A program made the translations under genes and the position numbers. A stretch of DNA of 64,000 nucleotides from contig JABJKH010000065.1 in the NCBI GenBank assembly GCA_018660465.1, positions 3,728 through 67,727 of the forward strand, in the 5' to 3' direction. This document shows positions 1 to 64,000 of the stretch, one piece after another. Under the pieces are notes generated by a model. That model worked only from the letters and a program-made list of their open reading frames with translations. It ran no database searches and was not told the DNA's origin. Origin of the DNA: Rhodospirillaceae bacterium. GTDB lineage: Bacteria; Pseudomonadota; Alphaproteobacteria; Rhodospirillales; JABJKH01. The first letter of the stretch is position 1, and the number at the start of each line of letters is the position of its first letter.

Positions 1-429
1 ATTCATTCCCATACTGGCGAAATTGAGGAGGCGCTCAGTCAACAAATCGGCTTAGTAGATCTCCGTTACGGCGACGCCAATAATCTCGAGTTCGACGATA
101 ACAGCCTCGACTGTATTTTCTCGATGAGCGTGATGGAGCACATTGCAGAAATTGAAGGCGCGGTTGAGAACGTAGCGCGGGTACTCAAGCCCGGTGGACA
201 TTTCATTGTTGGTTTTCCAATCGAAAATTTCGTCTCGAATGCCTTTCTCGATATGATAAAATTAATGATTGGCTTTGATCGCAAGGTGCATCACCCGACC
301 AATCATCACCAAATTCTAGCTGCCTTGGGCCTGCACTTAGAGCCTTTCCACGAACGTCCGTTCCCGTTTTCGGGATCAGTGGCATTCTCTCTCTATTACA
401 CAGGTATTTGGCGAAAACCGGAGAATTAA
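1..429 (+). CDS. Class I SAM-dependent methyltransferase, C-terminal part (5' end outside window)
   Basis: Frame 1 is open from nt 1 (IHSHTGEIEEALSQQIGLVDLRYGDANNLEFDDNSLDCIFSMSVMEHI...VLKPGGHFIV), which is the Methyltransf_11-type post-motif-I region. The ATG at 124 in the ORF track is internal. Stop TAA at 427-429. Confidence 0.8.
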   Translation: MHSHTGEIEEALSQQIGLVDLRYGDANNLEFDDNSLDCIFSMSVMEHIAEIEGAVENVARVLKPGGHFIVGFPIENFVSNAFLDMIKLMIGFDRKVHHPTNHHQILAALGLHLEPFHERPFPFSGSVAFSLYYTGIWRKPEN

Positions 430-433
430 GGCT

Positions 434-1111
434 GTGCTTGATATTGTCGTTCCGACATTAAATGAAGAGGCGAATATTGACCAACTGGTAACGCGCCTAA
501 AGAATGCCTGTCCTGAGGCGCGGCTAATTTTTGTAGACAACTGCTCCACTGATCGCACGCTGGAAATCCTGGAAGGATACGGCGTTGACATCGTCCGCCA
601 TACTGTCAACGAAGGATATGGCAAAAGTCTTTATGACGGCATTATCGCTGGCACAGCGGATTATATTGTTACCATTGACGCCGACCTGGAATACCCCCCC
701 GAATGCATTCCTCAACTGATCGCCCGCCTGGATCAATGCTCGGTCGTTTACGGCTCTCGCTTCGCTGGTGATACTGATCCAGCAATGGGAGCCTTTCGTA
801 TCTACGGCAACCAATTAATTAGCTGGATATTCAACAAACTTTATGGCCAAGCGGTGAGCGACCTTTATACCGGTGTTAAGGCGTTTCGCCGGTCTGCCCT
901 CGACGGGCTTGAATTCCAATGTTCCGGGTTCGTCTTCGTTGTAGAGTTCGCGGCAAAATTGGTGAGATCCGGGTTCCGGCTTGAAGAAGAACCGGTCGAG
1001 TATACAATTCGCCGGGCCGGGCGTCGAAAAATGAAGCACGTCGCGGAAGCTTCAAAGGCACTCTCGTTGTTGTTGTTTTACCGAGTATCGCGGTTAAAAA
1101 TAAAGTCCTAA
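434..1111 (+). CDS. GT2-family glycosyltransferase, Dpm1/GtrB-core-like, no TM segment
   Basis: GTG start. GT-A signatures VVPTLNEEANI, FVDNCSTDRT and the DxD motif IDADLEYPP. Length 225 aa. Confidence 0.85.
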   Translation: MLDIVVPTLNEEANIDQLVTRLKNACPEARLIFVDNCSTDRTLEILEGYGVDIVRHTVNEGYGKSLYDGIIAGTADYIVTIDADLEYPPECIPQLIARLDQCSVVYGSRFAGDTDPAMGAFRIYGNQLISWIFNKLYGQAVSDLYTGVKAFRRSALDGLEFQCSGFVFVVEFAAKLVRSGFRLEEEPVEYTIRRAGRRKMKHVAEASKALSLLLFYRVSRLKIKS

Positions 1112-1115
1112 CAGT

Positions 1116-2573
1116 ATGAATTCACAGAATTTATCTGGCGTCATCCTTGCCGCTGGCAAAGGTACGCGCGCCTATCCCTATACCCAGCGCATTCCTAAGG
1201 CCATGCTTGATATTTGTGGCCGACCGTTGATCCAGTTTTCTCTGGAACTCATGCGCGATAAATTGGGGATCAAGGATATTGTCATCGTCGTTTCTGAAAA
1301 GAATGGCATGATTGAGCAACGGTTTGGCGATGGCCACGATCTTGGTCTCAACATTTGCTATCGCGTTAATGACGCTGTTGAAAAGGGGCCGGTTTATTCG
1401 CTGTCTTTGGCAGAGTCAAAAATATCGGCAGAGCGCTTCGTGGTGATGCTTTCTGACGAAATTTATCTGGATTCAAACCACGAAGCGATACTGGGCACAG
1501 ATTATAGAGACGAAGATATCCTGGTCACAGCGCGGCCCAATAGCTTGATCCGTGACATCAGCAAGAATTTTAGCATCGATTTCGTCGACGGACGCATTTC
1601 TCGCCTCATCGAGAAACCGACGAGTTCTGAGAATGGGCTGCTAGGCTGTGGCACCTACGTTTTCCGGCGCGATGTTTTTGATCAAATTCGTGAAGAATTT
1701 CGAACGCCTGGCCCGGCAACCGACAATCTGACTGCGTTTATTGCAAACCGTCTGGTTAACGGAGCAAAAGTTGGATATGTGCCTCTCGGTGGGAACTACA
1801 TTAACGTGAACTACCATCATGATGTTAATCGCGCGCGATCAATGGCCCGTACCGCAATGTTCGCCGATCCCAAAGTCAGCCTTATCATGCCCTGCCTCAG
1901 CGACAGCGCTGGATTCGAAGATGTGGTTCGAACCTCAATAGATGCCGGACGGGTCGATGAAGTGCTGTTGGTTGTTCACGAGCACACAAAAGAATTCGAC
2001 CGCGTCGCAAGCAAGTACGGCGCTAGACTAATCGTCGCGAAATCCGAATCCCGTGGGCTAGCGCCGCTGATCCGGACCGGTGTTCGGGAAAGCACCGGCG
2101 ACATCATTGCAGTCATGGCAGCCGATGGAACCTTTGAGATTGGCGATCTAGATAAACTGCTCGCTTATATTTACGACGCTGAAATGGTTGTCGGCACCAG
2201 AACTGCCCGGCAACTCATTGATCAGGGGTCGAACATGGATATTGTCGCCCGGCTGAGCAATTACTTCCTGGCCAAGTTCATTGAGGCCTTGTGGGTCACA
2301 CATCTGGTCCGGCTGTCGGACGTCGGCTGCGTCTGGCGGGTATTTTGGCGCTACAGCTACGATGCGGTCATCGACAGGGTTGATGCAGAACGAGGCGAGT
2401 TTTTGATCGACATGGTGATCGAAATGCTACTTTACAGGTTCCAATTGATCGAACTGCCGGTTCGCTACTGCATCAGCATTGACGAACAGGCGGTCCGGTT
2501 TCGCGAGCGGAATTTGGCGACGTTCTTCCGGATAATTAAACTAGCGCTGTCAAAACGGCTAAAAACGTTGTGA
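1116..2573 (+). CDS. Fusion protein: sugar-1-phosphate nucleotidylyltransferase (N-term) + GT2-like domain (C-term)
   Basis: N-terminal P-loop GVILAAGKGTRAYPYTQRIPKAML. C-terminal half reads VSLIMPC...IIAVMAADGTFEIGDL and is GT2-like, with AAD in the DxD position. It is a single uninterrupted 485-aa ORF. Confidence 0.75.
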   Translation: MNSQNLSGVILAAGKGTRAYPYTQRIPKAMLDICGRPLIQFSLELMRDKLGIKDIVIVVSEKNGMIEQRFGDGHDLGLNICYRVNDAVEKGPVYSLSLAESKISAERFVVMLSDEIYLDSNHEAILGTDYRDEDILVTARPNSLIRDISKNFSIDFVDGRISRLIEKPTSSENGLLGCGTYVFRRDVFDQIREEFRTPGPATDNLTAFIANRLVNGAKVGYVPLGGNYINVNYHHDVNRARSMARTAMFADPKVSLIMPCLSDSAGFEDVVRTSIDAGRVDEVLLVVHEHTKEFDRVASKYGARLIVAKSESRGLAPLIRTGVRESTGDIIAVMAADGTFEIGDLDKLLAYIYDAEMVVGTRTARQLIDQGSNMDIVARLSNYFLAKFIEALWVTHLVRLSDVGCVWRVFWRYSYDAVIDRVDAERGEFLIDMVIEMLLYRFQLIELPVRYCISIDEQAVRFRERNLATFFRIIKLALSKRLKTL

Positions 2574-2581
2574 GCTTTCAA

Positions 2582-4147
2582 CTATTTTGCGTTGACGCGG
2601 GCTGAGCGGCGCTCCAAAGCATCGTGCATACGGTGCTCCAGAACTGTCGTCATCTCTGTGCCCCCCTTTACATTGCGGTATGTCCGGATGATCCTCTTGG
2701 GAAACCGAGTATAGCCAACCAAATAATAGAGCATCGTACAAATTAGCCGGTAGAACGACAGCTCTTTTGGCCCGACACTTTGGTTGGTTTTTAAATGATT
2801 GAGCGAAACATAGTCGCCATAAATAGAGGTCAAAGACAGGAAGTACGAATCTGAAACAACGATGCGTTTCTCGGCAACGAGTTCACGAAAGAGTTCGGTC
2901 CCAGGATAGGCACAAAATAGCTGCATAGAAACTTCGTCAATGCCATGCCACGCGAGCTTCAGTCCGTAAGCCAACGTCCGATAGATATCTATCCTGGATT
3001 CTTTTGGCAGCCCAATCATCAAATTTGCTCGGGTAACGATGCCGATTTTCACCGCTGACATGATTGAACCTGTGAGGCGATCAAGATCGATCCGTTTCTT
3101 GATTCTCTCGAGCGTTCGCTTGGAACCACTTTCCGGAGCATAGACTAAGTAATTGCAGTTAATATCACGGAGTACACGCAACGTATCGTCATCCAGAGCC
3201 TCACTCCGGGTGCCTGACGGTAGCGACCATTTGACTGAGATTTTTTCTTCCGCTAGGCGCTTTCCAAACTCTATAATCCAGCGCTTCTTGGTGATCGCCG
3301 TCAGATCGTATAACTGCACTGCCGTGATATCATATTTCTCTATATGGGTCTTAAGTTCAGCAATAACGTCTTCGATGTCGCGCAGGATATAGCGTGTGGT
3401 CCACATTCCAGGATTGGAGCAGAAGGTACACTGGTACGGACACCCTCTGGAAATCATCATCGGCATATCCCGCTCGGTCATGACGCCGAAAGACTTACCC
3501 GTGGCCCAAAATTTCTCTAGGTAACCATCAGGCCAGTAAGGCCATGGAATAGCATCAACCTCCCGTATGCGATTTTGGCCAGTGTTTTCGACGTAATTTC
3601 CCTGCCCATCGAGAAAGCTGACGCCATTGACTTCATCGAAGCCCTGGCCATTTTCGATACATTCTAGAAGCTCGTAGAAGGTATGCTCGCCTTCGCCACG
3701 CACACAGACATTGATCGCCGGACAGTCCTTTAGACAATATTCGGACAGCGCGGTCACGTGTTCTCCACCGGCGACAATGGTGACATCAGGAAAGGCCTTG
3801 CGAATTGCCATGAGAAGGAGTTTTGCTGCGGGCCATTCACCAGAAAACATAGCTGAAAATGCAATAACATCTGTATTGGCAGGAATGCGCTCAATAATTT
3901 CTTCGAATTTCAGTCCCTGACAAACATGTGACGAAATCGTCTCCATAGGCCATACCCGGTTGAGCCCCTCAGCGACGCCGTCGACAAATGTAAAATCGTA
4001 GCCCTTGTTTTTGATATACGCTGAAAGATAAGCGAATGCGATGGCCGGTGTGGCCTCATTATTTATGGCTGTTTTGGTGTAAACGATTGGGCCTCGAACG
4101 AACGTCACAAACGTCTTCTTATTTGCGGTGGAGTTTTCACCCGTCAT
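2582..4147 (-). CDS. B12-binding-domain radical SAM protein (class B rSAM), paralog 1
   Basis: Cobalamin-binding-type segment VIAFSAMFSGEWP...IVAGGEHVTAL...VRGEGE, followed by the CxxxCxxC cluster motif SRGCPYQCTFCSNP. Hydrophobic C-terminal helix FYRLICTMLYYLVGY. Confidence 0.9.
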   Translation of the reverse strand: MTGENSTANKKTFVTFVRGPIVYTKTAINNEATPAIAFAYLSAYIKNKGYDFTFVDGVAEGLNRVWPMETISSHVCQGLKFEEIIERIPANTDVIAFSAMFSGEWPAAKLLLMAIRKAFPDVTIVAGGEHVTALSEYCLKDCPAINVCVRGEGEHTFYELLECIENGQGFDEVNGVSFLDGQGNYVENTGQNRIREVDAIPWPYWPDGYLEKFWATGKSFGVMTERDMPMMISRGCPYQCTFCSNPGMWTTRYILRDIEDVIAELKTHIEKYDITAVQLYDLTAITKKRWIIEFGKRLAEEKISVKWSLPSGTRSEALDDDTLRVLRDINCNYLVYAPESGSKRTLERIKKRIDLDRLTGSIMSAVKIGIVTRANLMIGLPKESRIDIYRTLAYGLKLAWHGIDEVSMQLFCAYPGTELFRELVAEKRIVVSDSYFLSLTSIYGDYVSLNHLKTNQSVGPKELSFYRLICTMLYYLVGYTRFPKRIIRTYRNVKGGTEMTTVLEHRMHDALERRSARVNAK

Positions 4148-4341
4148 AGCTATCCTTCAATTGTTGGTATGGAATATACAATCCAGGTCAAAAGCTTCAG
4201 CGTCTAAGGACACTTGTTATTTATGACTGCCAATAGCAAGATTAAAGGCGTACGTATAGCCAAATTTTTATTTTTACTCCCACATCCAGTATCGAAAGCA
4301 AAGTTCTGAACTCTAAAAATTTACATTATTCTGGTCTTGCA
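4148..4341. promoter_or_regulatory. AT-rich divergent intergenic region; must carry promoters for the rSAM gene (-) and the YfhO-like operon (+)
   Basis: 194-bp gap between divergently oriented start codons (4147 minus, 4342 plus), visibly AT-rich. I could not assign specific -35/-10 or operator motifs. Confidence 0.4.
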
Positions 4342-6417
4342 TTGATCAGTCTTTGGTTCGCTGCGGAATACATACTTTTGGGACCGGCTTCCGTGGTGCC
4401 AACATCAAGCAATGGTGAAATGCTTGTACCGGCACTGCTCAGCCAACAGTTCGCCGCAGACCAAGGTGCACTTTGGCAAAACCTTACAAGTACAGGTGCC
4501 GATAAGCTGGCCTTCACATATTACGGCACCATCGATAGCTTCCTGTTTTCCACATTACCGGGATGGCTCGCACACGCCATCAGGTCGTCTTCCGTAATTG
4601 TTGTGGCGGTTTTAAGCGCCTACGCCGTAGGTCGAAATATTCTTCAATTTTCAAGATCAGCGGCATTGTTTGTAGGAGCCGCATATGGCGTTGGTATAAT
4701 CGGTCAATTATTCGCGGGTTCCATCGGATATTTCCCGATCATTCTATTGGTCATTTATGGCGTGCTAGAGAACAGGACGAGTGCCGCCAGATGGGCGGTC
4801 CTTTTTGCTGTCCTCTATGCCTTTGCCGATATGACCTACTTTTCGCAGATGGTGCCTTGGTCGATGGCAACAATCGTTTTCTGGTTTTTATTCGTGACTC
4901 CCCGAAAAACCATCATTGATTGGGGAATTATTATAGCAGTCTGCCTAATTATGGTGGCATTGCGAGCCGATGACTTTGAAGCTCTTTTCGCCAATGCGCC
5001 GTTGTCGTTCATGGGTTTAGCACGGACCACCCCCGATTTAGGACAAGCTCTTTATGGTTCCATCCGATCTCTCTATCTATTCGGCGGACCCGTTCAAACC
5101 GCGTGTACCGCATTATTTTTAGTTAGTCTTGTCGCAAGACGGAACGACAAACTTCTATGGTCAGTAGGCGCCGCACTTCTAATCAGCATTTTTCTTTATC
5201 CGTTGGGTGTCGCGGTTCAGTCGTTCGCCGCCGAGATCTTGCCGTTTCTAAAAGGCTACTCAATGGATTACGCGGGTCGTATCGGCACAACAATTCTGCC
5301 GTTTGCCGCAGGGTTTGGAATTGATGTCTTGGTCAATAATCAGACGATTTCGAGAATTAATGTACCGCGTGGGATCCCCTTGATCGTGCGCCGGCTTGGG
5401 CTAACTCTTTGCATCAGTGCCATTGCATTTGTCTCGCTAAAAACAAAATATGTTAGTTTATACACGTGGGTAACCAACGGCAGCTTCGCCCATAACTTTC
5501 AAAGTCCAGTAATTGAAGAACTTGCCGACTCCATTCGAACCGAAAAAAAGCCTGTTCGTGTCGAAACATTTCAAATTATTCCCAACTACATGCACGCCTA
5601 CGGAATAGAAACCGCTGGCGGGTATCAGATTCTGCATTCACGACGATACTACGAATTTTGGGCTAAAATGGTTGAGCCCTGGGCCGCATCGCTTACGCCA
5701 GAAAGCCGGTTCTACAAACAATATGCTGACCGGCGCGCGCGAATGGAAGGAAACTTGGCCTTTCGCGATGATCGACTCTGGCTGTTTCCCGATACCTACC
5801 GTCCGACATGGCAGTTGGCCAATATCTACCGTCTCAATTTACTTTCTCTGGCCAACGTTGGCTATTTACTTTCGAGGGATCGCTTAACAGACTCGTCCTT
5901 AGTTCCAATCCGGAAAATGCCGCGACCGTGGTCAGCCATGAAAGCTCGTGAAAAGGCGTTAGAAAACATAAAAGCTAACTTTTATGGCCGCAGTTATTTT
6001 AATATTTATAAGAATACAACAGTAATTCCGCGCTTTTTCACGGTATCGGGCATCAATGTTGCAAACGGTGCTGATAACCTACTCAATGACATGTCGAAGG
6101 CTTCCGTCTCCCTGTTGCGCCAACAGGCATTCGTCTCTAAATTGGACCTTCCACGCGGGTTTGATTCGACCCAAACTTTTTCCCGCAGGCAGGTAACGGT
6201 TGAGCAATACGAAAAAGATCAAATCCGCCTGACATTGTCCAGCGGTGGACCAGCGCTTCTTATTGCAACGAACAGCTATTCACCATTCTGGACGGTTGAA
6301 ATCGACGGCGTGGAAAGTGAGATATTTCCGGCATATCATACTTTCTGGGGAGTTCAGATTCCGGCCGGTGCAAAATCTATCGTTTTTCGCTATCGCCCAC
6401 CTTATAAATTGAGTTAA
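4342..6417 (+). CDS. YfhO/DUF6044-like polytopic membrane protein (putative GT-C-type glycosyltransferase)
   Basis: TTG start. Many hydrophobic segments in the first ~380 aa, then a soluble C-terminal domain ending FWTVEIDGVESEIFPAYHTFWGVQIPAGAKSIVFRYRPPY. That ending matches the YfhO-family C-terminal pattern (W..x.DG....I..A...F.xV.xPAG....F.Y.P) as I recall it. Confidence 0.65.
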   Translation: MISLWFAAEYILLGPASVVPTSSNGEMLVPALLSQQFAADQGALWQNLTSTGADKLAFTYYGTIDSFLFSTLPGWLAHAIRSSSVIVVAVLSAYAVGRNILQFSRSAALFVGAAYGVGIIGQLFAGSIGYFPIILLVIYGVLENRTSAARWAVLFAVLYAFADMTYFSQMVPWSMATIVFWFLFVTPRKTIIDWGIIIAVCLIMVALRADDFEALFANAPLSFMGLARTTPDLGQALYGSIRSLYLFGGPVQTACTALFLVSLVARRNDKLLWSVGAALLISIFLYPLGVAVQSFAAEILPFLKGYSMDYAGRIGTTILPFAAGFGIDVLVNNQTISRINVPRGIPLIVRRLGLTLCISAIAFVSLKTKYVSLYTWVTNGSFAHNFQSPVIEELADSIRTEKKPVRVETFQIIPNYMHAYGIETAGGYQILHSRRYYEFWAKMVEPWAASLTPESRFYKQYADRRARMEGNLAFRDDRLWLFPDTYRPTWQLANIYRLNLLSLANVGYLLSRDRLTDSSLVPIRKMPRPWSAMKAREKALENIKANFYGRSYFNIYKNTTVIPRFFTVSGINVANGADNLLNDMSKASVSLLRQQAFVSKLDLPRGFDSTQTFSRRQVTVEQYEKDQIRLTLSSGGPALLIATNSYSPFWTVEIDGVESEIFPAYHTFWGVQIPAGAKSIVFRYRPPYKLS

Positions 6418-6464
6418 AAAACCATCCCTAATTGCTGTCCAAATAGGTTCATAAGAATAAACTC

Positions 6465-8015
6465 ATGTCGTTAGTTACACTGATACGTCCCCCGGTCTTG
6501 GTCGCTAAATGGGCGCACACAACTCCCACGTGCCCACCGATCGGCCTCGCCTATTTAGCGGCGGTGTTAATTGGAAATGACATAGCGGTTAACGTCGTCG
6601 ATGCAGTAGGCAATGCACCCGATCAAATGCTGCCCACGGATGACGAAAGATTCCTCTCTCACGGCCAATCAACCGAAGAAATTATTGAGGGAATCGATCC
6701 AGCAACTCAAATCATTGGCATTTCTTGTATGTTTTCACATGAATGGCCGCTGATCCGATCTTTAATTACGCGATTGAAGGAAGTTTTTCCTCAAATTTTA
6801 ATTGTCGGCGGTGGTGAGCATATAACGGCACTGCCAGAATTCTCTCTCGAGGATTGCGGAGCACTTGACGTTGGGATAATTGGCGAAGGTGAGGAAACAC
6901 TTACCGAGTTGGTTTCTGCGATACTCGAAAACCGACCCCTGGATGCAATAACCGGTATTGTTTATCGGAATAATGGGAGCATTCTTAAAACCGCGGCGCG
7001 CACTAGAATTCGTAATATTGATAACATCGCCCTTCCGGCCTGGGAGTTGTTTCCATTAGACACCTATTTGGATAACGGATATGGGTTCGGTGTCAATCGC
7101 GGGCGATCCATGCCAGTCCTGGCCACCCGCGGTTGCCCGTATCAGTGCACGTTCTGTTCCAACCCGACGATGTGGGGAACTCGGTGGGTTTCGCGTAGCC
7201 CTGAACAAGTGTTCGACGAAATGCTGCAATATCATAAGCGTTATCAAATTGATAACTTCGATTTCTACGACCTGACAGCAATCGTTAAGAAGAAGTGGAT
7301 CGTCGAATTTTGCCGGATGGTCATTGATTCAGGGGTTAAATTCACGTGGCAACTCCCGAGTGGCACCCGCTCGGAAGCGATTGACGAGGAGGTTTCCGAG
7401 CTTTTGTACCAATCCGGTTGCCGCAACATGAGCTACGCTCCCGAAAGTGGATCACCGAGCGTCTTGCTGCGTATTAAGAAAAAGATCGACCTCAAATCCA
7501 TGGAGGCTTCGATGAGAGACTCCATTAGAAATGGCATTAACTGCAAGGCCAACATCATCATTGGATTTCCCAACGAGACTCATAAGGAGATATTTCAAAC
7601 CCTATGGTTCTGCGTCCGAATGGCGGCGATTGGGATTCACGATGTGTCGCTTTCTCCATTTTCTCCATACCCCGGCTCAGAATTGTTCTCGAATATGCAA
7701 AATGACGGCCAAATTCCTGAGTATAGCGACGAATTCTTCTATGGATTGGCTGCATACACAGATTTGACAACAACCACGTCCTGTTCAAAATACGTCGGCG
7801 ACCGAGCGCTTGGATTTTATCGAATTTTCGGCATGCTCCTATTTTACGGCGTTCTTTATCTGTTACGGCCCTGGCGGCTGGTACGCACGCTTCGTAATGT
7901 CTTCGGTGAATTTCAGGAATCCCGCTTGGAAATGTCGCTTCGAGACCTTTACATTCGCTTGTGTAAATCCAAGGATTCTACGGTAGCTACCCCGGCTCGG
8001 AGTACACACAAATGA
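6465..8015 (+). CDS. B12-binding-domain radical SAM protein (class B rSAM), paralog 2
   Basis: IIGISCMFSHEWP...IVGGGEHITAL...IIGEGE, then TRGCPYQCTFCSNP (Cys codons at 7134, 7146, 7155). It aligns along its length with the 2582-4147 product. C-terminal helix FYRIFGMLLFYGVLY. Confidence 0.9.
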   Translation: MSLVTLIRPPVLVAKWAHTTPTCPPIGLAYLAAVLIGNDIAVNVVDAVGNAPDQMLPTDDERFLSHGQSTEEIIEGIDPATQIIGISCMFSHEWPLIRSLITRLKEVFPQILIVGGGEHITALPEFSLEDCGALDVGIIGEGEETLTELVSAILENRPLDAITGIVYRNNGSILKTAARTRIRNIDNIALPAWELFPLDTYLDNGYGFGVNRGRSMPVLATRGCPYQCTFCSNPTMWGTRWVSRSPEQVFDEMLQYHKRYQIDNFDFYDLTAIVKKKWIVEFCRMVIDSGVKFTWQLPSGTRSEAIDEEVSELLYQSGCRNMSYAPESGSPSVLLRIKKKIDLKSMEASMRDSIRNGINCKANIIIGFPNETHKEIFQTLWFCVRMAAIGIHDVSLSPFSPYPGSELFSNMQNDGQIPEYSDEFFYGLAAYTDLTTTTSCSKYVGDRALGFYRIFGMLLFYGVLYLLRPWRLVRTLRNVFGEFQESRLEMSLRDLYIRLCKSKDSTVATPARSTHK

Positions 8016-8923
8016 CAGCTTTGGTATCGGGCTCCTCCGGGTACCTCGGGTACAACCTAACGGCAAAATTAGTCGGCAGAGGTGAACCCGTCATTGCTGT
8101 CGTGCGTCCAACATCGAAAACTGCTCACTTGGCAGACCTTGGCGAAAACGTCCGTATTTATATCGACGATGGCTCGGCAGACGGTTTGGCCAGCGCATTC
8201 GAGGGCAATGACATTAGCGTTGTTTACCATCTAGCCGCTTGTCGACCCGAATATCTAGGACAAGAAGACACAATTGAAACGGTCGATGCAAATATTGGGT
8301 TTGGCACGCGACTCCTCCACGCCGCCGTTCGCGTGGGATGCCCGTCGTTCATTAATACGGGATCGTGGTGGCAATTTGAAGAGACCGGCGCGATTGCACC
8401 AAATTCGCTCTACGCTGCAACAAAGCAGGCATTCCAAGACATCCTATCGTTCTATGTTCAAACATCGGGCATTCGCGCAGTTTCCTTGATACCCTATGAC
8501 ATTTACGGACCGAACGACTGGCGAGGACGATTGACATCGGTCCTTTTGCGCGCCGCTAAGGGCGAACTGATTAAGATGACCCCAGGTGAACAAAAGATGG
8601 ATATTATTCACGTCTCGGATGTGACAGAAGCCTACATCTCAGCCTGCAAGCTTATGGATCAAAGACATATAGACGGGAATGGAGAACATTATTTTCTTGG
8701 ATCGGGGCACAGGCGAAGCTTAAAAGAAATCGCAAATATATTTGAGCAAGCATGGGAAAGCCCCCTAGCGATTAATTGGGGAGAACTACCGTACCGTGAA
8801 AACCAAGTATTTATGCCATGTCCGGCCAGCCCCACCTTGCCAACATGGAGACCTCAAATGTCACTGGACGACGGTTTCAAGGACCTGATCCAAAATGACC
8901 GTCTAGGTAAAACGGCGCAATGA
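8012..8923 (+). CDS. NAD-dependent epimerase/dehydratase-family (extended SDR) protein
   Basis: N-terminal LVSGSSGYLGYNL (GxxGxxG) and catalytic YAATKQAF (YxxxK). Its ATGA overlaps the upstream rSAM stop at 8012-8015. Confidence 0.85.
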   Translation: MTALVSGSSGYLGYNLTAKLVGRGEPVIAVVRPTSKTAHLADLGENVRIYIDDGSADGLASAFEGNDISVVYHLAACRPEYLGQEDTIETVDANIGFGTRLLHAAVRVGCPSFINTGSWWQFEETGAIAPNSLYAATKQAFQDILSFYVQTSGIRAVSLIPYDIYGPNDWRGRLTSVLLRAAKGELIKMTPGEQKMDIIHVSDVTEAYISACKLMDQRHIDGNGEHYFLGSGHRRSLKEIANIFEQAWESPLAINWGELPYRENQVFMPCPASPTLPTWRPQMSLDDGFKDLIQNDRLGKTAQ

Positions 8924-9894
8924 ACGAAAACAAACTTATCTCAATTGTCGTTCCAGTCTTCAATGAATCCGAAACCATCGACGCGTTTTTCGAGACACTT
9001 AACCCGGCCTTAGTGGGGCTTTCAAGCCGCTATAATTTTGAAATTATATTTACGGACAATCACAGCACAGACGATACATTTGAAAAGCTTGCTGATCGCG
9101 CAGCTCATGATAGCCGCGTACGGGTGATCCGTTTCTCGAGAAATTTTGGTTACCAACGGTCAATCCTTACCGCCTATACCAACGCCCGAGGTGCGGCGGC
9201 GATCCAGTTGGATTGCGATTTGCAAGATCCCCCTGCTTTGATCGAGCAATTCCTCGACCATTGGGAAGATGGCTACAAAGTCGTTTATGGCGTTCGGCGG
9301 TCGCGCAAGGAAGGCTGGTTGATTCGGTCAATCCGCCGCGTATTTTACCGTTTGGTGGACTGGCTGTCGGACATCGAATTGCCACATCACGCTGGCGACT
9401 TTCGCATCATTGATCGCCAGCTGCTTGATTTGTTGTCCGGTTCAATCGATTGCAATCCGTATCTACGCGGTATGATTTCCCGATACGGTTTTAAACAAAT
9501 CGGCATTCCATATGATCGGGACCCGCGAACTCAGGGAAAAAGCAAGTTTGGGCTGTCGGATTTGTTCACTGTTGCCCTTGACGGCATTGTCAGCCAATCG
9601 ACTGTGCCTCTTCGATTTGCAACCCATACTGGCCTTTTAATCGCCTTCGTCATGTTCGTGGCAATAATTGTGTACTCCGTTGGTCACGTATTTTTCGGTG
9701 CCACATGGCCGCCCGGTTTTGCCACCACGACCGTCCTTATTCTTTTTGGGATCAGCATCAACGCGATGTTTTTGGGAATAATAGGCGAATACATCGCACG
9801 TATTTATCAGCAATCTGTAAAAGACCGCATCACCATCGTGGAAAAAACTGTTCCAGAATCCGATGCTAAAATCGTCGTAACGCCCGGCAAATGA
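8920..9894 (+). CDS. GtrB/ArnC-like polyprenyl-phosphate glycosyltransferase (GT2 with C-terminal TM pair)
   Basis: ISIVVPVFNESETI, FTDNHSTDDT and DCDLQDPP, plus two C-terminal hydrophobic helices (LLIAFVMFVAIIVYSVGHVFF; TTTVLILFGISINAMFLGIIGEY). This is the typical bactoprenol-P sugar synthase architecture. Confidence 0.85.
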   Translation: MNENKLISIVVPVFNESETIDAFFETLNPALVGLSSRYNFEIIFTDNHSTDDTFEKLADRAAHDSRVRVIRFSRNFGYQRSILTAYTNARGAAAIQLDCDLQDPPALIEQFLDHWEDGYKVVYGVRRSRKEGWLIRSIRRVFYRLVDWLSDIELPHHAGDFRIIDRQLLDLLSGSIDCNPYLRGMISRYGFKQIGIPYDRDPRTQGKSKFGLSDLFTVALDGIVSQSTVPLRFATHTGLLIAFVMFVAIIVYSVGHVFFGATWPPGFATTTVLILFGISINAMFLGIIGEYIARIYQQSVKDRITIVEKTVPESDAKIVVTPGK

Positions 9895-10142
9895 TTTCCC
9901 GACCATCTCAGTCCAAATCAGAATTGGCGGCAACCAACAGTGATCAAGCACGGCTGAATAAGGCTTTAATCTGGAGCCTGTTTTTGGTTTTTGTAGGTAG
10001 CTTTGCCGTTCTCGTATTGGCGACTACTGCACCACTGTGGCTCGAACCCGCAGCAGAAGTCGACTTTTTGCGCAGTATAGGTAATTTAATACTGGATTTT
10101 TTAGAACGGTTTTACCACGAACCGGAAATGGATATCATTTAA
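9891..10142 (+). CDS. Small single-pass membrane protein, unknown function
   Basis: 4-nt overlap with the GtrB-like gene. One clear TM segment (ALIWSLFLVFVGSFAVLVLATTAPLWL). No recognisable family. Confidence 0.4.
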   Translation: MISRPSQSKSELAATNSDQARLNKALIWSLFLVFVGSFAVLVLATTAPLWLEPAAEVDFLRSIGNLILDFLERFYHEPEMDII

Positions 10143-10178
10143 GTGTAAGACCGTGGTTTCGGTCAGATTTGGTAAAAC

Positions 10179-11147
10179 TTAATTGAGTTCGTTAAAGTGG
10201 TTAATTGGAAGGCCCGCGCTACAGACATTTCTGTCCACATCGCGGTTTTGAAAAACCGCTAAATCCTTTTGATACTGTTCCAATAGTTGCGTTTGCAGAG
10301 CTGCTGCCTCCGTCGACTCACCACTACATAGAGCATCCGCCAAGGCCACAGCCTTCGGTGCTAAGCCTGCAACACGAAGCCGATGCACGAGCCACTCATT
10401 GAAATAAAGCGTCCTGTCTTCGACGATAGGCGGCAACAAGTCGGGAAATAGCCCATCTGGGTCATGAACAAGAATGTTAACCCCGTTTAGCCATCCGGCT
10501 TCCCACTTGGCTCTTTCTTCGGGCTCCATATTCGCGGGATGTGCCGGGCTGTAGGCTTCGAATACCATCTTGAAATCAGGATGGCTCAATAAGAAATCTC
10601 TAGTCGCCATACGGACATCGGGATAGTTCGCATCATCAATGACGATGACGGCCCGGTCGTGAAGATGGCGCTTCGCCAGGAGCAAGCAGACGAGTTGACT
10701 TCGATAGTCATGCGGGCCGTCGATGAGGTATAGGCCGACCTTGCGGTTGCCGATGTGGTCTTCCAGGGTTTCGAGGGCCGCCTCGAAATCCATGTTGATG
10801 AGTTTTGCATTTTTGGTTTTGAACGCGGTCATCCGGTCTTGAACGATGCTTAGGTTCTCATCGTTGGGATCAAGAATTCGAAAGTTATCGATGCCAAAAC
10901 AGGGCAGGTCCGGGGCATCGAGCGCGGTAGATACAAGAGTCAGACCTTGAAAGACACCAATTTCGAGGTAACAAGCTGTCTCGTCTGCTGACATCAATTG
11001 TGCCAAGCGCTGTAAGGCTCCCACTGTTTTTAAACCTGCAAGACCACTTAGGCCATCATCCCGATGATTGGATAGAAGACCCTGCTCTTCGGTCTCTTGA
11101 AGGGCGGTAAGGACATTTTCGAAATACTGCTTATCTGGCTTGGACAC
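10179..11147 (-). CDS. Class I SAM-dependent methyltransferase (Methyltransf_24/CmcI-TylF-like)
   Basis: Motif I-like YLEIGVFQGLTL and LYLIDGPHDY...VIVIDDANYP, typical of this O-methyltransferase subgroup. 322 aa, with a ~100-aa C-terminal extension. Confidence 0.65.
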   Translation of the reverse strand: MSKPDKQYFENVLTALQETEEQGLLSNHRDDGLSGLAGLKTVGALQRLAQLMSADETACYLEIGVFQGLTLVSTALDAPDLPCFGIDNFRILDPNDENLSIVQDRMTAFKTKNAKLINMDFEAALETLEDHIGNRKVGLYLIDGPHDYRSQLVCLLLAKRHLHDRAVIVIDDANYPDVRMATRDFLLSHPDFKMVFEAYSPAHPANMEPEERAKWEAGWLNGVNILVHDPDGLFPDLLPPIVEDRTLYFNEWLVHRLRVAGLAPKAVALADALCSGESTEAAALQTQLLEQYQKDLAVFQNRDVDRNVCSAGLPINHFNELN

Positions 11148-11235
11148 TGGCTAAAACCTGCGAAGTTATGGACGCGCGGCACCATGCCACAATGCCGGCT
11201 CTGTTTAAAAGTTTTTCTCACCTGACATAGTAGAA

Positions 11236-12870
11236 ATGCCTGTTCTCCTCCGCCAATCGTTTGACCTTCCATCGTCTGATTCATACAGAACTTGGTTCTC
11301 GGTCACGGGAACTGAAAGTTTTCTTGATGCCCAATCGAAACGATCTCGATTGGCGGAACAACTTGAAACTGCCTTTATGGAAAGCCGGGAAACTTGGTGG
11401 ACAATCGGTCTAAAAATAAGCCAGGAACCCACAGCCGAGATTTCCCATATGCCAACTGGTGGCGCATTCGGATCAGACTTCGGCGTGATGCTGGCATGGT
11501 CCCGGATTACGGCAGACGTCGCTAAAGACGAAAATGTGTGTTTGGTTTTATGCGACGACCCGTGGCTATTTCGGCATTTAGCCAAACTTTCGGGTGTGAC
11601 GGCAGGCAGGCCGCCACGGCTCCGCCTTACAGAACTAAAACTTTCCATCCGAGGGTGGTTGGCGCGAACCAAGACAGCTCTAAAAAACGCGCTGTTTTCA
11701 ACTCGACTGGTTAAGACCCAAGGCCAGGGCAGCGCAGCCATTCTGGTCTATGGCCATCCGCGCAGCACCGCCGACGGCTTCGATGCTTATTTCGGCGACC
11801 TGATGGCCCATGAACCAGAACTTCAACGCATCCTTCATACTGATTGCGATGCGGCGCGAGCGCGAGAACTCTCATCAAAAGGTCGAACGTCAAGTCTGCA
11901 CGCTTGGGGCCATACGTTTTTTGCGCTCCGTCTAATTTGGACAAAATGGCGGCCTGGGCGAGTTTTTACTGAAGGCAAATACGGCTGGCTGGTGCGCCGC
12001 GCTGCGGCAAAGGAGAACAGTGGCGGAGGCCCCGCCATGAACCGCTGGCAACTTCATTGCCAAGATAATTGGTTGAAAGAAGCAAAACCTTCTCGGGTAT
12101 GCTGGCCTTGGGAAAATCACAGTTGGGAAAGGGGGCTATGCCGCGCTGGTCGGAAACACGGTGTCCACACTCTCGGTTATCAGCACACTGTCGTCGGTCC
12201 CCATCAAATAAATTATTCGACCCGCACCAACCCTGATGGATTGGACAGCATCCCGGAAATAGTCATTTGTGACGGCCCTGCTTATCGAGATGAAGTTGCA
12301 GCTTGGGGCGTGCCTGATGATCGCCTGATCGTCGGTGGTGCCTTTCGGTTTAAAAGGTTTGCACCTGGAAGCCACGATCCATCAGGCCCCGTGTTCGTGC
12401 CATTGTCTGCCGTCCCTGCCGCAGCCCAAAAACAAATCGAGGCTGCGCACCTGTTGGCGGCCTCCGGCCAAAAAGTTCTCGTTAAAGGACATCCCATGTA
12501 TCCGGTGGCGTTCAGCGAGATAGAAAACCTGAGCCGCACAGAAACCCCACTTACGGAGCAAGCCGGTTTGTCCGCTGTGTTATTTTGTACCGGAACGTCT
12601 GGTTTGGAAGCCGTGTTGATGGGCCTCCCGGCCTATCGATTAATGCTCGATGATCGCATTGCGATTGATATCCTGCCTGCCAACATCAATGTGCCTAGCG
12701 TCACATTAGACGACGTCACCGAACAGGTTACTGGAAAGGTTCCGATTCGGCCCGTTAACTGGGATTCAGTTCTAACCGAGCCCGACATAAACCTTTGGCA
12801 TTCGCTGCTTTTCGGTGATATGCACGCGATGAACGACGTTCAAGAACCAGAGAAGAAACAAGTATCGTGA
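11236..12870 (+). CDS. Conserved-looking hypothetical protein; C-terminal half GT-B/TagF/KpsS-like? (function unknown)
   Basis: Long 544-aa ORF, translationally coupled to the next gene (GTGA at 12867-12870). C-terminal KVLVKGHPMYP...VLFCTGTSGLEAVLMGLPAY resembles the nucleotide-binding half of GT-B-type transferases. I recognise no diagnostic motif. Confidence 0.5.
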   Translation: MPVLLRQSFDLPSSDSYRTWFSVTGTESFLDAQSKRSRLAEQLETAFMESRETWWTIGLKISQEPTAEISHMPTGGAFGSDFGVMLAWSRITADVAKDENVCLVLCDDPWLFRHLAKLSGVTAGRPPRLRLTELKLSIRGWLARTKTALKNALFSTRLVKTQGQGSAAILVYGHPRSTADGFDAYFGDLMAHEPELQRILHTDCDAARARELSSKGRTSSLHAWGHTFFALRLIWTKWRPGRVFTEGKYGWLVRRAAAKENSGGGPAMNRWQLHCQDNWLKEAKPSRVCWPWENHSWERGLCRAGRKHGVHTLGYQHTVVGPHQINYSTRTNPDGLDSIPEIVICDGPAYRDEVAAWGVPDDRLIVGGAFRFKRFAPGSHDPSGPVFVPLSAVPAAAQKQIEAAHLLAASGQKVLVKGHPMYPVAFSEIENLSRTETPLTEQAGLSAVLFCTGTSGLEAVLMGLPAYRLMLDDRIAIDILPANINVPSVTLDDVTEQVTGKVPIRPVNWDSVLTEPDINLWHSLLFGDMHAMNDVQEPEKKQVS

Positions 12871-13976
12871 CCAATCTTCCCCTAAAAATTGCCCTCATTG
12901 GCTGCGGTCGCATTGCCGGCCATCATTGCCAATCCATCGGACAAGTTGATGGTGTCGAACTTGCCGCTGTCTGTGATCTGGACGTTGCGAAAGCGAAAGC
13001 CTATGGCGATCAGTTTTCTGTGCCGCATTTCACGGACTATCATGACATGTTCCAAGCAGTCCCCGAGATCGATATCGCCGCCGTCATTACCCCATCAGGC
13101 ATGCACTTTGAACACGGCGCGGACGTGATCGAACGCTATAAAAAACACCTGATCATGGAAAAGCCAACGTTCATGCGGCCCGAACAACTTCATACAGCGT
13201 ATGGCGCTGCGGATAATCACGGGCTTCATATTTTTCCGGTATTCCAGAACCGCAATAACAAGGCTGTGCGGCGCGTGCGAAAAGCGCTGGCGGCGGGCGA
13301 GCTTGGGGATATTCGGATCGTTTCGGTCCGGGTTCGCTGGTGTCGACCGCAGCGATACTATGACATGGCTCCGTGGCGCGGTACCTATTCGCACGATGGT
13401 GGCTGCCTGACCAACCAGGGAATTCATCACGTCGACCTGCTGCGGCATTTGGGTGGTGAGGTCGAGCGAATCAACGCCACCATGCGAACTCTTGGGGCCG
13501 ACATTGAGGTTGAAGATGCCCTGGTTGCCACAATGGCCTATAAGTCGGGTGCGATTGGCAATCTAGAAGTGACGACAGCTGCCAGACCCGATGATTTTGA
13601 GGCGTCGCTCTCAATCGTCGGTTCCGAAGGTCTCGCCCAAATTGGCGGCATTGCCGTGAACGAACTACAAGTATTTACGCCGGACCCAGGTGAGTGCGCC
13701 GACAACAGCGAAGATTTCGTTGGAATCAAAGGCCACGGGGCAGTTTACGGCTACGGCCATACGGATATGTATTCAGACATTGCTGCTTTCTTCCGCGACA
13801 AGTCACCCTATCCTGTAGATCGCAACGATTGCCTTGGGACCTTAAAACTCCTTCACGCATTTTATCGCTCAGATGAAGCGGGCGGTTGGGTCGATGTAGA
13901 CAGTGATGAGCAATCGGTACGCCTTGGCCGCGACAATGACGAAGTCTCCAACCTCTATCGGACACCCGCACCGTGA
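12867..13976 (+). CDS. Gfo/Idh/MocA-family NAD(P)-dependent oxidoreductase
   Basis: N-terminal Rossmann KIALIGCGRIAGHH, EKP motif (IMEKPTF) and a C-terminal alpha/beta domain. Confidence 0.85.
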   Translation: MTNLPLKIALIGCGRIAGHHCQSIGQVDGVELAAVCDLDVAKAKAYGDQFSVPHFTDYHDMFQAVPEIDIAAVITPSGMHFEHGADVIERYKKHLIMEKPTFMRPEQLHTAYGAADNHGLHIFPVFQNRNNKAVRRVRKALAAGELGDIRIVSVRVRWCRPQRYYDMAPWRGTYSHDGGCLTNQGIHHVDLLRHLGGEVERINATMRTLGADIEVEDALVATMAYKSGAIGNLEVTTAARPDDFEASLSIVGSEGLAQIGGIAVNELQVFTPDPGECADNSEDFVGIKGHGAVYGYGHTDMYSDIAAFFRDKSPYPVDRNDCLGTLKLLHAFYRSDEAGGWVDVDSDEQSVRLGRDNDEVSNLYRTPAP

Positions 13977-15019
13977 CCGAACCTCTCAAAATCGGAATTG
14001 CAGGATATGGCGTGGTCGGCAACCGCCGCCGCCAAGTGATCGACAAGCGCTCAGACATGAAGGTCGTCGCTGTTTGCGATCAGAAACTGGGGGGGGATGG
14101 CGTCTTTGACGATGGCGTTAAATTTTTTGGTGAATACAGTCCCCTACTGGAAGAAAATCTCGATGTATTGTTTGTATGCCTGACCAACGATTTAAACCCG
14201 GATGTCAGCATTGCCGGGCTTGAGCGCGGTCTACATGTGTTCTGCGAAAAACCACCGGGGCGAGATGTCGGCGATGTGACGCGGGTAATTGCCTGCCATC
14301 AGAAACACCCCAACCTAAAGCTCAAATATGGATTTAATCACCGCTACCATGATTCGGTCCTGGATGCGCTGCGGCTGGTGCAGTCGGGGGAATTGGGCAA
14401 AGTCATTAATCTCCGGGGACTTTACGGAAAGTCTCAGCTGATTACCTTCGGTCAAAGTTCATGGCGGACAGACAGGAAACTTTCAGGCGGCGGTGTGCTG
14501 CTGGACCAGGGTATTCATATGGTGGACTTGCTGAGGCTATTCGCAGGCGAATTTGTCGATGTGAATAGTTTTATTTCAAACGGTCATTGGAACCACGACG
14601 TCGAAGACAACGCCTATGCCTTGATGCGGACAGAAGCCGGCGTCGTCGCCATGCTGCATTCATCCGCAACCCAATGGCGGCACCGGTTTAATTTGGAAAT
14701 TTCCTTGGAATTGGGCTCGATTACCCTGTCAGGCATCTTATCCGGATCTAAAAGCTACGGCGCGGAAACCATGACCGTGGCACGCACGGCCGGTGATGAT
14801 ATGGGCGATCCCCGAGAAGAAACCACGCGCTACAACAAAGACACTTCATGGGCCGACGAGGTGGCCGAATTCGCAACGGCTATCCAGGATAACACTCCGA
14901 TTACCAACGGCTCCGCTGAAGACGCATTGAAAACAATGGGACTGGTCTATCGTATTTACTGCGCGGATTCCGAATGGAAAGCTAAATGGGGCTTGAGCCA
15001 TGACGTTCCGGCGTTATAA
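13973..15019 (+). CDS. Gfo/Idh/MocA-family NAD(P)-dependent oxidoreductase (second, tandem)
   Basis: LKIGIAGYGVVGNRR and CEKPPG. 4-nt overlap with the upstream paralog. Confidence 0.85.
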   Translation: MTEPLKIGIAGYGVVGNRRRQVIDKRSDMKVVAVCDQKLGGDGVFDDGVKFFGEYSPLLEENLDVLFVCLTNDLNPDVSIAGLERGLHVFCEKPPGRDVGDVTRVIACHQKHPNLKLKYGFNHRYHDSVLDALRLVQSGELGKVINLRGLYGKSQLITFGQSSWRTDRKLSGGGVLLDQGIHMVDLLRLFAGEFVDVNSFISNGHWNHDVEDNAYALMRTEAGVVAMLHSSATQWRHRFNLEISLELGSITLSGILSGSKSYGAETMTVARTAGDDMGDPREETTRYNKDTSWADEVAEFATAIQDNTPITNGSAEDALKTMGLVYRIYCADSEWKAKWGLSHDVPAL

Positions 15020-15049
15020 GTACCGCACAACGTTTCGGATTGAGAGAGA

Positions 15050-15439
15050 ATGAGCGCACACCGCCAGACTGACAGAGCCTTCGGTATTATGTTTGCCGTG
15101 GTTTTTTCCATTGTCTTTGCCATTGCGCACTTCGGTTTTGCTGTTCGCTTGGACTGGGCGTTATGGGTGGCAGGTGGTTTTTTGGTCCTCGCGCTCCTGG
15201 TCCCTTGGCTGCTGATGCCGTTAAACAGACTTTGGGAAAAGTTTGCGTTTCGTCTCGGCTTTGTCAGCAACCACCTCCTGCTGGGCGCTTTCTTTTTCCT
15301 TTTTGTTTTCCCAATTAGCCTTATGCTCCGCGTCTTCGGTTCCGATCCGATGCATCGGAAGTTCGAGCCAAAATCAGACACGTATTGGTCCAAGGTCACC
15401 CGTCACACGAACCGGGAGACCTTTGGTGATATGTTTTAG
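15050..15439 (+). CDS. SxtJ-like small membrane protein
   Basis: 129 aa with three hydrophobic segments and a C-terminal ...LMLRVFGSDPMHRKFEPKSDTYWSKV...GDMF. This matches my recollection of the SxtJ family that accompanies carbamoyltransferases. Confidence 0.65.
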   Translation: MSAHRQTDRAFGIMFAVVFSIVFAIAHFGFAVRLDWALWVAGGFLVLALLVPWLLMPLNRLWEKFAFRLGFVSNHLLLGAFFFLFVFPISLMLRVFGSDPMHRKFEPKSDTYWSKVTRHTNRETFGDMF

Positions 15440-15452
15440 ACGGAATTAATCT

Positions 15453-15605
15453 ATGCTCTCAGTCTTCGGCCAACTTATTAAGTTTATGCGCGTCTATAAG
15501 AAATTCTGGATGGCGCCGCTTATTTTTGGGCTGGTCGCCCTCGGCGGTCTGTTAATCGCCGCCCAAAGCACCGCCATCGCTCCCTTTATTTATATGATTT
15601 TCTAG
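15453..15605 (+). CDS. DUF5989 / SxtK-like 50-aa membrane peptide (not in supplied ORF track)
   Basis: Manual translation: MLSVFGQLIKFMRVYKKFWMAPLIFGLVALGGLLIAAQSTAIAPFIYMIF*. It has a basic KKFW segment, a single TM and the family-typical C-terminal APFIY-x-x-F. It lies between the SxtJ-like gene and the carbamoyltransferase. Confidence 0.65.
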   Translation: MLSVFGQLIKFMRVYKKFWMAPLIFGLVALGGLLIAAQSTAIAPFIYMIF

Positions 15606-15617
15606 GCGCATCTCACC

Positions 15618-17411
15618 TTGATCGTTCTCGGCATTTCAGCATTTTACCATGACAGCGCCGCGGCCCTGGTCCGCGACGGTGAAATTGTTGCGGCCGCACA
15701 GGAAGAGCGCTTCACGCGAAAGAAAAATGATTCTGAATTTCCCGCAAATGCCATCGCCTATTGCTTGAACGAAGCTGGCGTTACGCTTGATGACGTCGAC
15801 TATGTTGGATTTTACGATAAGCCGTTGCTGACCTTTAACAGGCTATTAGAGACTTATCTTTCTTTTGCACCCCGAGGATTGCCGTCATTTGTTAAGGCGA
15901 TCCCGGTTTGGGTTAAAGAAAAAATTCTTCAAAAAAATCTGATTTTGAAAGGCGTTAATGGGCTTGATCTCGGAACAACCGACGAAGATAAAATCCTGTT
16001 CGGGTTTCACCATCATTCCCATGCCGCCAGTGCCTTCTACCCGTCGCCCTTTGATGAGGCGGCAATTCTGATTATGGATGGCGTCGGAGAATGGGCGACA
16101 ACGTCCACAGGCATCGGCAAGGGCAATGATGTTACCTTGGAAAAAGAAATTCGTTTTCCTCATTCCCTGGGAATGCTGTATTCCGCATTTACCTCTTATC
16201 TAGGTTTTAAAATCAACGATGGCGAATACAAGGTCATGGGACTGGCCCCCTATGGGGAGCCGAAATACGTTGATGTGATGCGGGACAATCTAATCGATTT
16301 CAAAGATGACGGCTCGTTTCGCCTGAACATGGATTATTTTAATTATTGCATCGGCCTGACCATGACCAATAGCAAGTTTGCCGACTTGCTTGGCGGGCCT
16401 ACCAAACATCCGGCCCAGCCCATGACCCAGCGCGATATGGACATCGCCCGCTCGGTTCAGGTGATAACAGAGGAGGCTGTTTTAAATCTTTGTCGCGGCT
16501 TGCAAAAAGAAACCGGGCAAAAAAATTTATGCATGGCGGGGGGCGTTGCGCTCAACTGTGTCGCAAATGGTAGATTATTACGTGAAGGGCCGTTTGAGAA
16601 TATTTGGATACAACCTGCAGCAGGCGATGCCGGCGCATCATTAGGTGTCGCTTTGGCGATTTCCCATAGTCAAGGTGGCGTTGACCGAAAACCCGCAAAC
16701 GGGTCTAGAGACGCCATGCAAGGATCCTATTTAGGGCCCGCCTACGCCGAGGATACTGTTAAGGAAATCTTGGATACGGCCGGTGCAAACTATGACATCT
16801 TGGAAGATGCGGAATTGTTTAAAAATGTCGCCGAGGTATTGGCGGACGAAAAGGTTGTCGGCTGGTTTCAAGGGCGGACAGAGTTTGGTCCAAGGGCGCT
16901 CGGCAACCGGTCCATTCTGGGTGACCCCCGTTCCGAACGCATGCAGCGGATGCTTAATCTCAAGATAAAATACCGGGAAAGTTTTAGGCCCTTTGCACCA
17001 GCAGTTTTGCGCGAAGACGTTTCAGAATTTTTCGACCTAGATGGTGACAGCCCCTACATGCTGCTGGTCGCGCAAGTGAAAGACAAATTACACCAAGACC
17101 TATCTGAAGCAGAGGCTGCGCTAAAAGGCTTAGATAAACTCTATGCCGTTCGCAGCACGGTCCCCGCCATTACCCATGTCGATTATTCAGCCCGCATCCA
17201 AACAGTTCACACCGATACCAACCCGCGCTTCCATAAATTACTTGAAACGTTCAAGGAACAATCCGGCAATGGGATGTTGGTAAACACCAGCTTTAATGTC
17301 CGCGATGAGCCAATCGTCTGTTCGCCAGAGGATGCGTATCGGTGTTTCATGGCCACCGAAATGGACATGCTTGTGCTGGGCAACGTGGTCCTGTTGAAGG
17401 AGAACCAGTGA
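15618..17411 (+). CDS. NodU/CmcH-family carbamoyltransferase
   Basis: N-terminal MIVLGISAFYHDSAAALVRDGEIVAAAQEERFTRKK, then ...GGVALNCVANG...NTSFNVRDEPIV. 597 aa. TTG start. Confidence 0.9.
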   Translation: MIVLGISAFYHDSAAALVRDGEIVAAAQEERFTRKKNDSEFPANAIAYCLNEAGVTLDDVDYVGFYDKPLLTFNRLLETYLSFAPRGLPSFVKAIPVWVKEKILQKNLILKGVNGLDLGTTDEDKILFGFHHHSHAASAFYPSPFDEAAILIMDGVGEWATTSTGIGKGNDVTLEKEIRFPHSLGMLYSAFTSYLGFKINDGEYKVMGLAPYGEPKYVDVMRDNLIDFKDDGSFRLNMDYFNYCIGLTMTNSKFADLLGGPTKHPAQPMTQRDMDIARSVQVITEEAVLNLCRGLQKETGQKNLCMAGGVALNCVANGRLLREGPFENIWIQPAAGDAGASLGVALAISHSQGGVDRKPANGSRDAMQGSYLGPAYAEDTVKEILDTAGANYDILEDAELFKNVAEVLADEKVVGWFQGRTEFGPRALGNRSILGDPRSERMQRMLNLKIKYRESFRPFAPAVLREDVSEFFDLDGDSPYMLLVAQVKDKLHQDLSEAEAALKGLDKLYAVRSTVPAITHVDYSARIQTVHTDTNPRFHKLLETFKEQSGNGMLVNTSFNVRDEPIVCSPEDAYRCFMATEMDMLVLGNVVLLKENQ

Positions 17412-18421
17412 TGGGGGCTCTTGAAACACCGATGTTTTCCGACCGAATTCTTGCCACCTTAAAAGCACCCGGAGGAGCGGACGACACGACCATGGAATTG
17501 GTCGACGGCGGTCTCAGGTGTACTGAAACAGGTGAGGCGTCTCCCTACATTGATGGCATCCCGTCGCTTTATGTTCCCAATGAAGGCGAAGGCAAGGACG
17601 TCACGGCGCGGGTAAAATCGTTTTATGAAGAGAACCCGTTTCCCAGCTACGAAGGGTTGGAAGAATTCGGCGAACTCGTGAACAAGGGAAGTCACAATCC
17701 CTTCTCAGCACAGTTGCTGAAAGCCATCGGCTACAACAAGACAGTGCTGGAATGCGGCTGCGGCACAGGTCAACTCAGCCATTTTTTACAGCTCAATAAC
17801 AATCATGTCCTCGGTATTGATATGTCGTTGGGGAGCCTGCGCCTAGCAGTGGAACACAAACTTCGAAATAGCCTCGAACGATCAGCCTTCGCGCAAATGA
17901 ATATCTTCGACATGGCGATTAAGGATAACTCATTCGACGTGGTGATTTCCCACGGTGTGCTTCACCATACCTTTGATGCCAAACGTGCGTTCGCGCAAAT
18001 TTGCCGCAAGGTTAAACCCGGGGGCATTATCATGGTCGGCCTCTACAACAGCTACGCTCGTATTCCGACATGGCTTAGATCCAAGGTCATTGGGGTCTTA
18101 GGCACAAACATTGATTACGTGGTCAGAAACCGTATCGAAGACGAACGCAAGGCTGATATCTGGGTGAAGGATCAATACTATAACCCTCATGAAACCTGGC
18201 ACTCGGTCGGGGAAGTCCTTGGTTGGTTCAAGGAAAATGGAATCGATTACCTGAATGCATCACCGGCCATCATGGGTACTGATGGAGAGGACACTGCTAA
18301 TTTATTTGATGAGACAAGCCCGGGAAACGGCTATCAACGCGCCGTCACTCAGGTTTCCTGGCTTGGCACCATCGCCCGAGAAGGGGCCTTGTTTGATGTC
18401 ATTGGTCGCAAAGCTCAATAG
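17411..18421 (+). CDS. Class I SAM-dependent methyltransferase with N-terminal Trm112-like ribbon
   Basis: The likely start is the ATG at 17411, overlapping the carbamoyltransferase stop (TGATG); the track start at 17342 lies inside the upstream gene. N-terminal ILATLKAPGG...LRCTETGEASPYIDGIPSLYV. Motif I VLECGCGTGQLSHFL, then ISHGVLHHTFD and VKPGG. Confidence 0.8.
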   Translation: MGALETPMFSDRILATLKAPGGADDTTMELVDGGLRCTETGEASPYIDGIPSLYVPNEGEGKDVTARVKSFYEENPFPSYEGLEEFGELVNKGSHNPFSAQLLKAIGYNKTVLECGCGTGQLSHFLQLNNNHVLGIDMSLGSLRLAVEHKLRNSLERSAFAQMNIFDMAIKDNSFDVVISHGVLHHTFDAKRAFAQICRKVKPGGIIMVGLYNSYARIPTWLRSKVIGVLGTNIDYVVRNRIEDERKADIWVKDQYYNPHETWHSVGEVLGWFKENGIDYLNASPAIMGTDGEDTANLFDETSPGNGYQRAVTQVSWLGTIAREGALFDVIGRKAQ

Positions 18422-19501
18422 ATGGACGAGGGCGCAGCAAAATTAACCTGGAAGGGGCGGCTGATTGCATCTTTCGTAGGACTGCTGCTTTTAGTTTTAA
18501 TTTCTGAAGGCGTACTCCGGGTCGGCATGCCGCACTGGAGAGATTTTTATAGCGGATGGTTTATGCGCACAATTTCTGTGCCGAACCACGGCATTGTAAC
18601 AACTGGCCTGCCAGGGTTTGATGGCTATTTTGCCCAGAACAATGGTGATTTTCGAGTAAAAATAAATATCAATTCCTTTGGACTTCGTAATCCAGAACCA
18701 GTCTCAAATGCAAAGGGTCGTACCTGGATCATTGGCGATTCAATGGCCTTTGGTTGGGGTGTCGAACAACAGGAAGTGTATTCCAGCGTAATTGGAAAAA
18801 TTCATGGCCCAACTTATAATGTCGCCAGCCCAGGCACCGACGTTTGTGGTTATCAAGCGCTAACGGCCCGAATGCCGAAGAACGACATACCCCGAGCGGT
18901 TATAGTTGGCCTAATTCTGGAAAACGATATCTTAAACAAAAATTGCCAGGCTCAGGCCAAAGCCCAAATGGATTTAAAGGCGTTTTTAAGTAAAGAAGAA
19001 AAAAAGACATTAACTTGGCCGACTTTAAAACGACAACTAACCGAATTTTCTGCACTTTATAATTTTATGGCGGTTGGCATTAAACGCATTGGTTTAGTGA
19101 GAGAAATTTTAACGTCGCTCGGAATTATTCGCACCCTTGAATTAGAAAAAGGGCAGTTCACTGCCCCAGAAATAAATGCCAGCGTGAAAAGTACGGTGAG
19201 CGAGCTTATAAACCTTAAGGCCATGTTTCCAAAAAGAACACCCTTTGCCGTACTAGTAGCCCCTACCCGCTTTGAGCTTAAAGAATCAACCGATTATTAT
19301 ACAAGCTTGCGTCTGGCTGTGCTCCGAGAATTAAAGGCAAATAATATTTCTGTAATTGACCCATATCCGCAATTTCAAAAAGCCGGGTATTCTAAAATAC
19401 ATTTCGCCCACGACGGCCATTGGACGGTGCTTGGGCACAAGCTTGCCGCAGAGGAAGCGGCGAAATGGCTGAAACAAAATTTACCAGCTAGCGCGAGATA
19501 A
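18422..19501 (+). CDS. SGNH/GDSL-family hydrolase/acyl-esterase-like protein with N-terminal membrane anchor
   Basis: N-terminal TM (LIASFVGLLLLVLISEGVL). Block I WIIGDSMAFGWGV, block III LILENDI, block V HFAHDGHWTVLGH (DxxH). Confidence 0.7.
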   Translation: MDEGAAKLTWKGRLIASFVGLLLLVLISEGVLRVGMPHWRDFYSGWFMRTISVPNHGIVTTGLPGFDGYFAQNNGDFRVKININSFGLRNPEPVSNAKGRTWIIGDSMAFGWGVEQQEVYSSVIGKIHGPTYNVASPGTDVCGYQALTARMPKNDIPRAVIVGLILENDILNKNCQAQAKAQMDLKAFLSKEEKKTLTWPTLKRQLTEFSALYNFMAVGIKRIGLVREILTSLGIIRTLELEKGQFTAPEINASVKSTVSELINLKAMFPKRTPFAVLVAPTRFELKESTDYYTSLRLAVLRELKANNISVIDPYPQFQKAGYSKIHFAHDGHWTVLGHKLAAEEAAKWLKQNLPASAR

Positions 19502-19506
19502 GAAAT

Positions 19507-20271
19507 ATGAAAATAATTGGCGTTGTCCCCGCCCGCATGGCGGCCAGCCGGTTTCCTGGCAAACCCTTGCACCCCATTTTAGGCCGCCCAATGCTGGAGC
19601 ACTGTTTTGAACGGGCAAAATTTTATCCTAAGTGGGACGGGTTATTTATAGCGACCTGTGACACAGAGATTGAAGATTTTGCAACTTCAAAAAATTATCC
19701 GGTGATCATGACTGCTGATACCCATACGCGCGCGCTTGACCGGGTTGCGGAAGCTGCTGAGAAATGTGATGTCGATTTGGCTGAAGACGACATTGTCGTA
19801 TGTGTCCAAGGCGACGAACCCTTGCTAGGTGATGATGTAATCGACGCGGTGGTGACACCGTTCGAGAGCGATTCGACGGTTCGGGGAACCATGCTAGCGG
19901 TTCCCATCCATGATGAAGAAACCTTCCTAAACCCCGATATCGTCAAGTTAGTTGCGGACTTGAATGGTGATATTCTCTACACGTCGCGGAGCCCCATTCC
20001 CTACGGCAAGAAATTTTCGCCCGATCTTGGTGCACTTCGAGTCGGCGGTATTTTTGGCTTTCGGTGGGATTTCTTAAAATGGTTCACGGCAACTCCTGAA
20101 TCGCCTCTTGAGATCAAAGAAGCTTGCGATTCAAACCGCATCTGTGACAATGGCTTTCGTCAGCGTATGGCCCCCATTCCCTATCGAGCCTATGTGTCTG
20201 TCGACAGCCCCGAGGATATTGGTCGTGTTGAAGCTGTAATGAAGTCTGATTCTCTTTGGGATAAGTATTAA
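19507..20271 (+). CDS. KdsB/NeuA-family cytidylyltransferase (CMP-ulosonic/acidic sugar synthetase-like)
   Basis: N-terminal MKIIGVVPARMAASRFPGKPLHPILGRPML and VQGDEPL, hallmarks of CTP_transf_3 enzymes. Confidence 0.8.
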   Translation: MKIIGVVPARMAASRFPGKPLHPILGRPMLEHCFERAKFYPKWDGLFIATCDTEIEDFATSKNYPVIMTADTHTRALDRVAEAAEKCDVDLAEDDIVVCVQGDEPLLGDDVIDAVVTPFESDSTVRGTMLAVPIHDEETFLNPDIVKLVADLNGDILYTSRSPIPYGKKFSPDLGALRVGGIFGFRWDFLKWFTATPESPLEIKEACDSNRICDNGFRQRMAPIPYRAYVSVDSPEDIGRVEAVMKSDSLWDKY

Positions 20272-20955
20272 ATGAATTCTTTTAAGGCCATTATCTTTGA
20301 CCTGGATGGCACCCTAATTGACAGCGTCCCCGACGTGCGGGCCGCTGTAAATAGAGTGCTCGACGAAATAGGTCGTCCATCGCTATCTCTCGAAGACATT
20401 ACCGGCATGATCGGCGAAGGAGCCCAGGTCATGTTGAAAAAAGTTATGGAACAAACTGGTGGATATACGCCAGACATGGAAGAAGAATATCTGGGGCGGT
20501 TCTTGGAAACGTACAAGGCGCACCCGGCGGATCACACGTTGGTTTATCCTGGCGTGTTCAACGTATTGGATCAGCTAAAAGCAGACGGAATTTCCCTAGG
20601 ACTGTGCACAAATAAACCCAGCACAACCACTCTGCCAGCAGTAGCGGCGTTAGACCTGGAAAAATATTTCGAAGCTATCGTCTGTGCCGATATGGTAAAG
20701 CATCGAAAACCAGATGGCCGCCATCTTCTAAACATTTTAGAGCGTATGGGAGCCGACCCCAAAAGTGCCGTTATGGTTGGCGACAGTGAAACGGATATCG
20801 CTGCCGCAGTCGATGCGGGCCTACCTGCCATCGCCGTTTCCTATGGATACTGCCATGTTCCGTTGGATGAGCTACCCTGCGATATTTTAATCGATAATAT
20901 GAGCGAATTGCCCCGAGCACTGGCTGAGATTAGCAAAGGCCAAAGCACCTCGTGA
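20272..20955 (+). CDS. HAD-superfamily phosphatase (phosphoglycolate-phosphatase/Gph-like)
   Basis: Motif I IIFDLDGTLIDS, motif II LCTNKP, motif III/IV K...VGDSETDIAAA. Confidence 0.85.
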   Translation: MNSFKAIIFDLDGTLIDSVPDVRAAVNRVLDEIGRPSLSLEDITGMIGEGAQVMLKKVMEQTGGYTPDMEEEYLGRFLETYKAHPADHTLVYPGVFNVLDQLKADGISLGLCTNKPSTTTLPAVAALDLEKYFEAIVCADMVKHRKPDGRHLLNILERMGADPKSAVMVGDSETDIAAAVDAGLPAIAVSYGYCHVPLDELPCDILIDNMSELPRALAEISKGQSTS

Positions 20956-21902
20956 CTAAGGTCGCCGTCACATCGCGTTCATTTTCCCGCCACCCTGTTC
21001 TGCGGGCAGCGCTATTGGAACGCTACGATAACGTCACCTTCAACGACGACGGAAAAAAAATAACGGGTGCCGATTTACTCGCGTACTTAGATGGACACGA
21101 CAAGGCAATTACGGCGCTCGAAATTATCGACCATGCTTTGTTGCAGGCATTGCCCGGCCTGAAGGTGATCTCCAAGTATGGCGTTGGCTATGACATGGTT
21201 GATTTGGACGCCATGGTCGATCATAGCGTCAGGCTGGGTTGGACCGGGGGGGTTAACAAGCGGTCGGTCTCAGAGTTGGTTATCTCGATGGCGGTTGCGT
21301 TGCTGCGGCATGTGCCCATCGCAAACGGGGAAATGCGCACGGGGACTTTTCGCCAGCATGTCGGTCGTCAGCTGTCTGATTGCACGATCGGCATCGTTGG
21401 GTGTGGGCATGTCGGCAAGGACCTCGCGAAACTTCTACGCGCTTTTGGTTGCCGGGTCTTGGCCAACGATATTTTAGATTTTCCTGAATTCTACAGCGAA
21501 ACCGGCGTTATGCCTGCCAGTCTTGAAACGGTCCTAAAAGACTCAGAAGTTGTGACCCTGCACCTGCAATTAGATGACACCACGAAAAATATACTGGACG
21601 AAAGACACCTCGGCTTAATGAAACAAGGTGCTGTCCTCATTAATGCAGCGCGGGGCGGATTAGTGGATGAGGCGGCTCTAAAGTCAGTACTCAAATCCGG
21701 TGCGTTGGCCGGTGCTGGGTTTGATGTGTTTCGCACAGAGCCGCCAGATGATTTGGAATTGCTGAATTTGCCCAACTTTCTGGCGACACCGCATATTGGC
21801 GGCAGCGCGGAAGAGGCAATCTTAAACATGGGACGGGCAGCGATTGCCGGTCTCGATGATAATCAAATACCAGAGCGCGGCGTGTTCCCCGAAGGTTGGT
21901 AA
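20952..21902 (+). CDS. D-isomer-specific 2-hydroxyacid dehydrogenase (phosphoglycerate-dehydrogenase-like)
   Basis: GTG start overlapping the HAD stop. NAD site IGIVGCGHVGKDLAKLLRAFGCRV, then NAARGGLVDEAAL and the catalytic region TPHIGGSAEE. Confidence 0.85.
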   Translation: MTKVAVTSRSFSRHPVLRAALLERYDNVTFNDDGKKITGADLLAYLDGHDKAITALEIIDHALLQALPGLKVISKYGVGYDMVDLDAMVDHSVRLGWTGGVNKRSVSELVISMAVALLRHVPIANGEMRTGTFRQHVGRQLSDCTIGIVGCGHVGKDLAKLLRAFGCRVLANDILDFPEFYSETGVMPASLETVLKDSEVVTLHLQLDDTTKNILDERHLGLMKQGAVLINAARGGLVDEAALKSVLKSGALAGAGFDVFRTEPPDDLELLNLPNFLATPHIGGSAEEAILNMGRAAIAGLDDNQIPERGVFPEGW

Positions 21903-21905
21903 ACT

Positions 21906-22820
21906 CTAATCTGGTTTGCGGGCGGAGATGTACCAAGCAAACCCCATAACACGACCCAGAAATTGCTCCAGCTTTGACTGCATCGGCCACGGCTGGCCAT
22001 AGACTAAAACACCGCCAGGATGGGTGCCATAACGCCGAATTTGATAGCGCCGATAGATGCGGCCTAGCTTTGGGATCAGATAAAAATAGAATTCGCCTTT
22101 GCGAAATTTTATATCTTTAAATCGTTGAAAAATATTCTTTATTTGGGATCCCGTATAACATCGTGTAATAGGGTTTTCCACGGTCTGGGCGTTCTTTCCG
22201 CCCCATTCCGTGGCCTTTCCAAGCCAATTGGGGTCCCCAAAAGCCTTTCCTTTGAGCACGCCGACACACAGGAACATATTAACCCAATAATGCCACGAGC
22301 TTTTGCAATACAGCAGGATGACGGCCTGCCCGCCGGGCTTGAGAACCCGAAAAACTTCGGCAATGGACGCTTCCGTATCCAAGGTGTGGTGCAAGACGCC
22401 ATTGGAATAAACGATGTCAAACGAGCCATCCGAAAACGGCAACTTTTCCGCATCGCCTTGAAGGGCGGCGCATTCGTTGGCGACATCTCCCATCAACTCA
22501 AATTTGGCCGCTGTCGCGCGCGCACGTTGAAACGTCAAATCAATGCTGGTCATCTTTGCACCGTGCTTGGCAAACAGCGCCGAATGGCCCCCCGCCCCGG
22601 GTCCGATTTCAAGAACCCGCTTTCCGGCCAACTTAGCCAATGGCATTTCCACCGCCGCCAAGTGCCCGCGCAGACGAAACATATCTTCCAGATCTTCCAG
22701 ACTTTCAAACAAGCGGTCGCGGGTCAGGTCGCGGTCCACGTCCTCATAAAGCGAGTCATAGAGAGAGCCCCAAAAGTCCTGGATATTTTCTTTGGTTGCG
22801 GGATCGGGCATGCAGGTCAT
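21906..22820 (-). CDS. Class I SAM-dependent methyltransferase
   Basis: Motif I VLEIGPGAGGHSALFAKHGA, then YSNGVLHHTLD and LKPGG. Same subfamily signature (GVLHHT-D) as the 17411-18421 product. Confidence 0.8.
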   Translation of the reverse strand: MTCMPDPATKENIQDFWGSLYDSLYEDVDRDLTRDRLFESLEDLEDMFRLRGHLAAVEMPLAKLAGKRVLEIGPGAGGHSALFAKHGAKMTSIDLTFQRARATAAKFELMGDVANECAALQGDAEKLPFSDGSFDIVYSNGVLHHTLDTEASIAEVFRVLKPGGQAVILLYCKSSWHYWVNMFLCVGVLKGKAFGDPNWLGKATEWGGKNAQTVENPITRCYTGSQIKNIFQRFKDIKFRKGEFYFYLIPKLGRIYRRYQIRRYGTHPGGVLVYGQPWPMQSKLEQFLGRVMGFAWYISARKPD

Positions 22821-22906
22821 CTGTGGTTTCGGAGTATGGAGCCTTGTATAACCGCCTGGAGCGACGGGGCCAATGGGTTTTACCCAGCCCCCGAATATTC
22901 AACCCA

Positions 22907-24613
22907 ATGCTAAACGCGCTTAGCCGCAAAGCTCGGCAAGTCATTAAAGACCCTGTTCTTAGGCAATGGCTTATTGGTAGGGCTCTGGGAAGGTATCAGG
23001 GCGAGCCCGTATTTACGCCTCATCGGCCGCCGTATTTGGAAGGCCTGCTACCCCTAAAGCAGCAATTGCCCAATCCGCCCACTTCTTTTTCAGAACTTGG
23101 AATAGATAAGCCGCGATCGGCGATTACTCTGCCATTGCCGGGACTAGATGTGACCCTGAACCCGGGGGACGAGGACCGTCTTTTCGAGCAGAGCTTTCAG
23201 GATACCGAAACCTTGCTCGCGGTCCATCGGTTTGCTTGGATTCCCCTGCTGGGGAGAGACCTTGATCCGGCTTGGGTAAACTCTCTCTGGCAGGCTTGGC
23301 AGACCACGTATCGCCAACCGAATGATGCCTGGCCCTGGCATCCGTATACTGCGGCTGAGCGAGCGATTAATATTTTAGACTTTGCCGGTCGGCATGGTTT
23401 GCCGGGCTCTGCGAACGACACTTTAAAATTACTCGCGGCCCATGGCCCCGCGATTGCGGAACAACTCGAATACTTTGGCGACCATCATACGTCCAACCAC
23501 ATGGCCAATAATGGGCGGGGGTTGTTTAAATTAGGGTTGGCGCTTGGTATCGATAGCTACGCGGACATGGGGGCCAAAATCCTCCTGAATGAAGCCGAAC
23601 GAATTTTTCTTCCATCAGGAATTTTGCGCGAAGGATCAAGCCACTACCACCTGTTGTTAACGCGCAACTACGCCGACGCCTGGCTTGTGGCGGAGCGCTT
23701 TAACCGAGCCGAGGCCCTCGCATTGAAAACCATCACCAAAAAAGCAATGTCGGTAATTCCAAATCTCTTTTTGTCTGGCGGCATGCCGTTGGTAGGCGAT
23801 ATTTCGCCAGACTGTCCACCCGGCTTTTTATCGTGTCTCTTCAACGATAACGACGGTTGGTTTGACTTATTAGACGAAGATGATGCGGCTCTTATAAAAT
23901 CTCTTCGAGGCTCGGCTGAAGAGGGAACGGTACGCGAAGACGGCTGGCTGAAGGCTGAGTTTGGTCCTTGGTCGGGCCTCTGGCATGCGAGTCCAGAAGG
24001 TTGGTCCCACATGCCCGGTCATGGCCATCAGGACTGTGGAAGTTTCGAGCTTCATTTTGGTGAAGAGCCGATTTTTGTAGATCCAGGGCGGGGGGCCTAC
24101 GGATTAACTGGTGAAGCGCAATATTTCCAATCGGAGGCGGCTCACAACGGAATCGTCATTGATGGCTGTGAACCCTTTCCGGCCAATAAACCGTACTATT
24201 GTGGGTTATTTCGGGGAAAATACGCCAAAAATGCACCAAAATTGGAAAAAGCAGAAAATAATGTCGCACTAACCTATGGAGGATATAGCCGCCTTCGGTC
24301 TGTCGATAGCGTGACGCGACAGTGGGCGTTTTCGGAGAGTGCCGTGGAGATCGAGGATCAGATTTCCGGATCAAATTCCCATGACATTGTGCAGCGGCTC
24401 TATACACCGCTTGCCATCTCTCTAAACGATGATTCTGTTACCTTAACTGGCAAAGAGAGCGCATTTCGGCTGACGTCTCAAACGGGTTCTATCAAAGCAA
24501 TGCCGACAAAAATTTGGAAGGCGTATGGTCAATCTTTGCCTGGCACAGTTATTCAAATCACTAGCCGCAGCAACCTCCCTTGGACAAGCGCCCTTAAATT
24601 GGAAGTAGCTTAG
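22907..24613 (+). CDS. Heparinase II/III-like (alginate-lyase superfamily) protein
   Basis: C-terminal MPGHGHQDCGSFELHFGEEPIFVDPGRGAY...AHNG is the Hepar_II_III signature. The ATG at 22907 is preferred because the track start at 22640 overlaps the divergent methyltransferase by 181 nt. A GTG at 22823 is an alternative start. Confidence 0.75.
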   Translation: MLNALSRKARQVIKDPVLRQWLIGRALGRYQGEPVFTPHRPPYLEGLLPLKQQLPNPPTSFSELGIDKPRSAITLPLPGLDVTLNPGDEDRLFEQSFQDTETLLAVHRFAWIPLLGRDLDPAWVNSLWQAWQTTYRQPNDAWPWHPYTAAERAINILDFAGRHGLPGSANDTLKLLAAHGPAIAEQLEYFGDHHTSNHMANNGRGLFKLGLALGIDSYADMGAKILLNEAERIFLPSGILREGSSHYHLLLTRNYADAWLVAERFNRAEALALKTITKKAMSVIPNLFLSGGMPLVGDISPDCPPGFLSCLFNDNDGWFDLLDEDDAALIKSLRGSAEEGTVREDGWLKAEFGPWSGLWHASPEGWSHMPGHGHQDCGSFELHFGEEPIFVDPGRGAYGLTGEAQYFQSEAAHNGIVIDGCEPFPANKPYYCGLFRGKYAKNAPKLEKAENNVALTYGGYSRLRSVDSVTRQWAFSESAVEIEDQISGSNSHDIVQRLYTPLAISLNDDSVTLTGKESAFRLTSQTGSIKAMPTKIWKAYGQSLPGTVIQITSRSNLPWTSALKLEVA

Positions 24614-24617
24614 CGGT

Positions 24618-26510
24618 ATGTGTGGAATTTTCGGGCTCTTCCTGCCGACGTCGGCGTCCCACATGGATGCCGATCTGTCTTCCATGCTGTCAGTCCTAAA
24701 ACATCGGGGGCCGGATGGGGATGAAACTTATGTCAGCGAAGACCGGCGCTATCAGGCGGGCTTTCGTCGGCTCGCAATCATTGACCTAGAAACCGGCGAT
24801 CAACCTATTGTCGAGCAAAACAACGCTCGGGTGTTGATGGGAAACGGGGAGATTTATAACTACCTGGAGCTTCGAAAAGAAGAACCCGGCTACCCCTATC
24901 AAACATCCGGCGACATGGAGGTCATACTTCCCCTTGCAACCCGTCATGGCGATGATTTTATTCAAAAGCTCAATGGCATGTTCGGGCTAGCGCTCTACGA
25001 AAAAGACAGCCACCGCCTGCTTTTGGTTCGTGATCGCCTCGGCATAAAACCGATCTATTGGGCGAAGTTGCCAAATGGCGGTGTATTGTTCGCCTCTGAA
25101 ATCAAGGCTCTGTTTGCGTCGGGATTGCTGGCCCCTGCCATCGACGAAACGGCCATTTCGCCATATCTCGCCCATGGCTACGTCCCGGCACCACAGACTT
25201 TGTTTAAGGGCGTTCAAAAGCTCCCGCCCGGGCATCAACTCAGCGTCGATGCAAAAGGTGATATTTCAGTAAAGCGGTATTGGCGTGCTGAAGCAGCTAC
25301 GGACCTGCCTTCATCAGAAGAGGAAATTGCGGCGTATCTGGAATCTCTCCTCGACGACAGCGTCCGCCTACAACTTCGAAGCGATGTCCCCGTCGGTGCC
25401 CTGCTTTCCGGCGGCCTCGACTCGGGACTGATGGTCGCCCTGGCTGCGGGGCAATCATCGCAGCCTCTCAACACCTATACCGTAAGCTTTGAAGGGGCTG
25501 CGGTTGATGAGGGACCGTTGGCTGCTACCATCGCTGAAAGGTACGAGACCAATCATACGAACCTGTCACTCCCCGCAGGGGATATCTCCCGTCTTCTCCC
25601 CCTTCTCGCCTGGCACATAGAAGAGCCTCTAAACGATGCGGCCCTACTGCCCAATTTTCTGATTGAGAAGGAACTGGGGCAGCATTTAAAAGTTGCCCTG
25701 AATGGAACCGGTGGCGATGAGCTTTTTGCCGGATACGGTAGGTATTTTCAGCTTCCTGTCGAAAAGCGTTTTCTTTCTCTCCCTCGTGGAATTTGTGCAA
25801 TGGCAAAATTTGGTGCTGGGCTGGTTTCGCCCATGACCCGATGGCAATTGGGACGGGCCGAAAAGTTTTTTCAAAACCGCGGCCAATACATTCACGAGCA
25901 TTCGACCCATTTCCCAAAACCGGTGCGCGACCTGATTGGAAACCAAAGCGGAGATACCAACTCTGTACAGTCCCAAGCCTTCCAAGAGTTTTCGGGAGAT
26001 GCTCAGTCTGGAGGGCTGTACGCTGATCTTTGCACCTACTTACCGGACGATTTGCTCACCTTGCTCGACCGGACTTCTATGGCAGTCAGTGTGGAAGGGC
26101 GGGTGCCGTTCTTGGATCATCGGTTTGTAGAGGCATGTCTGGCCGTGCCAGCCCACATACGGACGCCGAATGACCGGCAAAAATCGCTAGAAAGAAATAT
26201 AGCGTCTAAATACCTTCCAGATGAGGTTTTAAGCGCACCAAAGCAAGGCTTCGCATCGCCAGTCCCAGCATGGATAAAGGCGGGTCTAGGCCCCCTGGCA
26301 AAACGCCTCCTCACAAATAAACGCGCACTGGAGCGCGGCTGGTGGACGGCGGACGGCATTGATCGGCTTTTGGCCAAACCCGATCTGCATGGTTTTAGAG
26401 TTTATTCTCTGCTTATGCTTGAACTTGCCGTCACAACGTTTATTGAATCGCCCATGAACAATTCCTATCCACCCACCGCCAGTCTGAATGACCTTGCCGA
26501 AGCCGCCTGA
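24618..26510 (+). CDS. Asparagine synthase (glutamine-hydrolysing)-family amidotransferase, copy 1
   Basis: N-terminal nucleophile MCGIFG, GATase-II core (NGEIYNY) and synthetase PP-loop LLSGGLDSG. Confidence 0.9.
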   Translation: MCGIFGLFLPTSASHMDADLSSMLSVLKHRGPDGDETYVSEDRRYQAGFRRLAIIDLETGDQPIVEQNNARVLMGNGEIYNYLELRKEEPGYPYQTSGDMEVILPLATRHGDDFIQKLNGMFGLALYEKDSHRLLLVRDRLGIKPIYWAKLPNGGVLFASEIKALFASGLLAPAIDETAISPYLAHGYVPAPQTLFKGVQKLPPGHQLSVDAKGDISVKRYWRAEAATDLPSSEEEIAAYLESLLDDSVRLQLRSDVPVGALLSGGLDSGLMVALAAGQSSQPLNTYTVSFEGAAVDEGPLAATIAERYETNHTNLSLPAGDISRLLPLLAWHIEEPLNDAALLPNFLIEKELGQHLKVALNGTGGDELFAGYGRYFQLPVEKRFLSLPRGICAMAKFGAGLVSPMTRWQLGRAEKFFQNRGQYIHEHSTHFPKPVRDLIGNQSGDTNSVQSQAFQEFSGDAQSGGLYADLCTYLPDDLLTLLDRTSMAVSVEGRVPFLDHRFVEACLAVPAHIRTPNDRQKSLERNIASKYLPDEVLSAPKQGFASPVPAWIKAGLGPLAKRLLTNKRALERGWWTADGIDRLLAKPDLHGFRVYSLLMLELAVTTFIESPMNNSYPPTASLNDLAEAA

Positions 26511-27579
26511 CACCCTCTCAACATTTGCCGATGTAAGTGTAGTAATCCCTGCGTTTAATGCGCGGGAAACAATCTCGCGTGCGCTACGCAGCGTTGCAGA
26601 ACAGACCCTAAAGCCACGAGAAGTTATCGTTGTTGACGACGGGTCGACCGATAACACTTTGGAGACGGCACGGAAATTTGAGTCACAAATGAAAGACATC
26701 TCTCTAATCGTCATCAAGCAGGAGAATAAAGGTGCCGGTGCTGCCCGCAATCGAGCGCTCAAAGAATCTTCGCAACCGATTATTGCGTTCCTTGATGCAG
26801 ATGATGAATGGTTCCCTAAAAAACTGGAACGCAGTCTTCATCACATGGATTCGGGGAACTACAAACTCGTCGCTCATAATGGATATATCGTTGAAGGGGG
26901 ACAGGAATCGGTCATTGATTGTGCAGCGCGATACAATGAAGGCTCGTCTCCCTACGTTTCTCTGTACCGGAAGGGGTATATTGATACGTGTACCGTCGTC
27001 GTAAAGAAAGATTTGCTCACCGCGAACGGGGGGTTTGATGAGAGCCTGCCAAATGCTCAAGATTTTGATATGTGGCTTGCGGTCCTTAAAGACGGAAAGG
27101 CAGATTTCCTAGTGTTTGATGAGGTTCTCTCCAAGTACTATGTAACGCCGGGTAGCATCATGAGTCATACTGAAAGGCGTTTGGCCTGTTGCCTTGAAAT
27201 TGCCCAACGCTATGCCGCTGACTTGGCCATTTTCACGAAAAAACCAATACTTAGCCTATGGTTCCGGGTCCTTGCCATTTATATGGAGACGGCACAGGCC
27301 TATCGCGCTCAGTTCAAGTTACCTCAAATGGTCGGGGTCATGTTTCGATTGCCCGTAGGTCTATTCATAGCGACGCTGGAATTTAAATTTGAACCTCGGC
27401 CCCCCCGCGTTAGTCACCTGGTTAGCAGCTCTGAATTTTCAACCAACAACAACCACACGGGTCAGCACCACGTTATTTTTATAACCCTTTATATTTGGGT
27501 CTTTGTAATTTTGATCGCTTATCTTTACCAGTTTCGCGCGTTCTCGCGACCGATCTTTAATATTTTAGGCTTAAATTAG
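26488..27579 (+). CDS. GT2-family glycosyltransferase with hydrophobic C-terminus
   Basis: VSVVIPAFNARETI, VVDDGSTDNT and LDADDEW (DxD). C-terminal TM (HHVIFITLYIWVFVILIAYLY). Confidence 0.85.
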   Translation: MTLPKPPDTLSTFADVSVVIPAFNARETISRALRSVAEQTLKPREVIVVDDGSTDNTLETARKFESQMKDISLIVIKQENKGAGAARNRALKESSQPIIAFLDADDEWFPKKLERSLHHMDSGNYKLVAHNGYIVEGGQESVIDCAARYNEGSSPYVSLYRKGYIDTCTVVVKKDLLTANGGFDESLPNAQDFDMWLAVLKDGKADFLVFDEVLSKYYVTPGSIMSHTERRLACCLEIAQRYAADLAIFTKKPILSLWFRVLAIYMETAQAYRAQFKLPQMVGVMFRLPVGLFIATLEFKFEPRPPRVSHLVSSSEFSTNNNHTGQHHVIFITLYIWVFVILIAYLYQFRAFSRPIFNILGLN

Positions 27580-29465
27580 TGGTCGCCTTTCCCGTTCTTA
27601 TTCTCCAATGTTGTTGTTGTCTCGGCTTTGGCGCGATGGTTCTTCGGCTCCTGAAACTGCAATCCCAATTTCGCCCCTGGGAAGAGGCCATCTTCGCCTT
27701 CGCAATCGGATTTGGCATCCTGGGATGGCTTTTATTTCCCATGGGAATTTCAGGCCTTCTTGGGAAAGGGTGGCTGCTGGTCTTGCTCGCGTCAGGGCTC
27801 CCTGGGTTAGTCTTATTACGACGGCCGGAGCCCTATAAAGGGGGCCTCGATAATGTAGGAAAAGGTCTACTTCTTCTAATTGGTGTTGTGACCGTTTTTG
27901 ACATTGCGGAAGCTTGGGCGCCTCCGACCGATGCCGATTCTCTTGCTTATCATTTCAATGCCATCAAACAGTTTTTGGCCGCCGGAAGAATAGAATTTAT
28001 TCTCCGGCCTCTTGATGGCGCAATTCCCTATCTCATCCAAATGACCTACCTGCCGGTATTGGCACTTGGCGGTGAAATCGCCTTAACGTTTTGGATTCTG
28101 ATTAGCGGAGGTGTTACTGCTGCCTTGTTATTTATTTTGTGCAGGCGCCATCTCAGTCACAACTGGTCGTTGTGTGTCACCCTGATTTTTCTAACCACGC
28201 CTGTTGTGATTTACGCCGCTGGAACCGGACAAGTTGAAATACGTATGGCCATGTTTGTCCTGGTGGCCGCATGGGCAATTGCACAGGCAATTCAAACCGG
28301 GGAGAACCGCTATGCCGTGCTAGCCGGTCTGGCGGTTGGGTTTATATTCGGTGCAAAATATACAGGCCTGTTATTTGCCCTTGCCGCCGGACTGACAATT
28401 TTGCTTCAGCGCAGGTGGCTTTCCCATAGCCTAATTCTCGTCGCGGTATCCATGGTAGCTGGAAGCCAATGGTATCTCTGGAATGCGGTTCATACCGGCG
28501 ATCCTTTTTTCCCAATGTTCTTCCAATGGTTCGGATTTGATGACCTGACGTTATGGACAAAATCCCATGACCTGGATTTTAAAGCGCATTATTTTCCCCA
28601 TGAACTCCCCGCACCGCGAAATTTTGGGTGGTTCGTGCTTTATCCGTTTGCAGCAACTCTTAATCCGTTCCCTAAATTTGAATCTGGGCTGACAGGGTTT
28701 GGGTCTTTCGGACTCATACTATTGCCTTTTGCTATAGGGGGGCTTTGGAAATGGCGACGGCGTCTCCACAACGGCCCTCTACCCGTTTATACCCTGCTTA
28801 CGTTGCTCTTCTATGGTTTTTGGTTTTTTATCGCCTCGTCGCAGCGAATTCGGTTTATCTTGCCCGTCCTTCCCTTGTTTCTAATTTGCTTTACCGTGGC
28901 GGCACAACGGTTCGCGGGGCAGACATCCTACAAAGCCCCGCTTATTGCCGGAGTTTCGGTTGTTATGGCCCTGCAATTAGCAGCGGCGGGCTTGTTTTCG
29001 ATCAAATACCTTCGCTATTCGTTGTCAGGAGAAACCCGTCAGGATTTTGTAGAAAATTACGTTACGAAATTTTCCTCCGTACCCTGGATCAATGCAAATC
29101 TTTCTAAACAGGACAAAATACTAATTTCCGATAGACAACTGCATTACTATTTTAATGTTCCGACATTTTTTGTTGGCAGCTACTCTCAGGCTGTAATTAG
29201 CTACTATGGGAGAGAGCGGTCTCCAAAGATTATGTACGACCAACTCGCCTCACTCGGGATTACCCATCTTCTGCTCAGTACGCCGCTTGGCGCAACAGAC
29301 CAAATTTACCCAAAACCTTTTGGAACACTTCATCGGCAAGATTGTTTTCTAACCCTTAAATCGATCCCTGTGCGTTCAATCAAATCCCGAACACTTTCCG
29401 GTCGGACCTCTCCAAACATTTTGGCTCACATCCTTAAACTTCGACCAAGAAACTGCCTTCAATAA
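27579..29465 (+). CDS. Large polytopic membrane protein, ArnT/PMT-like GT-C-fold glycosyltransferase candidate
   Basis: GTG start overlapping the upstream stop (taGtg). At least 10 hydrophobic helices. Acidic first-loop motif AWAPPTDADSLAYHF. FGAKYTGLLF-type segment. Soluble ~130-aa C-terminal domain. Confidence 0.55.
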   Translation: MVAFPVLILQCCCCLGFGAMVLRLLKLQSQFRPWEEAIFAFAIGFGILGWLLFPMGISGLLGKGWLLVLLASGLPGLVLLRRPEPYKGGLDNVGKGLLLLIGVVTVFDIAEAWAPPTDADSLAYHFNAIKQFLAAGRIEFILRPLDGAIPYLIQMTYLPVLALGGEIALTFWILISGGVTAALLFILCRRHLSHNWSLCVTLIFLTTPVVIYAAGTGQVEIRMAMFVLVAAWAIAQAIQTGENRYAVLAGLAVGFIFGAKYTGLLFALAAGLTILLQRRWLSHSLILVAVSMVAGSQWYLWNAVHTGDPFFPMFFQWFGFDDLTLWTKSHDLDFKAHYFPHELPAPRNFGWFVLYPFAATLNPFPKFESGLTGFGSFGLILLPFAIGGLWKWRRRLHNGPLPVYTLLTLLFYGFWFFIASSQRIRFILPVLPLFLICFTVAAQRFAGQTSYKAPLIAGVSVVMALQLAAAGLFSIKYLRYSLSGETRQDFVENYVTKFSSVPWINANLSKQDKILISDRQLHYYFNVPTFFVGSYSQAVISYYGRERSPKIMYDQLASLGITHLLLSTPLGATDQIYPKPFGTLHRQDCFLTLKSIPVRSIKSRTLSGRTSPNILAHILKLRPRNCLQ

Positions 29466-29527
29466 TTGCACTTTTGTGAATTACCGAATAGAAACTGTTG
29501 AGTTCCCGGAATTAATTAAGCTGAACA

Positions 29528-30244
29528 ATGGCCCTTAAAAGTCTCTCCATCGTCATTCCCTGCTTCAACGAATCTAAAACGCTGAAGGAAATGGTCACAC
29601 GCGTACTCGCCGCCGATAAGTGTGGCTTGGCTCTTGACCTCATTATCGTTGATGATGATTCGACCGATGATTCCTTCGACATTGCAACGTCTCTTGCTGA
29701 ACAGGATGATCGCATTCGCGTCGCAAAACAAAGCCCCAATATGGGAAAGGGAGCGGCGCTGCGAAAGGGTTTCGACATTGCTAATGGGGATGTCATCCTT
29801 ATTCAAGATGCAGACCTTGAGTATGATCCAAATGAATACGCGAAACTGTTAAGGCCCATTCTTAATGATAGTGCTGATATCGTTTACGGCTCACGATTTA
29901 GAGGCGGCGAAACAACCCGTGTCCTCTATTTTTGGCACAGCTTAGGAAACAAAGGCCTTACACTTCTTTCTAATATGTTCACGAACTTGAATCTCACGGA
30001 TATGGAAACGTGTTATAAAGTTTTCCGAACAGATATTCTCCGAAAAATAACATTGAAAGAAAACCGGTTTGGATTTGAGCCCGAAGTAACCGCCAAACTT
30101 TCCCGCCTTAATCCCCAGCCACGTTTTTACGAAGTTGGGATCAGCTACCACGGCAGAACTTATAATGAGGGCAAAAAAATTGGCTGGAAAGATGGCGTTC
30201 AAGCTTTAATTTGTATCCTTCGCTATAATTTATTTTCTAATTAA
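29528..30244 (+). CDS. GT2-family glycosyltransferase, dolichyl/polyprenyl-phosphate sugar synthase-like (soluble)
   Basis: [24 protein letters not shown] and [10 protein letters not shown]. 238 aa with no TM. Closest in layout to Dpm1/Alg5-type enzymes. Confidence 0.85.
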
Positions 30245-30272
30245 TGACGCGGCTTAAAGTATAGATTGTTTA

Positions 30273-31019
30273 ATGGAGAGTATTGAAGCGAATGGCGGGC
30301 GGCAGGCGTATAACACGCAAGACTTGGAAGCTCTTCATGATTTGAAAAATTATCAAAAATGGATTTTAGATTATTTTCGTCCATACCTCCGTGGCTCCGG
30401 GATTGAATTCGGCGCCGGCATGGGGGGAAATTCAGTCAAAATTCTACCATTTTTTGATACACTCGACCTAGTAGAACCGTCGCCAAATTTGATTGAGACC
30501 CTCCATGACCGCTTCGATGACAACAGCGCTGTTTCAATTATAGACGCGACGCTTGAAAACCATATCAGCGCCCTACCGAATGAATTTCGGGACTCCGTCA
30601 TTCTCATCAACGTCTTGGAGCATATTGAAAAGGATGCTGAAACGCTCTGTGATATCTTTCGTATCCTGAAACCAGGCGGTCATCTTTTGTTGTTTGTACC
30701 CGCCTTGCCGCAGCTCTTTAGTGAAATGGATCGCGTCTTATGTCATTTTCGGCGGTATTATCATAAAGGTCTTCGTGAACTTGTAGAAAATGCAGGATTT
30801 ACGATCGTAAAGTCATCGTATTTTGATTTGCTCGGAATTGTTCCCTGGTTTCTAGTAAACACTCTTGGCAGACAGACGACGTTCAACCAAAGCTTAGCAC
30901 AGCTTTACGATAGCATCGGGATTCCGTTTACGCGTACGATGGAGAACTACATCAGCCCTCCAATTGGAAAAAATGTTATTTTGGTCGCCCAGCGCCCTGG
31001 TAATGAAAATGACGTTTGA
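30273..31019 (+). CDS. Class I SAM-dependent methyltransferase
   Basis: Motif I GIEFGAGMGGNS, then INVLEHIEKD and LKPGGHLLLFVP. Confidence 0.8.
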   Translation: MESIEANGGRQAYNTQDLEALHDLKNYQKWILDYFRPYLRGSGIEFGAGMGGNSVKILPFFDTLDLVEPSPNLIETLHDRFDDNSAVSIIDATLENHISALPNEFRDSVILINVLEHIEKDAETLCDIFRILKPGGHLLLFVPALPQLFSEMDRVLCHFRRYYHKGLRELVENAGFTIVKSSYFDLLGIVPWFLVNTLGRQTTFNQSLAQLYDSIGIPFTRTMENYISPPIGKNVILVAQRPGNENDV

Positions 31020-31052
31020 TTATCGAGCCATTATTAATAACTGCCCCTATTC

Positions 31053-32318
31053 ATGAAAAATATCCACAAAGGTCATATTCTTGGCTTCGCTGCTTTTTTC
31101 ATCATACCGCTGGCGATTTTCATGCCCAAATCGCTGGCCCCCTTGTTTGTCGTGACGAGCCTTCTCATTCTCGGTTTTCATGTATCCAAACAAAGGGTCT
31201 TTCCTAAACTCCCGCCGAAGCAATTGGTTTTGTTCTTGGTTGCAAGTATTTGGGCTCTAACAAGTTCGATTTGGTCCATCGCGCCTGACGAAACGCTTTC
31301 GCTTATATTGCCACTAAGTGCTACTTTTTTTGCGGGTCTTGTGATCTCATCAGTCGCGTCGAATTTTAGCGCGACCGAGACTGAGACTTTTTCAAAATTT
31401 TTAGTCGTCGGCTTTTTCATAGGAATTATTATTTTAACGATTGAAATTATTACACCGCTTTTACTGACCCAATATTTACATTCCGTTATTCTTGGAAAAG
31501 GCTTTGATACCACGATCAGAGCCAGAGGTTTTGGTGCGGAGAATTTTTATAAAAACGGGGTCACCATCGCCGCACTTCTGTTTTGGCCTTGTTTAGCTAT
31601 TTTATGGAACCGATTTGGACGTTTTGCCGCCCTAGCTCTAACGCTGGTTTTGACGTTTATTTTTTTTATAAGCGGCAGCCTGTCTGCGTTTGTCGCTCTT
31701 GTTACAGGAGTTGTCGCCGCGTTAGGCTTCTTGGTATTTAAGGGTAAGGCTATCAATATTTATATCATAGCCGTTGTTTTAGCGACCTTCGCCGCTCCCC
31801 TGATCCCACAAGCCCTACCGGATACCCGTGAGCTTTCTAAAATTGCCCCAAGATTTCCAGATTCAGTTTTTCCTCGGATTGTGATCTGGAAATACGCTGC
31901 ATCGATCATCGCCGAGGACCCCATTTCGGGAAAAGGGCTCGATACGGCCCGAGTCGTTTCAAGAAATACGAAAGTGATCAAATTTTTCGGTCAAAACGGT
32001 GGGGGACGAGTCACACCGGGGATTCCTCTTCATCCCCATAATACCATTCTTCAAATCTGGGTGGAGTTAGGTTTGGTCGGCGCGATAATTTTTGGGTTGA
32101 TAATGATAACAATCCTGCGGCAGGTAGGCCGTTTAAAATGCGATGTCTCGATAAGTACGTCCGTTATTGGCATGTTCTTCACGACATTTTTCGTCGCAAA
32201 TGTAAGTTACGGAATTTGGCAAAGCTGGTGGCAAAGCGCCATTTGGTTAAATGTCGCCTTTATAGTTCTCCTGGCCAAGGCAAATAATTCCCAAGGTGAC
32301 AGGATCGTCTCTTCGTAA
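31053..32318 (+). CDS. O-antigen ligase/polymerase-family (Wzy_C domain) membrane protein
   Basis: About 10-12 TM segments. Periplasmic loop with PLHPHNTILQIWVELGLVGAIIFGL, the conserved H...N...E.G..G motif of WaaL/Wzy_C proteins. Confidence 0.8.
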   Translation: MKNIHKGHILGFAAFFIIPLAIFMPKSLAPLFVVTSLLILGFHVSKQRVFPKLPPKQLVLFLVASIWALTSSIWSIAPDETLSLILPLSATFFAGLVISSVASNFSATETETFSKFLVVGFFIGIIILTIEIITPLLLTQYLHSVILGKGFDTTIRARGFGAENFYKNGVTIAALLFWPCLAILWNRFGRFAALALTLVLTFIFFISGSLSAFVALVTGVVAALGFLVFKGKAINIYIIAVVLATFAAPLIPQALPDTRELSKIAPRFPDSVFPRIVIWKYAASIIAEDPISGKGLDTARVVSRNTKVIKFFGQNGGGRVTPGIPLHPHNTILQIWVELGLVGAIIFGLIMITILRQVGRLKCDVSISTSVIGMFFTTFFVANVSYGIWQSWWQSAIWLNVAFIVLLAKANNSQGDRIVSS

Positions 32319-32321
32319 ATC

Positions 32322-33740
32322 TTATTTAATTTTGAGCAAGTAAAGAACTCGTGTTGACCCTTCGCCTGCGGCCTTGCGGATAATTTCAAAGTTTTTCAGG
32401 CACGCGACTTCAAAGGCAGGTTGATCAAACCATTCGTAGAGATTTTCACGGCCGCGACAAATTTTTAGAAACATAGGATCTTCTTTCGCAACGAACTCAA
32501 TGATCAACCATTTTTGACTTAAGCTTGCAGCGAGCGAAAGAATTTCTTCAAGAGGAATTCCTCCAGTTACCATCATATGGTGAATGACGGCGAGCATAAC
32601 GACGATATCGAATTTCTTATTTGCTCGAGAAAGAAAAGATAGTTTCTCATTATTTTTCCAGCCAATTCCGGGAGAAGGCTGGGTAAGGTTTTGGACTAAG
32701 GGTAGAATTTTGGCATCGTTTTCTTGAGCCATGCGCCATACACTGCCAATAACAACAGGGTCTAAGTCCACCGCTACGACGTCCGCACCATTCTTAGCAA
32801 GAATCGCGCTAAAATGGCCTGTATTACACCCGATATCCAGTGCCGTTTTTGGTCCAAATTCAGAAATTGCTGACGTGACAAATGACTCTTTTGAAGTTAG
32901 GCCCTCGGCCGAATATGTATTCTCCTGCATGTAGTTCGACCATTCTGAATTTTTAGTCTTAGGCTGGGATAGGCGATTTAAGTGGCGGCGTAGGCGACGA
33001 TATGTCGCACGCAAAATAAATTTAGCCTTCTCGTCAGACTCCAGTAACCTCGATTTATACACTCCGCCATCTTGGGAGAATTGACCAAACACTTTAGGAA
33101 GCGTTACGAGGCCCAAGTTTGCAGGCGCCAAACGATTTCCCCAACTCAGAATTTCGTAAGCTTCTTCCGGTTCAACGCCATCGGCTCTGTTTAGCAAGAG
33201 CTCTCCCGGCGGCATGCCAGTTCCTTTGTAAAGAAGCAATGGTAACAGGAACATTCGGATAAATTGCCCTTCGGCCCGCCAGATAGGATTTCCTTTCTCC
33301 CGAGGCTCAAACGAAAGGGCATCGACAAAAACTGGCGAAGGGCCATTAAACAGCACGTTGTCGGGTTTCGCGTCTTTTAATTCTGCGTCGTCATTTAAGA
33401 CGGCTTCTGCCAAATCGAGCGTCAGCCTTCCTGCCGCAGCAAGCATTTCTGGTGGCCATTCATGGGGATAAGACACAAACGGGATCACATCGTGATCAAC
33501 TGCCGCCACACCTCTGGAGTTATCAAGTTCGGCTGGTAGGTCGGCCAATTTTATTTGTCGGGTTTTTATTAATTGGTTGTCATCGCGAAAAGGCCCGAGG
33601 CTATCAGATTCAAGAAAAAAATTAAGATTTGCCAATCCGTCAGGTTGGATAATACGGATAAGACGCCCATCGAACTTATAAAGCTGTCCCGCAGGGTCCC
33701 TCAGGGTAAGTTTTTCGGCCATTTTGTTGGAACTGTTCAT
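32322..33740 (-). CDS. Two-domain protein: N-terminal kinase-like domain + C-terminal class I SAM methyltransferase
   Basis: C-terminal motif I ALDIGCNTGHFSAILAKNGADVVAVDLD. The N-terminal ~260 aa contains YPHEWPPEML...LKDAKPDNVLFNGPSPVFVDALSFE, a D-x-K-P-x-N catalytic-loop-like motif followed by a D-containing strand. Confidence 0.75.
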   Translation of the reverse strand: MNSSNKMAEKLTLRDPAGQLYKFDGRLIRIIQPDGLANLNFFLESDSLGPFRDDNQLIKTRQIKLADLPAELDNSRGVAAVDHDVIPFVSYPHEWPPEMLAAAGRLTLDLAEAVLNDDAELKDAKPDNVLFNGPSPVFVDALSFEPREKGNPIWRAEGQFIRMFLLPLLLYKGTGMPPGELLLNRADGVEPEEAYEILSWGNRLAPANLGLVTLPKVFGQFSQDGGVYKSRLLESDEKAKFILRATYRRLRRHLNRLSQPKTKNSEWSNYMQENTYSAEGLTSKESFVTSAISEFGPKTALDIGCNTGHFSAILAKNGADVVAVDLDPVVIGSVWRMAQENDAKILPLVQNLTQPSPGIGWKNNEKLSFLSRANKKFDIVVMLAVIHHMMVTGGIPLEEILSLAASLSQKWLIIEFVAKEDPMFLKICRGRENLYEWFDQPAFEVACLKNFEIIRKAAGEGSTRVLYLLKIK

Positions 33741-33815
33741 ATTGGAAACCTAGCACACAACGGGCATAGTCAGCCGTATCTCATCATTCGCCGAGATATG
33801 TCGGGAAATCTCATG

Positions 33816-34049
33816 CTAGCTCTTATCGTTCGAATTCTCTGTGCCCGACTCACCAGGTTTTCGGCCAAATCCGAACCGATCTTTTAGGCGTTGCCAATAA
33901 ATTTTAAGAGTGAACAACCCGCCTGCGATAGCCGCAATGAGAAGCTGTAGAAACATACTTCCCGAACCTGGATCAATATACGCGTGGGCCGTTGATGGCG
34001 CGATTGCCATGCAAATCACTAATAGTGTAAAACCTGAGCGCTGAGACAT
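33816..34049 (-). CDS. Small membrane protein with YIDPGSGS motif (start ambiguous)
   Basis: MSQRSGFTLLVICMAIAPSTAHAYIDPGSGSMFLQLLIAAIAGGLFTLKIYWQRLKDRF.... Alternative starts at 34124 and 34010 (MAIAPSTAHAYIDPGSGS...). One strong TM followed by a basic tail. Confidence 0.4.
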   Translation of the reverse strand: MSQRSGFTLLVICMAIAPSTAHAYIDPGSGSMFLQLLIAAIAGGLFTLKIYWQRLKDRFGFGRKPGESGTENSNDKS

Positions 34050-34249
34050 TTTAATCAAAAGTTGGGATTTAATTTTACAATTAACCATAGTGGAAACCGT
34101 TCTTCCATCGCGAAGATGCTTCAAGCCTATTCGACAAAGAACATTTACTGGTTGCGCCCCAATATAACAAGCGGCATTTCTGAGGCGCTTATATCCTCCC
34201 AGGTGCTACCTATTCGTGTCCCCTAAATTTCTAACTCCAAGAACTTTCA

Positions 34250-35833
34250 ATGAATAAATTTAACCACAATGTATTGAATATTACAGTCGTCTATTTCGGC
34301 ATAATTTCGCTTGGACTTTCTCAACCCCTCTTTAATGTCGTTGAGCTTTTTCAACGCGAGTTTCAGATCAGTCTCACTGGATTAATTCTGATCGTCATAT
34401 GTTTTCAATACGTTGTGACGGGACTTCTAGTTTTATTTAGGTTGATCCTAGGCAAGTGGGGCGAGAAATTTGATTATGTGGTTTATTTAGGGGCCCTTAT
34501 CAGCCTATTGAGGCAGCTTCAGATAAACTATTTAGAAACGGAATTCCTTTCCCCGTCACAAAAGACTGGCGTGGCAATCGTCTTAATTTTAGGGGCGATT
34601 GTCGCAATTTTATTATTCAAACGGGTAATTGATCAATTTAGTTATTTTCTTGGAATGGTCTCTCCAATCTTAGGCATCTATTTTGTAATTACTATGATGC
34701 CGCACGTCGCAATTGGCGATACACGAACTGTGGATCAAATAAACTCAGCCCCCACACCATCTAACCCACCAATCATTTTCATTGTTTTAGACGAATTAAG
34801 CCTGCCCCTGCTTCTGAACAATGAGGGTGATATAGACAAATCAAAGTATCCAAACTTTTATGCGCTTGCTCACGAAAGCGTCTGGTTTCGACAGGCAATA
34901 TCCAATTATCCAAGTTCTAGCCTCTCCTTTCCAAGCTTCCTTACAGGCAGGCTTAACCTAAACAAAAATGACATGAAGTTTCCCCAAGACGTGGAAACTT
35001 TGCCTCCGACGAGTCTCCCGCGGTTCCTAATTAAAAAGGGATATAATGTATCCATTTTAACCGATTTTTTTGGCTGCAAAGGCAAAGACTTTGAATGTCC
35101 CCGATACCTTTCTGATCAGAATTTTAACTTTATTTGGCGTATATTTTCAAAGTTTGTTCAGGAGTTTGGGCCAGATTATTTAGTCGATCGATATCTTCCA
35201 TTTTTACATGGTGGGCTTTTGAATTTCCAATATGAATCCGTGCTGCACGTGGCAAAAACGGCCAAGTCAGATACGTTTTATCTTGTCCATTTATTGACGA
35301 CCCACGCACCATATGTTTTTGCGGAAACGGGAGACTACCTTTATTCACCTGATCTAAAAATGGGCACTGGCGCAAATTATTCCAATACTCTTTTAAATTA
35401 TAAAAAGCAGGTGACGTACCAAGACAAACAACTTGGAAAGTTGATAGAATCATTTAAAAAATCTGGTCTCTATGAAAAAGCAGTCATTGCCATAATTGCA
35501 GATCATGGAAACTGTTGGACAGCTAAGTGTCCTGGACGCGTGTACCCAAGCCAAATTAGAACCATTGAACCCAGTCTCCCCAAAATTCCGGTATTTATTC
35601 GGGCACCGGGACTTAAGCCCAGAGTTGATGATGGTGATTTTCAACTTATCGATATCATGCCAACAATTATTGATGCTGCGGGCTTCTCTGCAGGCGAGCT
35701 GACAGGTATAGACGGAAGGTCCGCGCTTCTTGGCATAGAGACAACTCGACCGAGGAATTTTATTTTACAGTCATCTGGGGAAAGTGTTGACGTTGGTTTA
35801 CCGGTTCGCCGTATTATTGTAAAATCTGAGTAA
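34250..35833 (+). CDS. Sulfatase-fold (alkaline-phosphatase superfamily) membrane protein, LtaS/EptA/OpgB-like
   Basis: Five N-terminal TM helices, then PPIIFIVLDELS (metal ligand), YPSSSLSFPSFLTG (nucleophile region), HLLTTHAPY and IIADHGN. This is the architecture of phospho-substituent transferases. Confidence 0.7.
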   Translation: MNKFNHNVLNITVVYFGIISLGLSQPLFNVVELFQREFQISLTGLILIVICFQYVVTGLLVLFRLILGKWGEKFDYVVYLGALISLLRQLQINYLETEFLSPSQKTGVAIVLILGAIVAILLFKRVIDQFSYFLGMVSPILGIYFVITMMPHVAIGDTRTVDQINSAPTPSNPPIIFIVLDELSLPLLLNNEGDIDKSKYPNFYALAHESVWFRQAISNYPSSSLSFPSFLTGRLNLNKNDMKFPQDVETLPPTSLPRFLIKKGYNVSILTDFFGCKGKDFECPRYLSDQNFNFIWRIFSKFVQEFGPDYLVDRYLPFLHGGLLNFQYESVLHVAKTAKSDTFYLVHLLTTHAPYVFAETGDYLYSPDLKMGTGANYSNTLLNYKKQVTYQDKQLGKLIESFKKSGLYEKAVIAIIADHGNCWTAKCPGRVYPSQIRTIEPSLPKIPVFIRAPGLKPRVDDGDFQLIDIMPTIIDAAGFSAGELTGIDGRSALLGIETTRPRNFILQSSGESVDVGLPVRRIIVKSE

Positions 35834-35927
35834 TTCGCCGTGAAGACAGGCATTTTTCTATTTTACCCCGAATATGATAAGTTTTACGTCCTTCGGTTTT
35901 TAAGGTCTTTCCGAATTTCATGCCCCT

Positions 35928-37394
35928 ATGACGATATTATCTAAAATTATCCCCATCATCCTCTCTGGCGGATCAGGTACGCGGCTTTGGCCGCAATCGC
36001 GGAACTCGTTTCCAAAGCAGCTGCTACCGTTTGTGTCGGATCATAGCTTGCTGCAGGAAACTGCGTTGCGATTAACCGAAGACCAGATTTTTGCGCGCCC
36101 TGTTGTGGTTTGTAATCTCGAGCATCGGTTCCTTATTTTAGATCAATTGCGTGAGGTTTCTGTAGAACCTGCCGATGTCATCGTTGAACCCACCGGGCGC
36201 AATACGGCCCCTGCCGCTGCCGTTGCCGCACTTTGTGCTGTTGAAACGGATCCTGAAGCGATCCTTTTCTTATTGCCCTCAGATCACGCAATCCAAAACC
36301 AAGCCGCGTTTTTGAATGTCGTTAACTTGGCCGCAGCATCTGCCAAAGCCGGGCATTTGGTCACCTTTGGAATTGAGCCGCACGCTCCTGAAACGGGCTA
36401 CGGGTATATCAACAAGGGTGCGCCCTTGAACGGACTAACAGGATGCTGTGCGGTTGAGAGCTTTGTCGAAAAACCAGACGTGAAAACGGCCGAGGGTTAT
36501 CTTGAAACAGGATCTTATCTTTGGAACAGTGGCATGTTTGTCTTCAGGGCGGGCGTCTATCTGGAAGAACTGGAACGTCTGAATCCCGCAATCCTTACGT
36601 CCTGTCGAAAGGCACTGGCGGCCGGCGGCACGGATGAAAATTTTCAATTTTTAGATAAGAACGCATTTTCTGAAAGCCCGTCGCTCTCCATCGATTATGC
36701 CGTCATGGAGCACACCGATAAAGCAGCCGTGGTCCCTGCCGACATGGGATGGAGTGATGTTGGCACATGGAAATCCCTTTGGCAGGCGACTGAAAAAGAT
36801 ACGGATGGCAACGTGCTAAAAGGCGATGTTCTATCGATCAATTCTAAAAACTCTTATATTTCCAGCCAAGACCAATTGGTTGCCGTGGTCGACCTGGAAG
36901 ACATTGCCGTGATTGAGACCGAAGACGCTGTCTTGGTCATGCCATTGGACAAATCGCAAGACGTACGTGACGTCGTGAAGCGTCTGAAGTCCGATGGACG
37001 CGAAGACTACCTGACCCACCCCAGGGTCTACCGCCCTTGGGGCAATTACAAGACCATGGACAAAGACGAGGGGTTTCAGGTTAAGCGCCTGACGGTAAAT
37101 CCTGGCCAACGCCTCAGTCTTCAAAAACACCAGCACCGCACCGAACATTGGACTGTGGTCGATGGCATCGCACGAATTACGATAGGAACCAGCATCTCAG
37201 ACGTTATGGAAAACAATACGGTTCTAATTCCAGCTGGCACGGTTCACCGTCTGGAGAACATAACATCCGACCCCTTGGTTGTGATCGAGGTCCAATACGG
37301 CAGCTATCTGGGCGAAGACGATATAGAACGCTTGGAAGATGATTATGGCCAAGCCATGAAGATTCCCCCCGAGTCCGATCCCGGAATCAGCTAG
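35928..37394 (+). CDS. manC: Mannose-1-phosphate guanylyltransferase / mannose-6-phosphate isomerase (type II PMI)
   Basis: IIPIILSGGSGTRLWPQSRNSFPKQLL and the C-terminal cupin RPWGNYKTMDKDEGFQVKRLTVNPGQRLSLQKHQHRTEHW. Confidence 0.9.
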   Translation: MTILSKIIPIILSGGSGTRLWPQSRNSFPKQLLPFVSDHSLLQETALRLTEDQIFARPVVVCNLEHRFLILDQLREVSVEPADVIVEPTGRNTAPAAAVAALCAVETDPEAILFLLPSDHAIQNQAAFLNVVNLAAASAKAGHLVTFGIEPHAPETGYGYINKGAPLNGLTGCCAVESFVEKPDVKTAEGYLETGSYLWNSGMFVFRAGVYLEELERLNPAILTSCRKALAAGGTDENFQFLDKNAFSESPSLSIDYAVMEHTDKAAVVPADMGWSDVGTWKSLWQATEKDTDGNVLKGDVLSINSKNSYISSQDQLVAVVDLEDIAVIETEDAVLVMPLDKSQDVRDVVKRLKSDGREDYLTHPRVYRPWGNYKTMDKDEGFQVKRLTVNPGQRLSLQKHQHRTEHWTVVDGIARITIGTSISDVMENNTVLIPAGTVHRLENITSDPLVVIEVQYGSYLGEDDIERLEDDYGQAMKIPPESDPGIS

Positions 37395-37426
37395 TTTCTC
37401 TTATTCGCTAGGATAATCCCTCTCCC

Positions 37427-39298
37427 ATGTGCGGTATAGCCGGCAGCACGACTGCCACCAGCGATGTTCTCCAGACGATGGGCGCGCGGTTGCGCCACCG
37501 GGGACCCGACAGCGATGGCACCTGGCAAGCACCTGGCGGGATTTTGGGACTGGCCCATACCCGGCTCAAGGTTATTGATCTTAGCGACGGCGGCCATCAA
37601 CCGATGGTCTCTGACGACAGACGGTTCGCGCTGGTCTTCAACGGCGAAATCTACAATTACAAAGCCTTACGACGTGACCTTGAATCAAAGGGTGAGTCGT
37701 TTAGATCGGACAGTGATACCGAAGTGCTGTTCGTGCTGTTGCGTCGGGAGGGGAAAAAGGCTTTGGCCCGGCTCGTCGGTATGTTTTCTTTTGCATTCTG
37801 GAACGGAGAATCGGGTGAGCTGTTACTGGCCCGCGACCGACTTGGCATCAAGCCGTTGGTCTATGCGCCTCTCGCCAATCGACAAATCGCCTTTGCCTCC
37901 GAAATCGAAGCACTTCGCGCGCATCCTGGGATTGATCTCAATATTGACCGCCAAGCGGTATCAGAATTTCTCGCCTGTCTTTATGTTCCCCAACCGCTCT
38001 GTATTCATAAGGGCATCCGTAAACTGCCGCCCGGTCATACACTGACGTGGCGCGCTGGAACCACAACCATCGAGCCCTATTGGCAGCCTGCATTTAAGGG
38101 AACCCGGCAGCCCACCCTGGATGAAGCTGTCGAGGAAATCTTGCCCTTGGTACGCCAATCCGTGATCGACCGGCTGGTAGCCGACGTTCCGGTCGGATGC
38201 TTTTTATCCGGCGGAATTGATAGCTCTGTCATTGCAGCCTTGATGGCAGAAGAATCGAAAGCTCAAGGTGGGCCTGCGATCAAGACCTTCACCATGACCT
38301 TCGATGAAGCCACCTATGATGAGCGTGCCGCCGCCAAGCAGGTCGCCGACCACATCGGCAGCGACCATACGGAACTGCCCGCGAGTTCAGATCTCGCCTC
38401 GCGCCTAAACAAAACTCTGAAGGCATTTGGTGAACCCTTTGGAAATCCGACATCATTGCTGATAGACGATCTTTCCAGGAAGGCCCGCGAACATGTGACG
38501 GTCGCATTGGTCGGTGATGGCGGGGACGAAGTCTTCGCCGGGTATCCCCGCTACAAGGGCGGCCTGTGGGCACAAAAATATCGGCACCTACCGGGATGGC
38601 TTCGACGCGGCGTTGTTGCCCCAATAGCAGGCCTCATTCCGGAAAGCACCGAGGGCCGTCATGGACTTAGGCGGGCACGGGAGTTTTTAACTTCGGCCAG
38701 CCTTCCTGATGCGAATATGTACGCCGCCTGGGTCGAATATTTTTCGCCGGAAGAACGCGCTCAGATGTTACCAGAGGATACGGCACCGAAAAGTCCCATC
38801 GCCGAGCTTTACCAAAAATCGCCCTCAGACCACCCGCTTGATGCCATGCAGCAAACCGATCTGCAATCGTTCCTGCCAAGTAATTTATTGGCCTACGGTG
38901 ATGCCATGAGCATGCGGCATAGTTTGGAACTACGGCTGCCGCTGATTGACCATCGCTTGGTCGATGCCGTCGGAACCTTAGCTCCGGGGCTTAGGGTTCA
39001 AGATGGCATGAAGACACTGCTACGCGCCGTGGCCCAGAAGTTATTGCCCACACATATCGTCGATGCACCAAAGCGGGGATTTAATCCGCCCATGGGGGTT
39101 TGGCTGAAAAACGATTTAGCCAGCATGGTGAAAGACCGGCTGACCCCTGAACGAATGGCGGATGTCGGCCTCGCATGGGAGCCAATCGACCAGCTGCTGA
39201 GCGAACATCACGGCAGCCGTCGCGATCATTCGCTCAAAGTCTGGGCGTTGTTGGTTCTTGATACGTGGCGGGATTCTAGGCGAGGGTCGATAAACTAA
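37427..39298 (+). CDS. Asparagine synthase (glutamine-hydrolysing)-family amidotransferase, copy 2
   Basis: MCGIAG nucleophile, NGEIYNYKALR and PP-loop FLSGGIDSS. Only distantly similar to copy 1. Confidence 0.9.
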   Translation: MCGIAGSTTATSDVLQTMGARLRHRGPDSDGTWQAPGGILGLAHTRLKVIDLSDGGHQPMVSDDRRFALVFNGEIYNYKALRRDLESKGESFRSDSDTEVLFVLLRREGKKALARLVGMFSFAFWNGESGELLLARDRLGIKPLVYAPLANRQIAFASEIEALRAHPGIDLNIDRQAVSEFLACLYVPQPLCIHKGIRKLPPGHTLTWRAGTTTIEPYWQPAFKGTRQPTLDEAVEEILPLVRQSVIDRLVADVPVGCFLSGGIDSSVIAALMAEESKAQGGPAIKTFTMTFDEATYDERAAAKQVADHIGSDHTELPASSDLASRLNKTLKAFGEPFGNPTSLLIDDLSRKAREHVTVALVGDGGDEVFAGYPRYKGGLWAQKYRHLPGWLRRGVVAPIAGLIPESTEGRHGLRRAREFLTSASLPDANMYAAWVEYFSPEERAQMLPEDTAPKSPIAELYQKSPSDHPLDAMQQTDLQSFLPSNLLAYGDAMSMRHSLELRLPLIDHRLVDAVGTLAPGLRVQDGMKTLLRAVAQKLLPTHIVDAPKRGFNPPMGVWLKNDLASMVKDRLTPERMADVGLAWEPIDQLLSEHHGSRRDHSLKVWALLVLDTWRDSRRGSIN

Positions 39299-39344
39299 GT
39301 CCGGGTTTGTAGCAGGTAGGCCTGCTCGGATATAAATAGGGGCT

Positions 39345-40352
39345 ATGAATTTACCCCTTTTCGCCGGAATATTCGTCGCCGTTTTTTTGCTGTCGCTTGG
39401 CGGCACACGCTTGGCGCTGGGCTACCTAAAGCAACGCGCCATCCTCGATCACCCGAACGAACGCAGCAGCCACACAATCCCGACACCTCGGGGGGGTGGC
39501 TTGGCTGTTAGTGCCGTTCTTATTGCCGCCTGGGCCGTTCTGGCCCTTACAGGTTTCGGCAATCTTCCTCAAATTTTAATTCTTTGTGTGGTGGCCTCTG
39601 GTCTGGCCGTCCTGTCGTGGCGTGATGACTTGCGTCCGTTACCGGCCAGCCTGCGCTTAGTTGGACAGGTTGTTGCCGTCAGCGTTGCTTTGATTTCCGC
39701 CCCCAACGAGGCTGCGTATTTCGGCGGTTTTCTACCTCCGATTCTGGACACAATTGCTGCTGGAGTCTTGTGGATTTGGTTTCTTAATCTGTTCAACTTC
39801 ATGGATGGCATCGATGGGATTACGGCAACGGAAACGATCGCCGTTTGCGTTGGTGTCATGTTGATTACAGCGGGCGCAACGAGTGGGTTGTTTCCCTATG
39901 CCCTGGTCACAACTGCGGCGGCATTAGGGTTTTTGTGGTGGAACTGGCCACCTGCGCGGATTTTTCTGGGTGACGTGGGGAGCATCCCCCTAGGATTTCT
40001 TTTGGGCTGGATCCTTTTGTCCTTGGCACAAGAGGGCTACGGGGCAGCGGCCTTAATCCTGCCGGCGTACTATTTTGCCGACGCAACCTTGACCTTGGGT
40101 CGGCGGGCGATTCGCGGGGAACGGGTGTGGCAGGCCCATAAACAACATGCCTATCAACGTGCCGTGCAGCGGGGATGGAGCCACCAGTCTGTTGTCCTGG
40201 CGATAATGCTGACAAACCTTGCCTTGGTTGGACTGGCGGTATTCGCCACCACGAATCCCTCTCTTACAGCGCAAGCATTGATTGGTACAGGTGTCGTGGT
40301 AGCCGGAATAATTGTTGTCCTTCAAAAGGTTGGCGGAAATAAAAACTTATGA
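39345..40352 (+). CDS. MraY/WecA/WbpL-family polyprenyl-phosphate HexNAc-1-phosphate transferase (initiating enzyme)
   Basis: About 10-11 TM helices, the NLFNFMDGIDGI motif and LGDVGSIPLGF. Confidence 0.85.
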   Translation: MNLPLFAGIFVAVFLLSLGGTRLALGYLKQRAILDHPNERSSHTIPTPRGGGLAVSAVLIAAWAVLALTGFGNLPQILILCVVASGLAVLSWRDDLRPLPASLRLVGQVVAVSVALISAPNEAAYFGGFLPPILDTIAAGVLWIWFLNLFNFMDGIDGITATETIAVCVGVMLITAGATSGLFPYALVTTAAALGFLWWNWPPARIFLGDVGSIPLGFLLGWILLSLAQEGYGAAALILPAYYFADATLTLGRRAIRGERVWQAHKQHAYQRAVQRGWSHQSVVLAIMLTNLALVGLAVFATTNPSLTAQALIGTGVVVAGIIVVLQKVGGNKNL

Positions 40353-41581
40353 AAATTCTCTTCATCAGTGATAATTTTCCGCCGGAAACCAACGCGTCCG
40401 CCACCCGCGTGTTCGAACGCGCGTGTTATTGGGTCAAGTGGGGGCACGAAGTCACGATCGTGAGCGGCGTGCCAAATTTCCCCCAAGGAAAAGTTTTTGA
40501 GGGCTACAAAAATACTTTTCAGACGGAAACGATGGAAGGCATGCGGGTGGTCCGCGTTAAAACCTACATCGCACCAAACAGAGGGAAATTCCGCCGCGCC
40601 CTCGATTTTCTTAGCTTTCGGATCAACGCCGCGCGAGCTGCGAAGAAAGAACCCCGGCCTGATTTGATTTGCGCGACCTCCCCTCAACCGGGCGCCGCCT
40701 TGGCTGGATTGGACGCTGCTAAACATCACGGCGTGCCCTTTATTTTTGAGCTGGGCGATCTCTGGCCGGCGTCAATTTCGGCTGTTGGCGCGATGGAAAA
40801 AAGCTTTCTCTACAACCAGATGGAACGCCAGGAACTTTCCATGTATCGGCGATCCAATGCGGTTGTCGCCCTGACCGGTGCCTTTAAACAAGATCTGATC
40901 CGCCGGGGTATTGACGGCAATAAAATCGACGTGGTGATTAACGGGGTTGATACCTGGCGCTATGGCCCCCGTGGCCGTGACCCTGAGCTAGCGCGGGAAT
41001 TAGGCCTTACCGATGAATTTGTCGTTGGATATGTCGGCACCCACGGCATGGCCCATGGGCTCGGCAACGTTTTAGATGCGGCTGAAATTGTTGCGGCGAA
41101 AAAACAGAAAATTCGATTTTTGTTGGCGGGTGCTGGAGCAGAGCGCGAAGCCCTCATCGCAGCCGCCGAACAGCGTGGCCTGAACAACGTCTTATTTTTA
41201 TCCATGCAGCCCAAGGAACGCATGCCGCAAGTTTGGAGCCTCTGCGACGTCGCCTTGGTTCATCTCCGCGATGACCCAACCTTCGCCGAAGTCATTCCTT
41301 CTAAAATATTTGAAGCCATGGCCATGGGGCTGCCCATCATCGTGAGTGCGCCACGCGGCGAAGGCAGCCGCATTGTCGAACGAGACCGTGCCGGGTGTTG
41401 GGTTCCAGCGGGTGACGCCTTGGGTTTGGCCGGGGCCGCGATGTTGTTTGAAAAAAACCGCGATGGCTGCCGCGACTTTGGTGCACAAAGCCTTGCCGCA
41501 GCCCCTGGGCATAGCCGAGAAATTCAAGCGCGTGAGATGCTAAGTGTGTTTGAGCGGGTGATTAAAGGTAGGGCTTCTTGA
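40349..41581 (+). CDS. Group-1 (GT4) glycosyltransferase, WbuB-like
   Basis: MKILFISDNFPPETNASATRVFE N-terminus and an EX7E-type C-terminal motif (EVIPSKIFEAMAMGLPII). Confidence 0.85.
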   Translation: MKILFISDNFPPETNASATRVFERACYWVKWGHEVTIVSGVPNFPQGKVFEGYKNTFQTETMEGMRVVRVKTYIAPNRGKFRRALDFLSFRINAARAAKKEPRPDLICATSPQPGAALAGLDAAKHHGVPFIFELGDLWPASISAVGAMEKSFLYNQMERQELSMYRRSNAVVALTGAFKQDLIRRGIDGNKIDVVINGVDTWRYGPRGRDPELARELGLTDEFVVGYVGTHGMAHGLGNVLDAAEIVAAKKQKIRFLLAGAGAEREALIAAAEQRGLNNVLFLSMQPKERMPQVWSLCDVALVHLRDDPTFAEVIPSKIFEAMAMGLPIIVSAPRGEGSRIVERDRAGCWVPAGDALGLAGAAMLFEKNRDGCRDFGAQSLAAAPGHSREIQAREMLSVFERVIKGRAS

Positions 41582-42522
41582 TGCGGGTGCTGGTCACAGG
41601 GGCAACGGGTTTTGTTGGTCGGGCGCTGGTGCCTATGCTGACCCAGGCTGGGCACGATGTCACCATCACGGTCCGTTATGGTCCGTCTGCGGATCATTTG
41701 AAAAATGTTCGTTTGAAAAATATCGGAGAGATTGGTCCAGAGACAAACTGGCAAGAGGCGCTTAGCAATTTCGACGCCGTTCTACATCTGGCAGGTCGCG
41801 CCCATGTAATGGCTGAATCCGACGCTGATCCCCTTGCCGCGTATCGACGCATTAATCGGGATGGCACGAAGCGATTGGCCGAAGCGGCAGCTGATGCAGG
41901 TGTTAAGCGACTGGTCTTTCTTAGTTCTATCAAGGTCAATGGCGAACGAACGACCAATCACCCCTACAGCGAAGCAAGCACGCCGCAACCTGAAGATGCC
42001 TATGGCCAGTCCAAATGGGAGGGCGAGCAGGCGCTTCATGAGATCAATGGATTGGAAACGGTCGTCGTGCGCACGCCTCTGGTCTATGGCCCACATGTAA
42101 AGGGAAATTTCCGCTCGCTACTGAATATCTGCAGAAAGACGGTGCCGCTTCCTTTGGGGGGTCTTCAGAATAGGCGCAGCTTGATTTATGTCGGTAATTT
42201 GGCTGATGCACTGATCAGGTGCCTCACGCATCCCAAAGCCGCTGGCAATCTCTATCTTGTCCGGGATGGCGATGATGTCTCTACAACAACCTTGATAAAA
42301 AGCACAGCTCAGGCCCTTGGAAAGCAGACCTATTTATTTCCTGTCCCCAGATTACTGCTCCGGGCTGGCGGTGCATTAACCGGCAAAAGTGGTATGGTTT
42401 CCAGACTCATTGAGTCCCTGGAAGTTGATGATTCTGCAATCCGGCGCGATCTAGACTGGACGCCACCATTTACCATGGTACAAGGACTAACCGAAACGGC
42501 AACTTGGTTTAGGTCTGTATAA
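41578..42522 (+). CDS. NAD-dependent epimerase/dehydratase-family protein (WbpK/WreQ-like 4-reductase/epimerase candidate)
   Basis: MRVLVTGATGFVGRALV, YGQSKWEGE (YxxxK). 4-nt overlaps on both sides. Confidence 0.85.
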   Translation: MMRVLVTGATGFVGRALVPMLTQAGHDVTITVRYGPSADHLKNVRLKNIGEIGPETNWQEALSNFDAVLHLAGRAHVMAESDADPLAAYRRINRDGTKRLAEAAADAGVKRLVFLSSIKVNGERTTNHPYSEASTPQPEDAYGQSKWEGEQALHEINGLETVVVRTPLVYGPHVKGNFRSLLNICRKTVPLPLGGLQNRRSLIYVGNLADALIRCLTHPKAAGNLYLVRDGDDVSTTTLIKSTAQALGKQTYLFPVPRLLLRAGGALTGKSGMVSRLIESLEVDDSAIRRDLDWTPPFTMVQGLTETATWFRSV

Positions 42523-42539
42523 GTAAGGACGTCGCTGAT

Positions 42540-44468
42540 TTGAAAGTATTTAAGGCCATTCCTGCCCGCGGACTCATCGTCTTCGCACATGATATTTTCA
42601 TGGCAACGGTATCGTTTCTTGCCGCTCTTTACCTGCGCATCGGTGATGGTATTTTCTATTACCCCACGGACATCTTGTTGCAGGGTGCTGGCGTTTTCGT
42701 GGTTATCGCCACCGGAGTGTTCTGGTACATGGATTTGTATCGCGGCGTGTGGCGGTATGCATCGCTTAATGATTTATTGGCAATCACCCGATCTGCCACA
42801 CTCGTTATCCTTATTTTCTTGCTGGTGATGTTTACCTGGACCCGGCTGGAGGATCTTCCGAGATCTTTGCCGATTATCAATTGGGGCGTGTTGATGGCGC
42901 TGTTGGGTGGGCCTAGGTTTTTCTATCGATTGCTAAAGGATCGTCAGTTTGAATTTGTTCTGGAAGATGAAGACCACCGCCGAATCCCTGTATTGTTAGT
43001 TGGCGCAGGCGATGAGGCCGAACAGTTCATCCGCGCCATGGAGCGCCAAAGTGACGGTAATTACAGAGTCGTCGGAATTGTCGCCGAACGCGCGGCCCGA
43101 GTAGGTCGTAATATCCACGATGTCCAGGTTCTTGGTACGACCGACGATTTGGACGACATTGTCGAAACGTTGCAACGATCAGGTCGGCGCCCGGAACGTC
43201 TTATTTTAACCTACGATACGATGAACGGGACAAAAGTTCGGAACTTGCTCGACAGAGCGGGTGCCCTGGGAATGACCCTCGCGCGCTTGCCCAAATTGAC
43301 CGATTTCAGGACAGGAGTCACAGATGCAGCATCACTCGAGGTTAAGCCTGTCGCGGTGGAAGACCTTCTCGGTCGGCCGCAAGCAGCGTTGGACCGTGAC
43401 GCCATGGACCGCCTGATCAAAGGCCGCCGGGTTTTGCTAACCGGCGCTGGCGGCAGTATCGGTAGTGAACTTGCCCGACAGATTTCTGCCTTTGCCCCTG
43501 CCGAGCTGGTTTTACTCGATAATTCTGAGTTTAATTTATATTCAATCGATATGGACCTCAGCCGTCATGCACCAGAAACCCCGAGGCGCGCCGTACTGGC
43601 CGATGTCCGGGACCGCGCCCGGTTGGATGAAGTTTTTACTGATGTTTCGCCGGAACTGGTATTTCATGCGGCCGCCTTAAAGCATGTTCCGATGGTCGAG
43701 GCCAACGTGGTTGAAGGTGCCCGCACCAATATTCGCGGCACAGCAAACGTTGCGGAATGCTGCGTAAGTTCTGGCGTTGATGCCATGGTTCTGATTTCGA
43801 CGGACAAGGCGGTCAATCCCACCAGCATCATGGGTGCCACCAAACGCGTCGCCGAAAGTTATTGCCAAGCACTGGACCTGAAGCGCAGTGGCGGTGAGGG
43901 AACACGCTTCGTTACCGTTCGTTTTGGTAATGTACTTGGGTCCACGGGATCGGTTGTGCCGTTGTTTGAAACGCAGCTTCGAGCCGGTGGGCCCCTGACA
44001 GTAACTCACCCCGAAATGACGCGTTATTTTATGACGGTCCGCGAGGCAGTGGAATTGGTTTTGCAGGCCTCAGCATTTGGGACGACCACTTTCAAGGAAG
44101 ACGGCAAAATCTTTGTTCTGGATATGGGTGAGCCGGTTCTGATTCTGGACTTGGCCAAACAGATGATCCGTTTGGCTGGGTTGAAGCCGAATGACGACAT
44201 AAAAATTGAATTTACCGGACTAAGACCGGGCGAAAAATTGTTCGAAGAAATGTTTCATGGCAAAGAAGCGCCGACACCTACGGCGTGCCCGGGGGTCCTT
44301 CTGGCAGCTCCCCGTGCAACGGGGTACGACCAGTTGACCAATACGCTGCGGGAAATTGAAGACGTCTGCGCCACTGGAGACGTCGAGGAAACCAGGGCGG
44401 CGATTATCCGCGCCGTTCCTGAATTTATAGGATCAGATGAAAACGCAGTGATCGCGGCAACTCGGTAA
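42540..44468 (+). CDS. CapD/WbpM/PglF-family membrane-anchored UDP-HexNAc 4,6-dehydratase
   Basis: Four N-terminal TM helices, then [13 protein letters not shown] and [21 protein letters not shown]. 642 aa. TTG start. Confidence 0.9.
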
Positions 44469-44494
44469 ATCACACCAAAGGAAATTCTGAAGTT

Positions 44495-46066
44495 ATGAGC
44501 GAGAAAATTCAAAGAGCATTATTATCCGTTTCCGATAAATCCGGGCTTGTAGAATTAGGCACGTTTTTAGTTGAGAACGGTGTTGAAATTTTATCCACCG
44601 GAGGATCTGCGAAAGCGTTGCGTGACGCGGGCGTTGCCGTCACTGAAGTTTCGGATCACACCGGATTCCCAGAAATCATGGATGGCCGAGTTAAGACCTT
44701 GCAGCCAAAAATTCATGGCGGCTTGCTGGCTGTCCGGGATAATGCGGAACACCAAGAAGCGATGGACGCGCACGGAATTGCGCCGATTGATCTGTTGGTG
44801 GTGAACCTCTATCCGTTCGAAGAGACTGTCGCAGGCGGTGCCGACTTCGATACCTGTGTCGAGAACATCGACATTGGCGGCCCGGCAATGATCCGGGCTG
44901 CAGCAAAAAACCACGCCTTCGTAACCGTGGTTGTTGATCCCGGCGACTATGATCGAGTCATGGCAGAAATGAAAGCCAATGATGGTGCGACGACCGCTGA
45001 TTTCCGGCGTGAATTAGCAGCCACTGCCTATGGTCGGACGGGGGCCTATGATGGCGCGATCAGCACGTGGTTTAATGGTGAAATCGGCCGCACCTTCCCG
45101 CCGAACATCGCCTTGGGGGCGTCGTTACGCCAAGTCACCCGCTACGGTGAAAACCCCCATCAGGAAGCTGCTTTCTACGTTACCGGCGATGACCGGCCTG
45201 GTGTCGCTGCGGCCACACAATTGCAGGGTAAGGAACTCAGCTTCAATAACCTAAACGATACCGACGCCGCGTTTGAGCTAGTGGCAGAATTCGACGGAAC
45301 CGCCTGTGCGATTATCAAGCATGCTAATCCTTGTGGCGTAGCAATTTCTGACACGCTGACCGATGCCTATAAAAAGGCTTTGTCGTGCGACACGGAAAGT
45401 GCCTTTGGCGGGATTGTTGCCGTGAACCGGGCGCTTGATGGCGACACCGCAACGGAAATTGCGGACTTGTTCGCCGAGGTTGTCATCGCCCCGGAAGTTA
45501 ACCTTGAAGCCAGAGAAATCTTGAGCGCTAAAAAGAATCTGCGCGTCTTGGAAACCGGTGGCATGCCGGACCCGGCAAGCGATGGGATGACAATTCGCGC
45601 CTTAGCGGGCGGGTACCTGTTTCAACAGCGTGATAGATTGCTCACGTCTGACGAATTTAAAACCGTGACCGAACGGTTGCCGAGCGAACAGGAAATGGCC
45701 GACATGTTATTTGCGTTTGCCGTTGCCAAGCATGTGAAATCTAACGCCATCGTTTATGCCAAAAACGGCATGACTGTCGGCGTAGGGGCGGGTCAGATGA
45801 GTCGGGTGAATTCTTCTCGCATTGCGGCGTTCAAGGCCGAACACGCAGCCCAGGTTGCAGGCGATCCGGAAAGCTGGGCCAAAGGGTCCGTTGTTGCCTC
45901 TGACGCATTTTTCCCATTTGCGGATGGCTTGTTGTCGGCTGCCGAAGCAGGTGCCACGGCGGTTATTCAACCAGGTGGATCTATTCGCGATGATGAAGTG
46001 ATTGCCGCCGCCAATGAAGTCGGCCTTGCCATGGTGTTCACAGGCATGCGCCATTTCCGGCACTAG
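44495..46066 (+). CDS. purH: Bifunctional AICAR formyltransferase / IMP cyclohydrolase
   Basis: [16 protein letters not shown]...GGSAKAL...[15 protein letters not shown]...C-terminal FTGMRHFRH. Confidence 0.95.
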
Positions 46067-46071
46067 GTCAC

Positions 46072-47292
46072 TTATGAGCCTTTGTCTTCTGAATCTTTGT
46101 CCTCAGATGAGGATTGGGCTTTTTTGTCGGTTCCATTTTGGATTAAATCTTTCTTTGATTTAATTGAATCTAAAACAGAATCTGCCTCTTCCCCGCGACC
46201 GAGTTTACGCAATAGGACCGCATAGTTTTTGGCGCCTCGCGAATACCGGGGGTGAGCCACTCCAACTGCATTTTTGATAATGCTCAGAGCCCGTTTGAAC
46301 ATTGGCTCTGCCTCCGCATAAACCCCTTGGCGGTAGCGCAGACTTGCCAAGTTATTCAGGCTCGCAGCGACAGAAGGATCGTCAGGCCCCAAAGATTTCT
46401 CTCGAATTTCCAACGCTTGGCGATAATTGGATTCCGCATCAGCGTATTTTCGTTGACCTTTATATACCAAGCCCAGATTGTTGAGTGCGGTCCCCACATT
46501 TGGGTGTTCCGCACCCAATTTTGTTTTCCAAATTCCTAAGGCGCGACGGAAGAGAGGTTCGGCTCCCTTATAGTCTCTTTGTAGACGGTAGAGTTCGGCC
46601 AAATCATTTAAAGACTGTGCAACATCGGGGTGATCTTTTCCGAGTTTCTGTTCGCGCGCCGCCAAATTTAATTCCAAGAGGGATCGCGCTGCGGTAAATT
46701 TTCCTTGTCGAATATAAACTCCCGCCAAACTGCTGATAAGGGCGTCCATACTTTCCTGATTATCACCTGCAAGCTCCTTGAGAATATCTAGAGAGCGAGC
46801 ATAAAGCGGTCCGGCTTGATCGAGTTTTCCCTGAGCCCGATAAAGGGATGCGAGATTGTTCAGAGTTGTTGCGAGAGACGGATGATCATTGCCATAAATT
46901 TCTTCTCTAATTGCGAGTGATCGTTTGTAGAGTGGTTCGGCTGCGGCATAGTCACCTTTGGTCTTATGGGTCAGCGCCATGGCATTTAAAATAGTGGCTG
47001 CCGATTTATCTTCAGGGCCATTTTCTTTATCACTGATGATCAGGGCTGCTTGGTAGTGGGCTAGGGCGTTATCATATCGGCCTGATTGGAACTCTTCTTG
47101 ACCTGTGCGATAGGATTTCACCATATCCGCCGGCCCGATGTCTTCTCCATATTGATTGGCGCAAGCCGATAGGAAAGCACCAAAAAGAACCACTGCGACC
47201 TGCAGAGAGTTCTGATACTTACGTGAATTTTTTGGTGTTTCGTTGGTCAAATTTCTTTTCCCGTTTGCAGCGACGTCACGCGACGTTATCAC
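46072..47292 (-). CDS. TPR-repeat (TPR_10/12, kinesin-light-chain-type) lipoprotein
   Basis: Lipobox FGAFLSAC after a hydrophobic leader. At least 7 consecutive 42-aa repeats of the pattern A.(L/S)LNNLA.LY..QG.Y..AEPL(Y/F).R(A/S)L.I. Confidence 0.8.
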   Translation of the reverse strand: MITSRDVAANGKRNLTNETPKNSRKYQNSLQVAVVLFGAFLSACANQYGEDIGPADMVKSYRTGQEEFQSGRYDNALAHYQAALIISDKENGPEDKSAATILNAMALTHKTKGDYAAAEPLYKRSLAIREEIYGNDHPSLATTLNNLASLYRAQGKLDQAGPLYARSLDILKELAGDNQESMDALISSLAGVYIRQGKFTAARSLLELNLAAREQKLGKDHPDVAQSLNDLAELYRLQRDYKGAEPLFRRALGIWKTKLGAEHPNVGTALNNLGLVYKGQRKYADAESNYRQALEIREKSLGPDDPSVAASLNNLASLRYRQGVYAEAEPMFKRALSIIKNAVGVAHPRYSRGAKNYAVLLRKLGRGEEADSVLDSIKSKKDLIQNGTDKKAQSSSEDKDSEDKGS

Positions 47293-47319
47293 GGGTCTGC
47301 GTCTCCGACCACGGTCTAT

Positions 47320-48447
47320 TTAAGCCCGTTCTTTGAGTCCGTCCAAATTAGATTTTATTTTTATATAGAGAGGGCTATCGATACCACCGGATTTACGCGC
47401 AATTTCCAGCCCTTGCTGATAATTCTGTTTTGCCTCTTGGTGATGATTTTTCTTTTGGCAAATTTCTGCAAGATTGCTGAGGGCTGCTGCAACTTTGGGG
47501 CTATCAGGCTTAAGATTGGTTTGATAAATACCCACCGCTCGCTTGCTATACTCATACGCCTCGTCAACATGGCCACGTACTTCGCAAAGGGCAGCCATAT
47601 TATTTAGTGCTCCAGCAAGCTCTGGGTGGTTTGGGCCAAGTGCTTTTTCTCGCACTTGAAGGGCGTGTTGGTGGTGCACAAGAGCCGCCTCCATATCCCC
47701 TCGCATTTCTAAAATATGCGCCAAGTTGGTGTATGCATTGAATAACTTTCCATGATTTGAACGGCGGGCACGGCCGAGTATTTCTATAATTCCTTGCAAC
47801 AACGATTCGGCTTCTTCATAGCACTCCAATAAAGATGCCATATGGGCGTTGGCTTCCAGGTAGTTGCGATTTTTGGGGCCGTTTAAATAGGCTTTCCGAT
47901 AGAACGTGAGCGCTTGATCAAAATCGAAATGTCCTTCCGAAATTTGGCCTAGGAGGAAAGCTGCTGCGCCAGCGGTGGGGCCGCTTTTCTTAGACAATTG
48001 GTGCAGAAATAATTCGGCTGGCTGCGTATTGTCCAACGCTAAGGCCCGCCATATGGGTGCTATATTTTGCACATCCGTACCTTTGGCCGCATCTTTGGCG
48101 AGGCGCTTAATCTCTTCAGCATATTTTACGAGTTTCGTTTTGCGAGCCTCATAGGCCTCCGTCGGTTGTTTTTGTAGTTTGAGAAGCCCCGCTAATTCAA
48201 TTTTGTATCGGGTTTTTTGGGCTATGTTTTCTGTCGCATCCAACGCATTTGTAACCTGAGCTGTTCTTGTGACAATCCAATCTATGTAATCTTCTATGGT
48301 GAAAAATTCTTTTTCTGGCTTCGAATTTGAAAGGTTTGACCCTAGCTTAACAGCCTTCTTTATGGCTGCTGCGCAAATGCCTTTTGTGCTATTTATCAAC
48401 TTATTAAAGGGATTTTTTTTCGCAGTTGGAAGACGTTTTTTGGTCAT
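47320..48447 (-). CDS. TPR-repeat protein (same repeat class, cytoplasmic or secreted unknown)
   Basis: C-terminal half shows ...NLAHILEMRGDMEAALVHHQHALQVREKALGPNHPELAGALNNMAALCEVRGHVDEAYEY... repeats. The N-terminal ~180 aa is unrecognised. Confidence 0.75.
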   Translation of the reverse strand: MTKKRLPTAKKNPFNKLINSTKGICAAAIKKAVKLGSNLSNSKPEKEFFTIEDYIDWIVTRTAQVTNALDATENIAQKTRYKIELAGLLKLQKQPTEAYEARKTKLVKYAEEIKRLAKDAAKGTDVQNIAPIWRALALDNTQPAELFLHQLSKKSGPTAGAAAFLLGQISEGHFDFDQALTFYRKAYLNGPKNRNYLEANAHMASLLECYEEAESLLQGIIEILGRARRSNHGKLFNAYTNLAHILEMRGDMEAALVHHQHALQVREKALGPNHPELAGALNNMAALCEVRGHVDEAYEYSKRAVGIYQTNLKPDSPKVAAALSNLAEICQKKNHHQEAKQNYQQGLEIARKSGGIDSPLYIKIKSNLDGLKERA

Positions 48448-48527
48448 AGCGAAACCCCTACTCTCGTATTTCAGAGAATAGGTTACTCAAACCCGCCAGA
48501 AATTTCCTTGATGGCAGTCAAGATTGC

Positions 48528-49148
48528 TTAGAATTTTCTCTCGATAATCGTAGACTCTTCCATTCGAGCTTGGCGGAGATACTGCGCCAGAATGTGCATC
48601 AATGATTGGTGGGTGTCTTCGATAACGCCGTAATTATCACCTTCTACTTTCAGGTGCACGTTTGCCAGGTTTCCTGTACGACCACCGGTGAATCCGGTCA
48701 TGGAAATGACATCAACATTATTTTCCCGCGCCCATTCCGCCGCTCTGACGACGTTTTCCGAATCGCCGGATGAGCTTATTGTGATTAGCACATCGCCAGC
48801 TTGCGCCAGTGTCCGCAACTGATAGACGAAGCATTCGTCATAAGAGATGTCATTGGCGATGGCCGTAATCATCTCAATGTTAGCGCTGAGCGAATTTACG
48901 CGGGGCAGCAAATCGGTATCGGTCTGAATGCACTTCAAGTGATCGCACACCAGATGGTTTGAAATACCGGCCGAGCCGCCGTTGCCACAAACGTGAACGG
49001 TGGCACCGCGTTGATAGGCGGCCTCTAATAACTGCCCGGCCTCTGCCAATTTGTCGCGATCAACGGAGGCCGCAGCTACGGCGTATTTTTCAAAATAATC
49101 ACCGGCAAAGCCCGCGATATCGGGATATTTTTTATTTGGAAAAGTCAT
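48528..49148 (-). CDS. SIS-domain protein, GmhA/DiaA-like (sedoheptulose-7-P isomerase family)
   Basis: VHVCGNGGSAGISNHLVCDH and LITISSSGDSENV. 206 aa. AGGAG 12 nt upstream of the ATG. Confidence 0.7.
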   Translation of the reverse strand: MTFPNKKYPDIAGFAGDYFEKYAVAAASVDRDKLAEAGQLLEAAYQRGATVHVCGNGGSAGISNHLVCDHLKCIQTDTDLLPRVNSLSANIEMITAIANDISYDECFVYQLRTLAQAGDVLITISSSGDSENVVRAAEWARENNVDVISMTGFTGGRTGNLANVHLKVEGDNYGVIEDTHQSLMHILAQYLRQARMEESTIIERKF

Positions 49149-49192
49149 AAATGTTAACGGCTCCTGGTGTCGTCAAGAGGCCGGAGTCTGAT

Positions 49193-49227
49193 CTATTTCC
49201 CCGGCATATTCAATGCCGGGGAAATAG
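49193..49227 (-). terminator. Perfect 15-bp stem / 5-nt loop hairpin between the GDH stop and the SIS gene (possible terminator or attenuator; no U-tract)
   Basis: CTATTTCCCCGGCAT-ATTCA-ATGCCGGGGAAATAG, read directly. It starts 41 nt downstream of the GDH stop codon (49268). Neither strand has a following T-run. Confidence 0.35.
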
Positions 49228-49267
49228 AATCTGGAAATGATATCAGGAAATAATTTGTTCGTTGCCG

Positions 49268-52200
49268 CTATTTGGTATCGGCCGTATCCGCAAGAGCCCG
49301 TAACTGGCGGCTGGCAACAGCAACCATGGAGACATCCGACATGCCGGTCGTCCAAAGTTCGGTCAACAGGTGATTTGCCTGATCGACAACGTCTTGATTA
49401 TGCTCGGTCCACTGAGCCAACGCTTTTTCGGGGGCCATCTTGGGTCCGGCAAAATCAAGAATTTGTGTCGTCATACGCAATTGGTGGCCATAAATTTCTT
49501 CAACCAGCGCATCAATTGCGAGCTTTTGCCAGTGCGTCGAGGAATCAAGCCCTTCCGCTGCCGCGCGTAATCTGCCCAACCTAAATTGACTACTCACGAA
49601 ATAATAAAGGTTGCTTACATGGGCAACGGATATCTTCCGACTTGTCGCCAAGCGAACAATATCACACGCGGTATAAAGATTAACCAAGGCGGCTATTCTA
49701 TTTGCCAGTTTTTCCGGAACGCCTTTAGCCACGCTTGGTTTTGCTCGCAACCCGATGTCATTGATGTAATGTCGGGGAAGAGCAGCCTCGGTATTATGGG
49801 TTAGAACATGGACACCCGCCTGGTATTCTGCAACTTCTGATCCGATATCTAGCGGCCGCTTACCGTGACGGAGGAACCACAGCACGCCCCAATCGATGAG
49901 CGCATTGATGGTCAAGTGCATAACCGTCTGAACATTGGCAGGAACTTTATTATCCAAGGATTCAATTTCATCCCAAAGCTCATCCAGGTCAAACACGTTA
50001 CGGACAATGGTAAAGGCGCGAACGATATCCGCCGCAGGCATACCGGTTTTTTCCATGAATTCGGTAACAAAGGTTTCACCGACCCGGTTGATCATCTCAT
50101 TGGTTGATACTGTCGCGATGATTTCACGGCGTAGCCTATGTTGCCCAATGTATTCTTTAAACTTTTCGCGCATCGGTGTTGGGAAATACTGGACCAGATC
50201 CTTAACAAGAAACGGATCATCAGGGAACGGTGTCTGCAGCAAATCGCCGTACAACCAGTTTTTGGAGTAAGATAGGAGAACGCCAATTTCAGGCCGGGTT
50301 AAGGCTTGTTCTGCCTGTGCCCGCTCGGCAATCGTTTCATCATCAGGCAGGTATTCGACGCTACGATTCAAAATATCCAACCGCTCCAACATCCGCATCA
50401 AGCGCACTTGATTATCCAGAACCGCGGTTCCTTGGAACTGAGACATTGAAATGGTCTGGGTCTGTTCGTAGTTATCCACCAAGCACAGTTCACCGACTTC
50501 CTTGGTCATACTTGCCAAAAAGGAGGTGCGCTGCTTTTGGTCCATCCCGCCGCCAGCAATGGCAGAATTGACTAAAATCTTGATATTAACTTCATGGTCT
50601 GAGCAATCGACGCCAGCGGAGTTGTCGATAGAATCTGAATTTAGACGGCCACCATTCAGGCCATATTCGATGCGGCCACGTTGTGTCACGCCCAGGTTCG
50701 CCCCCTCACCAATAACTTTAGCGCGGACCTCTTTGCCATTGATCCGAATGGGATCATTAGCCCTATCACCGGCGTCGGCATCTGTTTCATCGGATGCCTT
50801 AATGTAGGTTCCAATTCCACCGAACCATAGGAGCCCAACTTCCGCTCGTAACATATGACCAAGTAGCTCATTCGGTGACAGTGCGCTTTGCGTGATGCCG
50901 AAACAGGCTTTAATTTCAGGCGTTAGCGTCAGCGACTTTGCCGAACGATCAAATATAGCGCCGCCCTTAGATAAAAGCTTAGCATCATAGTCACCCCAGC
51001 TTGAACGCGGCAGCTTGAAAAGCCGTTTTCTTTCAGCCAGGCTTTTCGCCGGGTCCGGATCTGGATCGACGAATATATGCAGATGATTGAAGGCACCCAA
51101 TAACTTGATGTGAGGCGACAGCATCATGCCGTTGCCGAAAACGTCGCCCGACATATCGCCAACGCCAACGACCGTGAATTCTTCCTTCTGGGTATTGACC
51201 CCCATTTCTCTGAAGTGGCGTTTAACTGATTCCCAGGCCCCCTTCGCCGTAATGCCCATTTTTTTGTGATCGTAACCAATACTACCACCGGACGCGAAGG
51301 CATCCCCCAGCCAGAAGCCATAATCATCGGAAACGCCGTTGGCGATATCGGAGAATGTAGCGGTGCCCTTATCCGCTGCAACCACCAAATAGGGATCGTC
51401 ACCGTCCCGCCGAATTGTATTCGCGGGTGGAATCAAACGGCTGCCAACCAGATTATCGGTGATGTCCAACAGACCTGAAATAAAGGTTTTATAGCAAGCA
51501 ATGCCTTCGTTAATGAAAGCTTCTCTACCCCCTGAGGTAGGCGGTTTCTTGACGACGAAACCGCCTTTTGATCCGACCGGGACGATCACCGCATTCTTTA
51601 CTTGCTGAGCTTTGACCAGGCCAAGAATTTCGGTCCGGAAATCTTCCCGTCGATCAGACCACCGAAGACCGCCACGAGCAACCATGCCAAATCTCAGGTG
51701 CACGCCTTCGATCTTGGGGCTGTAGACAAAAATTTCTCTGAACGGGCGCGGCAATGGCAATTCATCAATATTGCCGGAATCCAGTTTGAACGATGCATAA
51801 GCCTTCGGCTCGCCATGACTCGAGCGGCGTTGATAAAAATTGGTCCGCAATGTGGAGTCAACGGCATTTATAAAACGCGATATAATTCGGTCTTCGTCGG
51901 CGCTGGTTACTTGGTTCAGCCCATCGCGAATTTTACGGCGGAGATCTTTTGCGCGTTTTTCTGATGTCTTCGCCAAAGTTGGATCAAATAGGGTCGAAAA
52001 CAAATTGACGATCAGGCGCGTTAACTTTGGGTTGTTGGCAAGGGTTTGCTCCATATAAGCCTGAGAGAAAGCAATTCCAGCCTGTCGCAGATATTTGCTG
52101 TAGGCCCTCAGAACAACAACGTCACGCCAGGCCAAACCCGCCTGTAAAACCAACGCGTTAAAGCCATCGCTTTCCATCTGGCCGGTCCAGGTCCTGATAA

Positions 52201-54127
52201 ACGTATCTTGGAAATTTTGATTAACGTCCTCTAGCTTAACCGATGCCCCGCTTCGAGTTTCCACGCCGAAGTCTTGAATCATAACAGTACGGTCGCCGTC
52301 ATTAAGCGGACGGATACGGAATGGGTGCTCGTCAACAACCCGAAGCCCCATGTGTTCAAGCATGGGCAAAACATCGGATAATGGCACCGCCCGATCTGGA
52401 TTATATACTTTGAAGTTAAGGCTATGTTTCTTAGCGCCCTTCTGGCGATAAAGCGCCATACAAAGTCTATCGTTGTCGATGGCTTCGTCAATTTTAACAA
52501 TATCCCCAACCGCGTCCTCGGCGCTAAAGGTGTCCTGATATCCTCTTGGAAATGCCTTACCGTATCGTTCGGTAATTTCCAGTGCGCGCGCTTCACCGTG
52601 GGCACGGGTCAGGGCATCCGTTAAGCCACCCGTCCAGGTGCGTGCCTGGTTAACAAGCTCCGCCTCAAGATTAGTGACGTTATAGTTGGGAATTTTCCCA
52701 GGCGTTGTTTTGATACTGATGTGCAATCGAGCAAGTGCGGAATCGCCAAATTCAATGTGGTGTGCTGCGACCTTTCCTTTGAAAGTTTTTTCCAAAGTTT
52801 TTTGCAGACGTTCGCGCAACGACATGGAGTAAATGTCACGAGGCACGAAAATTAGACATGAGATATATCGATCGAAATTATCGCGCCGCGTAAACAACGC
52901 GACCCTTTGGCGTTCCTGAAGGTGGAGTATTCCGAGGCCGGTGTTATACAGATCATCTTCGGAAATTTGAAACAGTTCATCACGAGGATAGGTTTCCAAA
53001 ACATTCGCAAGCGCTTTGCCACTGTGGCTTGACGATCCATATTGCGCACGGCTGACGACATTTTGAAGTTTGCGGCGCAGAAGCGGAATTTCACGCGGAC
53101 TGCTGCTATATGCGGATGAGGTAAACAACCCGAGAAATAGTCTTTGGCCAATGACCTTACCGCGACTGTCCATCTTTTTCACGGCTATGGCATCCAGATA
53201 AACAGGCCTGTGCACCGGCGACAAAATTTCTGTTTTTATGATAAGTAAATAGCTGGGGTCTGTCTTCGAGACACTTCGAGCAGGCGGCAAGCACGCTAGA
53301 TCACTGAGAGAAGCATACTCTGCAGTGCGGGCGCTGCGCAGTAATCCGAGGCCGGTATTTCCCTCTACGGAAGCTTTTACTTTTTTTCCAGATCCTTCGA
53401 AATTGTATTCCCGGAAGCCAAGGAACGTGAAATTGTTGTCATAGGCCCACCGCAAGAAATCCCGAGATTCATCAACAACTTCTGATGGAATTCCTTTAAA
53501 CTTTTCCGTTAATTCGTCAATCATAGCCATCATGCTTTCGCGCATCGGGCGCCAATCTTCGACGGATGCACGCACGGCTTTTATTGTCTTGGTTATTTCC
53601 TTGGTGATATTTTCAAGTTGCTCAAGCGGCTGTTGGCTGACTTCAAATCTTAACATTGTTTCAGAAGTCGCGCCGGTATCCGGTTCATTCGGTGATAAAA
53701 CGCGAACAAGCTTGCCGGCCTTGTCTCGCTTAATTTTCAAGACAGGGTGGACGACAAGATGCACCGTCAAATTACGACTGTTTAGCAGTGCTGTAATCGA
53801 ATCGACCAAAAATGGCATATCGTCGGCAACGATCTCAACCACCGAATGGGCTGATTTCCAGCCGTCCGCCTTCAGGGTTGGATTGTAGGCCCGAACCAAC
53901 GCTTTTGCGCGTGACCGTGTCGCGCTGAATTCTAGGTGCGCCTTCGCTGCACCCCACAAGGTTGCGGGTTTTTCGGCTTGGATATCCTGAGGCGGGACAT
54001 CTTTGTAATAAAGCCGGATAAAGGTCTCGACGCTAGAGCCCTTGGATTTTGCCGGTTGTTTTTTCGCTTCCGATACAATTCGATCGACCAACCCGGATTT
54101 TTTCTTGCGCTTCAAGGCTTTGACCAT
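49268..54127 (-). CDS. NAD-specific glutamate dehydrogenase, large (~180 kDa) Bac_GDH type (GdhB/GdhZ-like)
   Basis: 1619-aa ORF with the catalytic core ...RGGLRWSDRREDFRTEILGLVKAQQVKNAVIVPVGSKGGFV...GPDMGT-type region (AADKGTATFSD). Confidence 0.95.
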   Translation of the reverse strand: MVKALKRKKKSGLVDRIVSEAKKQPAKSKGSSVETFIRLYYKDVPPQDIQAEKPATLWGAAKAHLEFSATRSRAKALVRAYNPTLKADGWKSAHSVVEIVADDMPFLVDSITALLNSRNLTVHLVVHPVLKIKRDKAGKLVRVLSPNEPDTGATSETMLRFEVSQQPLEQLENITKEITKTIKAVRASVEDWRPMRESMMAMIDELTEKFKGIPSEVVDESRDFLRWAYDNNFTFLGFREYNFEGSGKKVKASVEGNTGLGLLRSARTAEYASLSDLACLPPARSVSKTDPSYLLIIKTEILSPVHRPVYLDAIAVKKMDSRGKVIGQRLFLGLFTSSAYSSSPREIPLLRRKLQNVVSRAQYGSSSHSGKALANVLETYPRDELFQISEDDLYNTGLGILHLQERQRVALFTRRDNFDRYISCLIFVPRDIYSMSLRERLQKTLEKTFKGKVAAHHIEFGDSALARLHISIKTTPGKIPNYNVTNLEAELVNQARTWTGGLTDALTRAHGEARALEITERYGKAFPRGYQDTFSAEDAVGDIVKIDEAIDNDRLCMALYRQKGAKKHSLNFKVYNPDRAVPLSDVLPMLEHMGLRVVDEHPFRIRPLNDGDRTVMIQDFGVETRSGASVKLEDVNQNFQDTFIRTWTGQMESDGFNALVLQAGLAWRDVVVLRAYSKYLRQAGIAFSQAYMEQTLANNPKLTRLIVNLFSTLFDPTLAKTSEKRAKDLRRKIRDGLNQVTSADEDRIISRFINAVDSTLRTNFYQRRSSHGEPKAYASFKLDSGNIDELPLPRPFREIFVYSPKIEGVHLRFGMVARGGLRWSDRREDFRTEILGLVKAQQVKNAVIVPVGSKGGFVVKKPPTSGGREAFINEGIACYKTFISGLLDITDNLVGSRLIPPANTIRRDGDDPYLVVAADKGTATFSDIANGVSDDYGFWLGDAFASGGSIGYDHKKMGITAKGAWESVKRHFREMGVNTQKEEFTVVGVGDMSGDVFGNGMMLSPHIKLLGAFNHLHIFVDPDPDPAKSLAERKRLFKLPRSSWGDYDAKLLSKGGAIFDRSAKSLTLTPEIKACFGITQSALSPNELLGHMLRAEVGLLWFGGIGTYIKASDETDADAGDRANDPIRINGKEVRAKVIGEGANLGVTQRGRIEYGLNGGRLNSDSIDNSAGVDCSDHEVNIKILVNSAIAGGGMDQKQRTSFLASMTKEVGELCLVDNYEQTQTISMSQFQGTAVLDNQVRLMRMLERLDILNRSVEYLPDDETIAERAQAEQALTRPEIGVLLSYSKNWLYGDLLQTPFPDDPFLVKDLVQYFPTPMREKFKEYIGQHRLRREIIATVSTNEMINRVGETFVTEFMEKTGMPAADIVRAFTIVRNVFDLDELWDEIESLDNKVPANVQTVMHLTINALIDWGVLWFLRHGKRPLDIGSEVAEYQAGVHVLTHNTEAALPRHYINDIGLRAKPSVAKGVPEKLANRIAALVNLYTACDIVRLATSRKISVAHVSNLYYFVSSQFRLGRLRAAAEGLDSSTHWQKLAIDALVEEIYGHQLRMTTQILDFAGPKMAPEKALAQWTEHNQDVVDQANHLLTELWTTGMSDVSMVAVASRQLRALADTADTK

Positions 54128-54323
54128 CGTCCCCCTCCTTACTCGGCTTGACGGATAATTTCCGCCTAATTATAAAAACCGTAGCTTATTTAATAAATAA
54201 ATACAAAGACGTCGTGTATTATCTTAAGTTCGCATGGTAATTAGCGCGAATAAAAGTTTTATTAATTAAAGGTGGATTTAATTACACTAAATGCATGATT
54301 CAGTTCAGAGAATAAAAAAGTTA

Positions 54324-54341
54324 AATTGTCATCTGACAATT
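54324..54341 (-). terminator. Weak AT-rich hairpin + T-run just downstream of lolA (possible terminator, or operator upstream of GDH)
   Basis: On the minus strand: AATTGTCA-GA-TGACAATT followed by TAACTTTTTTATT. It starts 18 nt after the lolA stop. The stem has only 2 GC pairs per arm. Confidence 0.3.
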
Positions 54342-54358
54342 AACTAGTAATTTTGGCG

Positions 54359-55099
54359 CTATGAATCTTCGCGATAAATTTCGTTATCTGGATCATCAAA
54401 TTCAAAAAGTTTTGGATCAAGAGGAACACCAAATCTTGTGCCCAACAGTGAGATGGTCGTTTGAACACCTTGGGCATCGGTGATGGCCCATTTTTTTAAG
54501 ACCAGAGGACTGTCGCTGAAAATTAACGTGACGGCTCCTTCTGCCTCATCTTCTTTTTTTGTAACCAGCAGTCGAAGTGTGTTTGCACGTCGCTGAATTT
54601 TAGCGACCCGGTAATCGCCATCGGTAAAAGAGACCTTCTCCGCCACCAGAACACCCGCTGGCGTGGATTTCAAATCCACATAATTAACTTGTTCCAGTTC
54701 TTTGTCATTGTAGATGAGCCAGTGCCCATCCGCGATAATAAGGATCGGAACCGGCGGTTTATATTCAATTCGCATCTTACCGGGCCGGGAAATAAAAAGT
54801 TCGCCCTCGGAATACCCCCCCGTCGATGTCACTTGAAGGAACCGTGCCTTTAAGGTCTTCAGATTGTTCAGATACGCCTCTACCCGCTTGATATCCACTG
54901 TATCAGTCGCACTATAGGCAGGCCGTTTGGGTGGGTCGGCGAGAACGAGCCCGGAAACAAAAGCGGAAATGATGGAAACGAAAAGGGAGGCAAATAGAAA
55001 GATACAGGCTCCGAAAAGCTTATAAGACGTTTTCCCCGTCGTTGCCGATGAGCACCTCACGACGTCCGACTCTGTTCGCTTTACTGACAACGCCTTCAC
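54359..55099 (-). CDS. lolA: LolA-family outer-membrane lipoprotein carrier protein
   Basis: Signal-like FGACIFLFASLFVSIISAFVSGLVLA, then VEAYLNNLKTLKARFLQV...GELFISRPGKMRIEY. The GTG start at 55099 overlaps the ftsK 3' end by 80 nt, so the true start (internal TTG/GTG) is uncertain. Confidence 0.75.
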   Translation of the reverse strand: MKALSVKRTESDVVRCSSATTGKTSYKLFGACIFLFASLFVSIISAFVSGLVLADPPKRPAYSATDTVDIKRVEAYLNNLKTLKARFLQVTSTGGYSEGELFISRPGKMRIEYKPPVPILIIADGHWLIYNDKELEQVNYVDLKSTPAGVLVAEKVSFTDGDYRVAKIQRRANTLRLLVTKKEDEAEGAVTLIFSDSPLVLKKWAITDAQGVQTTISLLGTRFGVPLDPKLFEFDDPDNEIYREDS

Positions 55100-57368
55100 C
55101 TTCCATACGCTCGATAATACGCGCCGCGCGGTTATAACCGATTTGCAGATGTCGCTGGATAAAACTGGTAGATGCCTTACCTTCGCGAGCGATCAGCGCA
55201 ACCGCTTCATCATACAATGCATCACCTTCCGAAGTGTTCCCGCCGACAAGTGCTGTGCCAGGATCATCTGCTTCTTCAGTGACAGATTCAATGTAGTCAG
55301 GCGTTCCCACGGATTTCAAGTGGGCAACAACATTTTCAACTTCTTTGTCTGACACAAACGGCCCATGAACCCGCGATATGCGACCACCGCCCGCCATGTA
55401 GAGCATATCGCCCTGCCCCAAAAGCTGTTCTGCACCCTGCTCACCAAGAATCGTACGGCTGTCAATTTTCGAAGTGACTTGAAAGCTAATTCTAGTCGGG
55501 AAATTAGCCTTAATTGTGCCGGTGATAACATCAACTGAAGGACGTTGTGTCGCCATGATTAAATGAATTCCAGCGGCTCGGGCCATTTGTGCCAAGCGTT
55601 GCACCGCCCCTTCAATGTCTTTGCCTGCGACCAGCATCAGGTCTGCCATTTCGTCAACGACGACGACGATTAACGGCAACGGCTCCATGGAGAGCGGCTG
55701 ATCTTCGATAATCGGTTTGCCCTGTTCGTCAAACCCGGTTTGCACTTGGCGGGTTAGGACCTCACCTTTTTTAGTCGCCTCAGCAACCCGCTTGTTATAG
55801 CCGGCTATATTTCGCACACCCAAGTTTGACATGGTCCGGTAGCGGTCTTCCATTTCTCGAACCGTCCATTTTAAGGCCATAACGGCTTTGGGCGGATCGG
55901 TAACCACGGGTGCCAATAAATGGGGAATGCCTTCGTAAACGGACAATTCCAACATCTTCGGATCGATCATGATGAATTTGCATTGATCCGGCGTATATTG
56001 ATAAAGCAGCGAGAGGATCATCGTATTAACAGCGACGGACTTACCCGAACCCGTCGTGCCCGCAATAAGAAGATGTGGCATACGCGCTAAATCAACGGCG
56101 ACAGGATTGCCGCCAATATCTTTTCCCAAAGCGATATTTAAGCTACCTGACGCGCGTTCCAGGGTATCTGATTCCAACAGTTCGCGCAGATAAACCATTT
56201 CACGATCAGCATTCGGCAGTTCAATGCCAATCACGTTGCGACCTGGAACTACCGCCACACGAACCGAAATCGCGCTCATGGACCGGGCAATATCGTCCGA
56301 TAAACCGACAACTCTGGATGTCTTGGTGCCCGGTGCGGGCTCAAGTTCATAAAGTGTCACGACCGGACCCGGTCGGACCTTCACGATTTCGCCATGTACA
56401 CCAAAATCTTCCAACACAGTAGATAAGTAATGGGCGTTTTGCTGCAATGCGTCCTTGGCGATACTGACGCCGGTAACAGCTGGTGCCGCCTCAAGAATTT
56501 CCAGGGCCGGAATTTGATATTCGTCTTCTTGGCCAAGGTTTAGATTTTGTTGTTTAAGCGCGGTGGCTTTTTTACCTGTTTTTGCGCGCGGGGCTTTTGC
56601 TTCAATCTTAGGTTCCGGGGTCGATCGCTGATTTTTTAGCGGTCTGCTAATTGTAGGATCCTTCGGTGTTTTTGGTAACGGAGGAAGACCTTTTCTTGAT
56701 GTGCCCAATTGAGAGACAAACCTGAAAGCCCGCCAAGTCCGTATCGCCGCACCCACTGTGAAAAATTTTAAGGTCGATAGACCACTTTGGCATTCGGAAC
56801 TGTTTAATCCGGAGGCCCCGGCGAGCAACGCCAAACCGGCACATCCAAAGATAAAACCGACCGAACCTTCGTTAATAAAAGGTCCTAAACTTTGAGTCCA
56901 TGCGATGACCTGTGACAGACCCATGGTTCCAATAATTCCGCCCAATTTAACGGCTAAGGGCCATTCCTGAAATTGCGGCAAAGCGCTCAAACCAAATGAC
57001 ATTATGATCATCCCGGCAAATAATTTTACCAGGCGGATACTCGGTCGATGGATGCCCGACTTACGGCAGAGTTTCGTGCCCCAAGCGATCAATGCGACGA
57101 CAGGGAGAACGCCTGCCAATCCAAATGTCTGTAATAAAAAATCGGCGATGTAGGCACCAGGCAGACCCAAGATATTACCAGGCTGCATATCCGTGACCGC
57201 ATTCAAGGAGGGATCGCCGGGCGTATAGCTGACCAACAGGGCGGTCAACAACGCTGCGATAGCAAATAAAATAAAGCCACCGGTCTCAAACGCACGCCGG
57301 CGGAGAAAATCCAGGGCGGCGTCAGAAAGGAATGCAGTCGGATCAGGCGCAGATATGTATCTTGGCAT
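55020..57368 (-). CDS. ftsK: DNA translocase FtsK
   Basis: N-terminal TM helices, Pro/Lys-rich linker, motor domain with Walker A IAGTTGSGKSV, and C-terminal gamma domain (ASTSFIQRHLQIGYNRAARIIERME). Confidence 0.95.
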   Translation of the reverse strand: MPRYISAPDPTAFLSDAALDFLRRRAFETGGFILFAIAALLTALLVSYTPGDPSLNAVTDMQPGNILGLPGAYIADFLLQTFGLAGVLPVVALIAWGTKLCRKSGIHRPSIRLVKLFAGMIIMSFGLSALPQFQEWPLAVKLGGIIGTMGLSQVIAWTQSLGPFINEGSVGFIFGCAGLALLAGASGLNSSECQSGLSTLKFFTVGAAIRTWRAFRFVSQLGTSRKGLPPLPKTPKDPTISRPLKNQRSTPEPKIEAKAPRAKTGKKATALKQQNLNLGQEDEYQIPALEILEAAPAVTGVSIAKDALQQNAHYLSTVLEDFGVHGEIVKVRPGPVVTLYELEPAPGTKTSRVVGLSDDIARSMSAISVRVAVVPGRNVIGIELPNADREMVYLRELLESDTLERASGSLNIALGKDIGGNPVAVDLARMPHLLIAGTTGSGKSVAVNTMILSLLYQYTPDQCKFIMIDPKMLELSVYEGIPHLLAPVVTDPPKAVMALKWTVREMEDRYRTMSNLGVRNIAGYNKRVAEATKKGEVLTRQVQTGFDEQGKPIIEDQPLSMEPLPLIVVVVDEMADLMLVAGKDIEGAVQRLAQMARAAGIHLIMATQRPSVDVITGTIKANFPTRISFQVTSKIDSRTILGEQGAEQLLGQGDMLYMAGGGRISRVHGPFVSDKEVENVVAHLKSVGTPDYIESVTEEADDPGTALVGGNTSEGDALYDEAVALIAREGKASTSFIQRHLQIGYNRAARIIERMEGEGVVSKANRVGRREVLIGNDGENVL

Positions 57369-57402
57369 ACCCGATTGTTACTCTGCCATGGTTTACAATG
57401 TC

Positions 57403-58644
57403 TTAACGAAGGACCTTAACAAGCCGTTTAAGGGCCTTTTCAATCACATCTGTTTCATGAACAAGGGCAACGCGGATGTAAGACGCTCCCGGATTGTATC
57501 CGTTGTCATCAGAACGGGCCATATAAGCGCCGGGTTGCACACGAATTCCAGCTTCAGTCCAAAGCTTGAACGCGGCCTCCTCTCCATCTCCGACATCAAG
57601 CCATAAAAAGAATCCACCCCCCGGACGATAATATCCGTAGCGCCCTTCCAAGACTTTCTCGGCGACATCAAATTTAGCGCGGTATTTTATGCGGTTTTCT
57701 TCAACATGCGCCTCGTCATTCCAAAGTGCTGCTGAAGCGGCTTGAAGTGGCAAGGGCATGGTGGCACCGCTGAAACAACGTAGGCGACGTAAATTTTTAA
57801 TCAATTCCGCGTCTCCGGCAACAAAGCCCGAGCGCAGACTGGCCGCACTGGAACGCTTCGATAGGGAGTGAAAGACCAGAACATTTTTATATCCGTCCCC
57901 CAATTCAGCACACGCCTGTAAAGCGCCGGGCGGCGGCGCCTGATCGTAAATTTCCGAATAACATTCATCCACGGCCAAAACAAAATCAAATTCCCGGGCC
58001 AAGCGAATGGCGTCTTTTAAATAGTTGATGTCGGCAATAGCGCCCTGCGGATTGGAAGGCGAGCACAAATAGGCCATGGCTGTGCGGCGCAAGGTACGCT
58101 CGTCTAGATTTCTATAATCCGGCATGAAATTGGAATTGTGGGTGGCCGGAACAAGAACCGGTTCCGCCTGTGCCATAATCGCCCCACCAGAGTAGACATG
58201 ATAGAGGGGATTGGGAATGAGAACGACCGGCTGTTCTCCTGATACACTTCTTGGAACCGATAGGGTCGCCGCCATGTACAGGATCTCGCGCGTTCCCAAA
58301 ACAGGGATAATCCCTACTTTATCATCAATGTCTTGGTTAGGAACATTAAAGCGACGGGTGAGCCAGCTTGACACGGCCTGGCGCAGTTCCGGTATACCAT
58401 CCGGTCGCGGATATTTACCCCACAGGTGCGCATTCGCCGCAACCGTTTCAGCAATCAATGATGGCGGCGCGTGTTGAGGCTCGCCAATTGAGAGGGCAAT
58501 AGCCTCAATGCCTTCCGGCGGTTGCGCAACATCCAAAAGTGCCCGAGTCCGGTCAAAGGGATAATCGGTTAACTGATTAATCATTTCGTTCAACATGGCG
58601 CGGATATTATCGACGGACACCCTGCTGGACAAGCGGAGAGACAT
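57403..58644 (-). CDS. Class I/II PLP-dependent aminotransferase (DapC/succinyldiaminopimelate-aminotransferase-like)
   Basis: LTDYPFDRTRALL N-terminus and PLP-lysine motif FHSLSKRSSAASLRSGF. The track TTG start (58671) lies inside the amtB terminator stem, so the ATG at 58644 (preceded by AAGAG) is preferred. ATGs at 58596 and 58584 are also possible. Confidence 0.8.
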   Translation of the reverse strand: MSLRLSSRVSVDNIRAMLNEMINQLTDYPFDRTRALLDVAQPPEGIEAIALSIGEPQHAPPSLIAETVAANAHLWGKYPRPDGIPELRQAVSSWLTRRFNVPNQDIDDKVGIIPVLGTREILYMAATLSVPRSVSGEQPVVLIPNPLYHVYSGGAIMAQAEPVLVPATHNSNFMPDYRNLDERTLRRTAMAYLCSPSNPQGAIADINYLKDAIRLAREFDFVLAVDECYSEIYDQAPPPGALQACAELGDGYKNVLVFHSLSKRSSAASLRSGFVAGDAELIKNLRRLRCFSGATMPLPLQAASAALWNDEAHVEENRIKYRAKFDVAEKVLEGRYGYYRPGGGFFLWLDVGDGEEAAFKLWTEAGIRVQPGAYMARSDDNGYNPGASYIRVALVHETDVIEKALKRLVKVLR

Positions 58645-58650
58645 CTCTTG

Positions 58651-58688
58651 GAAACAAAAAATAACCGGCAAACTGTTGTTTGCCGGTT
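58651..58688 (-). terminator. Rho-independent terminator downstream of amtB
   Basis: Minus strand: AACCGGCAAAC-AACA-GTTTGCCGGTT followed by ATTTTTTGTTTC. An 11-bp perfect stem, 4-nt loop and a T-run. A second imperfect hairpin (GCCGTCAG...CTGACGGC, 58716-58746) precedes it. Confidence 0.7.
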
Positions 58689-58759
58689 TAGGGAGGAAAT
58701 AATTTTTCCGACACCGCCGTCAGAGACCTTTTGAGGCCCTGACGGCAGTGCGGAACTAT

Positions 58760-60064
58760 TTAGTGGACGATTTCGCCGTGCAGGTTGATATCAAGGCCTT
58801 CGACTTCAGCCTCTTCGTCAACCCTAAGACCCATGATCGTCTCGACAAATTTGAGAATTATGAAGGTCGCAATCGCACAATAAACTATTGTCGCGACAAT
58901 GCCTTCGACCTGAATCCAGACCTGTCCGGCGTTGCCTTCCAACAATCCAGATGTTCCGCCGATTTCTTTAAGCGCGAACACGCCTGTTAACAACGCACCG
59001 ATGATGCCGCCAACGCCGTGTACGCCGAAAGCATCCAGGCTATCATCGTAGTTGAACATCTGTTTCAGGAATGTGGCCCCCCAGAAACAGCCAACACCAG
59101 CGATTAGACCCATGATTAAGGCACCACTAGGTCCGACAAATCCGGCAGCAGGCGTGATGCAGACCAAACCGGCGACTGCACCCGAGATAATACCCAAAAC
59201 ACTTGGCTTTCCGCGATAAATCCATTCGGCGAACATCCACGTCAAGGCCGCAGCAGCAGTACAAATTTGGGTAACCGCCATGGCCATACCCGCGGTCGCA
59301 TTGGCCGCAACGGCAGAGCCGGCATTGAAACCGAACCAGCCAACCCACAGCAACGCAGCCCCGATCACACTCAGAACCAAGTTATGAGGCGCCATGTTTT
59401 CAGTGCGATAACCACGCCGCTTTCCGATAACAATTGCGGTGACGAGACCGGCAATGCCGGCATTAATGTGAACCACTGTGCCGCCAGCAAAATCAAGCAC
59501 ACCCGCGCCGCCTAAGAAACCGCCGCCCCACACCCAGTGGGTAATTGGCGCATAAACAATGATCATCCAAGCGCCAAGAAAGACCAACATGGAGGAGAAT
59601 TTCATACGATCCGCGAAAGCACCGGTGATGAGGGCCGGAGTAATAATGGCGAAAGTCATTTGGAAGGTCATGAAGACTGAATCGGGAATGGTGCCGTTCA
59701 GCGTATCAAGTTTCATTTGGCTCAGGAACATATTGCTAAGGCCACCGACAAAGGCGTTGGCACTTCCCCCATCGGAAAATGCCAATGAATAACCGATGAC
59801 CATCCATAGAACCGTCATCAAACACGTCACTGCAAAGCTTTGCATGATTGTGGCGAGAACATTCTTCTTACGCACCATGCCGCCATAAAATAACGCAAGC
59901 CCGGGTATGGTCATCATCAGAACCAAGACCGTAGAGGTCAGCATCCAGGCCGTATCACCACTGTCGAGGGTCGGCTTTTCAGCGGCGAAGGCCATACCAG
60001 TTGATACCAGAAAGCCCACAAACGCGAGCGTCCCGATACTCTTAAATTTATTCAATAAGTACAT
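58760..60064 (-). CDS. amtB: Ammonium transporter
   Basis: Signal peptide + 11 TM helices. Motifs DFAGGTVVHINAG and LDAFGVHGVGG (twin-His pore). Confidence 0.95.
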   Translation of the reverse strand: MYLLNKFKSIGTLAFVGFLVSTGMAFAAEKPTLDSGDTAWMLTSTVLVLMMTIPGLALFYGGMVRKKNVLATIMQSFAVTCLMTVLWMVIGYSLAFSDGGSANAFVGGLSNMFLSQMKLDTLNGTIPDSVFMTFQMTFAIITPALITGAFADRMKFSSMLVFLGAWMIIVYAPITHWVWGGGFLGGAGVLDFAGGTVVHINAGIAGLVTAIVIGKRRGYRTENMAPHNLVLSVIGAALLWVGWFGFNAGSAVAANATAGMAMAVTQICTAAAALTWMFAEWIYRGKPSVLGIISGAVAGLVCITPAAGFVGPSGALIMGLIAGVGCFWGATFLKQMFNYDDSLDAFGVHGVGGIIGALLTGVFALKEIGGTSGLLEGNAGQVWIQVEGIVATIVYCAIATFIILKFVETIMGLRVDEEAEVEGLDINLHGEIVH

Positions 60065-60077
60065 AATTTAAATTCTC

Positions 60078-60710
<633 letters not shown>

Positions 60711-61976
60711 ATGCCAATCCGCTTTATCATGAGGCCCATGAGCGAAAATAAGAAGACCCCTGAAAATACTCTCAATTGCGATGTTCTCATCGTTGGCGGC
60801 GGACTTGTTGGTGGGACACTCGCTTCGGCGCTGGCCCACTGGGGTTTGCGGACCGTTGTGGTCGATACTCAAGACCCTTCGGTCGGGCTTGATGCGGAAT
60901 TTGATGGGCGGGCATCCGCAATTGCTCTCGCCTCGCAACGTCTTTTGGAGTCTGTTGGACTGTGGGACTCAATGACCGAGAACGCCTGCCCGATTGAGGA
61001 CATTCGTGTCACTGAAGGGAATTCGCCGTTTTTTCTGCATTACGACCACAAAGATACCGAGAGCCAAGCCTTTGGTTACATGATCGAAAACCGCTCCATT
61101 CGTCGTGCACTTTATGATCGGATGTCTACTTTGGAAAATATCCAAATTTTAGCACCAGATCAGGTCGACATCTTAGAACGATCCGTTTCGGGTGTTCGCG
61201 CGGGCCTGAAAAGTGGCGTGAGCGTGAGCGCCGCGCTGGTCATTGGTGCTGACGGACGAAACTCTACGACCAGAAGAGAAGCTAACATCCGCACCACTGG
61301 TTGGTCCTATGATCAAACCGGCATCGTCTGCACGGTCGAGCATCAAGAGCCCCATCATCATATTGCCCACGAACATTTTCTACCTGCGGGGCCCTTCGCA
61401 ATTTTACCCTTGTGGAAAAATCGCGCGTCCATTGTTTGGGCGGAAAGGTCTGACTTGGCACCCGCCATTATGGCTCTTGATGATGCTGACTTCCTTGAAG
61501 AACTAAAGCCCCGGTTCGGTGATTTCTTGGGCGATCTTAAAGTCATCGGTCCACGTTGGGCCTATCCGCTCACGTTGAAATTTGCTGAGCGCGCGATTGA
61601 CCTTCGGCTAGCCTTGATTGGCGATGCCCTGCATGGCATGCACCCCATTGCCGGACAGGGCTTAAACATGGGATTACGGGATGTTGCAGCCTTGGCCGAA
61701 GTCCTGGTGGACGCCCGGCGTCTGGGTATGGATTTAGGAGACCGGATTGTTTTAGAGCGTTATCAGCGCTGGCGGCGTTTCGATAACACCTTAATGTTGG
61801 CCGCAACGGATGGTCTCAATCGTTTGTTTTCAAACACCATTGGGCCTGTACGTCTGGCCCGTGATCTGGGCCTATCTGCGGTTAATAAAATGGGGCCGCT
61901 CAAGAAAGTCTTTATGCGCTCGGCCATGGGGTTATCTGGAGAGTTGCCAAAACTGATGCGCGGCCAACCCTTGTAA
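60711..61976 (+). CDS. UbiH/UbiF/VisC/COQ6-family FAD-dependent ubiquinone-biosynthesis hydroxylase
   Basis: FAD fingerprint DVLIVGGGLVGGTLASALA, then GADGRNS and LIGDALHGMHPIAGQGLNMGLRD. The start could instead be the downstream Met codons (MRPM/MSENKK). Confidence 0.85.
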   Translation: MPIRFIMRPMSENKKTPENTLNCDVLIVGGGLVGGTLASALAHWGLRTVVVDTQDPSVGLDAEFDGRASAIALASQRLLESVGLWDSMTENACPIEDIRVTEGNSPFFLHYDHKDTESQAFGYMIENRSIRRALYDRMSTLENIQILAPDQVDILERSVSGVRAGLKSGVSVSAALVIGADGRNSTTRREANIRTTGWSYDQTGIVCTVEHQEPHHHIAHEHFLPAGPFAILPLWKNRASIVWAERSDLAPAIMALDDADFLEELKPRFGDFLGDLKVIGPRWAYPLTLKFAERAIDLRLALIGDALHGMHPIAGQGLNMGLRDVAALAEVLVDARRLGMDLGDRIVLERYQRWRRFDNTLMLAATDGLNRLFSNTIGPVRLARDLGLSAVNKMGPLKKVFMRSAMGLSGELPKLMRGQPL

Positions 61977-61981
61977 GATAA

Positions 61982-62362
61982 TCAAGGGTCTCGACTGAGA
62001 CCTCTTACCTTCAATTCAACTAAATAATTTTCCCAAATTTCATCTTGGCGGTCACCAAAGTTATAAAGCGTATCCCAAGAATAAATGCCGGTGTCGTGCA
62101 GGTCGTCGAACTTAATTCGAACCGCATAGTTTCCGACCGCTTCCACACCCATGATCCCCACATGACGTCGGCCGCTTACAACCGTTTTGTCACCAGGGCC
62201 GTGGCCTTGGACTTCCGCCGACGGGCTTTCAACGCGCAGTAATTCAGCCGGCAGTTTAAATTGCTTGCCGTCATCAAAATCGACCTCCAACACTTTTTCA
62301 TCTTTTTTCAAGCGAATTTCGGTGGGTCGATAAGCTGGTTCATATTTGCTCGTCATATTCAT
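61982..62362 (-). CDS. DUF971 (gamma-butyrobetaine-hydroxylase N-terminal-like) protein
   Basis: LEVDFDDGKQFKLPAELLRVESPSAE...GNYAVRIKFDDLHDTGIYSWDTLY, the characteristic DUF971 pattern. Confidence 0.75.
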   Translation of the reverse strand: MNMTSKYEPAYRPTEIRLKKDEKVLEVDFDDGKQFKLPAELLRVESPSAEVQGHGPGDKTVVSGRRHVGIMGVEAVGNYAVRIKFDDLHDTGIYSWDTLYNFGDRQDEIWENYLVELKVRGLSRDP

Positions 62363-62557
62363 CTACGCACCCGCACCGTCGTCAAGCGACCGCGCTTCAT
62401 CAATAAGCATGATCGGAATGCCGTCTCTAATCGGATACGCCAAACTGGCTTGGTCGCTGATCAGTTCCTGCGCCGCCGCATCATAACGCAACGGGCCTTT
62501 GCTGAGAGGGCAGACCAATATTTCCAAAAGTTTCGGATCTACTTTTCGCTCGGGCAT
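62363..62557 (-). CDS. Trm112/YcaR-family small protein
   Basis: [58 protein letters not shown] at 62557. The longer track ORF (to 62728) overlaps the LON-domain gene. Confidence 0.8.
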
Positions 62558-62592
62558 CGCACTCTTTCTCCAAGGATCTTGTTGCGGGTTCG

Positions 62593-63246
62593 TTATTGCG
62601 TCATCGGTGTCGCTGAGACACCGGATTCTTGAACGGCCATTTCCATAAGGCTGGTCAGTAATTCGCTTCTTTCTTTCAGGTTCGGGCTTTCCAGAAGCGC
62701 CTGTTTTTCCACACCCGCGAACGGGCACCCCATTGCTAGCGAGGAGACAACCACCTCGTCCGTTGCTTTTTCTATTACGCTCCAGTCGGTCTGAATATTT
62801 TTAAGATCAAAATAGGCCCGAATGGCTTGAAGACGGCGCTCTTTTTCAGTTGAGGCTTCGCCCGGCAACAGGTCATCTTGAAACCGAGCATAGGATACTC
62901 GGGCTGATCGATAGGGCTGATCGTTATCAATTTCTTCGATGATTTTAAATCGGGTAACTCCTGCCAGGGTAATAAGATTTCGCCCGTCCGTTGTTTCGTT
63001 AAACGACACGATTTCACCGACACAACCGATATCGTAAAGCTGGGCATCCGAACTGATGGGGTCTCGTTCAGGCACTTGCGGCTGCACAATGCCGATCATG
63101 CTTTCGGCGTCCATTGCCGCCGATACCATATCCAAATATCGTTGTTCAAAAATATTTAATGGCAAACTCGCGCGCGGCAACAATAAGACTCCTGTTAGGG
63201 GAAAAAGCGGTAAAACTTCCGGAAGATTAGAATGCTCTTCGATCAT
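62593..63246 (-). CDS. LON substrate-binding (N-terminal) domain protein
   Basis: [30 protein letters not shown] is the classic Lon N-domain start. 217 aa with no ATPase or protease domain. Confidence 0.85.
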
Positions 63247-64000
63247 GAATATAAGAGCGCTGTCAGCTCTTTCCTGATTTCCAACGTCGTCGGGTGATCG
63301 TGTCCCAAAGCTTCAAATATTTTTAGCATTTGTTTTTTTGCGGCTTCATCGTCCCAAGCGCGGTCGCGCCGGAAAAGTTCCAAAAGCTCACGTAATGCTT
63401 CTTCGTTTTGCTGAGCGCCATAATACGCCATGGCAAGATCAAAGCGGCTTTGGTGATTGGTGGGATCGGCTTCAACCTTTTGCCGTAAGTCAGCCGTATC
63501 GCTTGAATCACCACTTTGTTCGGCCAATTCCAGTGCGCTAATGGCAGCCGCAACTTCGGGTGCAGCCTTAATTTTATCGTCGAGCTGACCGATAATTTCT
63601 TGAGCGTGCTCCAATTTTCCAATCGTAATGGAGCAGCGGATAAGGCCCGCGATTGCCTCTGCATTTTCAGGATCTTGGCGCATAACGTCCATATAAATTG
63701 GACCGGCTACATCGATATTTCCATCCTCAAACGCGGCCTTGGCTTGTTCGAGCGCCGCATCCAAAGGTGTCTTCGCATCGCCAATCAATCGGCCGATGAA
63801 ATCTTTGATCTGGCGTTCTGTCTGGGCACCAACAAAACCATCAGCAGGTTGGCCATCCTTAAAAGCGAAAACCGCGGGGATCGATTGGATGCGCAATTGC
63901 CCGGCCAGTTCTTTATTTTCATCGACGTTGATCTTGACCATGCGGACCAAGCCGCCGGCTTGAGTCACTAGCTTTTCCAACAAAGGCCCAAGCTGCTTAC
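63243..64000 (-). CDS. Thioredoxin-domain + TPR co-chaperone (YbbN/CnoX-like), 5' end outside window
   Basis: The reading frame stays open past the track start: nt 63984-63998 encode KQLGP upstream of LLEKLV, the region directly after a thioredoxin WCGPC active site. This is followed by IQSIPAVFAFKDGQP and C-terminal TPR-like helices. Confidence 0.85.
   Translation of the reverse strand, partial: KQLGPLLEKLVTQAGGLVRMVKINVDENKELAGQLRIQSIPAVFAFKDGQPADGFVGAQTERQIKDFIGRLIGDAKTPLDAALEQAKAAFEDGNIDVAGPIYMDVMRQDPENAEAIAGLIRCSITIGKLEHAQEIIGQLDDKIKAAPEVAAAISALELAEQSGDSSDTADLRQKVEADPTNHQSRFDLAMAYYGAQQNEEALRELLELFRRDRAWDDEAAKKQMLKIFEALGHDHPTTLEIRKELTALLYS

Follow-up and report, generated by a model that had tools for sequence, protein, structure and literature searches.

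In an uncultured marine Rhodospirillaceae bacterium, the first 44468 nt of the window (the whole 64000-nt stretch of DNA analysed) and at least 7.1 kb upstream of it appear to belong to a single contiguous locus, at least 52 kb long, that would encode one undecaprenyl-linked pathway of the O-antigen type. We put the probability of this reading at about 0.55. The polymer would be an undecaprenyl-phosphate-based surface polysaccharide, and most likely an LPS O-antigen-type glycan. The locus is an uncharacterised case of a familiar locus type, and the system type itself is not new. Polysaccharide loci this large have precedent, e.g., Leptospira rfb.

Gene families were assigned by Pfam, NCBIfam, and PDB searches, and transmembrane (TM) helices were predicted (Table 1). 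The original prediction of a giant, left-truncated, and heavily tailored glycan locus of about 38 genes agrees with our count of 37–38 tightly packed glycan genes, 33 of them on the + strand. Neighbouring genes overlap at eleven junctions (by 1–4 nt at nine of them), and most remaining gaps are shorter than 100 nt. On the right, the CapD gene is followed after 26 nt by the start of purH and then by core genes. On the left, the extension of 7.1 kb is present in assemblies that are 99.96–100% identical to the window, all Rhodospirillaceae or Rhodospirillales MAGs by NCBI naming; the methyltransferase gene cut at the first nucleotide is complete in six of them. From the upstream ABC gene to CapD the run is free of core genes, in line with the single-locus view.

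Table 1. Genes of the locus, in window coordinates.
Position	Strand	Product	Evidence	Candidate role
1-429	+	Class I SAM methyltransferase, C-terminal part of 234 aa	Methyltransf_11 E 6e-14	
434-1111	+	Soluble GT2 glycosyltransferase	Glycos_transf_2 E 2e-28; no TM helix predicted	
1116-2573	+	Sugar-1-phosphate nucleotidylyltransferase-GT2 fusion	NTP_transferase residues 8-227, GT2 255-367	
2582-4147	-	Class B (B12-binding) radical SAM enzyme	B12-binding + Radical_SAM; under all NCBIfam equivalog cut-offs	
4342-6417	+	YfhO/DUF6044-like polytopic membrane protein	YfhO E 3e-9; at least 8 TM helices predicted	Putative periplasmic GT-C
6465-8015	+	Second class B radical SAM enzyme, B12-binding	Pfam, NCBIfam	
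8012-8923	+	SDR-type sugar epimerase/reductase	Epimerase E 1e-30	
8920-9894	+	GT2, C-terminal TM helices	GT2 E 2e-26; TM at about 229-289	GtrB/CsbB/ArnC-type polyprenyl-phosphate sugar synthase
9891-10142	+	83-aa ORF, single TM helix	No Pfam match	
10179-11147	-	Methyltransf_24 methyltransferase, first gene of module	59% identical to Magnetospira QH-2 neighbour	
11236-12870	+	544-aa conserved soluble protein	TIGR04326 weak match; 802 homologues	CMP-sugar (Kdo-like) glycosyltransferase
12867-13976	+	GFO/IDH/MocA oxidoreductase	Best PDB 3q2i, 3q2k, E 3e-61; 78% identical to Magnetospira protein	Sugar-nucleotide 3-dehydrogenase
13973-15019	+	Second GFO/IDH/MocA oxidoreductase	72% identical to Magnetospira protein	
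15050-15439	+	SxtJ-like small membrane protein	PF19588 E 1e-10; three TM helices	
15453-15605	+	DUF5989/SxtK-like membrane protein, 50 aa	PF19451 E 2e-17	
15618-17411	+	O-carbamoyltransferase, TobZ/NovN/GdmN type	Carbam_trans_N + Carbam_trans_C; PDB E 5e-94	
17411-18421	+	Class I SAM methyltransferase	Start set by 336-337-aa orthologues	
18422-19501	+	SGNH/AlgX-like protein, N-terminal TM helix or signal	Weak AlgX, GDSL matches; TM 14-32	Periplasmic O-acyl transferase or esterase
19507-20271	+	KdsB/KpsU-like CMP-ulosonic acid synthetase	CTP_transf_3 E 2e-40; PRK05450.1-5 215.6 bits (cut-off 193)	
20272-20955	+	HAD phosphatase, phosphoglycolate-phosphatase-like	TIGR01449 202.8 bits (cut-off 180)	
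20952-21902	+	D-2-hydroxyacid dehydrogenase, last gene of module	66% identical to Magnetospira protein	
21906-22820	-	Class I SAM methyltransferase	Pfam	
22823-24613	+	Heparinase II/III-like protein	Hepar_II_III_C E 3e-18; start from gene calls	Polymer-level lyase or epimerase
24618-26510	+	AsnB-type glutamine amidotransferase	Pfam, NCBIfam	
26488-27579	+	GT2, two C-terminal TM helices	Pfam; TM prediction	ArnC/GtrB-type polyprenyl-phosphate sugar synthase
27636-29465	+	PMT_2 (ArnT-like) GT-C glycosyltransferase	PMT_2 E 1e-10; ~13 TM helices; start from gene calls	
29528-30244	+	Soluble GT2 glycosyltransferase; low-GC block begins here	Pfam; GC	
30273-31019	+	Class I SAM methyltransferase	Pfam	
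31053-32318	+	Wzy_C-family membrane protein	Wzy_C E 7e-18; ~10 TM helices	
32322-33740	-	Protein-kinase-like + class I methyltransferase fusion	Kinase-like ~1-270, methyltransferase ~280-472	
34250-35833	+	LtaS/EptA-type membrane-anchored phospho-substituent transferase	Sulfatase E 8e-23; four N-terminal TM helices predicted	
35928-37394	+	ManC (GDP-mannose pyrophosphorylase / phosphomannose isomerase)	Pfam	
37427-39298	+	Second AsnB-type amidotransferase	Pfam, NCBIfam	
39345-40352	+	WecA/WbpL-family polyprenyl-phosphate HexNAc-1-phosphate transferase, initiating enzyme	Glycos_transf_4 E 1e-30; ~10 TM helices	
40349-41581	+	GT1/GT4-type (GT-B) glycosyltransferase	Pfam	
41578-42522	+	SDR sugar reductase/epimerase	Pfam	WbpK/WbpV-type 4-reductase
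42540-44468	+	CapD/WbpM-type membrane UDP-HexNAc 4,6-dehydratase, right end of locus	Polysacc_synt_2 E 3e-112	

The 44 kb could instead comprise at least two functionally separate glycan systems that are adjacent by chance, for example an O-antigen block (35.9–44.5 kb), a Kdo-like acidic module (10.2–21.9 kb), and Gtr/Arn-like modification modules. The composition is mosaic, with GC ranging from 0.41 to 0.56 (0.41–0.46 at 29.5–35.8 kb, 0.53–0.56 at 37–44 kb, and a minimum of 0.407 in the LtaS/EptA-type gene), four genes lie on the opposite strand, and the central module has other neighbours in Magnetospira and marine relatives. However, no core gene interrupts the run, its junctions are mostly overlaps or gaps of less than 100 nt on one strand, and initiating transferase, Wzy_C gene, and exporter candidate each occur just once. 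We thus regard separate systems as possible but unlikely. Because GC varies and modules are combined differently among relatives, a single locus might still make more than one glycan product.

The central module (10179–21902) is flanked by variable cassettes and is conserved, at 56–78% identity, in other Rhodospirillales, among them the cultured Magnetospira sp. QH-2. This bears on the suggestion that the locus is novel: our literature search found no characterised counterpart, but these ~12 kb are syntenic in the complete Magnetospira sp. QH-2 genome and in several marine relatives. The 544-aa protein has an invariant K417-x-H419-P420 motif and no match in Pfam and PDB searches. The best structural matches of the first oxidoreductase are to what we take to be WlbA structures. 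The SGNH/AlgX-like protein scores just under the AlgX cut-off (25.2 versus 26.5 bits), and its Magnetospira counterpart, 29% identical, has an ALGX Pfam match on record. The 83-aa ORF to the left of the module is called in all three matching assemblies that reach that far.

Pfam bore out the enzyme classes initially listed (six methyltransferases, two radical SAM enzymes, a carbamoyltransferase, two AsnB-type enzymes, and an LtaS-type protein), the SGNH match being weak. The gene content is consistent with the predicted methylated, carbamoylated, and amidated glycan with periplasmic side-branching, the latter based on two polyprenyl-phosphate-type GT2 and on YfhO-like and PMT_2 GT-C enzymes. 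The adjoining SxtJ-like and DUF5989/SxtK-like genes were not on that list, nor were the GT2 enzymes with C-terminal TM helices (8920–9894 and 26488–27579). The YfhO-like protein has a weak 712-aa paralogue encoded upstream. The TobZ-type carbamoyltransferase with its SxtJ/SxtK-like partners, the B12-radical SAM enzymes, whose NCBIfam matches include weak ones to HpnJ and PhpK-like families, and the inositol-dehydrogenase-like matches of the oxidoreductases might also evoke a cluster for a secondary metabolite (aminoglycoside, saxitoxin, or hopanoid-like) in place of a surface-glycan locus. This is extremely improbable: the radical SAM matches are all far under the family cut-offs, the locus lacks a cyclase, aminotransferase, PKS/NRPS, and squalene-hopene cyclase, and it includes a WecA/WbpL-type transferase, Wzy_C, GT-C enzymes, CapD, and ManC.

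Our searches of the gene-sized ORFs of positions 1–44468 agree with the reported lack of Wzx/MOP, Wzz, Wzm/Wzt, DegT, hexapeptide acetyltransferase, and UDP-sugar 6-dehydrogenase. We also saw no Wza/Wzc/KpsD-type outer-membrane export genes in the window, a pattern more consistent with an LPS glycan exported by Lpt than with a capsule. Relatives do have genes for DegT and hexapeptide acetyltransferases, located either within the variable cassette or ahead of the ABC gene. Two observations weigh against our preferred reading: the AsnB-type enzymes number two although UDP-sugar 6-dehydrogenase is missing, and the WlbA-like dehydrogenase has no DegT to go with it.

The claim that export genes were missing turned out to be an artefact of the window's edge. 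A fused ABC half-transporter gene lies 5.3–7.1 kb upstream, where the matching assemblies end; the extension to the left recovered this putative flippase gene but, within the 7.1 kb reached, no wzx or wzz. In NCBIfam the protein ranks PglK (349 bits, far below the equivalog cut-off of 1000) above MsbA (303) and HepA (302), and PglK is its top half-transporter in PDB (E 1e-84). When just the membrane domain (340 aa) is compared with the whole PDB, the C. jejuni lipid-linked-oligosaccharide flippase PglK/WlaB is the sole match (E 4e-15, residues 29–336). Three of the four functional arginines of PglK are kept: R265, R306, and R313 align with R260, R302, and R309, which are functionally relevant and probably bind pyrophosphate (PMC5395944), whereas R86 is replaced by Asn, with a Lys one position earlier. 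Judging from these similarities, the protein is probably a PglK/Wzk-type flippase of a lipid-linked glycan. Its gene is also found in glycan loci of relatives, followed by AP_endonuc_2 and SDR genes in three and by AP_endonuc_2 alone in a fourth.

If the locus were instead of the conventional Wzx/Wzy-dependent type, for an O-antigen or a capsule, Wzx and Wzz would lie further left, past the assembly breaks, and the ABC protein would be otherwise employed. The Wzy_C-family gene does sit in a block of low GC, as O-unit processing genes typically do, every assembly breaks at the left end of the locus, beyond which Wzx, Wzz, or Wzm/Wzt could lie, and relatives have at least 10 kb more glycan genes upstream of the ABC gene. 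Yet MOP/Wzx and Wzz are absent from the 10 kb upstream of this gene in three relatives and from the 52 kb here, and the membrane domain is specifically PglK-like, with three of the probable pyrophosphate-binding arginines of PglK retained. We therefore find a Wzx/Wzy-dependent locus improbable.

From its sequence, the Wzy_C-family protein could be an O-antigen ligase, a polymerase, or an O-oligosaccharyltransferase. PglL enzymes have a Wzy_C domain, as expected if this were a general protein O-glycosylation locus whose PglL-type enzyme transfers the glycan to periplasmic or surface proteins. PglK itself serves as flippase in a pathway that glycosylates proteins (PMC5395944, PMC2841628), and H. 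pylori LPS machinery is reportedly reused for protein glycosylation (PMC9553153). Still, such a role is very unlikely: the profile comparison does not tell PglL from WaaL, the locus lacks a PglB/STT3 gene, and its large size, three GT-C enzymes, and candidate chain terminator suggest a polymer, not a short oligosaccharide.

That candidate (32322–33740) also bears on the claim that chain-length genes were missing. It had been listed as a class I methyltransferase, which is correct but incomplete: a kinase-like N-terminal domain, absent from the earlier list, is fused to the methyltransferase domain. The best PDB match of the latter is WbdD (E 8e-7), and the model of the former (pLDDT 87) retrieves protein kinases in all of the top 50 Foldseek matches. 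Residues K121, D122, P125, N127, and D139 are invariant. By analogy with WbdD, the chain terminator of E. coli O9a (PMC3482155), the fusion is a candidate chain-capping enzyme, although its domain order is reversed and the coiled-coil ruler of WbdD is missing. It may alternatively add just a methyl-phosphate substituent, because its family is widespread, Acidobacteria included.

Under the O-antigen-type reading, CapD/WbpM and the adjoining SDR would make a 6-deoxy-HexNAc nucleotide, from which the WecA/WbpL-type transferase would load undecaprenyl phosphate. In the cytoplasm, the chain would then grow through the action of a single GT1 enzyme and three soluble GT2 domains, with the 544-aa protein as a possible further transferase. 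GDP-mannose (ManC) would be one donor, and others would include whatever the NTP-transferase-GT2 fusion produces and a CMP-activated Kdo-like acid. The conserved module would supply this acid through its KdsB-like enzyme, HAD phosphatase, 2-hydroxyacid dehydrogenase, and two WlbA-like oxidoreductases. Tailoring would consist of O-methylation, possibly radical-SAM C-methylation, O-carbamoylation (the TobZ-type enzyme and its SxtJ/SxtK-like partners), and amidation (the two AsnB-type enzymes), and chain capping in the manner of WbdD may fall to the kinase-methyltransferase fusion. The upstream ABC half-transporter would flip the lipid-linked glycan, which the Wzy_C-family protein would ligate to an acceptor or polymerise. 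In the periplasm, the YfhO-like and PMT_2 GT-C enzymes would add side branches from polyprenyl-phosphate sugars supplied by the two TM-anchored GT2 enzymes, and the LtaS-like and SGNH-like proteins would attach phospho and acyl substituents or take them off. This scheme shares the logic of the Wzk pathway of H. pylori, which relies on WecA, Wzk (a PglK homologue), and WaaL and dispenses with Wzx, Wzy, Wzz, and Wzm/Wzt (PMC2841628).

The glycan genes run without interruption from nt 1 to 44468, as the ORF listing and a Pfam scan of each gene-sized ORF in the window agree. The original prediction of a tightly packed run is borne out by a count of 37-38 genes (33 on the + strand), with 11 overlapping junctions (nine by 1-4 nt) and remaining gaps mostly below 100 nt. 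The tailoring enzymes that it listed are also there: Pfam finds all six class I methyltransferases, the two class B (B12-binding) radical SAM enzymes, and both AsnB-type amidotransferases. The carbamoyltransferase is of the TobZ/NovN/GdmN type (PDB E 5e-94), the SGNH protein appears as a weak SGNH/AlgX-like match, the presumed LtaS/EptA-like transferase is a sulfatase/LtaS-type membrane protein, and the gene ending at 44468 is CapD/WbpM. Pfam likewise upholds the reported absence from the window of Wzx, Wzz, Wzm/Wzt, DegT, hexapeptide acetyltransferase, and UDP-sugar 6-dehydrogenase, and no Wza/Wzc-type outer-membrane export gene was found among its gene-sized ORFs. Rfam gave no match in the window, no tRNA genes were found there, and its promoter and terminator counts equal those of shuffled controls. 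The main features are gathered in the table below.

Features of the locus, its left extension and its surroundings. Plain coordinates are window positions; extension genes are numbered from the window edge outward; identities are those of Magnetospira sp. QH-2 proteins to the window proteins.
Feature	Coordinates	Strand	Description	QH-2 identity
Extension gene 6	L005:33-1829		598-aa fused ABC transporter	
Extension gene 5			AP_endonuc_2 TIM-barrel protein	
Extension gene 4			SDR	
Extension gene 3			712-aa protein, 9 predicted TM helices, weak YfhO/DUF6044 similarity	
Extension gene 2			radical SAM/SPASM enzyme	
Extension gene 1			remainder of first methyltransferase	
Two-domain protein	1116-2573		485 aa, sugar-1-phosphate nucleotidylyltransferase domain fused to GT2 domain	
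YfhO-like	4342-6417		polytopic GT-C protein	29%
TM-anchored GT2	8920-9894		C-terminal TM helices	
Conserved module	10179-21902			
Methyltransf_24		-	module	59%
544-aa protein	11236-12870		module	56%
GFO oxidoreductase 1			module	78%
GFO oxidoreductase 2			module	72%
SxtJ-like and DUF5989/SxtK-like	15050-15605		129 aa with 3 TM helices, and 50 aa; directly upstream of carbamoyltransferase	
AlgX-like (SGNH-like)			module	29%
KdsB-like	19507-20271		module	77%
HAD	20272-20955			
2-hydroxyacid dehydrogenase			module	66%
TM-anchored GT2	26488-27579		C-terminal TM helices	
PMT_2	27636-29465		polytopic GT-C protein	
Low-GC block	29528-35833		GT2, methyltransferase, Wzy_C, kinase-methyltransferase fusion, LtaS-like	
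Wzy_C protein	31053-32318			
Kinase-methyltransferase fusion	32322-33740	-	472 aa	
TPR pair	46072-48447	-	adjacent TPR_10/TPR_12-rich proteins, 406 and 375 aa	
Nitrogen-metabolism genes	49268-60416	-	1619-aa NAD-specific glutamate dehydrogenase, aminotransferase, AmtB, GlnK/P-II	
LolA / FtsK	54359-55099 / 55020-57368	-	longest-ORF calls, 80-nt overlap	
Trm112-like / Lon-substrate-binding-domain	62363-62728 / 62593-63246	-	longest-ORF calls, 136-nt overlap	
Relative's 311-324-aa gene region	L029 19073-21481			
Relatives' nonulosonic-acid sets	L007 154-9991; L031 1-9985		Thalassospiraceae-like contigs	

The right boundary is sharp because purH begins 26 nt past CapD, and beyond it lie core genes (NAD-glutamate dehydrogenase, LolA, FtsK, AmtB, and GlnK). 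Within the locus, GC content is 0.41-0.46 at 29.5-35.8 kb and 0.53-0.56 at 37-44 kb, a contrast that supports a mosaic origin. The composition of the low-GC block (GC 0.41-0.46, GC3 0.39-0.46, flanks 0.48-0.56) suggests a separate acquisition. Near the left edge, the protein that fuses a nucleotidylyltransferase to a GT2 domain would both make and transfer its donor in one polypeptide. Beyond the locus, the TPR-rich pair has a low GC3 (0.43) and sits between purH and a GmhA/DiaA-like SIS protein, and LolA and FtsK are interspersed among the nitrogen-metabolism genes. The two long overlaps in this flank probably stem from start codons set too far upstream and are not real overlaps.

The leftmost complete protein of the window was also found on contigs of three NCBI MAG assemblies and three metagenome assemblies from ENA, all matching the window at 99.96-100% identity. 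They allowed the leftward extension that the original prediction had called for, which gained 7.1 kb, but all assemblies break at or just before the gene of a fused ABC half-transporter. No more sequence of the source organism came from a genome scan, which returned only relatives at ≤66% identity, or from a metagenome scan, which returned nothing close; its full-length ABC protein is recorded only in fragments. In relatives, the ABC gene lies inside glycan loci, followed downstream by AP_endonuc_2 and SDR genes in three cases and by AP_endonuc_2 alone in a fourth. Since further glycan genes stand upstream of it there, the true locus exceeds 52 kb, and the aminotransferase and acetyltransferase genes absent from the window may well lie upstream, as was originally suspected. 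In two of these relatives, the 10 kb upstream of the ABC gene hold a nonulosonic-acid set (NeuB, DegT, PglD-like, HisF/HisH-like, and a CMP-transferase), which in one (L031) starts beside a NusG-family gene that may encode an operon antiterminator. On contig ctg122722 of a distant relative (L016), a PglK-like ABC gene, 64% identical, stands alone amid IS elements and transposases, which suggests that this gene can move.

The puzzle of a glycan locus with no export genes, as originally described, was an artefact of the window edge, since a PglK-like ABC gene lies in the 7.1-kb extension. Pfam gave a Polysacc_synt/MOP (Wzx) match on no gene in 1-44468 or the 7.1 kb upstream. In the window and the extension, Wzm (ABC-2 permease) and Wzt (ATPase) are not present as separate genes; the sole ABC gene encodes a fused TMD-NBD exporter. 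Among NCBIfam models this protein ranks PglK first (348.7 bits), then MsbA (303) and HepA (302), all under their own equivalog cut-offs, which for PglK is 1000 bits. Its best half-transporter among solved structures is Campylobacter jejuni PglK, over the full length (E 1e-84). The membrane domain alone (340 aa) has PglK/WlaB as its sole match in the whole PDB (E 4e-15), with residues 29-336 aligned to 26-332. PglK residues R86, R260, R302, and R309 are functionally relevant and probably bind the pyrophosphate of the lipid-linked oligosaccharide (PMC5395944). In the membrane-domain alignment the last three correspond to R265, R306, and R313, and R86 aligns with N91, directly preceded by K90. 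Several homologues are labelled PglK by JGI. By sequence, the protein is a distant relative of PglK, not an orthologue.

The lack of chain-length genes was claimed as well, and this stands for Wzz, since no Wzz/PCP match was found in the window by Pfam; but the fusion, originally entered as a methyltransferase, gains a kinase-like domain and becomes a capping candidate. Its family is conserved full-length at 44-50% identity in Proteobacteria and Acidobacteria, where sources call it merely 'SAM-dependent methyltransferase'. The methyltransferase domain has WbdD as its best PDB sequence match, with weak similarity (E 8e-7), and WbdD is among the top Foldseek matches of the full model (pLDDT 90). 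For the first 270 residues, the PDB yields no match by sequence or profile search. Modelled alone (pLDDT 87), they give protein kinases, including Tyk2, CK2, Src, and ROCK1, as all of the best 50 Foldseek matches, at E about 1e-5 and modest TM-scores (0.32-0.45). The family alignment has invariant K121, D122, P125, and N127 (K-D-x-x-P-x-N) and a later D139, which resemble a kinase catalytic loop and metal-binding Asp. WbdD, built of methyltransferase, kinase, and coiled-coil, stops polymerisation of O9a by adding first a phosphate and then a methyl group at the terminal mannose (PMC3482155). In the fusion, the kinase precedes the methyltransferase and the chain ends at residue 472 without a coiled-coil. 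The protein would be WbdD-like in its predicted activities and not a member of the WbdD family; by analogy, we infer a chain-capping role.

The Wzy_C domain, identified by Pfam in the gene adjacent to the fusion, is common to WaaL, Wzy, and PglL. This protein has no NCBIfam match and no PDB sequence match, and is a candidate ligase, polymerase, or O-oligosaccharyltransferase. The proposed periplasmic side-branching gains support from the two TM-anchored GT2 enzymes, each near a polytopic GT-C protein (YfhO-like or PMT_2), a set that fits the logic of Gtr, Arn, and CsbB-YfhO systems. No small flippase (GtrA, ArnE/F, GtcA) was recognised in the window, the only candidate being an 83-aa single-TM ORF with no family match.

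The 544-aa protein has 802 homologues, and cultured species of Magnetospira and Magnetospirillum are among their sources. Its neighbourhood in the complete Magnetospira sp. QH-2 genome (FO538765.1) is syntenic with the window, in the shared order Methyltransf_24 on the minus strand, 544-aa protein, two GFO oxidoreductases, SGNH-like protein, KdsB-like enzyme, and 2-hydroxyacid dehydrogenase. Near it, QH-2 also encodes an AsnB (62%), a TM-anchored GT2 (56%), a methyltransferase (52%), and the YfhO-like protein. Two marine relatives have the same module, with 544-aa proteins 87% and 66% identical to that of the window; theirs includes the insert of SxtJ, DUF5989, carbamoyltransferase, methyltransferase, and SGNH-like genes. 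On this synteny we regard the region as a conserved module. Upstream, both marine relatives carry a cassette of DegT, GT2, LbH acetyltransferase, one B12 radical SAM enzyme, and a 713-aa membrane protein, joined in one of them by an MBOAT. The regions flanking the module thus behave like serotype cassettes.

The relatives also differ from the window. MBOAT genes in QH-2 stand where the window has its carbamoyltransferase insert: the corresponding stretch, past the AlgX-like gene, has an MBOAT gene but lacks the carbamoyltransferase trio. Absent from the window, but present in relatives, are DegT, an LbH acetyltransferase, and a 311-aa gene. In relatives, a gene of 311-324 aa without Pfam domain directly follows the KdsB-like gene and precedes the HAD gene where this is present; in the window, the KdsB-like and HAD genes abut without it. 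The original prediction recognised no described serotype in the locus. Among the papers searched, none describes a characterised counterpart from Magnetospira or Rhodospirillales. Near-syntenic loci do occur in sequenced cultured bacteria. The kind of system is already known; the QH-2 and marine MAG loci are uncharacterised.

The module's predicted chemistry centres on an acidic sugar. The KdsB-like cytidylyltransferase passes the NCBIfam KdsB-subfamily cut-off (215.6 versus 193 bits), which points to CMP activation of a Kdo-like acid, much as with KpsU. The best solved relatives of the first GFO enzyme are 3q2i and 3q2k (E 3e-61), which we take to be WlbA UDP-GlcNAcA 3-dehydrogenases. The 544-aa protein has no match in Pfam (Capsule_synth included), the PDB, or profile-PDB searches, and its family alignment has an invariant K-x-H-P. 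Beta-Kdo glycosyltransferases, which were not recognisable as glycosyltransferases by sequence alone, share an HP motif with CMP-sialic-acid-dependent transferases (PMC10148158). Given this parallel, the 544-aa protein is a candidate CMP-sugar transferase, as a lead only.

The carbamoyltransferase is full length (Carbam_trans_N E 3e-104, Carbam_trans_C E 8e-73), with NovN, GdmN, and TobZ as PDB matches. In Pseudomonas, the LPS core is known to contain O-carbamoylated sugars, with WapO as putative transferase (PMC8005017). The trio that the enzyme forms with the SxtJ-like and DUF5989 proteins is kept in the two marine relatives. In saxitoxin synthesis, SxtJ and SxtK have been proposed to act together with the carbamoyltransferase SxtI (PMC2679770). 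We considered and rejected a hopanoid, aminoglycoside, or saxitoxin cluster: the radical SAM matches fall far under the family cut-offs, and undecaprenyl-type enzymes are present.

Taken jointly, these elements could describe a marine Rhodospirillales locus type that couples a PglK-type flippase to a reversed-order kinase-methyltransferase capping enzyme and so assembles O-antigen and controls its chains in a new way. The 12-kb module would make and transfer an undescribed acidic sugar, CMP-activated, carbamoylated, and methylated; the 544-aa protein would be the founder of a new family of glycosyltransferases; and the SxtJ/SxtK-like proteins would be obligate partners of glycan O-carbamoylation. 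We consider this joint reading unlikely, at roughly one chance in five. In the ocean, such surface glycans influence how cells interact with phages and grazers. The results suggest that large clustered surface-glycan loci of abundant marine Alphaproteobacteria may also rely on a PglK/Wzk-type route, so far characterised in Campylobacter and Helicobacter. The value of the locus lies not in its size but in the corrections made here and in three uncharacterised, widely conserved, and tractable families: the kinase-methyltransferase fusion, the 544-aa partner of the KdsB-like enzyme, and the SxtJ/DUF5989 partners of the carbamoyltransferase. QH-2 is cultured and carries the module, though not the carbamoyltransferase insert, and so could serve for experiments.

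Several known systems share parts of this architecture. Pseudomonas aeruginosa-type O-antigen clusters end in wbpL and wbpM and have a WbpB/WlbA-like dehydrogenase and an AsnB-like amidotransferase. With these the locus shares its right end (PNPT, GT1, SDR, CapD/WbpM), a WlbA-like GFO oxidoreductase, and AsnB-type amidotransferases, but the window lacks a WbpA-type 6-dehydrogenase, WbpE/DegT, WbpD, Wzx, and Wzz. As in Escherichia coli O9a/O8, a single protein combines a kinase-fold domain with a methyltransferase domain, the latter having WbdD as its best solved relative; ManC is in the locus, and cytoplasmic assembly is implied. Unlike O9a/O8, the fusion has the reversed domain order and no C-terminal coiled-coil ruler, and the locus has only one GT4-type transferase and neither a Wzm/Wzt pair nor a Wzt carbohydrate-binding module. 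The periplasmic branch resembles Gtr, Arn, and CsbB-YfhO systems in pairing GT2 enzymes bearing C-terminal TM helices with nearby GT-C proteins, but not in its small flippase, no GtrA, ArnE/F, or GtcA type being recognised in the locus. The most economical pathway would follow the logic of the Helicobacter pylori Wzk route, in which initiation falls to a WecA-family enzyme, assembly is cytoplasmic, and flipping is by a PglK homologue, with a WaaL-type enzyme but no Wzx, Wzy, Wzz, Wzm, or Wzt (PMC2841628). The locus matches it in its WecA-family initiator, its ABC half-transporter nearest solved PglK, its Wzy_C-family enzyme, and in having no Wzx, Wzz, or Wzm/Wzt in view. It differs in that its genes form one giant cluster and are scattered in H. 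pylori, that its ABC protein is distant from PglK and under the equivalog cut-off, and that the WaaL function of its Wzy_C protein is putative only. Its heavy tailoring and GT-C branch have no counterpart in H. pylori, so the system would be a Wzk-type route with added tailoring and periplasmic decoration.

Follow-up and report, generated by a model that had tools for sequence, protein, structure and literature searches.

Two old subfamilies of class B radical SAM enzymes beside lipid-carrier sugar transferases suggest radical tailoring during the assembly of bacterial surface glycans

The window analysed here, a stretch of 64,000 nucleotides of Rhodospirillaceae DNA, encodes two class B radical SAM enzymes, rSAM-A and rSAM-B, beside lipid-carrier sugar transferases, and this placement suggests that the assembly of bacterial surface glycans includes a radical tailoring step not described before. 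Judged from their sequences, the two proteins fall into two old subfamilies within one uncharacterised, widespread class B clade. Their most likely function is the radical tailoring, probably C-methylation, of a sugar that is routed via polyprenyl phosphate to a GT-C glycosyltransferase. For the clade as a whole we tentatively favour accessory sugar tailoring, again probably by C-methylation, in extracytoplasmic glycan decoration of the 'three-component' GtrB/GT-C type. As a whole, the window makes up a large surface-glycan island, which encodes GT2s, Wzy_C, a second PMT_2 and GT2 pair, ManC, AsnB-type enzymes and a carbamoyltransferase. The features discussed are the following:

1..429, plus strand: class I SAM-dependent methyltransferase, 3' part; opening gene of module A, truncated at the start of the window
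434..1111, plus strand: small soluble GT2 of the Dol-P/polyprenyl-P hexose synthase type (AglJ/DPM/PpgS-like), 225 aa
1116..2573, plus strand: sugar-1-phosphate nucleotidylyltransferase/GT2 fusion, 485 aa, module A
2582..4147, minus strand: rSAM-A, 521 aa, class B (B12-binding domain and radical SAM)
4148..4341: divergent intergenic region between the rSAM-A and YfhO-like genes, 194 bp, AT-rich
4342..6417, plus strand: YfhO/DUF6044-type GT-C fold glycosyltransferase, 691 aa, assigned from Pfam and structure prediction
6465..8015, plus strand: rSAM-B, 516 aa, class B radical SAM enzyme
8012..8923, plus strand: extended SDR (NAD-dependent epimerase/dehydratase family), 303 aa, Pfam Epimerase 107 bits
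8920..9894, plus strand: GtrB/ArnC-type polyisoprenyl-phosphate glycosyltransferase, 324 aa, two C-terminal TM helices
9891..10142, plus strand: single-TM protein, 83 aa, overlapping the GtrB gene by ATGA

Both radical SAM proteins are encoded at the coordinates that the earlier note had given, and combine a B12-binding with a radical SAM domain, as the note had read from their open reading frames. The Pfam B12-binding model scored 53.6 bits on rSAM-A and 59.8 bits on rSAM-B (cut-off 32.1), and Radical_SAM scored 57.8 and 59.3 bits, respectively (cut-off 29.5). All motifs previously cited for the pair, the C-terminal FYR...RNV segment among them, were found at corresponding positions, and the CxxxCxxC of rSAM-A comprises residues 236-243. 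An NCBI protein identical to rSAM-A carries the label 'MAG: Rhodospirillaceae bacterium'. BLASTP aligned the two proteins collinearly across nearly their whole length (188 of 485 residues identical, 39%; E 4e-124), and the codon-aligned nucleotide identity was 48% overall. Third positions match at just 39% of the identical residues, indicating that synonymous sites are saturated. Over GCPYQCTFCSNP, 8 of the 12 codons differ and every difference is synonymous, as had been counted before, with the order of the copies reversed: the codon string that was listed first belongs to the plus-strand copy. Each protein shares 54-82% identity with proteins of other phyla but only 38-42% with the subfamily of the opposite copy. 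Since each falls in a large cross-phylum subfamily of its own, the duplication is ancient, and this, along with the saturated synonymous sites, bears out the old duplication proposed earlier.

No named NCBIfam family (HpnJ, HpnR, BchE, PhpK, AprD4, ApyD and others) reached its curated cut-off on either protein. The equivalog scores were all 3-10 fold under the cut-offs, consistent with the proposal that both copies stand outside any clade with an assigned function, and no characterised member of the family was found. Conserved motifs specific to the family are MFSxEWP, GGEH, GEGE, PSGTRSE, APESGS and YR...RPWR...RN. In the predicted structure, the closest solved folds are those of generic class B enzymes: the AF2 model of rSAM-B (pLDDT 91.6) matched TsrM, AprD4, MgmA, CysS, OxsB and TokK in Foldseek searches (E 1e-18 to 3e-23, TM 0.59-0.67), the highest target TM-score being that of AprD4 (0.75). 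These enzymes share with the rSAM proteins a three-part architecture, in which an N-terminal Rossmann-like B12 domain precedes a partial TIM barrel carrying CxxxCxxC, and a helical domain follows at the C-terminus. However, the rSAM proteins are only 15-19% identical to them (profile matches to solved class B-type enzymes, including AprD4, E 1e-13 to 2e-23) and have their own motifs, and their context is surface-glycan assembly whereas the others belong to antibiotic, cofactor or RiPP pathways.

In sequence, the radical SAM core (profile positions 221-425) was closest to AprD4, a sugar diol dehydratase (E 2e-23). This match would fit a reaction that does not methylate, namely radical 1,2-elimination or oxidation of a sugar, on the models of diol dehydration (AprD4), deamination (DesII) or alcohol oxidation (BtrN), with the linked SDR reducing the ketone to give a deoxy or epimerised sugar. 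We consider such chemistry rather unlikely. An SDR is indeed the commonest immediate neighbour, at a frequency that depends sharply on distance, and in the window it is translationally coupled to rSAM-B, while a DegT aminotransferase gene directly adjoins orthologs at three loci (L004, L169 and L121). DegT next to a radical SAM gene recalls the DesI/DesII pairing. Yet the AprD4 family model gave just 62-66 bits against a cut-off of 500, the N-terminal domain aligned best with the true cobalamin binders TokK, CysS and TsrM and not with the N-terminus of AprD4, and the SDR of the window, which resembles ordinary GalE-type 4-epimerases, could simply supply the nucleotide sugar, as the epimerase PgfE may likewise do in the Pgf system. 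C-methylation by rSAM-A and rSAM-B, for its part, is only the prior; class B enzymes are mostly annotated as methylases (PMC13459092).

Throughout the family, the rSAM proteins end in a hydrophobic, aromatic helix followed by a basic stretch. The earlier note had taken this helix as a sign of membrane association; its conservation was upheld, but with Kyte-Doolittle 19-residue means of 1.69 in rSAM-B, <1.43 in rSAM-A and 1.17 as the family median it is just moderately hydrophobic, and it contains an invariant Arg, which makes it unconvincing as a TM anchor. The C-terminal helix of the lipid-acting class B enzymes GrsA and GrsB has been proposed to bind substrate (PMC13459092), and the helix would thus be compatible with a lipid or polyprenyl carrier as the substrate of methylation, cyclisation or cross-linking, comparable to GrsA/B, Gmm and HpnP/HpnR. 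LPG_synthase_TM genes at two loci (L001 and L083) point the same way. So does the taxon range, which includes Acidobacteriota, Binatia, Planctomycetota and Myxococcota and overlaps that of producers of unusual lipids. A lipid substrate is nevertheless improbable in our view: the 25 commonest neighbour families in a survey of 79 loci comprise SDRs, GT2s, GT-C proteins, DegT and methyltransferases but no lipid or isoprenoid biosynthesis family, the closest orthologs lie inside nucleotide-sugar operons, and the models of HpnR (74-82 against a cut-off of 650) and of the ladderane-type radical SAM enzyme (59-91 against 360) scored low on both proteins.

HpnJ (BHT-glucosamine to cyclitol ether) and Cds (calditol) have been proposed to act on hexoses attached to membrane lipids, and are precedents for radical SAM action on lipid-linked hexoses (PMC13459092). 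A similar ring contraction here, by which a lipid-anchored hexose would become a cyclitol or carbasugar head group, is highly improbable. Although the HpnJ model is among the best partial family matches of rSAM-A and rSAM-B, its 135-141 bits are a quarter of the cut-off (577.6), and the match is generic because the Sden_1168, ApyD and BchE models score as high. In hopanoid clusters HpnJ is likewise accompanied by GT2 (HpnI/HpnB) and SDR (HpnA) genes, but no hopanoid genes were found nearby in the window, nor archaeal lipid genes near rSAM-A and rSAM-B. Furthermore, a carbocycle on polyprenyl phosphate would no longer be the glycosyl donor that the adjacent GT-C enzyme needs.

The two rSAM genes had been described as bracketing the YfhO-like gene. 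As a conserved unit this bracketing did not hold, because rSAM-A carries its own conserved module; the arrangement is one of two adjacent modules, module A with rSAM-A, and an operon of the YfhO-like, rSAM-B, SDR and GtrB genes (module B). The whole of module A (methyltransferase, GT2, NTP-transferase/GT2 fusion and rSAM-A) is syntenic with a Magnetococcus locus (L086). The rSAM-A gene converges on the other genes of its module and diverges from the YfhO-like gene. The reading frame of the methyltransferase (frame 1) is already open at base 1, and its product shares 56% identity with residues 82-223 of the enzyme heading the Magnetococcus block. The small GT2 matched Pfam Glycos_transf_2 with 100 bits and NCBIfam AglJ, DPhHxTase and PpgS with 108, 80 and 72 bits, these three NCBIfam scores being under cut-off; no TM segment was predicted in it, and a 55% identical ortholog occupies the same position in Magnetococcus. 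The fusion protein contains NTP_transferase (residues 8-227) and Glycos_transf_2 (255-367), and its 490-aa Magnetococcus ortholog (48% identical) lies directly upstream of the rSAM-A ortholog.

From gene geometry only, the intergenic region at 4148..4341 is presumed to be the promoter region for the rSAM-A and YfhO-like genes; a promoter consensus scan gave no signal over shuffled background. In the YfhO-like protein, residues 1-380 contain approximately 8 TM helices, and a beta-rich periplasmic domain comes after them. Its description as a YfhO-like membrane glycosyltransferase stands as to the GT-C fold, on the predicted structure, and less so as to Pfam YfhO, which matched its last 80 residues only (36.4 bits), DUF6044 giving a weak match across the TM region. 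The top Foldseek matches of its AF2 model (pLDDT 82.9) were all GT-C enzymes, namely AftD (4e-8), AftA, PglB, the EmbA-EmbB complex, the yeast OST complex (6ezn_F) and A. fulgidus oligosaccharyltransferase. G52 and D54 in the first loop are invariant. With 14 detectable homologs only, the protein is a rare, divergent DUF6044-like variant. Orthologs that are 57% and 34% identical occur in clusters without any B12-rSAM, which indicates that the radical SAM enzyme is an accessory and not an obligate partner.

The rSAM-B gene starts 47 bp 3' of the YfhO-like gene. The ATGA overlap at 8012-8015, through which rSAM-B had been said to be coupled to the SDR, is real and is repeated at 8920-8923 (SDR/GtrB) and 9891-9894 (GtrB/83-aa protein), so that all four genes are translationally coupled. 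GxxGxxG and YxxxK motifs are visible in the SDR, the best PDB relatives of which are GalE-type UDP-glucose 4-epimerases (E 6e-14); in L004, a 49% identical ortholog adjoins a GtrB ortholog. The GtrB-type protein, with TM segments near residues 229-257 and 271-289, matched Synechocystis GtrB (5eke, E 4e-58) and ArnC (E 2e-33) over its full length; NCBIfam PgfS (206 bits) and ArnC (127 bits) both remained under cut-off.

The survey of gene neighbourhoods covered 79 species-representative rSAM loci with 139 immediate neighbours, among which extended SDRs (17/139), GT2s (15/139) and GT-C proteins (PMT_2, PMT or DUF6044; about 12/139) were the commonest; a further 17/139 were radical SAM proteins. 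The 69 upstream genes included 13 extended SDRs and 10 adh_short matches, two counts that may overlap, as may these 10 matches with the 17 extended SDRs. Between 0-1.5 kb and 7.5-10 kb from the rSAM gene, the density per 10 kb fell from 0.63 to 0.08 for GT2s and from 0.58 to 0.04 for SDRs. Within 6 kb lay 63 large proteins that had 7 or more TM segments; they gave 8 PMT_2, 3 PMT, 6 YfhO and 3 DUF6044 matches, counted per family so that one protein may fall in several, and many had no recognisable GT-C signature. By tblastn, 47 of the 79 loci had neither a GT2 nor a window-like SDR within 3 kb.

Such varied contexts, with a sizeable share of loci lacking recognisable partners, could mean that the rSAM genes merely lie in large, mosaic glycan islands while their enzymes act on something unrelated, for instance a peptide or cofactor, and the top NCBIfam score of rSAM-B was indeed to the RiPP enzyme ApyD (153 bits). 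The lack of a functional link is quite improbable given the strong distance dependence of GT2 and SDR enrichment and the translational coupling of rSAM-B to the SDR and GtrB genes. In addition, no precursor-peptide-like or RiPP partner families were seen among the immediate neighbours surveyed, and a GT2 and/or a GT-C or large membrane protein adjoins the rSAM-B orthologs (63-100% identical) in 7/7 contexts. In L084, a compact module of five genes (GT2, SDR, a 542-aa membrane protein, a 70-aa protein and rSAM) sits amid metabolic genes unrelated to it. In subfamily A, a 560-aa membrane protein is followed by GT2 and rSAM at one locus (L002), and another has a 534-aa protein, an EamA-like protein, rSAM and GT2 (L087); in L083, a close subfamily-A ortholog has aminosugar genes nearby, and neither GT2 nor GT-C was found. 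A YfhO/DUF6044 gene lies directly upstream of rSAM in three lineages (the window, L005 and L169). The linkage to GT2, SDR and GT-C genes thus recurs across phyla, as the earlier hypothesis required, while the rSAM-YfhO-rSAM bracketing does not recur as a conserved unit.

Within the favoured reading of radical sugar tailoring, we infer the substrate, the stage of modification and the chemistry as follows. The SDR would supply or adjust a nucleotide sugar, which the GtrB-type enzyme would load onto polyprenyl phosphate. rSAM-B would then take a hydrogen atom from the sugar and modify an unactivated carbon, most probably by cobalamin-mediated C-methylation, either at the cytoplasmic face, once the sugar is lipid-linked, or just before loading, on the nucleotide sugar. 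After flipping of the carrier, the YfhO/DUF6044 GT-C enzyme would put the tailored sugar on a surface glycan, and rSAM-A would do the equivalent job in module A with the methyltransferase, small GT2 and fusion protein. The rSAM-B orthologs of L004 and L169 stand at the head of operons with DegT, NTP-transferase and 4,6-dehydratase genes. The enzyme may therefore act on a nucleotide sugar instead, or in non-methylating chemistry with the SDR, and this context fits a nucleotide-sugar substrate at least as well as a lipid-linked one. Weighed against the C-methylation route were the closeness of the core to AprD4, a non-methylating enzyme, the YfhO-like orthologs without rSAM, the 47/79 loci, the L083 context, the helix that is not clearly membrane-inserting, the membrane neighbours without a GT-C signature, and the window having no recognisable GtrA-type flippase.

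GenK and GenD1 are C-methylases and DesI/DesII belong to a deoxysugar pathway, both being sugar-tailoring radical SAM systems. Like these and AprD4/AprD3, rSAM-A and rSAM-B are proposed to perform radical chemistry on unactivated sugar carbons, and DegT, oxidoreductase and SDR genes accompany their orthologs; AprD4 has the closest solved radical SAM core, but the two proteins fall outside its family. The known enzymes belong to antibiotic clusters and have soluble pseudo-oligosaccharides or TDP-sugars as substrates, whereas rSAM-A and rSAM-B are partnered by polyprenyl-phosphate GT2s and by GT-C transferases for envelope glycans. Module B in turn follows the logic of the csbB-yfhO operon, where a polyprenyl-phosphate glycosyltransferase gene lies beside a YfhO GT-C gene (PMC5836110), with a GtrB-type GT2 bearing two C-terminal TM helices near a YfhO-type protein that is, unlike YfhO itself, the divergent variant described above. 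It also shares an SDR epimerase-type gene with the four-gene pgf locus (PgfS/PgfE/PgfM1/PgfM2; 10.1101/2022.10.10.511621). It differs from the CsbB-YfhO, GtrA/GtrB/GtrC, ArnC-ArnT and Pgf systems in the class B radical SAM gene inserted, a component that none of the papers found on these systems mentions, and in that no recognisable GtrA flippase was found in the window. Our literature search found no paper tying such B12-rSAM enzymes to GtrB/YfhO/GT-C systems, in agreement with the view that no characterised case belongs to an Und-P-sugar/GT-C route.

The 83-aa single-TM protein encoded directly after GtrB is not GtrA-like. Small ORFs of 67-70 aa also adjoin a large membrane protein in L084 and L085, the likeness being one of size and position alone.

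We located the two radical SAM (rSAM) genes and their neighbours in the window as follows:

2582-4147, minus strand: rSAM-A, 521 aa, B12-binding and radical SAM domains
4342-6417, plus strand: YfhO-like membrane protein, 691 aa
6465-8015, plus strand: rSAM-B, 516 aa, B12-binding and radical SAM domains
8012-8923, plus strand: short-chain dehydrogenase/reductase (SDR)
8920-9894, plus strand: GtrB-type family 2 glycosyltransferase (GT2), 324 aa
9891-10142, plus strand: 83-aa protein

The two paralogous ORFs described in the earlier note were present, and both Pfam domains exceeded the gathering scores in each protein (Radical_SAM, 57.8 bits in rSAM-A and 59.3 bits in rSAM-B, cut-off 29.5; B12-binding, 53.6 and 59.8 bits, cut-off 32.1). 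The proteins were 39% identical over 485 residues (BLASTP, E 4e-124), and all the motifs quoted in that note were found at equivalent positions in both copies. Eight of the 12 codons of GCPYQCTFCSNP differed between the copies, synonymously, as had been reported. Nucleotide identity over the whole alignment was 48%, and synonymous sites are saturated, since third positions matched at only 39% of identical residues. Homologs of rSAM-B number in the thousands, and the best 120 (52-100% identity) came from Proteobacteria, Rokubacteria, Acidobacteria, Actinobacteria, Planctomycetes and Desulfobacteria. rSAM-A has a separate homolog set (54-100% identity), one member of which, an NCBI entry from a Rhodospirillaceae MAG, is identical to it. 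In joint alignments the A and B sets were 38-42% identical to each other, compared to 50-80% within each set, and ∼65-80 columns were invariant across both. These values bear out the description of an old paralogous pair. Because each copy has its own set of homologs, closer within than between sets, the duplication is older than the cross-phylum spread of both subfamilies.

The ATGA overlap noticed at 8012 is real, and two further ATGA overlaps were found at 8920 and 9891. rSAM-B, the SDR, the GT2 and the 83-aa protein therefore form one translationally coupled unit. No cobalamin riboswitch or other Rfam element was detected in the 64-kb window, and scans for promoter and terminator consensus sequences across 2400-10400 gave nothing above shuffled background.

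We then asked to which class of radical SAM enzyme the two proteins belong. The CxxxCxxC [4Fe-4S] motif, in the form C-PYQ-C-TF-C, was invariant in 67 family members. In profile searches, the N-terminal region aligned with the cobalamin domains of TokK, CysS and TsrM, and the radical SAM half (profile positions 221-425) matched best the sugar diol dehydratase AprD4 (E 2e-23), with only that half aligning with 6fd2. An AlphaFold2 model of rSAM-B (pLDDT 91.6) had TsrM, AprD4, MgmA, CysS, OxsB and TokK as its best PDB matches (15-19% identity, TM 0.59-0.67), and its fold, with an N-terminal Rossmann-like domain, matched TsrM, TokK and OxsB in Foldseek. Family membership was accepted where the whole-protein score was at least the curated NCBIfam cut-off. 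This led to the rejection of Sden_1168 (150 bits, cut-off 575), ApyD (153, cut-off 750), HpnJ (141, cut-off 577.6), BchE (140, cut-off 481), HpnR (82, cut-off 650) and AprD4 (62-66, cut-off 500; NF033070), and the cut-offs for PhpK, KedN5, BzaD, ladderane-type rSAM and TsrM-type proteins were likewise not reached. With every NCBIfam cut-off missed, the pair falls outside the named families of assigned function; a place inside a clade with an unrelated assigned function was what the earlier note had regarded as contrary to its proposal. Taken together with the fold of the rSAM-B model and the profile matches to the AprD4 core and to cobalamin domains, this indicates that both proteins are genuine radical SAM enzymes of class B type, with predicted use of cobalamin, and that their clade is as yet uncharacterised.

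A C-terminal helix with a basic tail was conserved family-wide (consensus YR..GML.FY...YL.RPWR..RT.RN) and contained an invariant Arg. Its hydrophobicity was modest, with a median 19-residue Kyte-Doolittle value of 1.17 and values of at least 1.6 in only 5 of 67 members. A transmembrane (TM) anchor, as a basis for the membrane association suggested earlier, is disfavoured by low hydrophobicity in most members and by the invariant Arg; a substrate-binding or interfacial role of the helix is more likely.

The neighbouring 691-aa YfhO-like protein has ∼8 hydrophobic or TM segments in residues 1-380, followed by a β-rich domain. It scored 36.4 bits against Pfam YfhO (PF09586; cut-off 28.5), covering only model positions 746-827 of 835, and 19.7 bits against DUF6044, under the cut-off of 27. 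All Foldseek matches to its AlphaFold2 model (pLDDT 82.9) with E < 0.01 were GT-C enzymes, namely AftD, AftA, PglB, the EmbA-EmbB complex, the yeast OST complex (6ezn_F) and an oligosaccharyltransferase of A. fulgidus. As modelled, the protein has the GT-C fold, which is characterised by 8-13 TM helices. GT-C enzymes are further characterised by an acidic residue, or a DXD-like motif, that is conserved in a loop on the extracytoplasmic side (PMC5836110). Residues G52 and D54, in the segment after the first helix (a putative loop), were invariant in 13 homologs, and the aligned residue in a distant homolog at locus L169 is likewise Asp.

The 324-aa GT2 aligned with GtrB (5eke) over residues 7-302 (E 4e-58) and with ArnC (E 2e-33), and has a GT-A catalytic domain, behind which two TM segments lie near residues 229-257 and 271-289 at the C-terminal end. 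It lay below the NCBIfam equivalog cut-offs for PgfS (206 of 500 bits) and ArnC (127 of 529). The full-length homology and the two TM helices uphold its assignment as a GtrB-type polyprenyl-phosphate glycosyltransferase. The SDR is a GalE-like extended SDR by its Pfam and PDB relatives. This machinery, set in a very large surface-glycan island, is of the same type as CsbB-YfhO and GtrB-GtrC extracytoplasmic glycosylation (PMC5836110). However, the GtrA/GtrB/GtrC three-component system has a dedicated small flippase (GtrA or ArnE/F-like), and no GtrA-like ORF was found in the window. The 83-aa protein of the coupled unit matches no Pfam family and has a single TM helix. Candidate flippases do occur in relatives, where a GtrA_DPMS_TM protein adjoins the rSAM gene on contig P0010 and an EamA-like 116-aa protein is found in L087.

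Small ORFs of 67-83 aa lie beside either the GtrB gene or the gene of the large membrane protein in three related modules, those of the window (9891-10142), L084 (9573-9785) and L085 (12157-12360). No sequence similarity was detectable among the three, and a single TM helix was seen for the window protein only, so that a common role is only a guess.

We next examined the contexts of family rSAM genes elsewhere, using 79 loci from species-representative genomes and 80 from metagenomes, with 12 contigs looked up. Culturable carriers of family genes were Spirulina sp. CCY15215 and 06S082 and Minicystis rosea DSM 24000, and Magnetospirillum and Magnetococcus MAGs were carriers as well. Among 69 upstream and 70 downstream immediate neighbours in the species-representative loci, respectively, we counted 13 and 4 extended SDRs (10 upstream matches to adh_short possibly overlap the 13), 12 and 3 GT2s, 4 and 13 further radical SAM proteins, 4 and 8 GT-C proteins (PMT_2, PMT or DUF6044), and 1 and 2 DegT proteins. 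As an internal control, the density of matches (per 10 kb) was followed with distance from the rSAM gene: between the innermost 1.5 kb and the interval 7.5-10 kb away it fell from 0.63 to 0.08 for GT2 and from 0.58 to 0.04 for SDR. Coincidental location of the rSAM genes near glycan genes is unlikely, given this decay with distance and the compactness of the modules. The proposed linkage to GT2, SDR and GT-C genes recurred in other genomes. Orthologs sharing 63-100% identity with rSAM-B were seen in seven contexts, and each of these contains the partners.

Gene contexts of family rSAM genes (percentages are identities)
Window: YfhO, rSAM, SDR, GtrB
L004: rSAM, DegT, NTP-transferase, 4,6-dehydratase, SDR (49%), GtrB (68%)
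L005: C-methyltransferase, YfhO-like (41%), DUF6044, rSAM
L084: GT2, SDR, 542-aa 8-TM protein, 70-aa protein, rSAM; an isolated module amid unrelated genes
L169: DUF6044, rSAM, DegT, NTP-transferase, SDR
L170: PMT_2, AsnB, rSAM, GT2, SDR, PMT_2
P0010 contig: SDR, GT2, GtrA, rSAM, 517-aa protein

Two subfamily A loci (L002 and L087) followed a logic similar to these subfamily B contexts. In addition, the genes around rSAM-A (methyltransferase, GT2, NTP-transferase/GT2 fusion and rSAM-A itself) were kept gene for gene in a Magnetococcus MAG, at 56, 55, 48 and 57% identity, respectively. The exact rSAM-YfhO-rSAM bracket, which had been put forward as a possible conserved unit, was absent from the other loci examined, and a second family member lay within 10 kb in only 6 of 79 loci. 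Because the rSAM-A module is separately conserved in Magnetococcus and the rSAM-B module has its own contexts, the window holds two adjacent modules, each with its own rSAM, and not one bracketed unit.

No GT2 or window-like SDR was detected within 3 kb at 47 of the 79 loci. The YfhO-like protein is rare, with 14 detectable homologs, and orthologs 57% and 34% identical to it sit in clusters with GT2-methyltransferase fusions and SDRs, without a B12-type rSAM. Since these orthologs occur without the rSAM and many loci have no detectable GT2 or SDR, the rSAM is an optional accessory of such systems. Many large membrane neighbours of rSAM genes match no recognisable family. Those of 506-560 aa (L086, L084, L087 and L002) gave no signal as YfhO-like homologs in hhalign (E 0.05-0.8), and the one in L002 had a sub-threshold Alg9-like GT-C match.

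Enzyme class, partners and operon structure lead us to a best, and still unproven, reading in which the rSAM carries out a radical tailoring step on a sugar routed via polyprenyl phosphate to a GT-C transferase. A nucleotide sugar would be transferred to polyprenyl phosphate by the GtrB-type GT2 and delivered to the GT-C enzyme, and the rSAM would act on that sugar. Cobalamin-dependent C-methylation would be the most probable chemistry, because methylase is the annotation that most class B enzymes carry (PMC13459092). Chemistry without methylation, be it dehydration, deamination or oxidation, is a serious rival, in which the tightly linked SDR would finish the reaction. This rival is favoured by the likeness of the radical SAM core to AprD4 and by the repeated presence of SDR and DegT genes next to the rSAM gene. 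AprD4 itself illustrates that a similar architecture can function without a methyl-transfer role for B12. The operons of L004 and L169, with DegT, NTP-transferase and dehydratase genes, fit a lipid-linked and a nucleotide-linked sugar substrate alike. In a 2026 review of lipid-modifying radical SAM enzymes, only HpnJ and Cds act on lipid-anchored sugars, and the terms polyprenyl and undecaprenyl are absent (PMC13459092); ring contraction of the HpnJ/Cds type is less likely here, as is chemistry directed at a lipid.

Within the sugar-tailoring reading, we tentatively raise the idea, doubtful at present, that the clade may be an unrecognised fourth component of GtrB/GT-C three-component systems. 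It would use radical chemistry to functionalise C-H bonds, by C-methylation or deoxygenation, directly on monosaccharides attached to polyprenyl phosphate, ahead of flipping and transfer. If so, the surfaces of many environmental bacteria would carry sugars that had been C-branched, or tailored by other radical chemistry, while on the lipid carrier, and where up to five paralogs stand in tandem, the modifications would be several or iterative.

Full-text searches, whose coverage of subscription papers was thin, found no literature on a radical SAM enzyme with GtrB, YfhO or GT-C systems. The superfamily class and the kind of glycosylation machinery are already known; their recurrent combination is new. 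Decoration by polyprenyl-phosphate GT2 and GT-C enzymes is a major source of surface-antigen diversity, with effects on O-antigen conversion, on the glycosylation of teichoic acids and proteins and, through ArnC/ArnT, on resistance to polymyxin. To our knowledge, the only modifications of lipid-linked sugars in such routes are of the type of DprE1/E2 epimerisation and ArnD deformylation. With a radical SAM/B12 step, C-H functionalisation would join this set, and a large unannotated class B clade in Acidobacteriota, Binatia, Myxococcota, Planctomycetota, Cyanobacteria, Alphaproteobacteria and others would gain a function. The question is directly testable, because conserved modules such as the GT2/SDR/membrane protein/rSAM set of L084 and the window operon are compact enough to reconstitute.

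Several loci carried more than one radical SAM gene. Five consecutive same-strand family paralogs were found in a Binataceae MAG (L052, 8383-16601) and three in tandem in L041 (8418-13245), with arrays also in L039, L053, L067 and L076. The family thus tends in general to multiply, and the window, with its pair, shows this in mild form. Such arrays suggest multi-site or iterative modification. The sole other co-occurrence of A-type and B-type copies found was in a marine metagenome contig (L121, Ga0114932_10000075, 986-11557), where they lie 7.5 kb apart in a cluster that also holds a PhyH dioxygenase, a methyltransferase, a DegT aminotransferase, a SPASM radical SAM protein and a third B12-rSAM distinct from both. 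In L006-L008, L049, L056, L059, L060, L065, L068, L076 and L078, the family gene is followed at ∼0.1-1.5 kb, often immediately, by a second B12-type rSAM gene (rSAM2), which is only distantly related (50-120 bits against the two rSAM proteins of the window). A conserved triad of SDR (often divergent and upstream), rSAM and rSAM2 occurs in Deltaproteobacteria/Myxococcota (including Minicystis rosea), Thermodesulfobacteriota and Binatia; L006-L008, from Acidobacteriota and Rokubacteria, have the downstream rSAM2 only, the SDR match being absent.

YfhO-like GT-C orthologs adjoin TylC3-type NDP-hexose C-methyltransferases (Methyltransf_13/14) in L085 (6294-12133) and L005 (10-3307), and L085 additionally carries a GT2-methyltransferase fusion. 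Sugars that are methylated or carry methyl branches may be the general substrates of this GT-C lineage, whether or not a radical SAM enzyme is present.

Elsewhere in the glycan island of the window, at 15050-17411, the gene of a 597-aa carbamoyltransferase is preceded by that of a small membrane protein of the SxtJ family (129 aa, 3 TM). This pairing is known from saxitoxin clusters, and here it suggests O-carbamoylation of a sugar. A second GT-C and small GT2 pair, without an rSAM, was found at 27579-30244, where a PMT_2 protein (628 aa, ∼12 TM) precedes a GT2 of 238 aa; the latter shares 31% identity with the small GT2 at 434-1111. The G+C content of 28000-36000, which spans PMT_2, GT2, methyltransferase, Wzy_C and sulfatase-like genes, was 0.41-0.47, compared to 0.50-0.56 on either side, suggesting a laterally acquired or mosaic part of the island. 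Finally, a very long ORF of 1619 aa occupies 49268-54127 on the minus strand.

Follow-up and report, generated by a model that had tools for sequence, protein, structure and literature searches.

The Dlt system, which carries out the D-alanylation of teichoic acids, is composed of DltA, DltC, the MBOAT protein DltB, the SGNH protein DltD and the stand-alone microprotein DltX, which is about 50 aa long and has an invariant tyrosine. The C-terminal sequence FXYXXF has been published as an acyl-shuttle motif and acts as the covalent carrier in every characterised case (PMC12148441). The tail of Bt DltX reads ...TSTFIYNEF (PMC5541007), and the corresponding motif of NgPatA is FIYANF (PMC12148441). 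The published view is that MBOAT-SGNH acetylation pathways operate without a DltX-like microprotein (PMC12148441).

In the saxitoxin cluster the genes are ordered sxtI-J-K-L, with sxtL following sxtK (PMC2679770), and a decarbamoylase role has been predicted for SxtL (PMC2679770, PMC3037375). In Lyngbya wollei, which is without carbamoylated toxins, sxtI is truncated and sxtL is missing; sxtJ and sxtK are not listed (PMC3037375). SxtJ and SxtK have been described as unknown since the cluster was reported in 2008, and papers from mid-2026 still refer to them as hypothetical helpers. We found no literature on DUF5989, the family of SxtK (Schultz et al. 2023 lies outside this scope).

Carbamoyltransferases (CTs) of the TobZ family form carbamoyl-AMP from carbamoyl phosphate, a chemistry that is well established. 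For the solved members TobZ, NovN and GdmN, the acceptor is a small molecule or an oligosaccharide, which each enzyme carbamoylates directly and by itself, and we know of no SxtJ or DUF5989 partner reported for them. Here, we analysed a window of 64,000 nucleotides from a Rhodospirillaceae bacterium in which SxtJ, DUF5989 and CT genes lie side by side. Our results suggest that the products of these genes may do more than anchor the enzyme and may carbamoylate surface sugars on the far side of the cytoplasmic membrane. That the trio is general is already known; what is new is a link, suggested by sequence comparison, between DUF5989 and the DltX-type tyrosine shuttle motif.

Organisation of the locus and family assignment

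About 44 kb of the window (0.4-44.5 kb) is taken up by a surface-glycan locus encoding GT2, GT4 and GT1 transferases, Wzy_C, sugar-nucleotide enzymes and radical SAM proteins. Within it, the genes for SxtJ, DUF5989, CT, a methyltransferase and an SGNH protein are organised as one tight operon (Table 1), with successive junctions of 13 nt, 12 nt, a 1-nt overlap, where the methyltransferase start overlaps the CT stop, and 0 nt. The layout given in the original prediction (ORFs of 129 and 50 aa and a CT at 15618-17411) was exact, and the methyltransferase and membrane-anchored SGNH protein that it named as neighbours were found directly downstream of the CT. Gene order is kept across 37 species-level genomes, and substitutions in the 50-codon ORF among 19 species numbered 228, 89 and 483 at codon positions 1, 2 and 3, respectively; together, these observations mark both small ORFs as genuine genes. 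A protein with 100% identity to the DUF5989 peptide is encoded in a Rhodospirillaceae MAG.

Table 1. Positions of the operon genes, the C-terminal motif and the flanking cassette genes in the window
Feature	Position	Strand	Basis and remarks
SxtJ-family small membrane protein, 129 aa	15050..15439	+	Pfam PF19588; proposed role, membrane adaptor for the CT
DUF5989 microprotein, 50 aa	15453..15605	+	Pfam PF19451; proposed DltX-like shuttle that would carry the group on Tyr47
DUF5989 codons 45-50, F-I-Y-M-I-F	15585..15602	+	Matches FXYXXF, the published acyl-shuttle motif, as the last six residues
NodU/CmcH/TobZ-type O-carbamoyltransferase (CT), 597 aa, soluble, TTG start	15618..17411	+	Both Pfam domains full length
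Class I SAM-dependent methyltransferase, 336 aa	17411..18421	+	Pfam Methyltransf_31/11/25; start from gene callers
Membrane-anchored SGNH/GDSL protein, 359 aa	18422..19501	+	Weak Pfam ALGX and Lipase_GDSL_2 matches; proposed terminal transferase (DltD/PatB/SxtL counterpart)
Upstream cassette part: TIGR04326-like surface-carbohydrate protein and two GFO/IDH/MocA oxidoreductases	11236..15019	+	Profile matches; synteny in 37 genomes
Downstream cassette part: KdsB-like cytidylyltransferase, HAD phosphatase and D-2-hydroxyacid dehydrogenase	19507..21902	+	Profile matches; synteny

Profile searches against Pfam placed both small ORFs in the families that had been proposed for them. The 129-aa protein matched SxtJ with 42.4 bits (cut-off 24.4; E 1.3e-10), and the 50-aa peptide matched DUF5989 with 63.3 bits (cut-off 27; E 2.2e-17) over positions 2-49 of 49. 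PF19588 was also carried by all 15 close homologues of the SxtJ-family protein, and the DUF5989 family comprises at least 5,316 sequence clusters. NCBIfam holds no model for SxtJ or for the DUF5989 small protein.

Three hydrophobic segments were recognised in the SxtJ-family protein, with a kink at P88 in the third; its basic tail contains Y112-W113 and has an aromatic C-terminal residue (conservation over 84 relatives). Short SxtJ forms with one hydrophobic segment are present in other loci, and as these have Ala at the position of Tyr112, this residue was rejected as a universal cytoplasmic relay. An AlphaFold2 model of SxtJ from a 16-sequence alignment (pLDDT 67, pTM 0.26) gave an implausible single long helix and was not used.

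The CT matched Carbam_trans_N (349.8 bits) and Carbam_trans_C (243.9 bits), both over their full length, and was homologous over its whole length to the solved NovN, GdmN and TobZ in the PDB (E about 1e-94 to 1e-81). With these enzymes, and with NodU/NolO, it shares the GPRALG motif (at residue 424), and it has an HHHSH cluster; as for them, the expected reaction is that of carbamoyl phosphate with ATP to give carbamoyl-AMP.

The C-terminal motif of the DUF5989 microprotein

The DUF5989 peptide consists of a basic amphipathic N-terminus, one TM helix (about residues 19-37) and an uncharged tail of 13 residues, which in the window ends in F45-I-Y47-M-I-F50-COOH. Across 119 sequences, Lys and Arg residues averaged 4.4 in the first 20 aa and 0.07 in the last 14, a bias from which a single-pass protein of about 50 aa with its N-terminus inside and its C-terminus outside is predicted. 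Only P22, L30, F45, Y47 and F50 are invariant across divergent members in the family alignment. The ending [F/L]xYxxF-COOH was found in 119 of 150 family representatives, most of the others carrying the motif ahead of read-through junk, and in 118 of 119 locus copies. Among 8,183 six-frame ORFs of 122 loci, an FxYxxF ending was present in 125 DUF5989 sequences, in 8/8 MBOATs and in no others, and DUF5989 is the sole segment with this ending in the whole window. Natural fusions of DUF5989 to SxtJ or to the CT were sought among the 150 representatives and rejected: the long forms result from over-called N-termini or from read-through (P0254 continuing into a CT), and none matches SxtJ.

DUF5989 shares the blueprint of DltX: about 50 aa with a basic N-terminus, a single TM helix and then an uncharged outer tail of 13-15 residues ending in FIYxxF. 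The whole of DUF5989 likewise corresponds to the layout found in PatA/PatB, AlgI/J/X and WssH/I, where FXYXXF-COOH follows a peripheral helix and a TM helix, and its linker resembles those of MBOAT tails (...SQGSSAKFIYFDF vs ...SQGSAVAPFIYTLF). In hhalign comparisons DUF5989 aligned in register with MBOAT C-termini (P=8e-4) and with DltX (P=0.0085), with low probabilities across the matches (5-24%), and HMMER searches of DUF5989 against Pfam (E<=10) and PDB chains found no match to DltX (DUF3687) or to an MBOAT. The likeness to DltX may thus be convergent.

The near-absolute conservation of the tyrosine over other aromatic residues argues for a role of its hydroxyl group. This bears on whether the tail could act as a non-covalent coupling peptide, with the CT carbamoylating in the cytoplasm and the DUF5989 tail docking periplasmic enzymes, such as SGNH or exosortase-system proteins, so as to coordinate modification with export or assembly. 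Such docking has a precedent in DltX, whose C-terminal peptide forms non-covalent complexes with DltD and DltE at micromolar Kd (PMC13653941), and the trio recurs beside exosortase/EpsI genes without an SGNH gene. However, docking would not call for tyrosine over any other aromatic, and the motif is a covalent carrier in all characterised cases; we regard this explanation as quite unlikely.

No MBOAT is encoded within the window or in most DUF5989 loci. With the CT and SxtJ standing in the place of the MBOAT, DUF5989 is not a member of the Dlt/MBOAT group as defined, and would at most be a variant that works in a like manner. In some loci DUF5989 lies directly upstream of GDSL-MBOAT operons. 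These blocks were rejected as evidence independent of the CT, since the CT cassette is about 9 kb away in the same loci and the MBOATs bear their own motif.

Distribution of the trio and its SGNH partner

Counting only loci with at least 3 kb of flank on both sides, 47 of 49 (27/27 genome and 20/22 metagenome loci) had both a CT and SxtJ no more than 5 kb from DUF5989, as did 13/13 lineages after de-replication at 70%. A methyltransferase was present in 27/27 of the genome and 12/22 of the metagenome loci. The trio occurs in several phyla. Its surroundings include O-antigen-like cassettes, an LPS-core locus and exosortase EPS loci, and it is also present as isolated islands. The co-occurrence anticipated in the original prediction is therefore borne out, as is its view of SxtJ and SxtK as generic, rather than toxin-specific, partners of CTs.

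The protein encoded directly downstream of the methyltransferase (18422-19501) belongs by its alignment to the SGNH hydrolase/transferase superfamily, with Ser107 as the predicted catalytic residue. G105 and S107 (block I, GDS) and H333 (block V, D-x-His) are invariant, N133 (block III) is near-invariant, and an N-terminal TM segment is present. Matches in the PDB were of the SGNH class, and by sequence the SGNH partners are closer to generic esterases than to DltD or PatB. A hydrophobic anchor was found in 60/60 relatives, the charge bias of this anchor being weak (2.4 vs 1.95). A single-sequence AlphaFold2 model of the protein (pLDDT 43) was unusable. TM-anchored SGNH proteins with intact Ser and His are enriched 4.7- to 5.8-fold within 4.5 kb of DUF5989 (p=8e-5 and 0.0025). 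An SGNH gene is adjacent in 13/22 diverse loci and in about half of the de-replicated lineages (6/13); none was found within 8 kb in three Planctomycete plasmids or in the exosortase-type loci.

The SGNH, SxtJ, DUF5989 and CT genes are clustered in the megaplasmids of S. meliloti 1021 and NGR234 and in Rhodobacteraceae SC52. In S. meliloti 1021 (pSymB 482210-486412) and SC52, where the flanks are annotated, they form an island with no glycan-synthesis neighbours, in which the CT is the sole donor-making enzyme. These islands resemble stand-alone post-assembly modification systems.

In the original prediction, SxtJ and DUF5989 were seen as membrane partners that might tether the soluble CT to a lipid-linked substrate. 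As passive tethers they would only hold the CT at the cytoplasmic face while it carbamoylates a lipid-linked glycan directly, with the SGNH protein unrelated. The near-obligate co-occurrence of the three genes is compatible with this idea, as are the direct action of related CTs on their acceptors, the trios without SGNH in about half of the lineages and the basic tail of SxtJ, which is probably cytoplasmic and suited to docking; SxtJ by itself may well tether the CT. For DUF5989, however, a tether would be expected to be conserved where it contacts the CT, whereas the invariant residues are those of the predicted outer F-x-Y-x-x-F, an ending otherwise exclusive to MBOATs. Tethering also leaves unexplained the enrichment of SGNH genes, the isolated islands that contain them, and the use of the trio to make saxitoxin, a pathway without a lipid-linked substrate. 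We therefore consider a purely passive tether unlikely.

In loci L049-L051, L079, L081 and L093 the order CT-SxtJ-DUF5989-SGNH, with SGNH directly adjacent, mirrors sxtI-J-K-L, and in L049-L051 the gene sizes match as well. The same four families are shared with the saxitoxin cluster, in a comparison that covered gene family, order and size. The window differs in its order (SxtJ, DUF5989, CT, methyltransferase, SGNH), in its position inside a glycan locus and in its presumed substrate, a polysaccharide instead of an alkaloid. The annotation of SxtL as a decarbamoylase (PMC2679770, PMC3037375), together with the closeness of the SGNH partners to generic esterases, could point to editing, in which the CT, helped by SxtJ and DUF5989, adds carbamoyl groups and an SGNH esterase removes these or other O-acyl groups to tune their level. 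This appears very unlikely to us: the role of SxtL is itself a prediction, the motif of DUF5989 would be left without a reason, and the N-terminal TM anchor and the loss of sxtL along with sxtI fit a transferase partner at least as well.

A candidate route for carbamoyl transfer across the envelope

The reading that we favour, at a probability of roughly 45%, is an O-carbamoylation system of several components that works by the acyl-tyrosine shuttle principle known from Dlt and PatAB, as suggested by the motif, the predicted topology and the gene context. The cytoplasmic CT would activate carbamoyl phosphate to carbamoyl-AMP, and SxtJ would keep this enzyme at the membrane's inner face and pair with DUF5989. 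CT and SxtJ would then load the carbamoyl group onto Tyr47 of DUF5989, yielding an O-carbamoyl-tyrosine on the outer face. Following the example of DltD and PatB, the group would next pass to Ser107 of the TM-anchored SGNH protein, which would hand it to a hydroxyl of the exported or assembled glycan. In chemical terms, an aryl carbamate is competent to donate a carbamoyl group to a serine hydrolase. The downstream cassette probably makes a CMP-activated acidic sugar that becomes modified, and the target in the window is probably this sugar, in methylated form, supplied by the surrounding cassette. An O-carbamoylated sugar in the glycan, as originally predicted, is reasonable.

It counts against a shuttle that the solved relatives TobZ, NovN and GdmN need no partner to carbamoylate their final substrates directly and that an SGNH gene is adjacent in only about half of the lineages. 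The main difficulty is mechanistic: no conduit from the cytoplasmic CT to the predicted outer tyrosine is evident, SxtJ, with three segments or one, being far smaller than an MBOAT tunnel.

The proposed system resembles Dlt in its stand-alone microprotein with an invariant tyrosine, its TM-anchored SGNH partner, a donor made by a cytoplasmic adenylate-forming enzyme and the capacity to form a self-contained modification module. It differs in that the MBOAT and carrier protein of Dlt are both absent, the donor enzyme is a Kae1/YrdC-type carbamoyltransferase with the small SxtJ, the group transferred would be carbamoyl instead of an aminoacyl ester, the hosts are Gram-negative and the SGNH gene is not always adjacent. 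With the PatA/PatB-type systems it would share a periplasmic SGNH transferase partner, whereas in those systems the MBOAT carries the motif as part of its own chain and also supplies a transmembrane tunnel and a catalytic His, with acetyl-CoA as the donor.

A wider claim, which we hold more tentatively, is that DUF5989 (SxtK) is the carrier of a widespread and unrecognised trans-envelope carbamoylation, with the CT and SxtJ as a new type of loader and SGNH proteins, including SxtL, as the true terminal carbamoyltransferases. If so, this would be the first tyrosine shuttle without an MBOAT or AT3 protein, moving a carbamoyl rather than an acyl group and extending to carbamoylation a mechanism tied so far to MBOAT and AT3 proteins. 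It would also contradict the published statement that a stand-alone shuttle microprotein occurs in Dlt only. The last step of saxitoxin synthesis would then take place outside the cytoplasm, with SxtL mis-assigned as a decarbamoylase, and O-carbamoyl decorations of O-antigens, EPS and LPS cores may be post-export additions. Should the shuttle link be wrong, the locus is one further example of an already annotated gene trio. The link gives SxtJ and SxtK a concrete hypothesis that is falsifiable at the residue level, and the isolated four-gene island on pSymB of S. meliloti 1021 provides a tractable model.

Gene trio in the window and across genomes

An ORF check returned the three ORF positions of the original prediction exactly, and profile searches placed both small products in the families it had named: the 129-aa protein matched Pfam SxtJ at 42.4 bits (cut-off 24.4) and the 50-aa, SxtK-like peptide matched Pfam DUF5989 at 63.3 bits (cut-off 27). 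The 597-aa product of the third gene, a NodU/CmcH/TobZ-type carbamoyltransferase (CT), contains the GPRALG site and two carbamoyltransferase domains, each matched full length in Pfam, and is homologous end to end to the solved NovN, GdmN and TobZ. Next come a class I methyltransferase (MT) and an SGNH protein that has a hydrophobic anchor at its N-terminus; the junctions from SxtJ through DUF5989, CT and MT to SGNH are, in order, 13 nt, 12 nt, a 1-nt overlap and 0 nt. The surrounding surface-glycan locus spans 0.4-44.5 kb of the window. The DUF5989 peptide is identical to that of a Rhodospirillaceae MAG, and synteny is common to ten contigs of that species. Among 19 species the 50-codon ORF shows 228/89/483 substitutions at codon positions 1/2/3; the small ORFs are genuine genes.

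Scanning a single genome from each species yielded 37 loci, mostly from Rhodospirillales and also from Magnetococcales, Reyranella, a deltaproteobacterial MAG and Paramagnetospirillum marisnigri. Every locus has a conserved cassette, ordered TIGR04326-like, two GFO oxidoreductases, SxtJ, DUF5989, CT, MT, SGNH, KdsB-like cytidylyltransferase, HAD phosphatase and 2-hydroxyacid dehydrogenase, with a few loci cut down to SxtJ-DUF5989-CT-MT. The flanking genes seem to encode the synthesis of a CMP-activated acidic sugar. In this cassette type, linkage to CT is equally tight for MT and SGNH.

The 80 loci of a metagenome scan (at least 483 confirmed matches) were far more diverse, comprising the window-type SxtJ-DUF5989-CT-MT-SGNH, CT-SxtJ-DUF5989-SGNH, a short SxtJ-CT-DUF5989 form followed by an exosortase, an LPS-core context adjoining a GT9 heptosyltransferase, doubled DUF5989 copies around a methyltransferase, and MBOAT-linked forms. 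The trio was also found on annotated plasmids of cultured Planctomycetes, Gemmatimonadota, Rhodobacterales and Sinorhizobium, where the NCBI labels 'SxtJ family membrane protein' and 'DUF5989 family protein' already stand beside 'carbamoyltransferase'. Where both flanks extended for 3 kb or more, DUF5989 was accompanied by CT and SxtJ in 27/27 genome loci, 20/22 metagenome loci and, after 70% de-replication, 13/13 lineages. Because this association extends across both scans and the annotated plasmids, the earlier proposal that SxtJ and SxtK are generic carbamoyltransferase partners proved right.

Exosortase (EpsH) or EpsI lies directly beside the trio repeatedly, both among the metagenome loci and on three plasmids from Planctomycetes, each without an adjacent SGNH gene, a pattern suggesting that carbamoylation is connected with PEP-CTERM/exosortase EPS systems. 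In some loci two DUF5989 copies stand on either side of a conserved MT (SxtJ-DUF5989-MT-DUF5989-CT, with variations), and orphan DUF5989 genes with an intact motif have no CT, SxtJ, SGNH or MBOAT within ~5 kb. In the annotated record of Rhodobacteraceae SC52, a 49-aa DUF5989 gene occupies an uncalled gap between a hypothetical protein and a carbamoyltransferase; the family is therefore probably under-counted in genome annotations. The S. meliloti 1021 pSymB record lists no gene at the DUF5989 site and carries essentially no annotation here.

Coordinates of features in the window and in individual DUF5989-bearing loci (L-numbers)
Feature	Position	Remark
Cassette genes flanking the trio	window 11236-12870, 19507-21902	kept across 37 species
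B12-binding radical SAM proteins	window 2582-4147 (-), 6465-8015 (+)	
YfhO-like GT-C protein	window 4342-6417	
Heparinase II/III-like protein and AsnB-type amidotransferases	window 22640-26510, 37427-39298	
AsnB genes after the trio	L085:9694-13032	exosortase-type locus
Trio beside EpsH/EpsI	L070:8169-9068, L120:8191-9111, L126:164-1063, L106:473-1909; L133, L135, L136	
Doubled DUF5989	L089:6707-7015, L097:1793-3943, L119:1085-2328, L127:949-2192	
Orphan DUF5989	L095:5040-5213, L108:6736-6912, L111:7992-8150	neighbours: MFS transporter, GT2, GAF protein, MacB-like permeases
DUF5989 of SC52	L137:8001-8150	
DUF5989 of pSymB	484417-484566 (L132:9004-9153)	
445-482-aa protein	L047:10543-11880, L031:3370-4707, L026:4369-5817	
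CT-SxtJ-DUF5989-SGNH order	L049-L051, L079, L081, L093	

The C-terminal motif of DUF5989

DUF5989 ends in F45-I-Y47-x-I-F50-COOH, and P22, L30, F45, Y47 and F50 are the sole invariant residues of an alignment covering 28-90% identity. An exhaustive HMMER search gave at least 5,316 family clusters at 50% identity; among the top 150, 119 end in [F/L]xYxxF-COOH and the rest mostly carry the motif ahead of an apparent read-through. The ending is present in 118/119 distinct copies from our loci. As a specificity control, we screened 122 loci (8,183 six-frame ORFs of 40 aa or longer), and the ending was borne by 125 DUF5989 proteins, 8/8 MBOATs and zero others; it occurs once in the 64-kb window. 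Lys plus Arg amount to 4.4 in the first 20 residues versus 0.07 in the last 14, so that an N-in/C-out topology is predicted. A pure tether, in which SxtJ and DUF5989 merely anchor CT, would leave this conserved outer motif without explanation and is considered unlikely.

The pairing of a GDSL protein with an MBOAT is the hallmark of Dlt/Pat/Alg-type trans-membrane O-acylation, and in two genomes a second, divergent DUF5989 copy lies immediately 5' of such a pair. A conserved protein of 445-482 aa without a Pfam match, always 3' of the DUF5989-GDSL-MBOAT block, may be an extra component of this system.

In acylation systems the 'acyl shuttle' hexapeptide FXYXXF forms the extreme extracytoplasmic C-terminus, on the DltX microprotein or fused to the MBOAT, and its Tyr takes the acyl group from the MBOAT and delivers it to the SGNH partner's catalytic Ser (PMC12148441, PMC13653941). 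The whole blueprint of DUF5989 is shared by B. thuringiensis DltX, with 11 basic residues, a 22-residue TM helix and a 15-residue outer tail, ...TSTFIYNEF (PMC5541007). PatA repeats the same layout in its last peripheral helix, TM helix and motif, and the linker of MBOAT tails (...SQGSSAKFIYFDF) resembles that of DUF5989 (...SQGSAVAPFIYTLF). HMMER searches of Pfam and PDB chains from DUF5989 gave no match to DltX or MBOAT; hhalign produced in-register alignments with DltX (P=0.0085) and with MBOAT tails (P=8e-4). Formal homology is only suggestive. The DltX tail binds DltD and DltE non-covalently, as would a DUF5989 tail serving as a docking peptide, a reading that we hold to be rather improbable.

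A putative carbamoyl-tyrosine shuttle

An N-terminal TM segment is common to thirteen diverse SGNH neighbours, which also have an invariant G105 and S107 in block I, an invariant H333 in block V (D-x-H) and a nearly invariant N133 and D169. These proteins look competent for catalysis. Their sequences resemble those of generic SGNH proteins and show weak AlgJ/AlgX-like similarity. Relative to the remainder of the same contigs, SGNH genes are enriched within 4.5 kb of DUF5989 by 5.8-fold in the metagenome loci (p=0.0025) and 4.7-fold in the genome loci (p=8e-5). An editing role, as given in the literature for SxtL-like esterases, seems very unlikely.

From sequence and context we favour, at a probability of about 0.45, a carbamoyl-tyrosine shuttle. 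CT would make carbamoyl-AMP and, with SxtJ, load Tyr47 of DUF5989; the group would be taken from Tyr47 onto Ser107 of the SGNH protein and then transferred to the exported glycan. Aryl carbamates are competent carbamoylating agents of serine hydrolases. Functionally the system would resemble Dlt and PatAB, but under the definition of that family it falls outside: it has neither an MBOAT nor a carrier protein, and its donor enzyme and transferred group differ. The weak point of the shuttle is the path from a cytoplasmic CT to a Tyr predicted on the outer face, as SxtJ is far smaller than the tunnel of an MBOAT. An adjacent SGNH gene is present in just 13/22 diverse loci and 6/13 de-replicated lineages, with none within 8 kb of the trio on the three Planctomycete plasmids or in exosortase-type loci. 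For lineages lacking that neighbour, the model has to assume a different acceptor enzyme or an SGNH gene located far away.

Among 84 relatives, SxtJ conserves F11-G12, a P52-x-x-L-x-P-x-N-x-x-W62 loop, P88 midway along the third hydrophobic segment (99%), G97-x-D99 and Y112-W113 in a basic tail; the C-terminal residue is aromatic in every member inspected. Short forms (84-107 aa) are reduced to an amphipathic helix, a single hydrophobic segment kinked by Pro, and the tail, in which the Tyr is exchanged for Ala; this rules out the tail Tyr as a universal relay residue. Read most economically, SxtJ would be an adaptor for CT on the cytoplasmic face.

According to the PatAB study, a DltX-like microprotein is missing from non-Dlt pathways (PMC12148441). 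Our literature search, whose reach did not include Schultz et al. 2023, found no link of acyl shuttles to carbamoyltransferases, SxtK or DUF5989, no paper mentioning DUF5989, and no demonstrated function for SxtJ/SxtK. Given this and the existing NCBI labels, the trio itself is already known in databases and the new part is the proposed shuttle role of DUF5989.

Saxitoxin-like loci and other neighbouring genes

Loci ordered CT-SxtJ-DUF5989-SGNH mirror saxitoxin sxtI-J-K-L, of 1839, 405, 165 and 1281 bp (PMC2679770); the products in L049 and L050 are 611, 133-140, 52 and 420 aa, and L051 has the C-terminal part of CT only. Joint travel of sxtJ, K and L was noted in the suomilide BGC paper (PMC10157211). 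Lyngbya wollei makes no carbamoylated toxins; its sxtI is truncated, sxtL is missing and sxtJ/sxtK are not listed (PMC3037375). In Dolichospermum a duplicate I2-J2-K2 set decays jointly. SGNH, SxtJ, DUF5989 and CT are also clustered on the S. meliloti 1021 and S. fredii NGR234 megaplasmids and in SC52. The flanks are a two-component system, peptidase, ROK protein and ABC transporter in S. meliloti 1021 and partition and RND efflux genes in SC52. CT is the sole donor-making enzyme in these two clusters, which are organised like dlt and other stand-alone post-assembly modification systems.

The glycan locus of the window also holds two B12-binding radical SAM proteins, adjoined by a YfhO-like GT-C protein, a hint that the sugar may undergo unusual C-methylation or some other radical chemistry. 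The same locus encodes a heparinase II/III-like protein together with two glutamine amidotransferases of the AsnB type, and similar AsnB genes come after the trio in exosortase-type loci.
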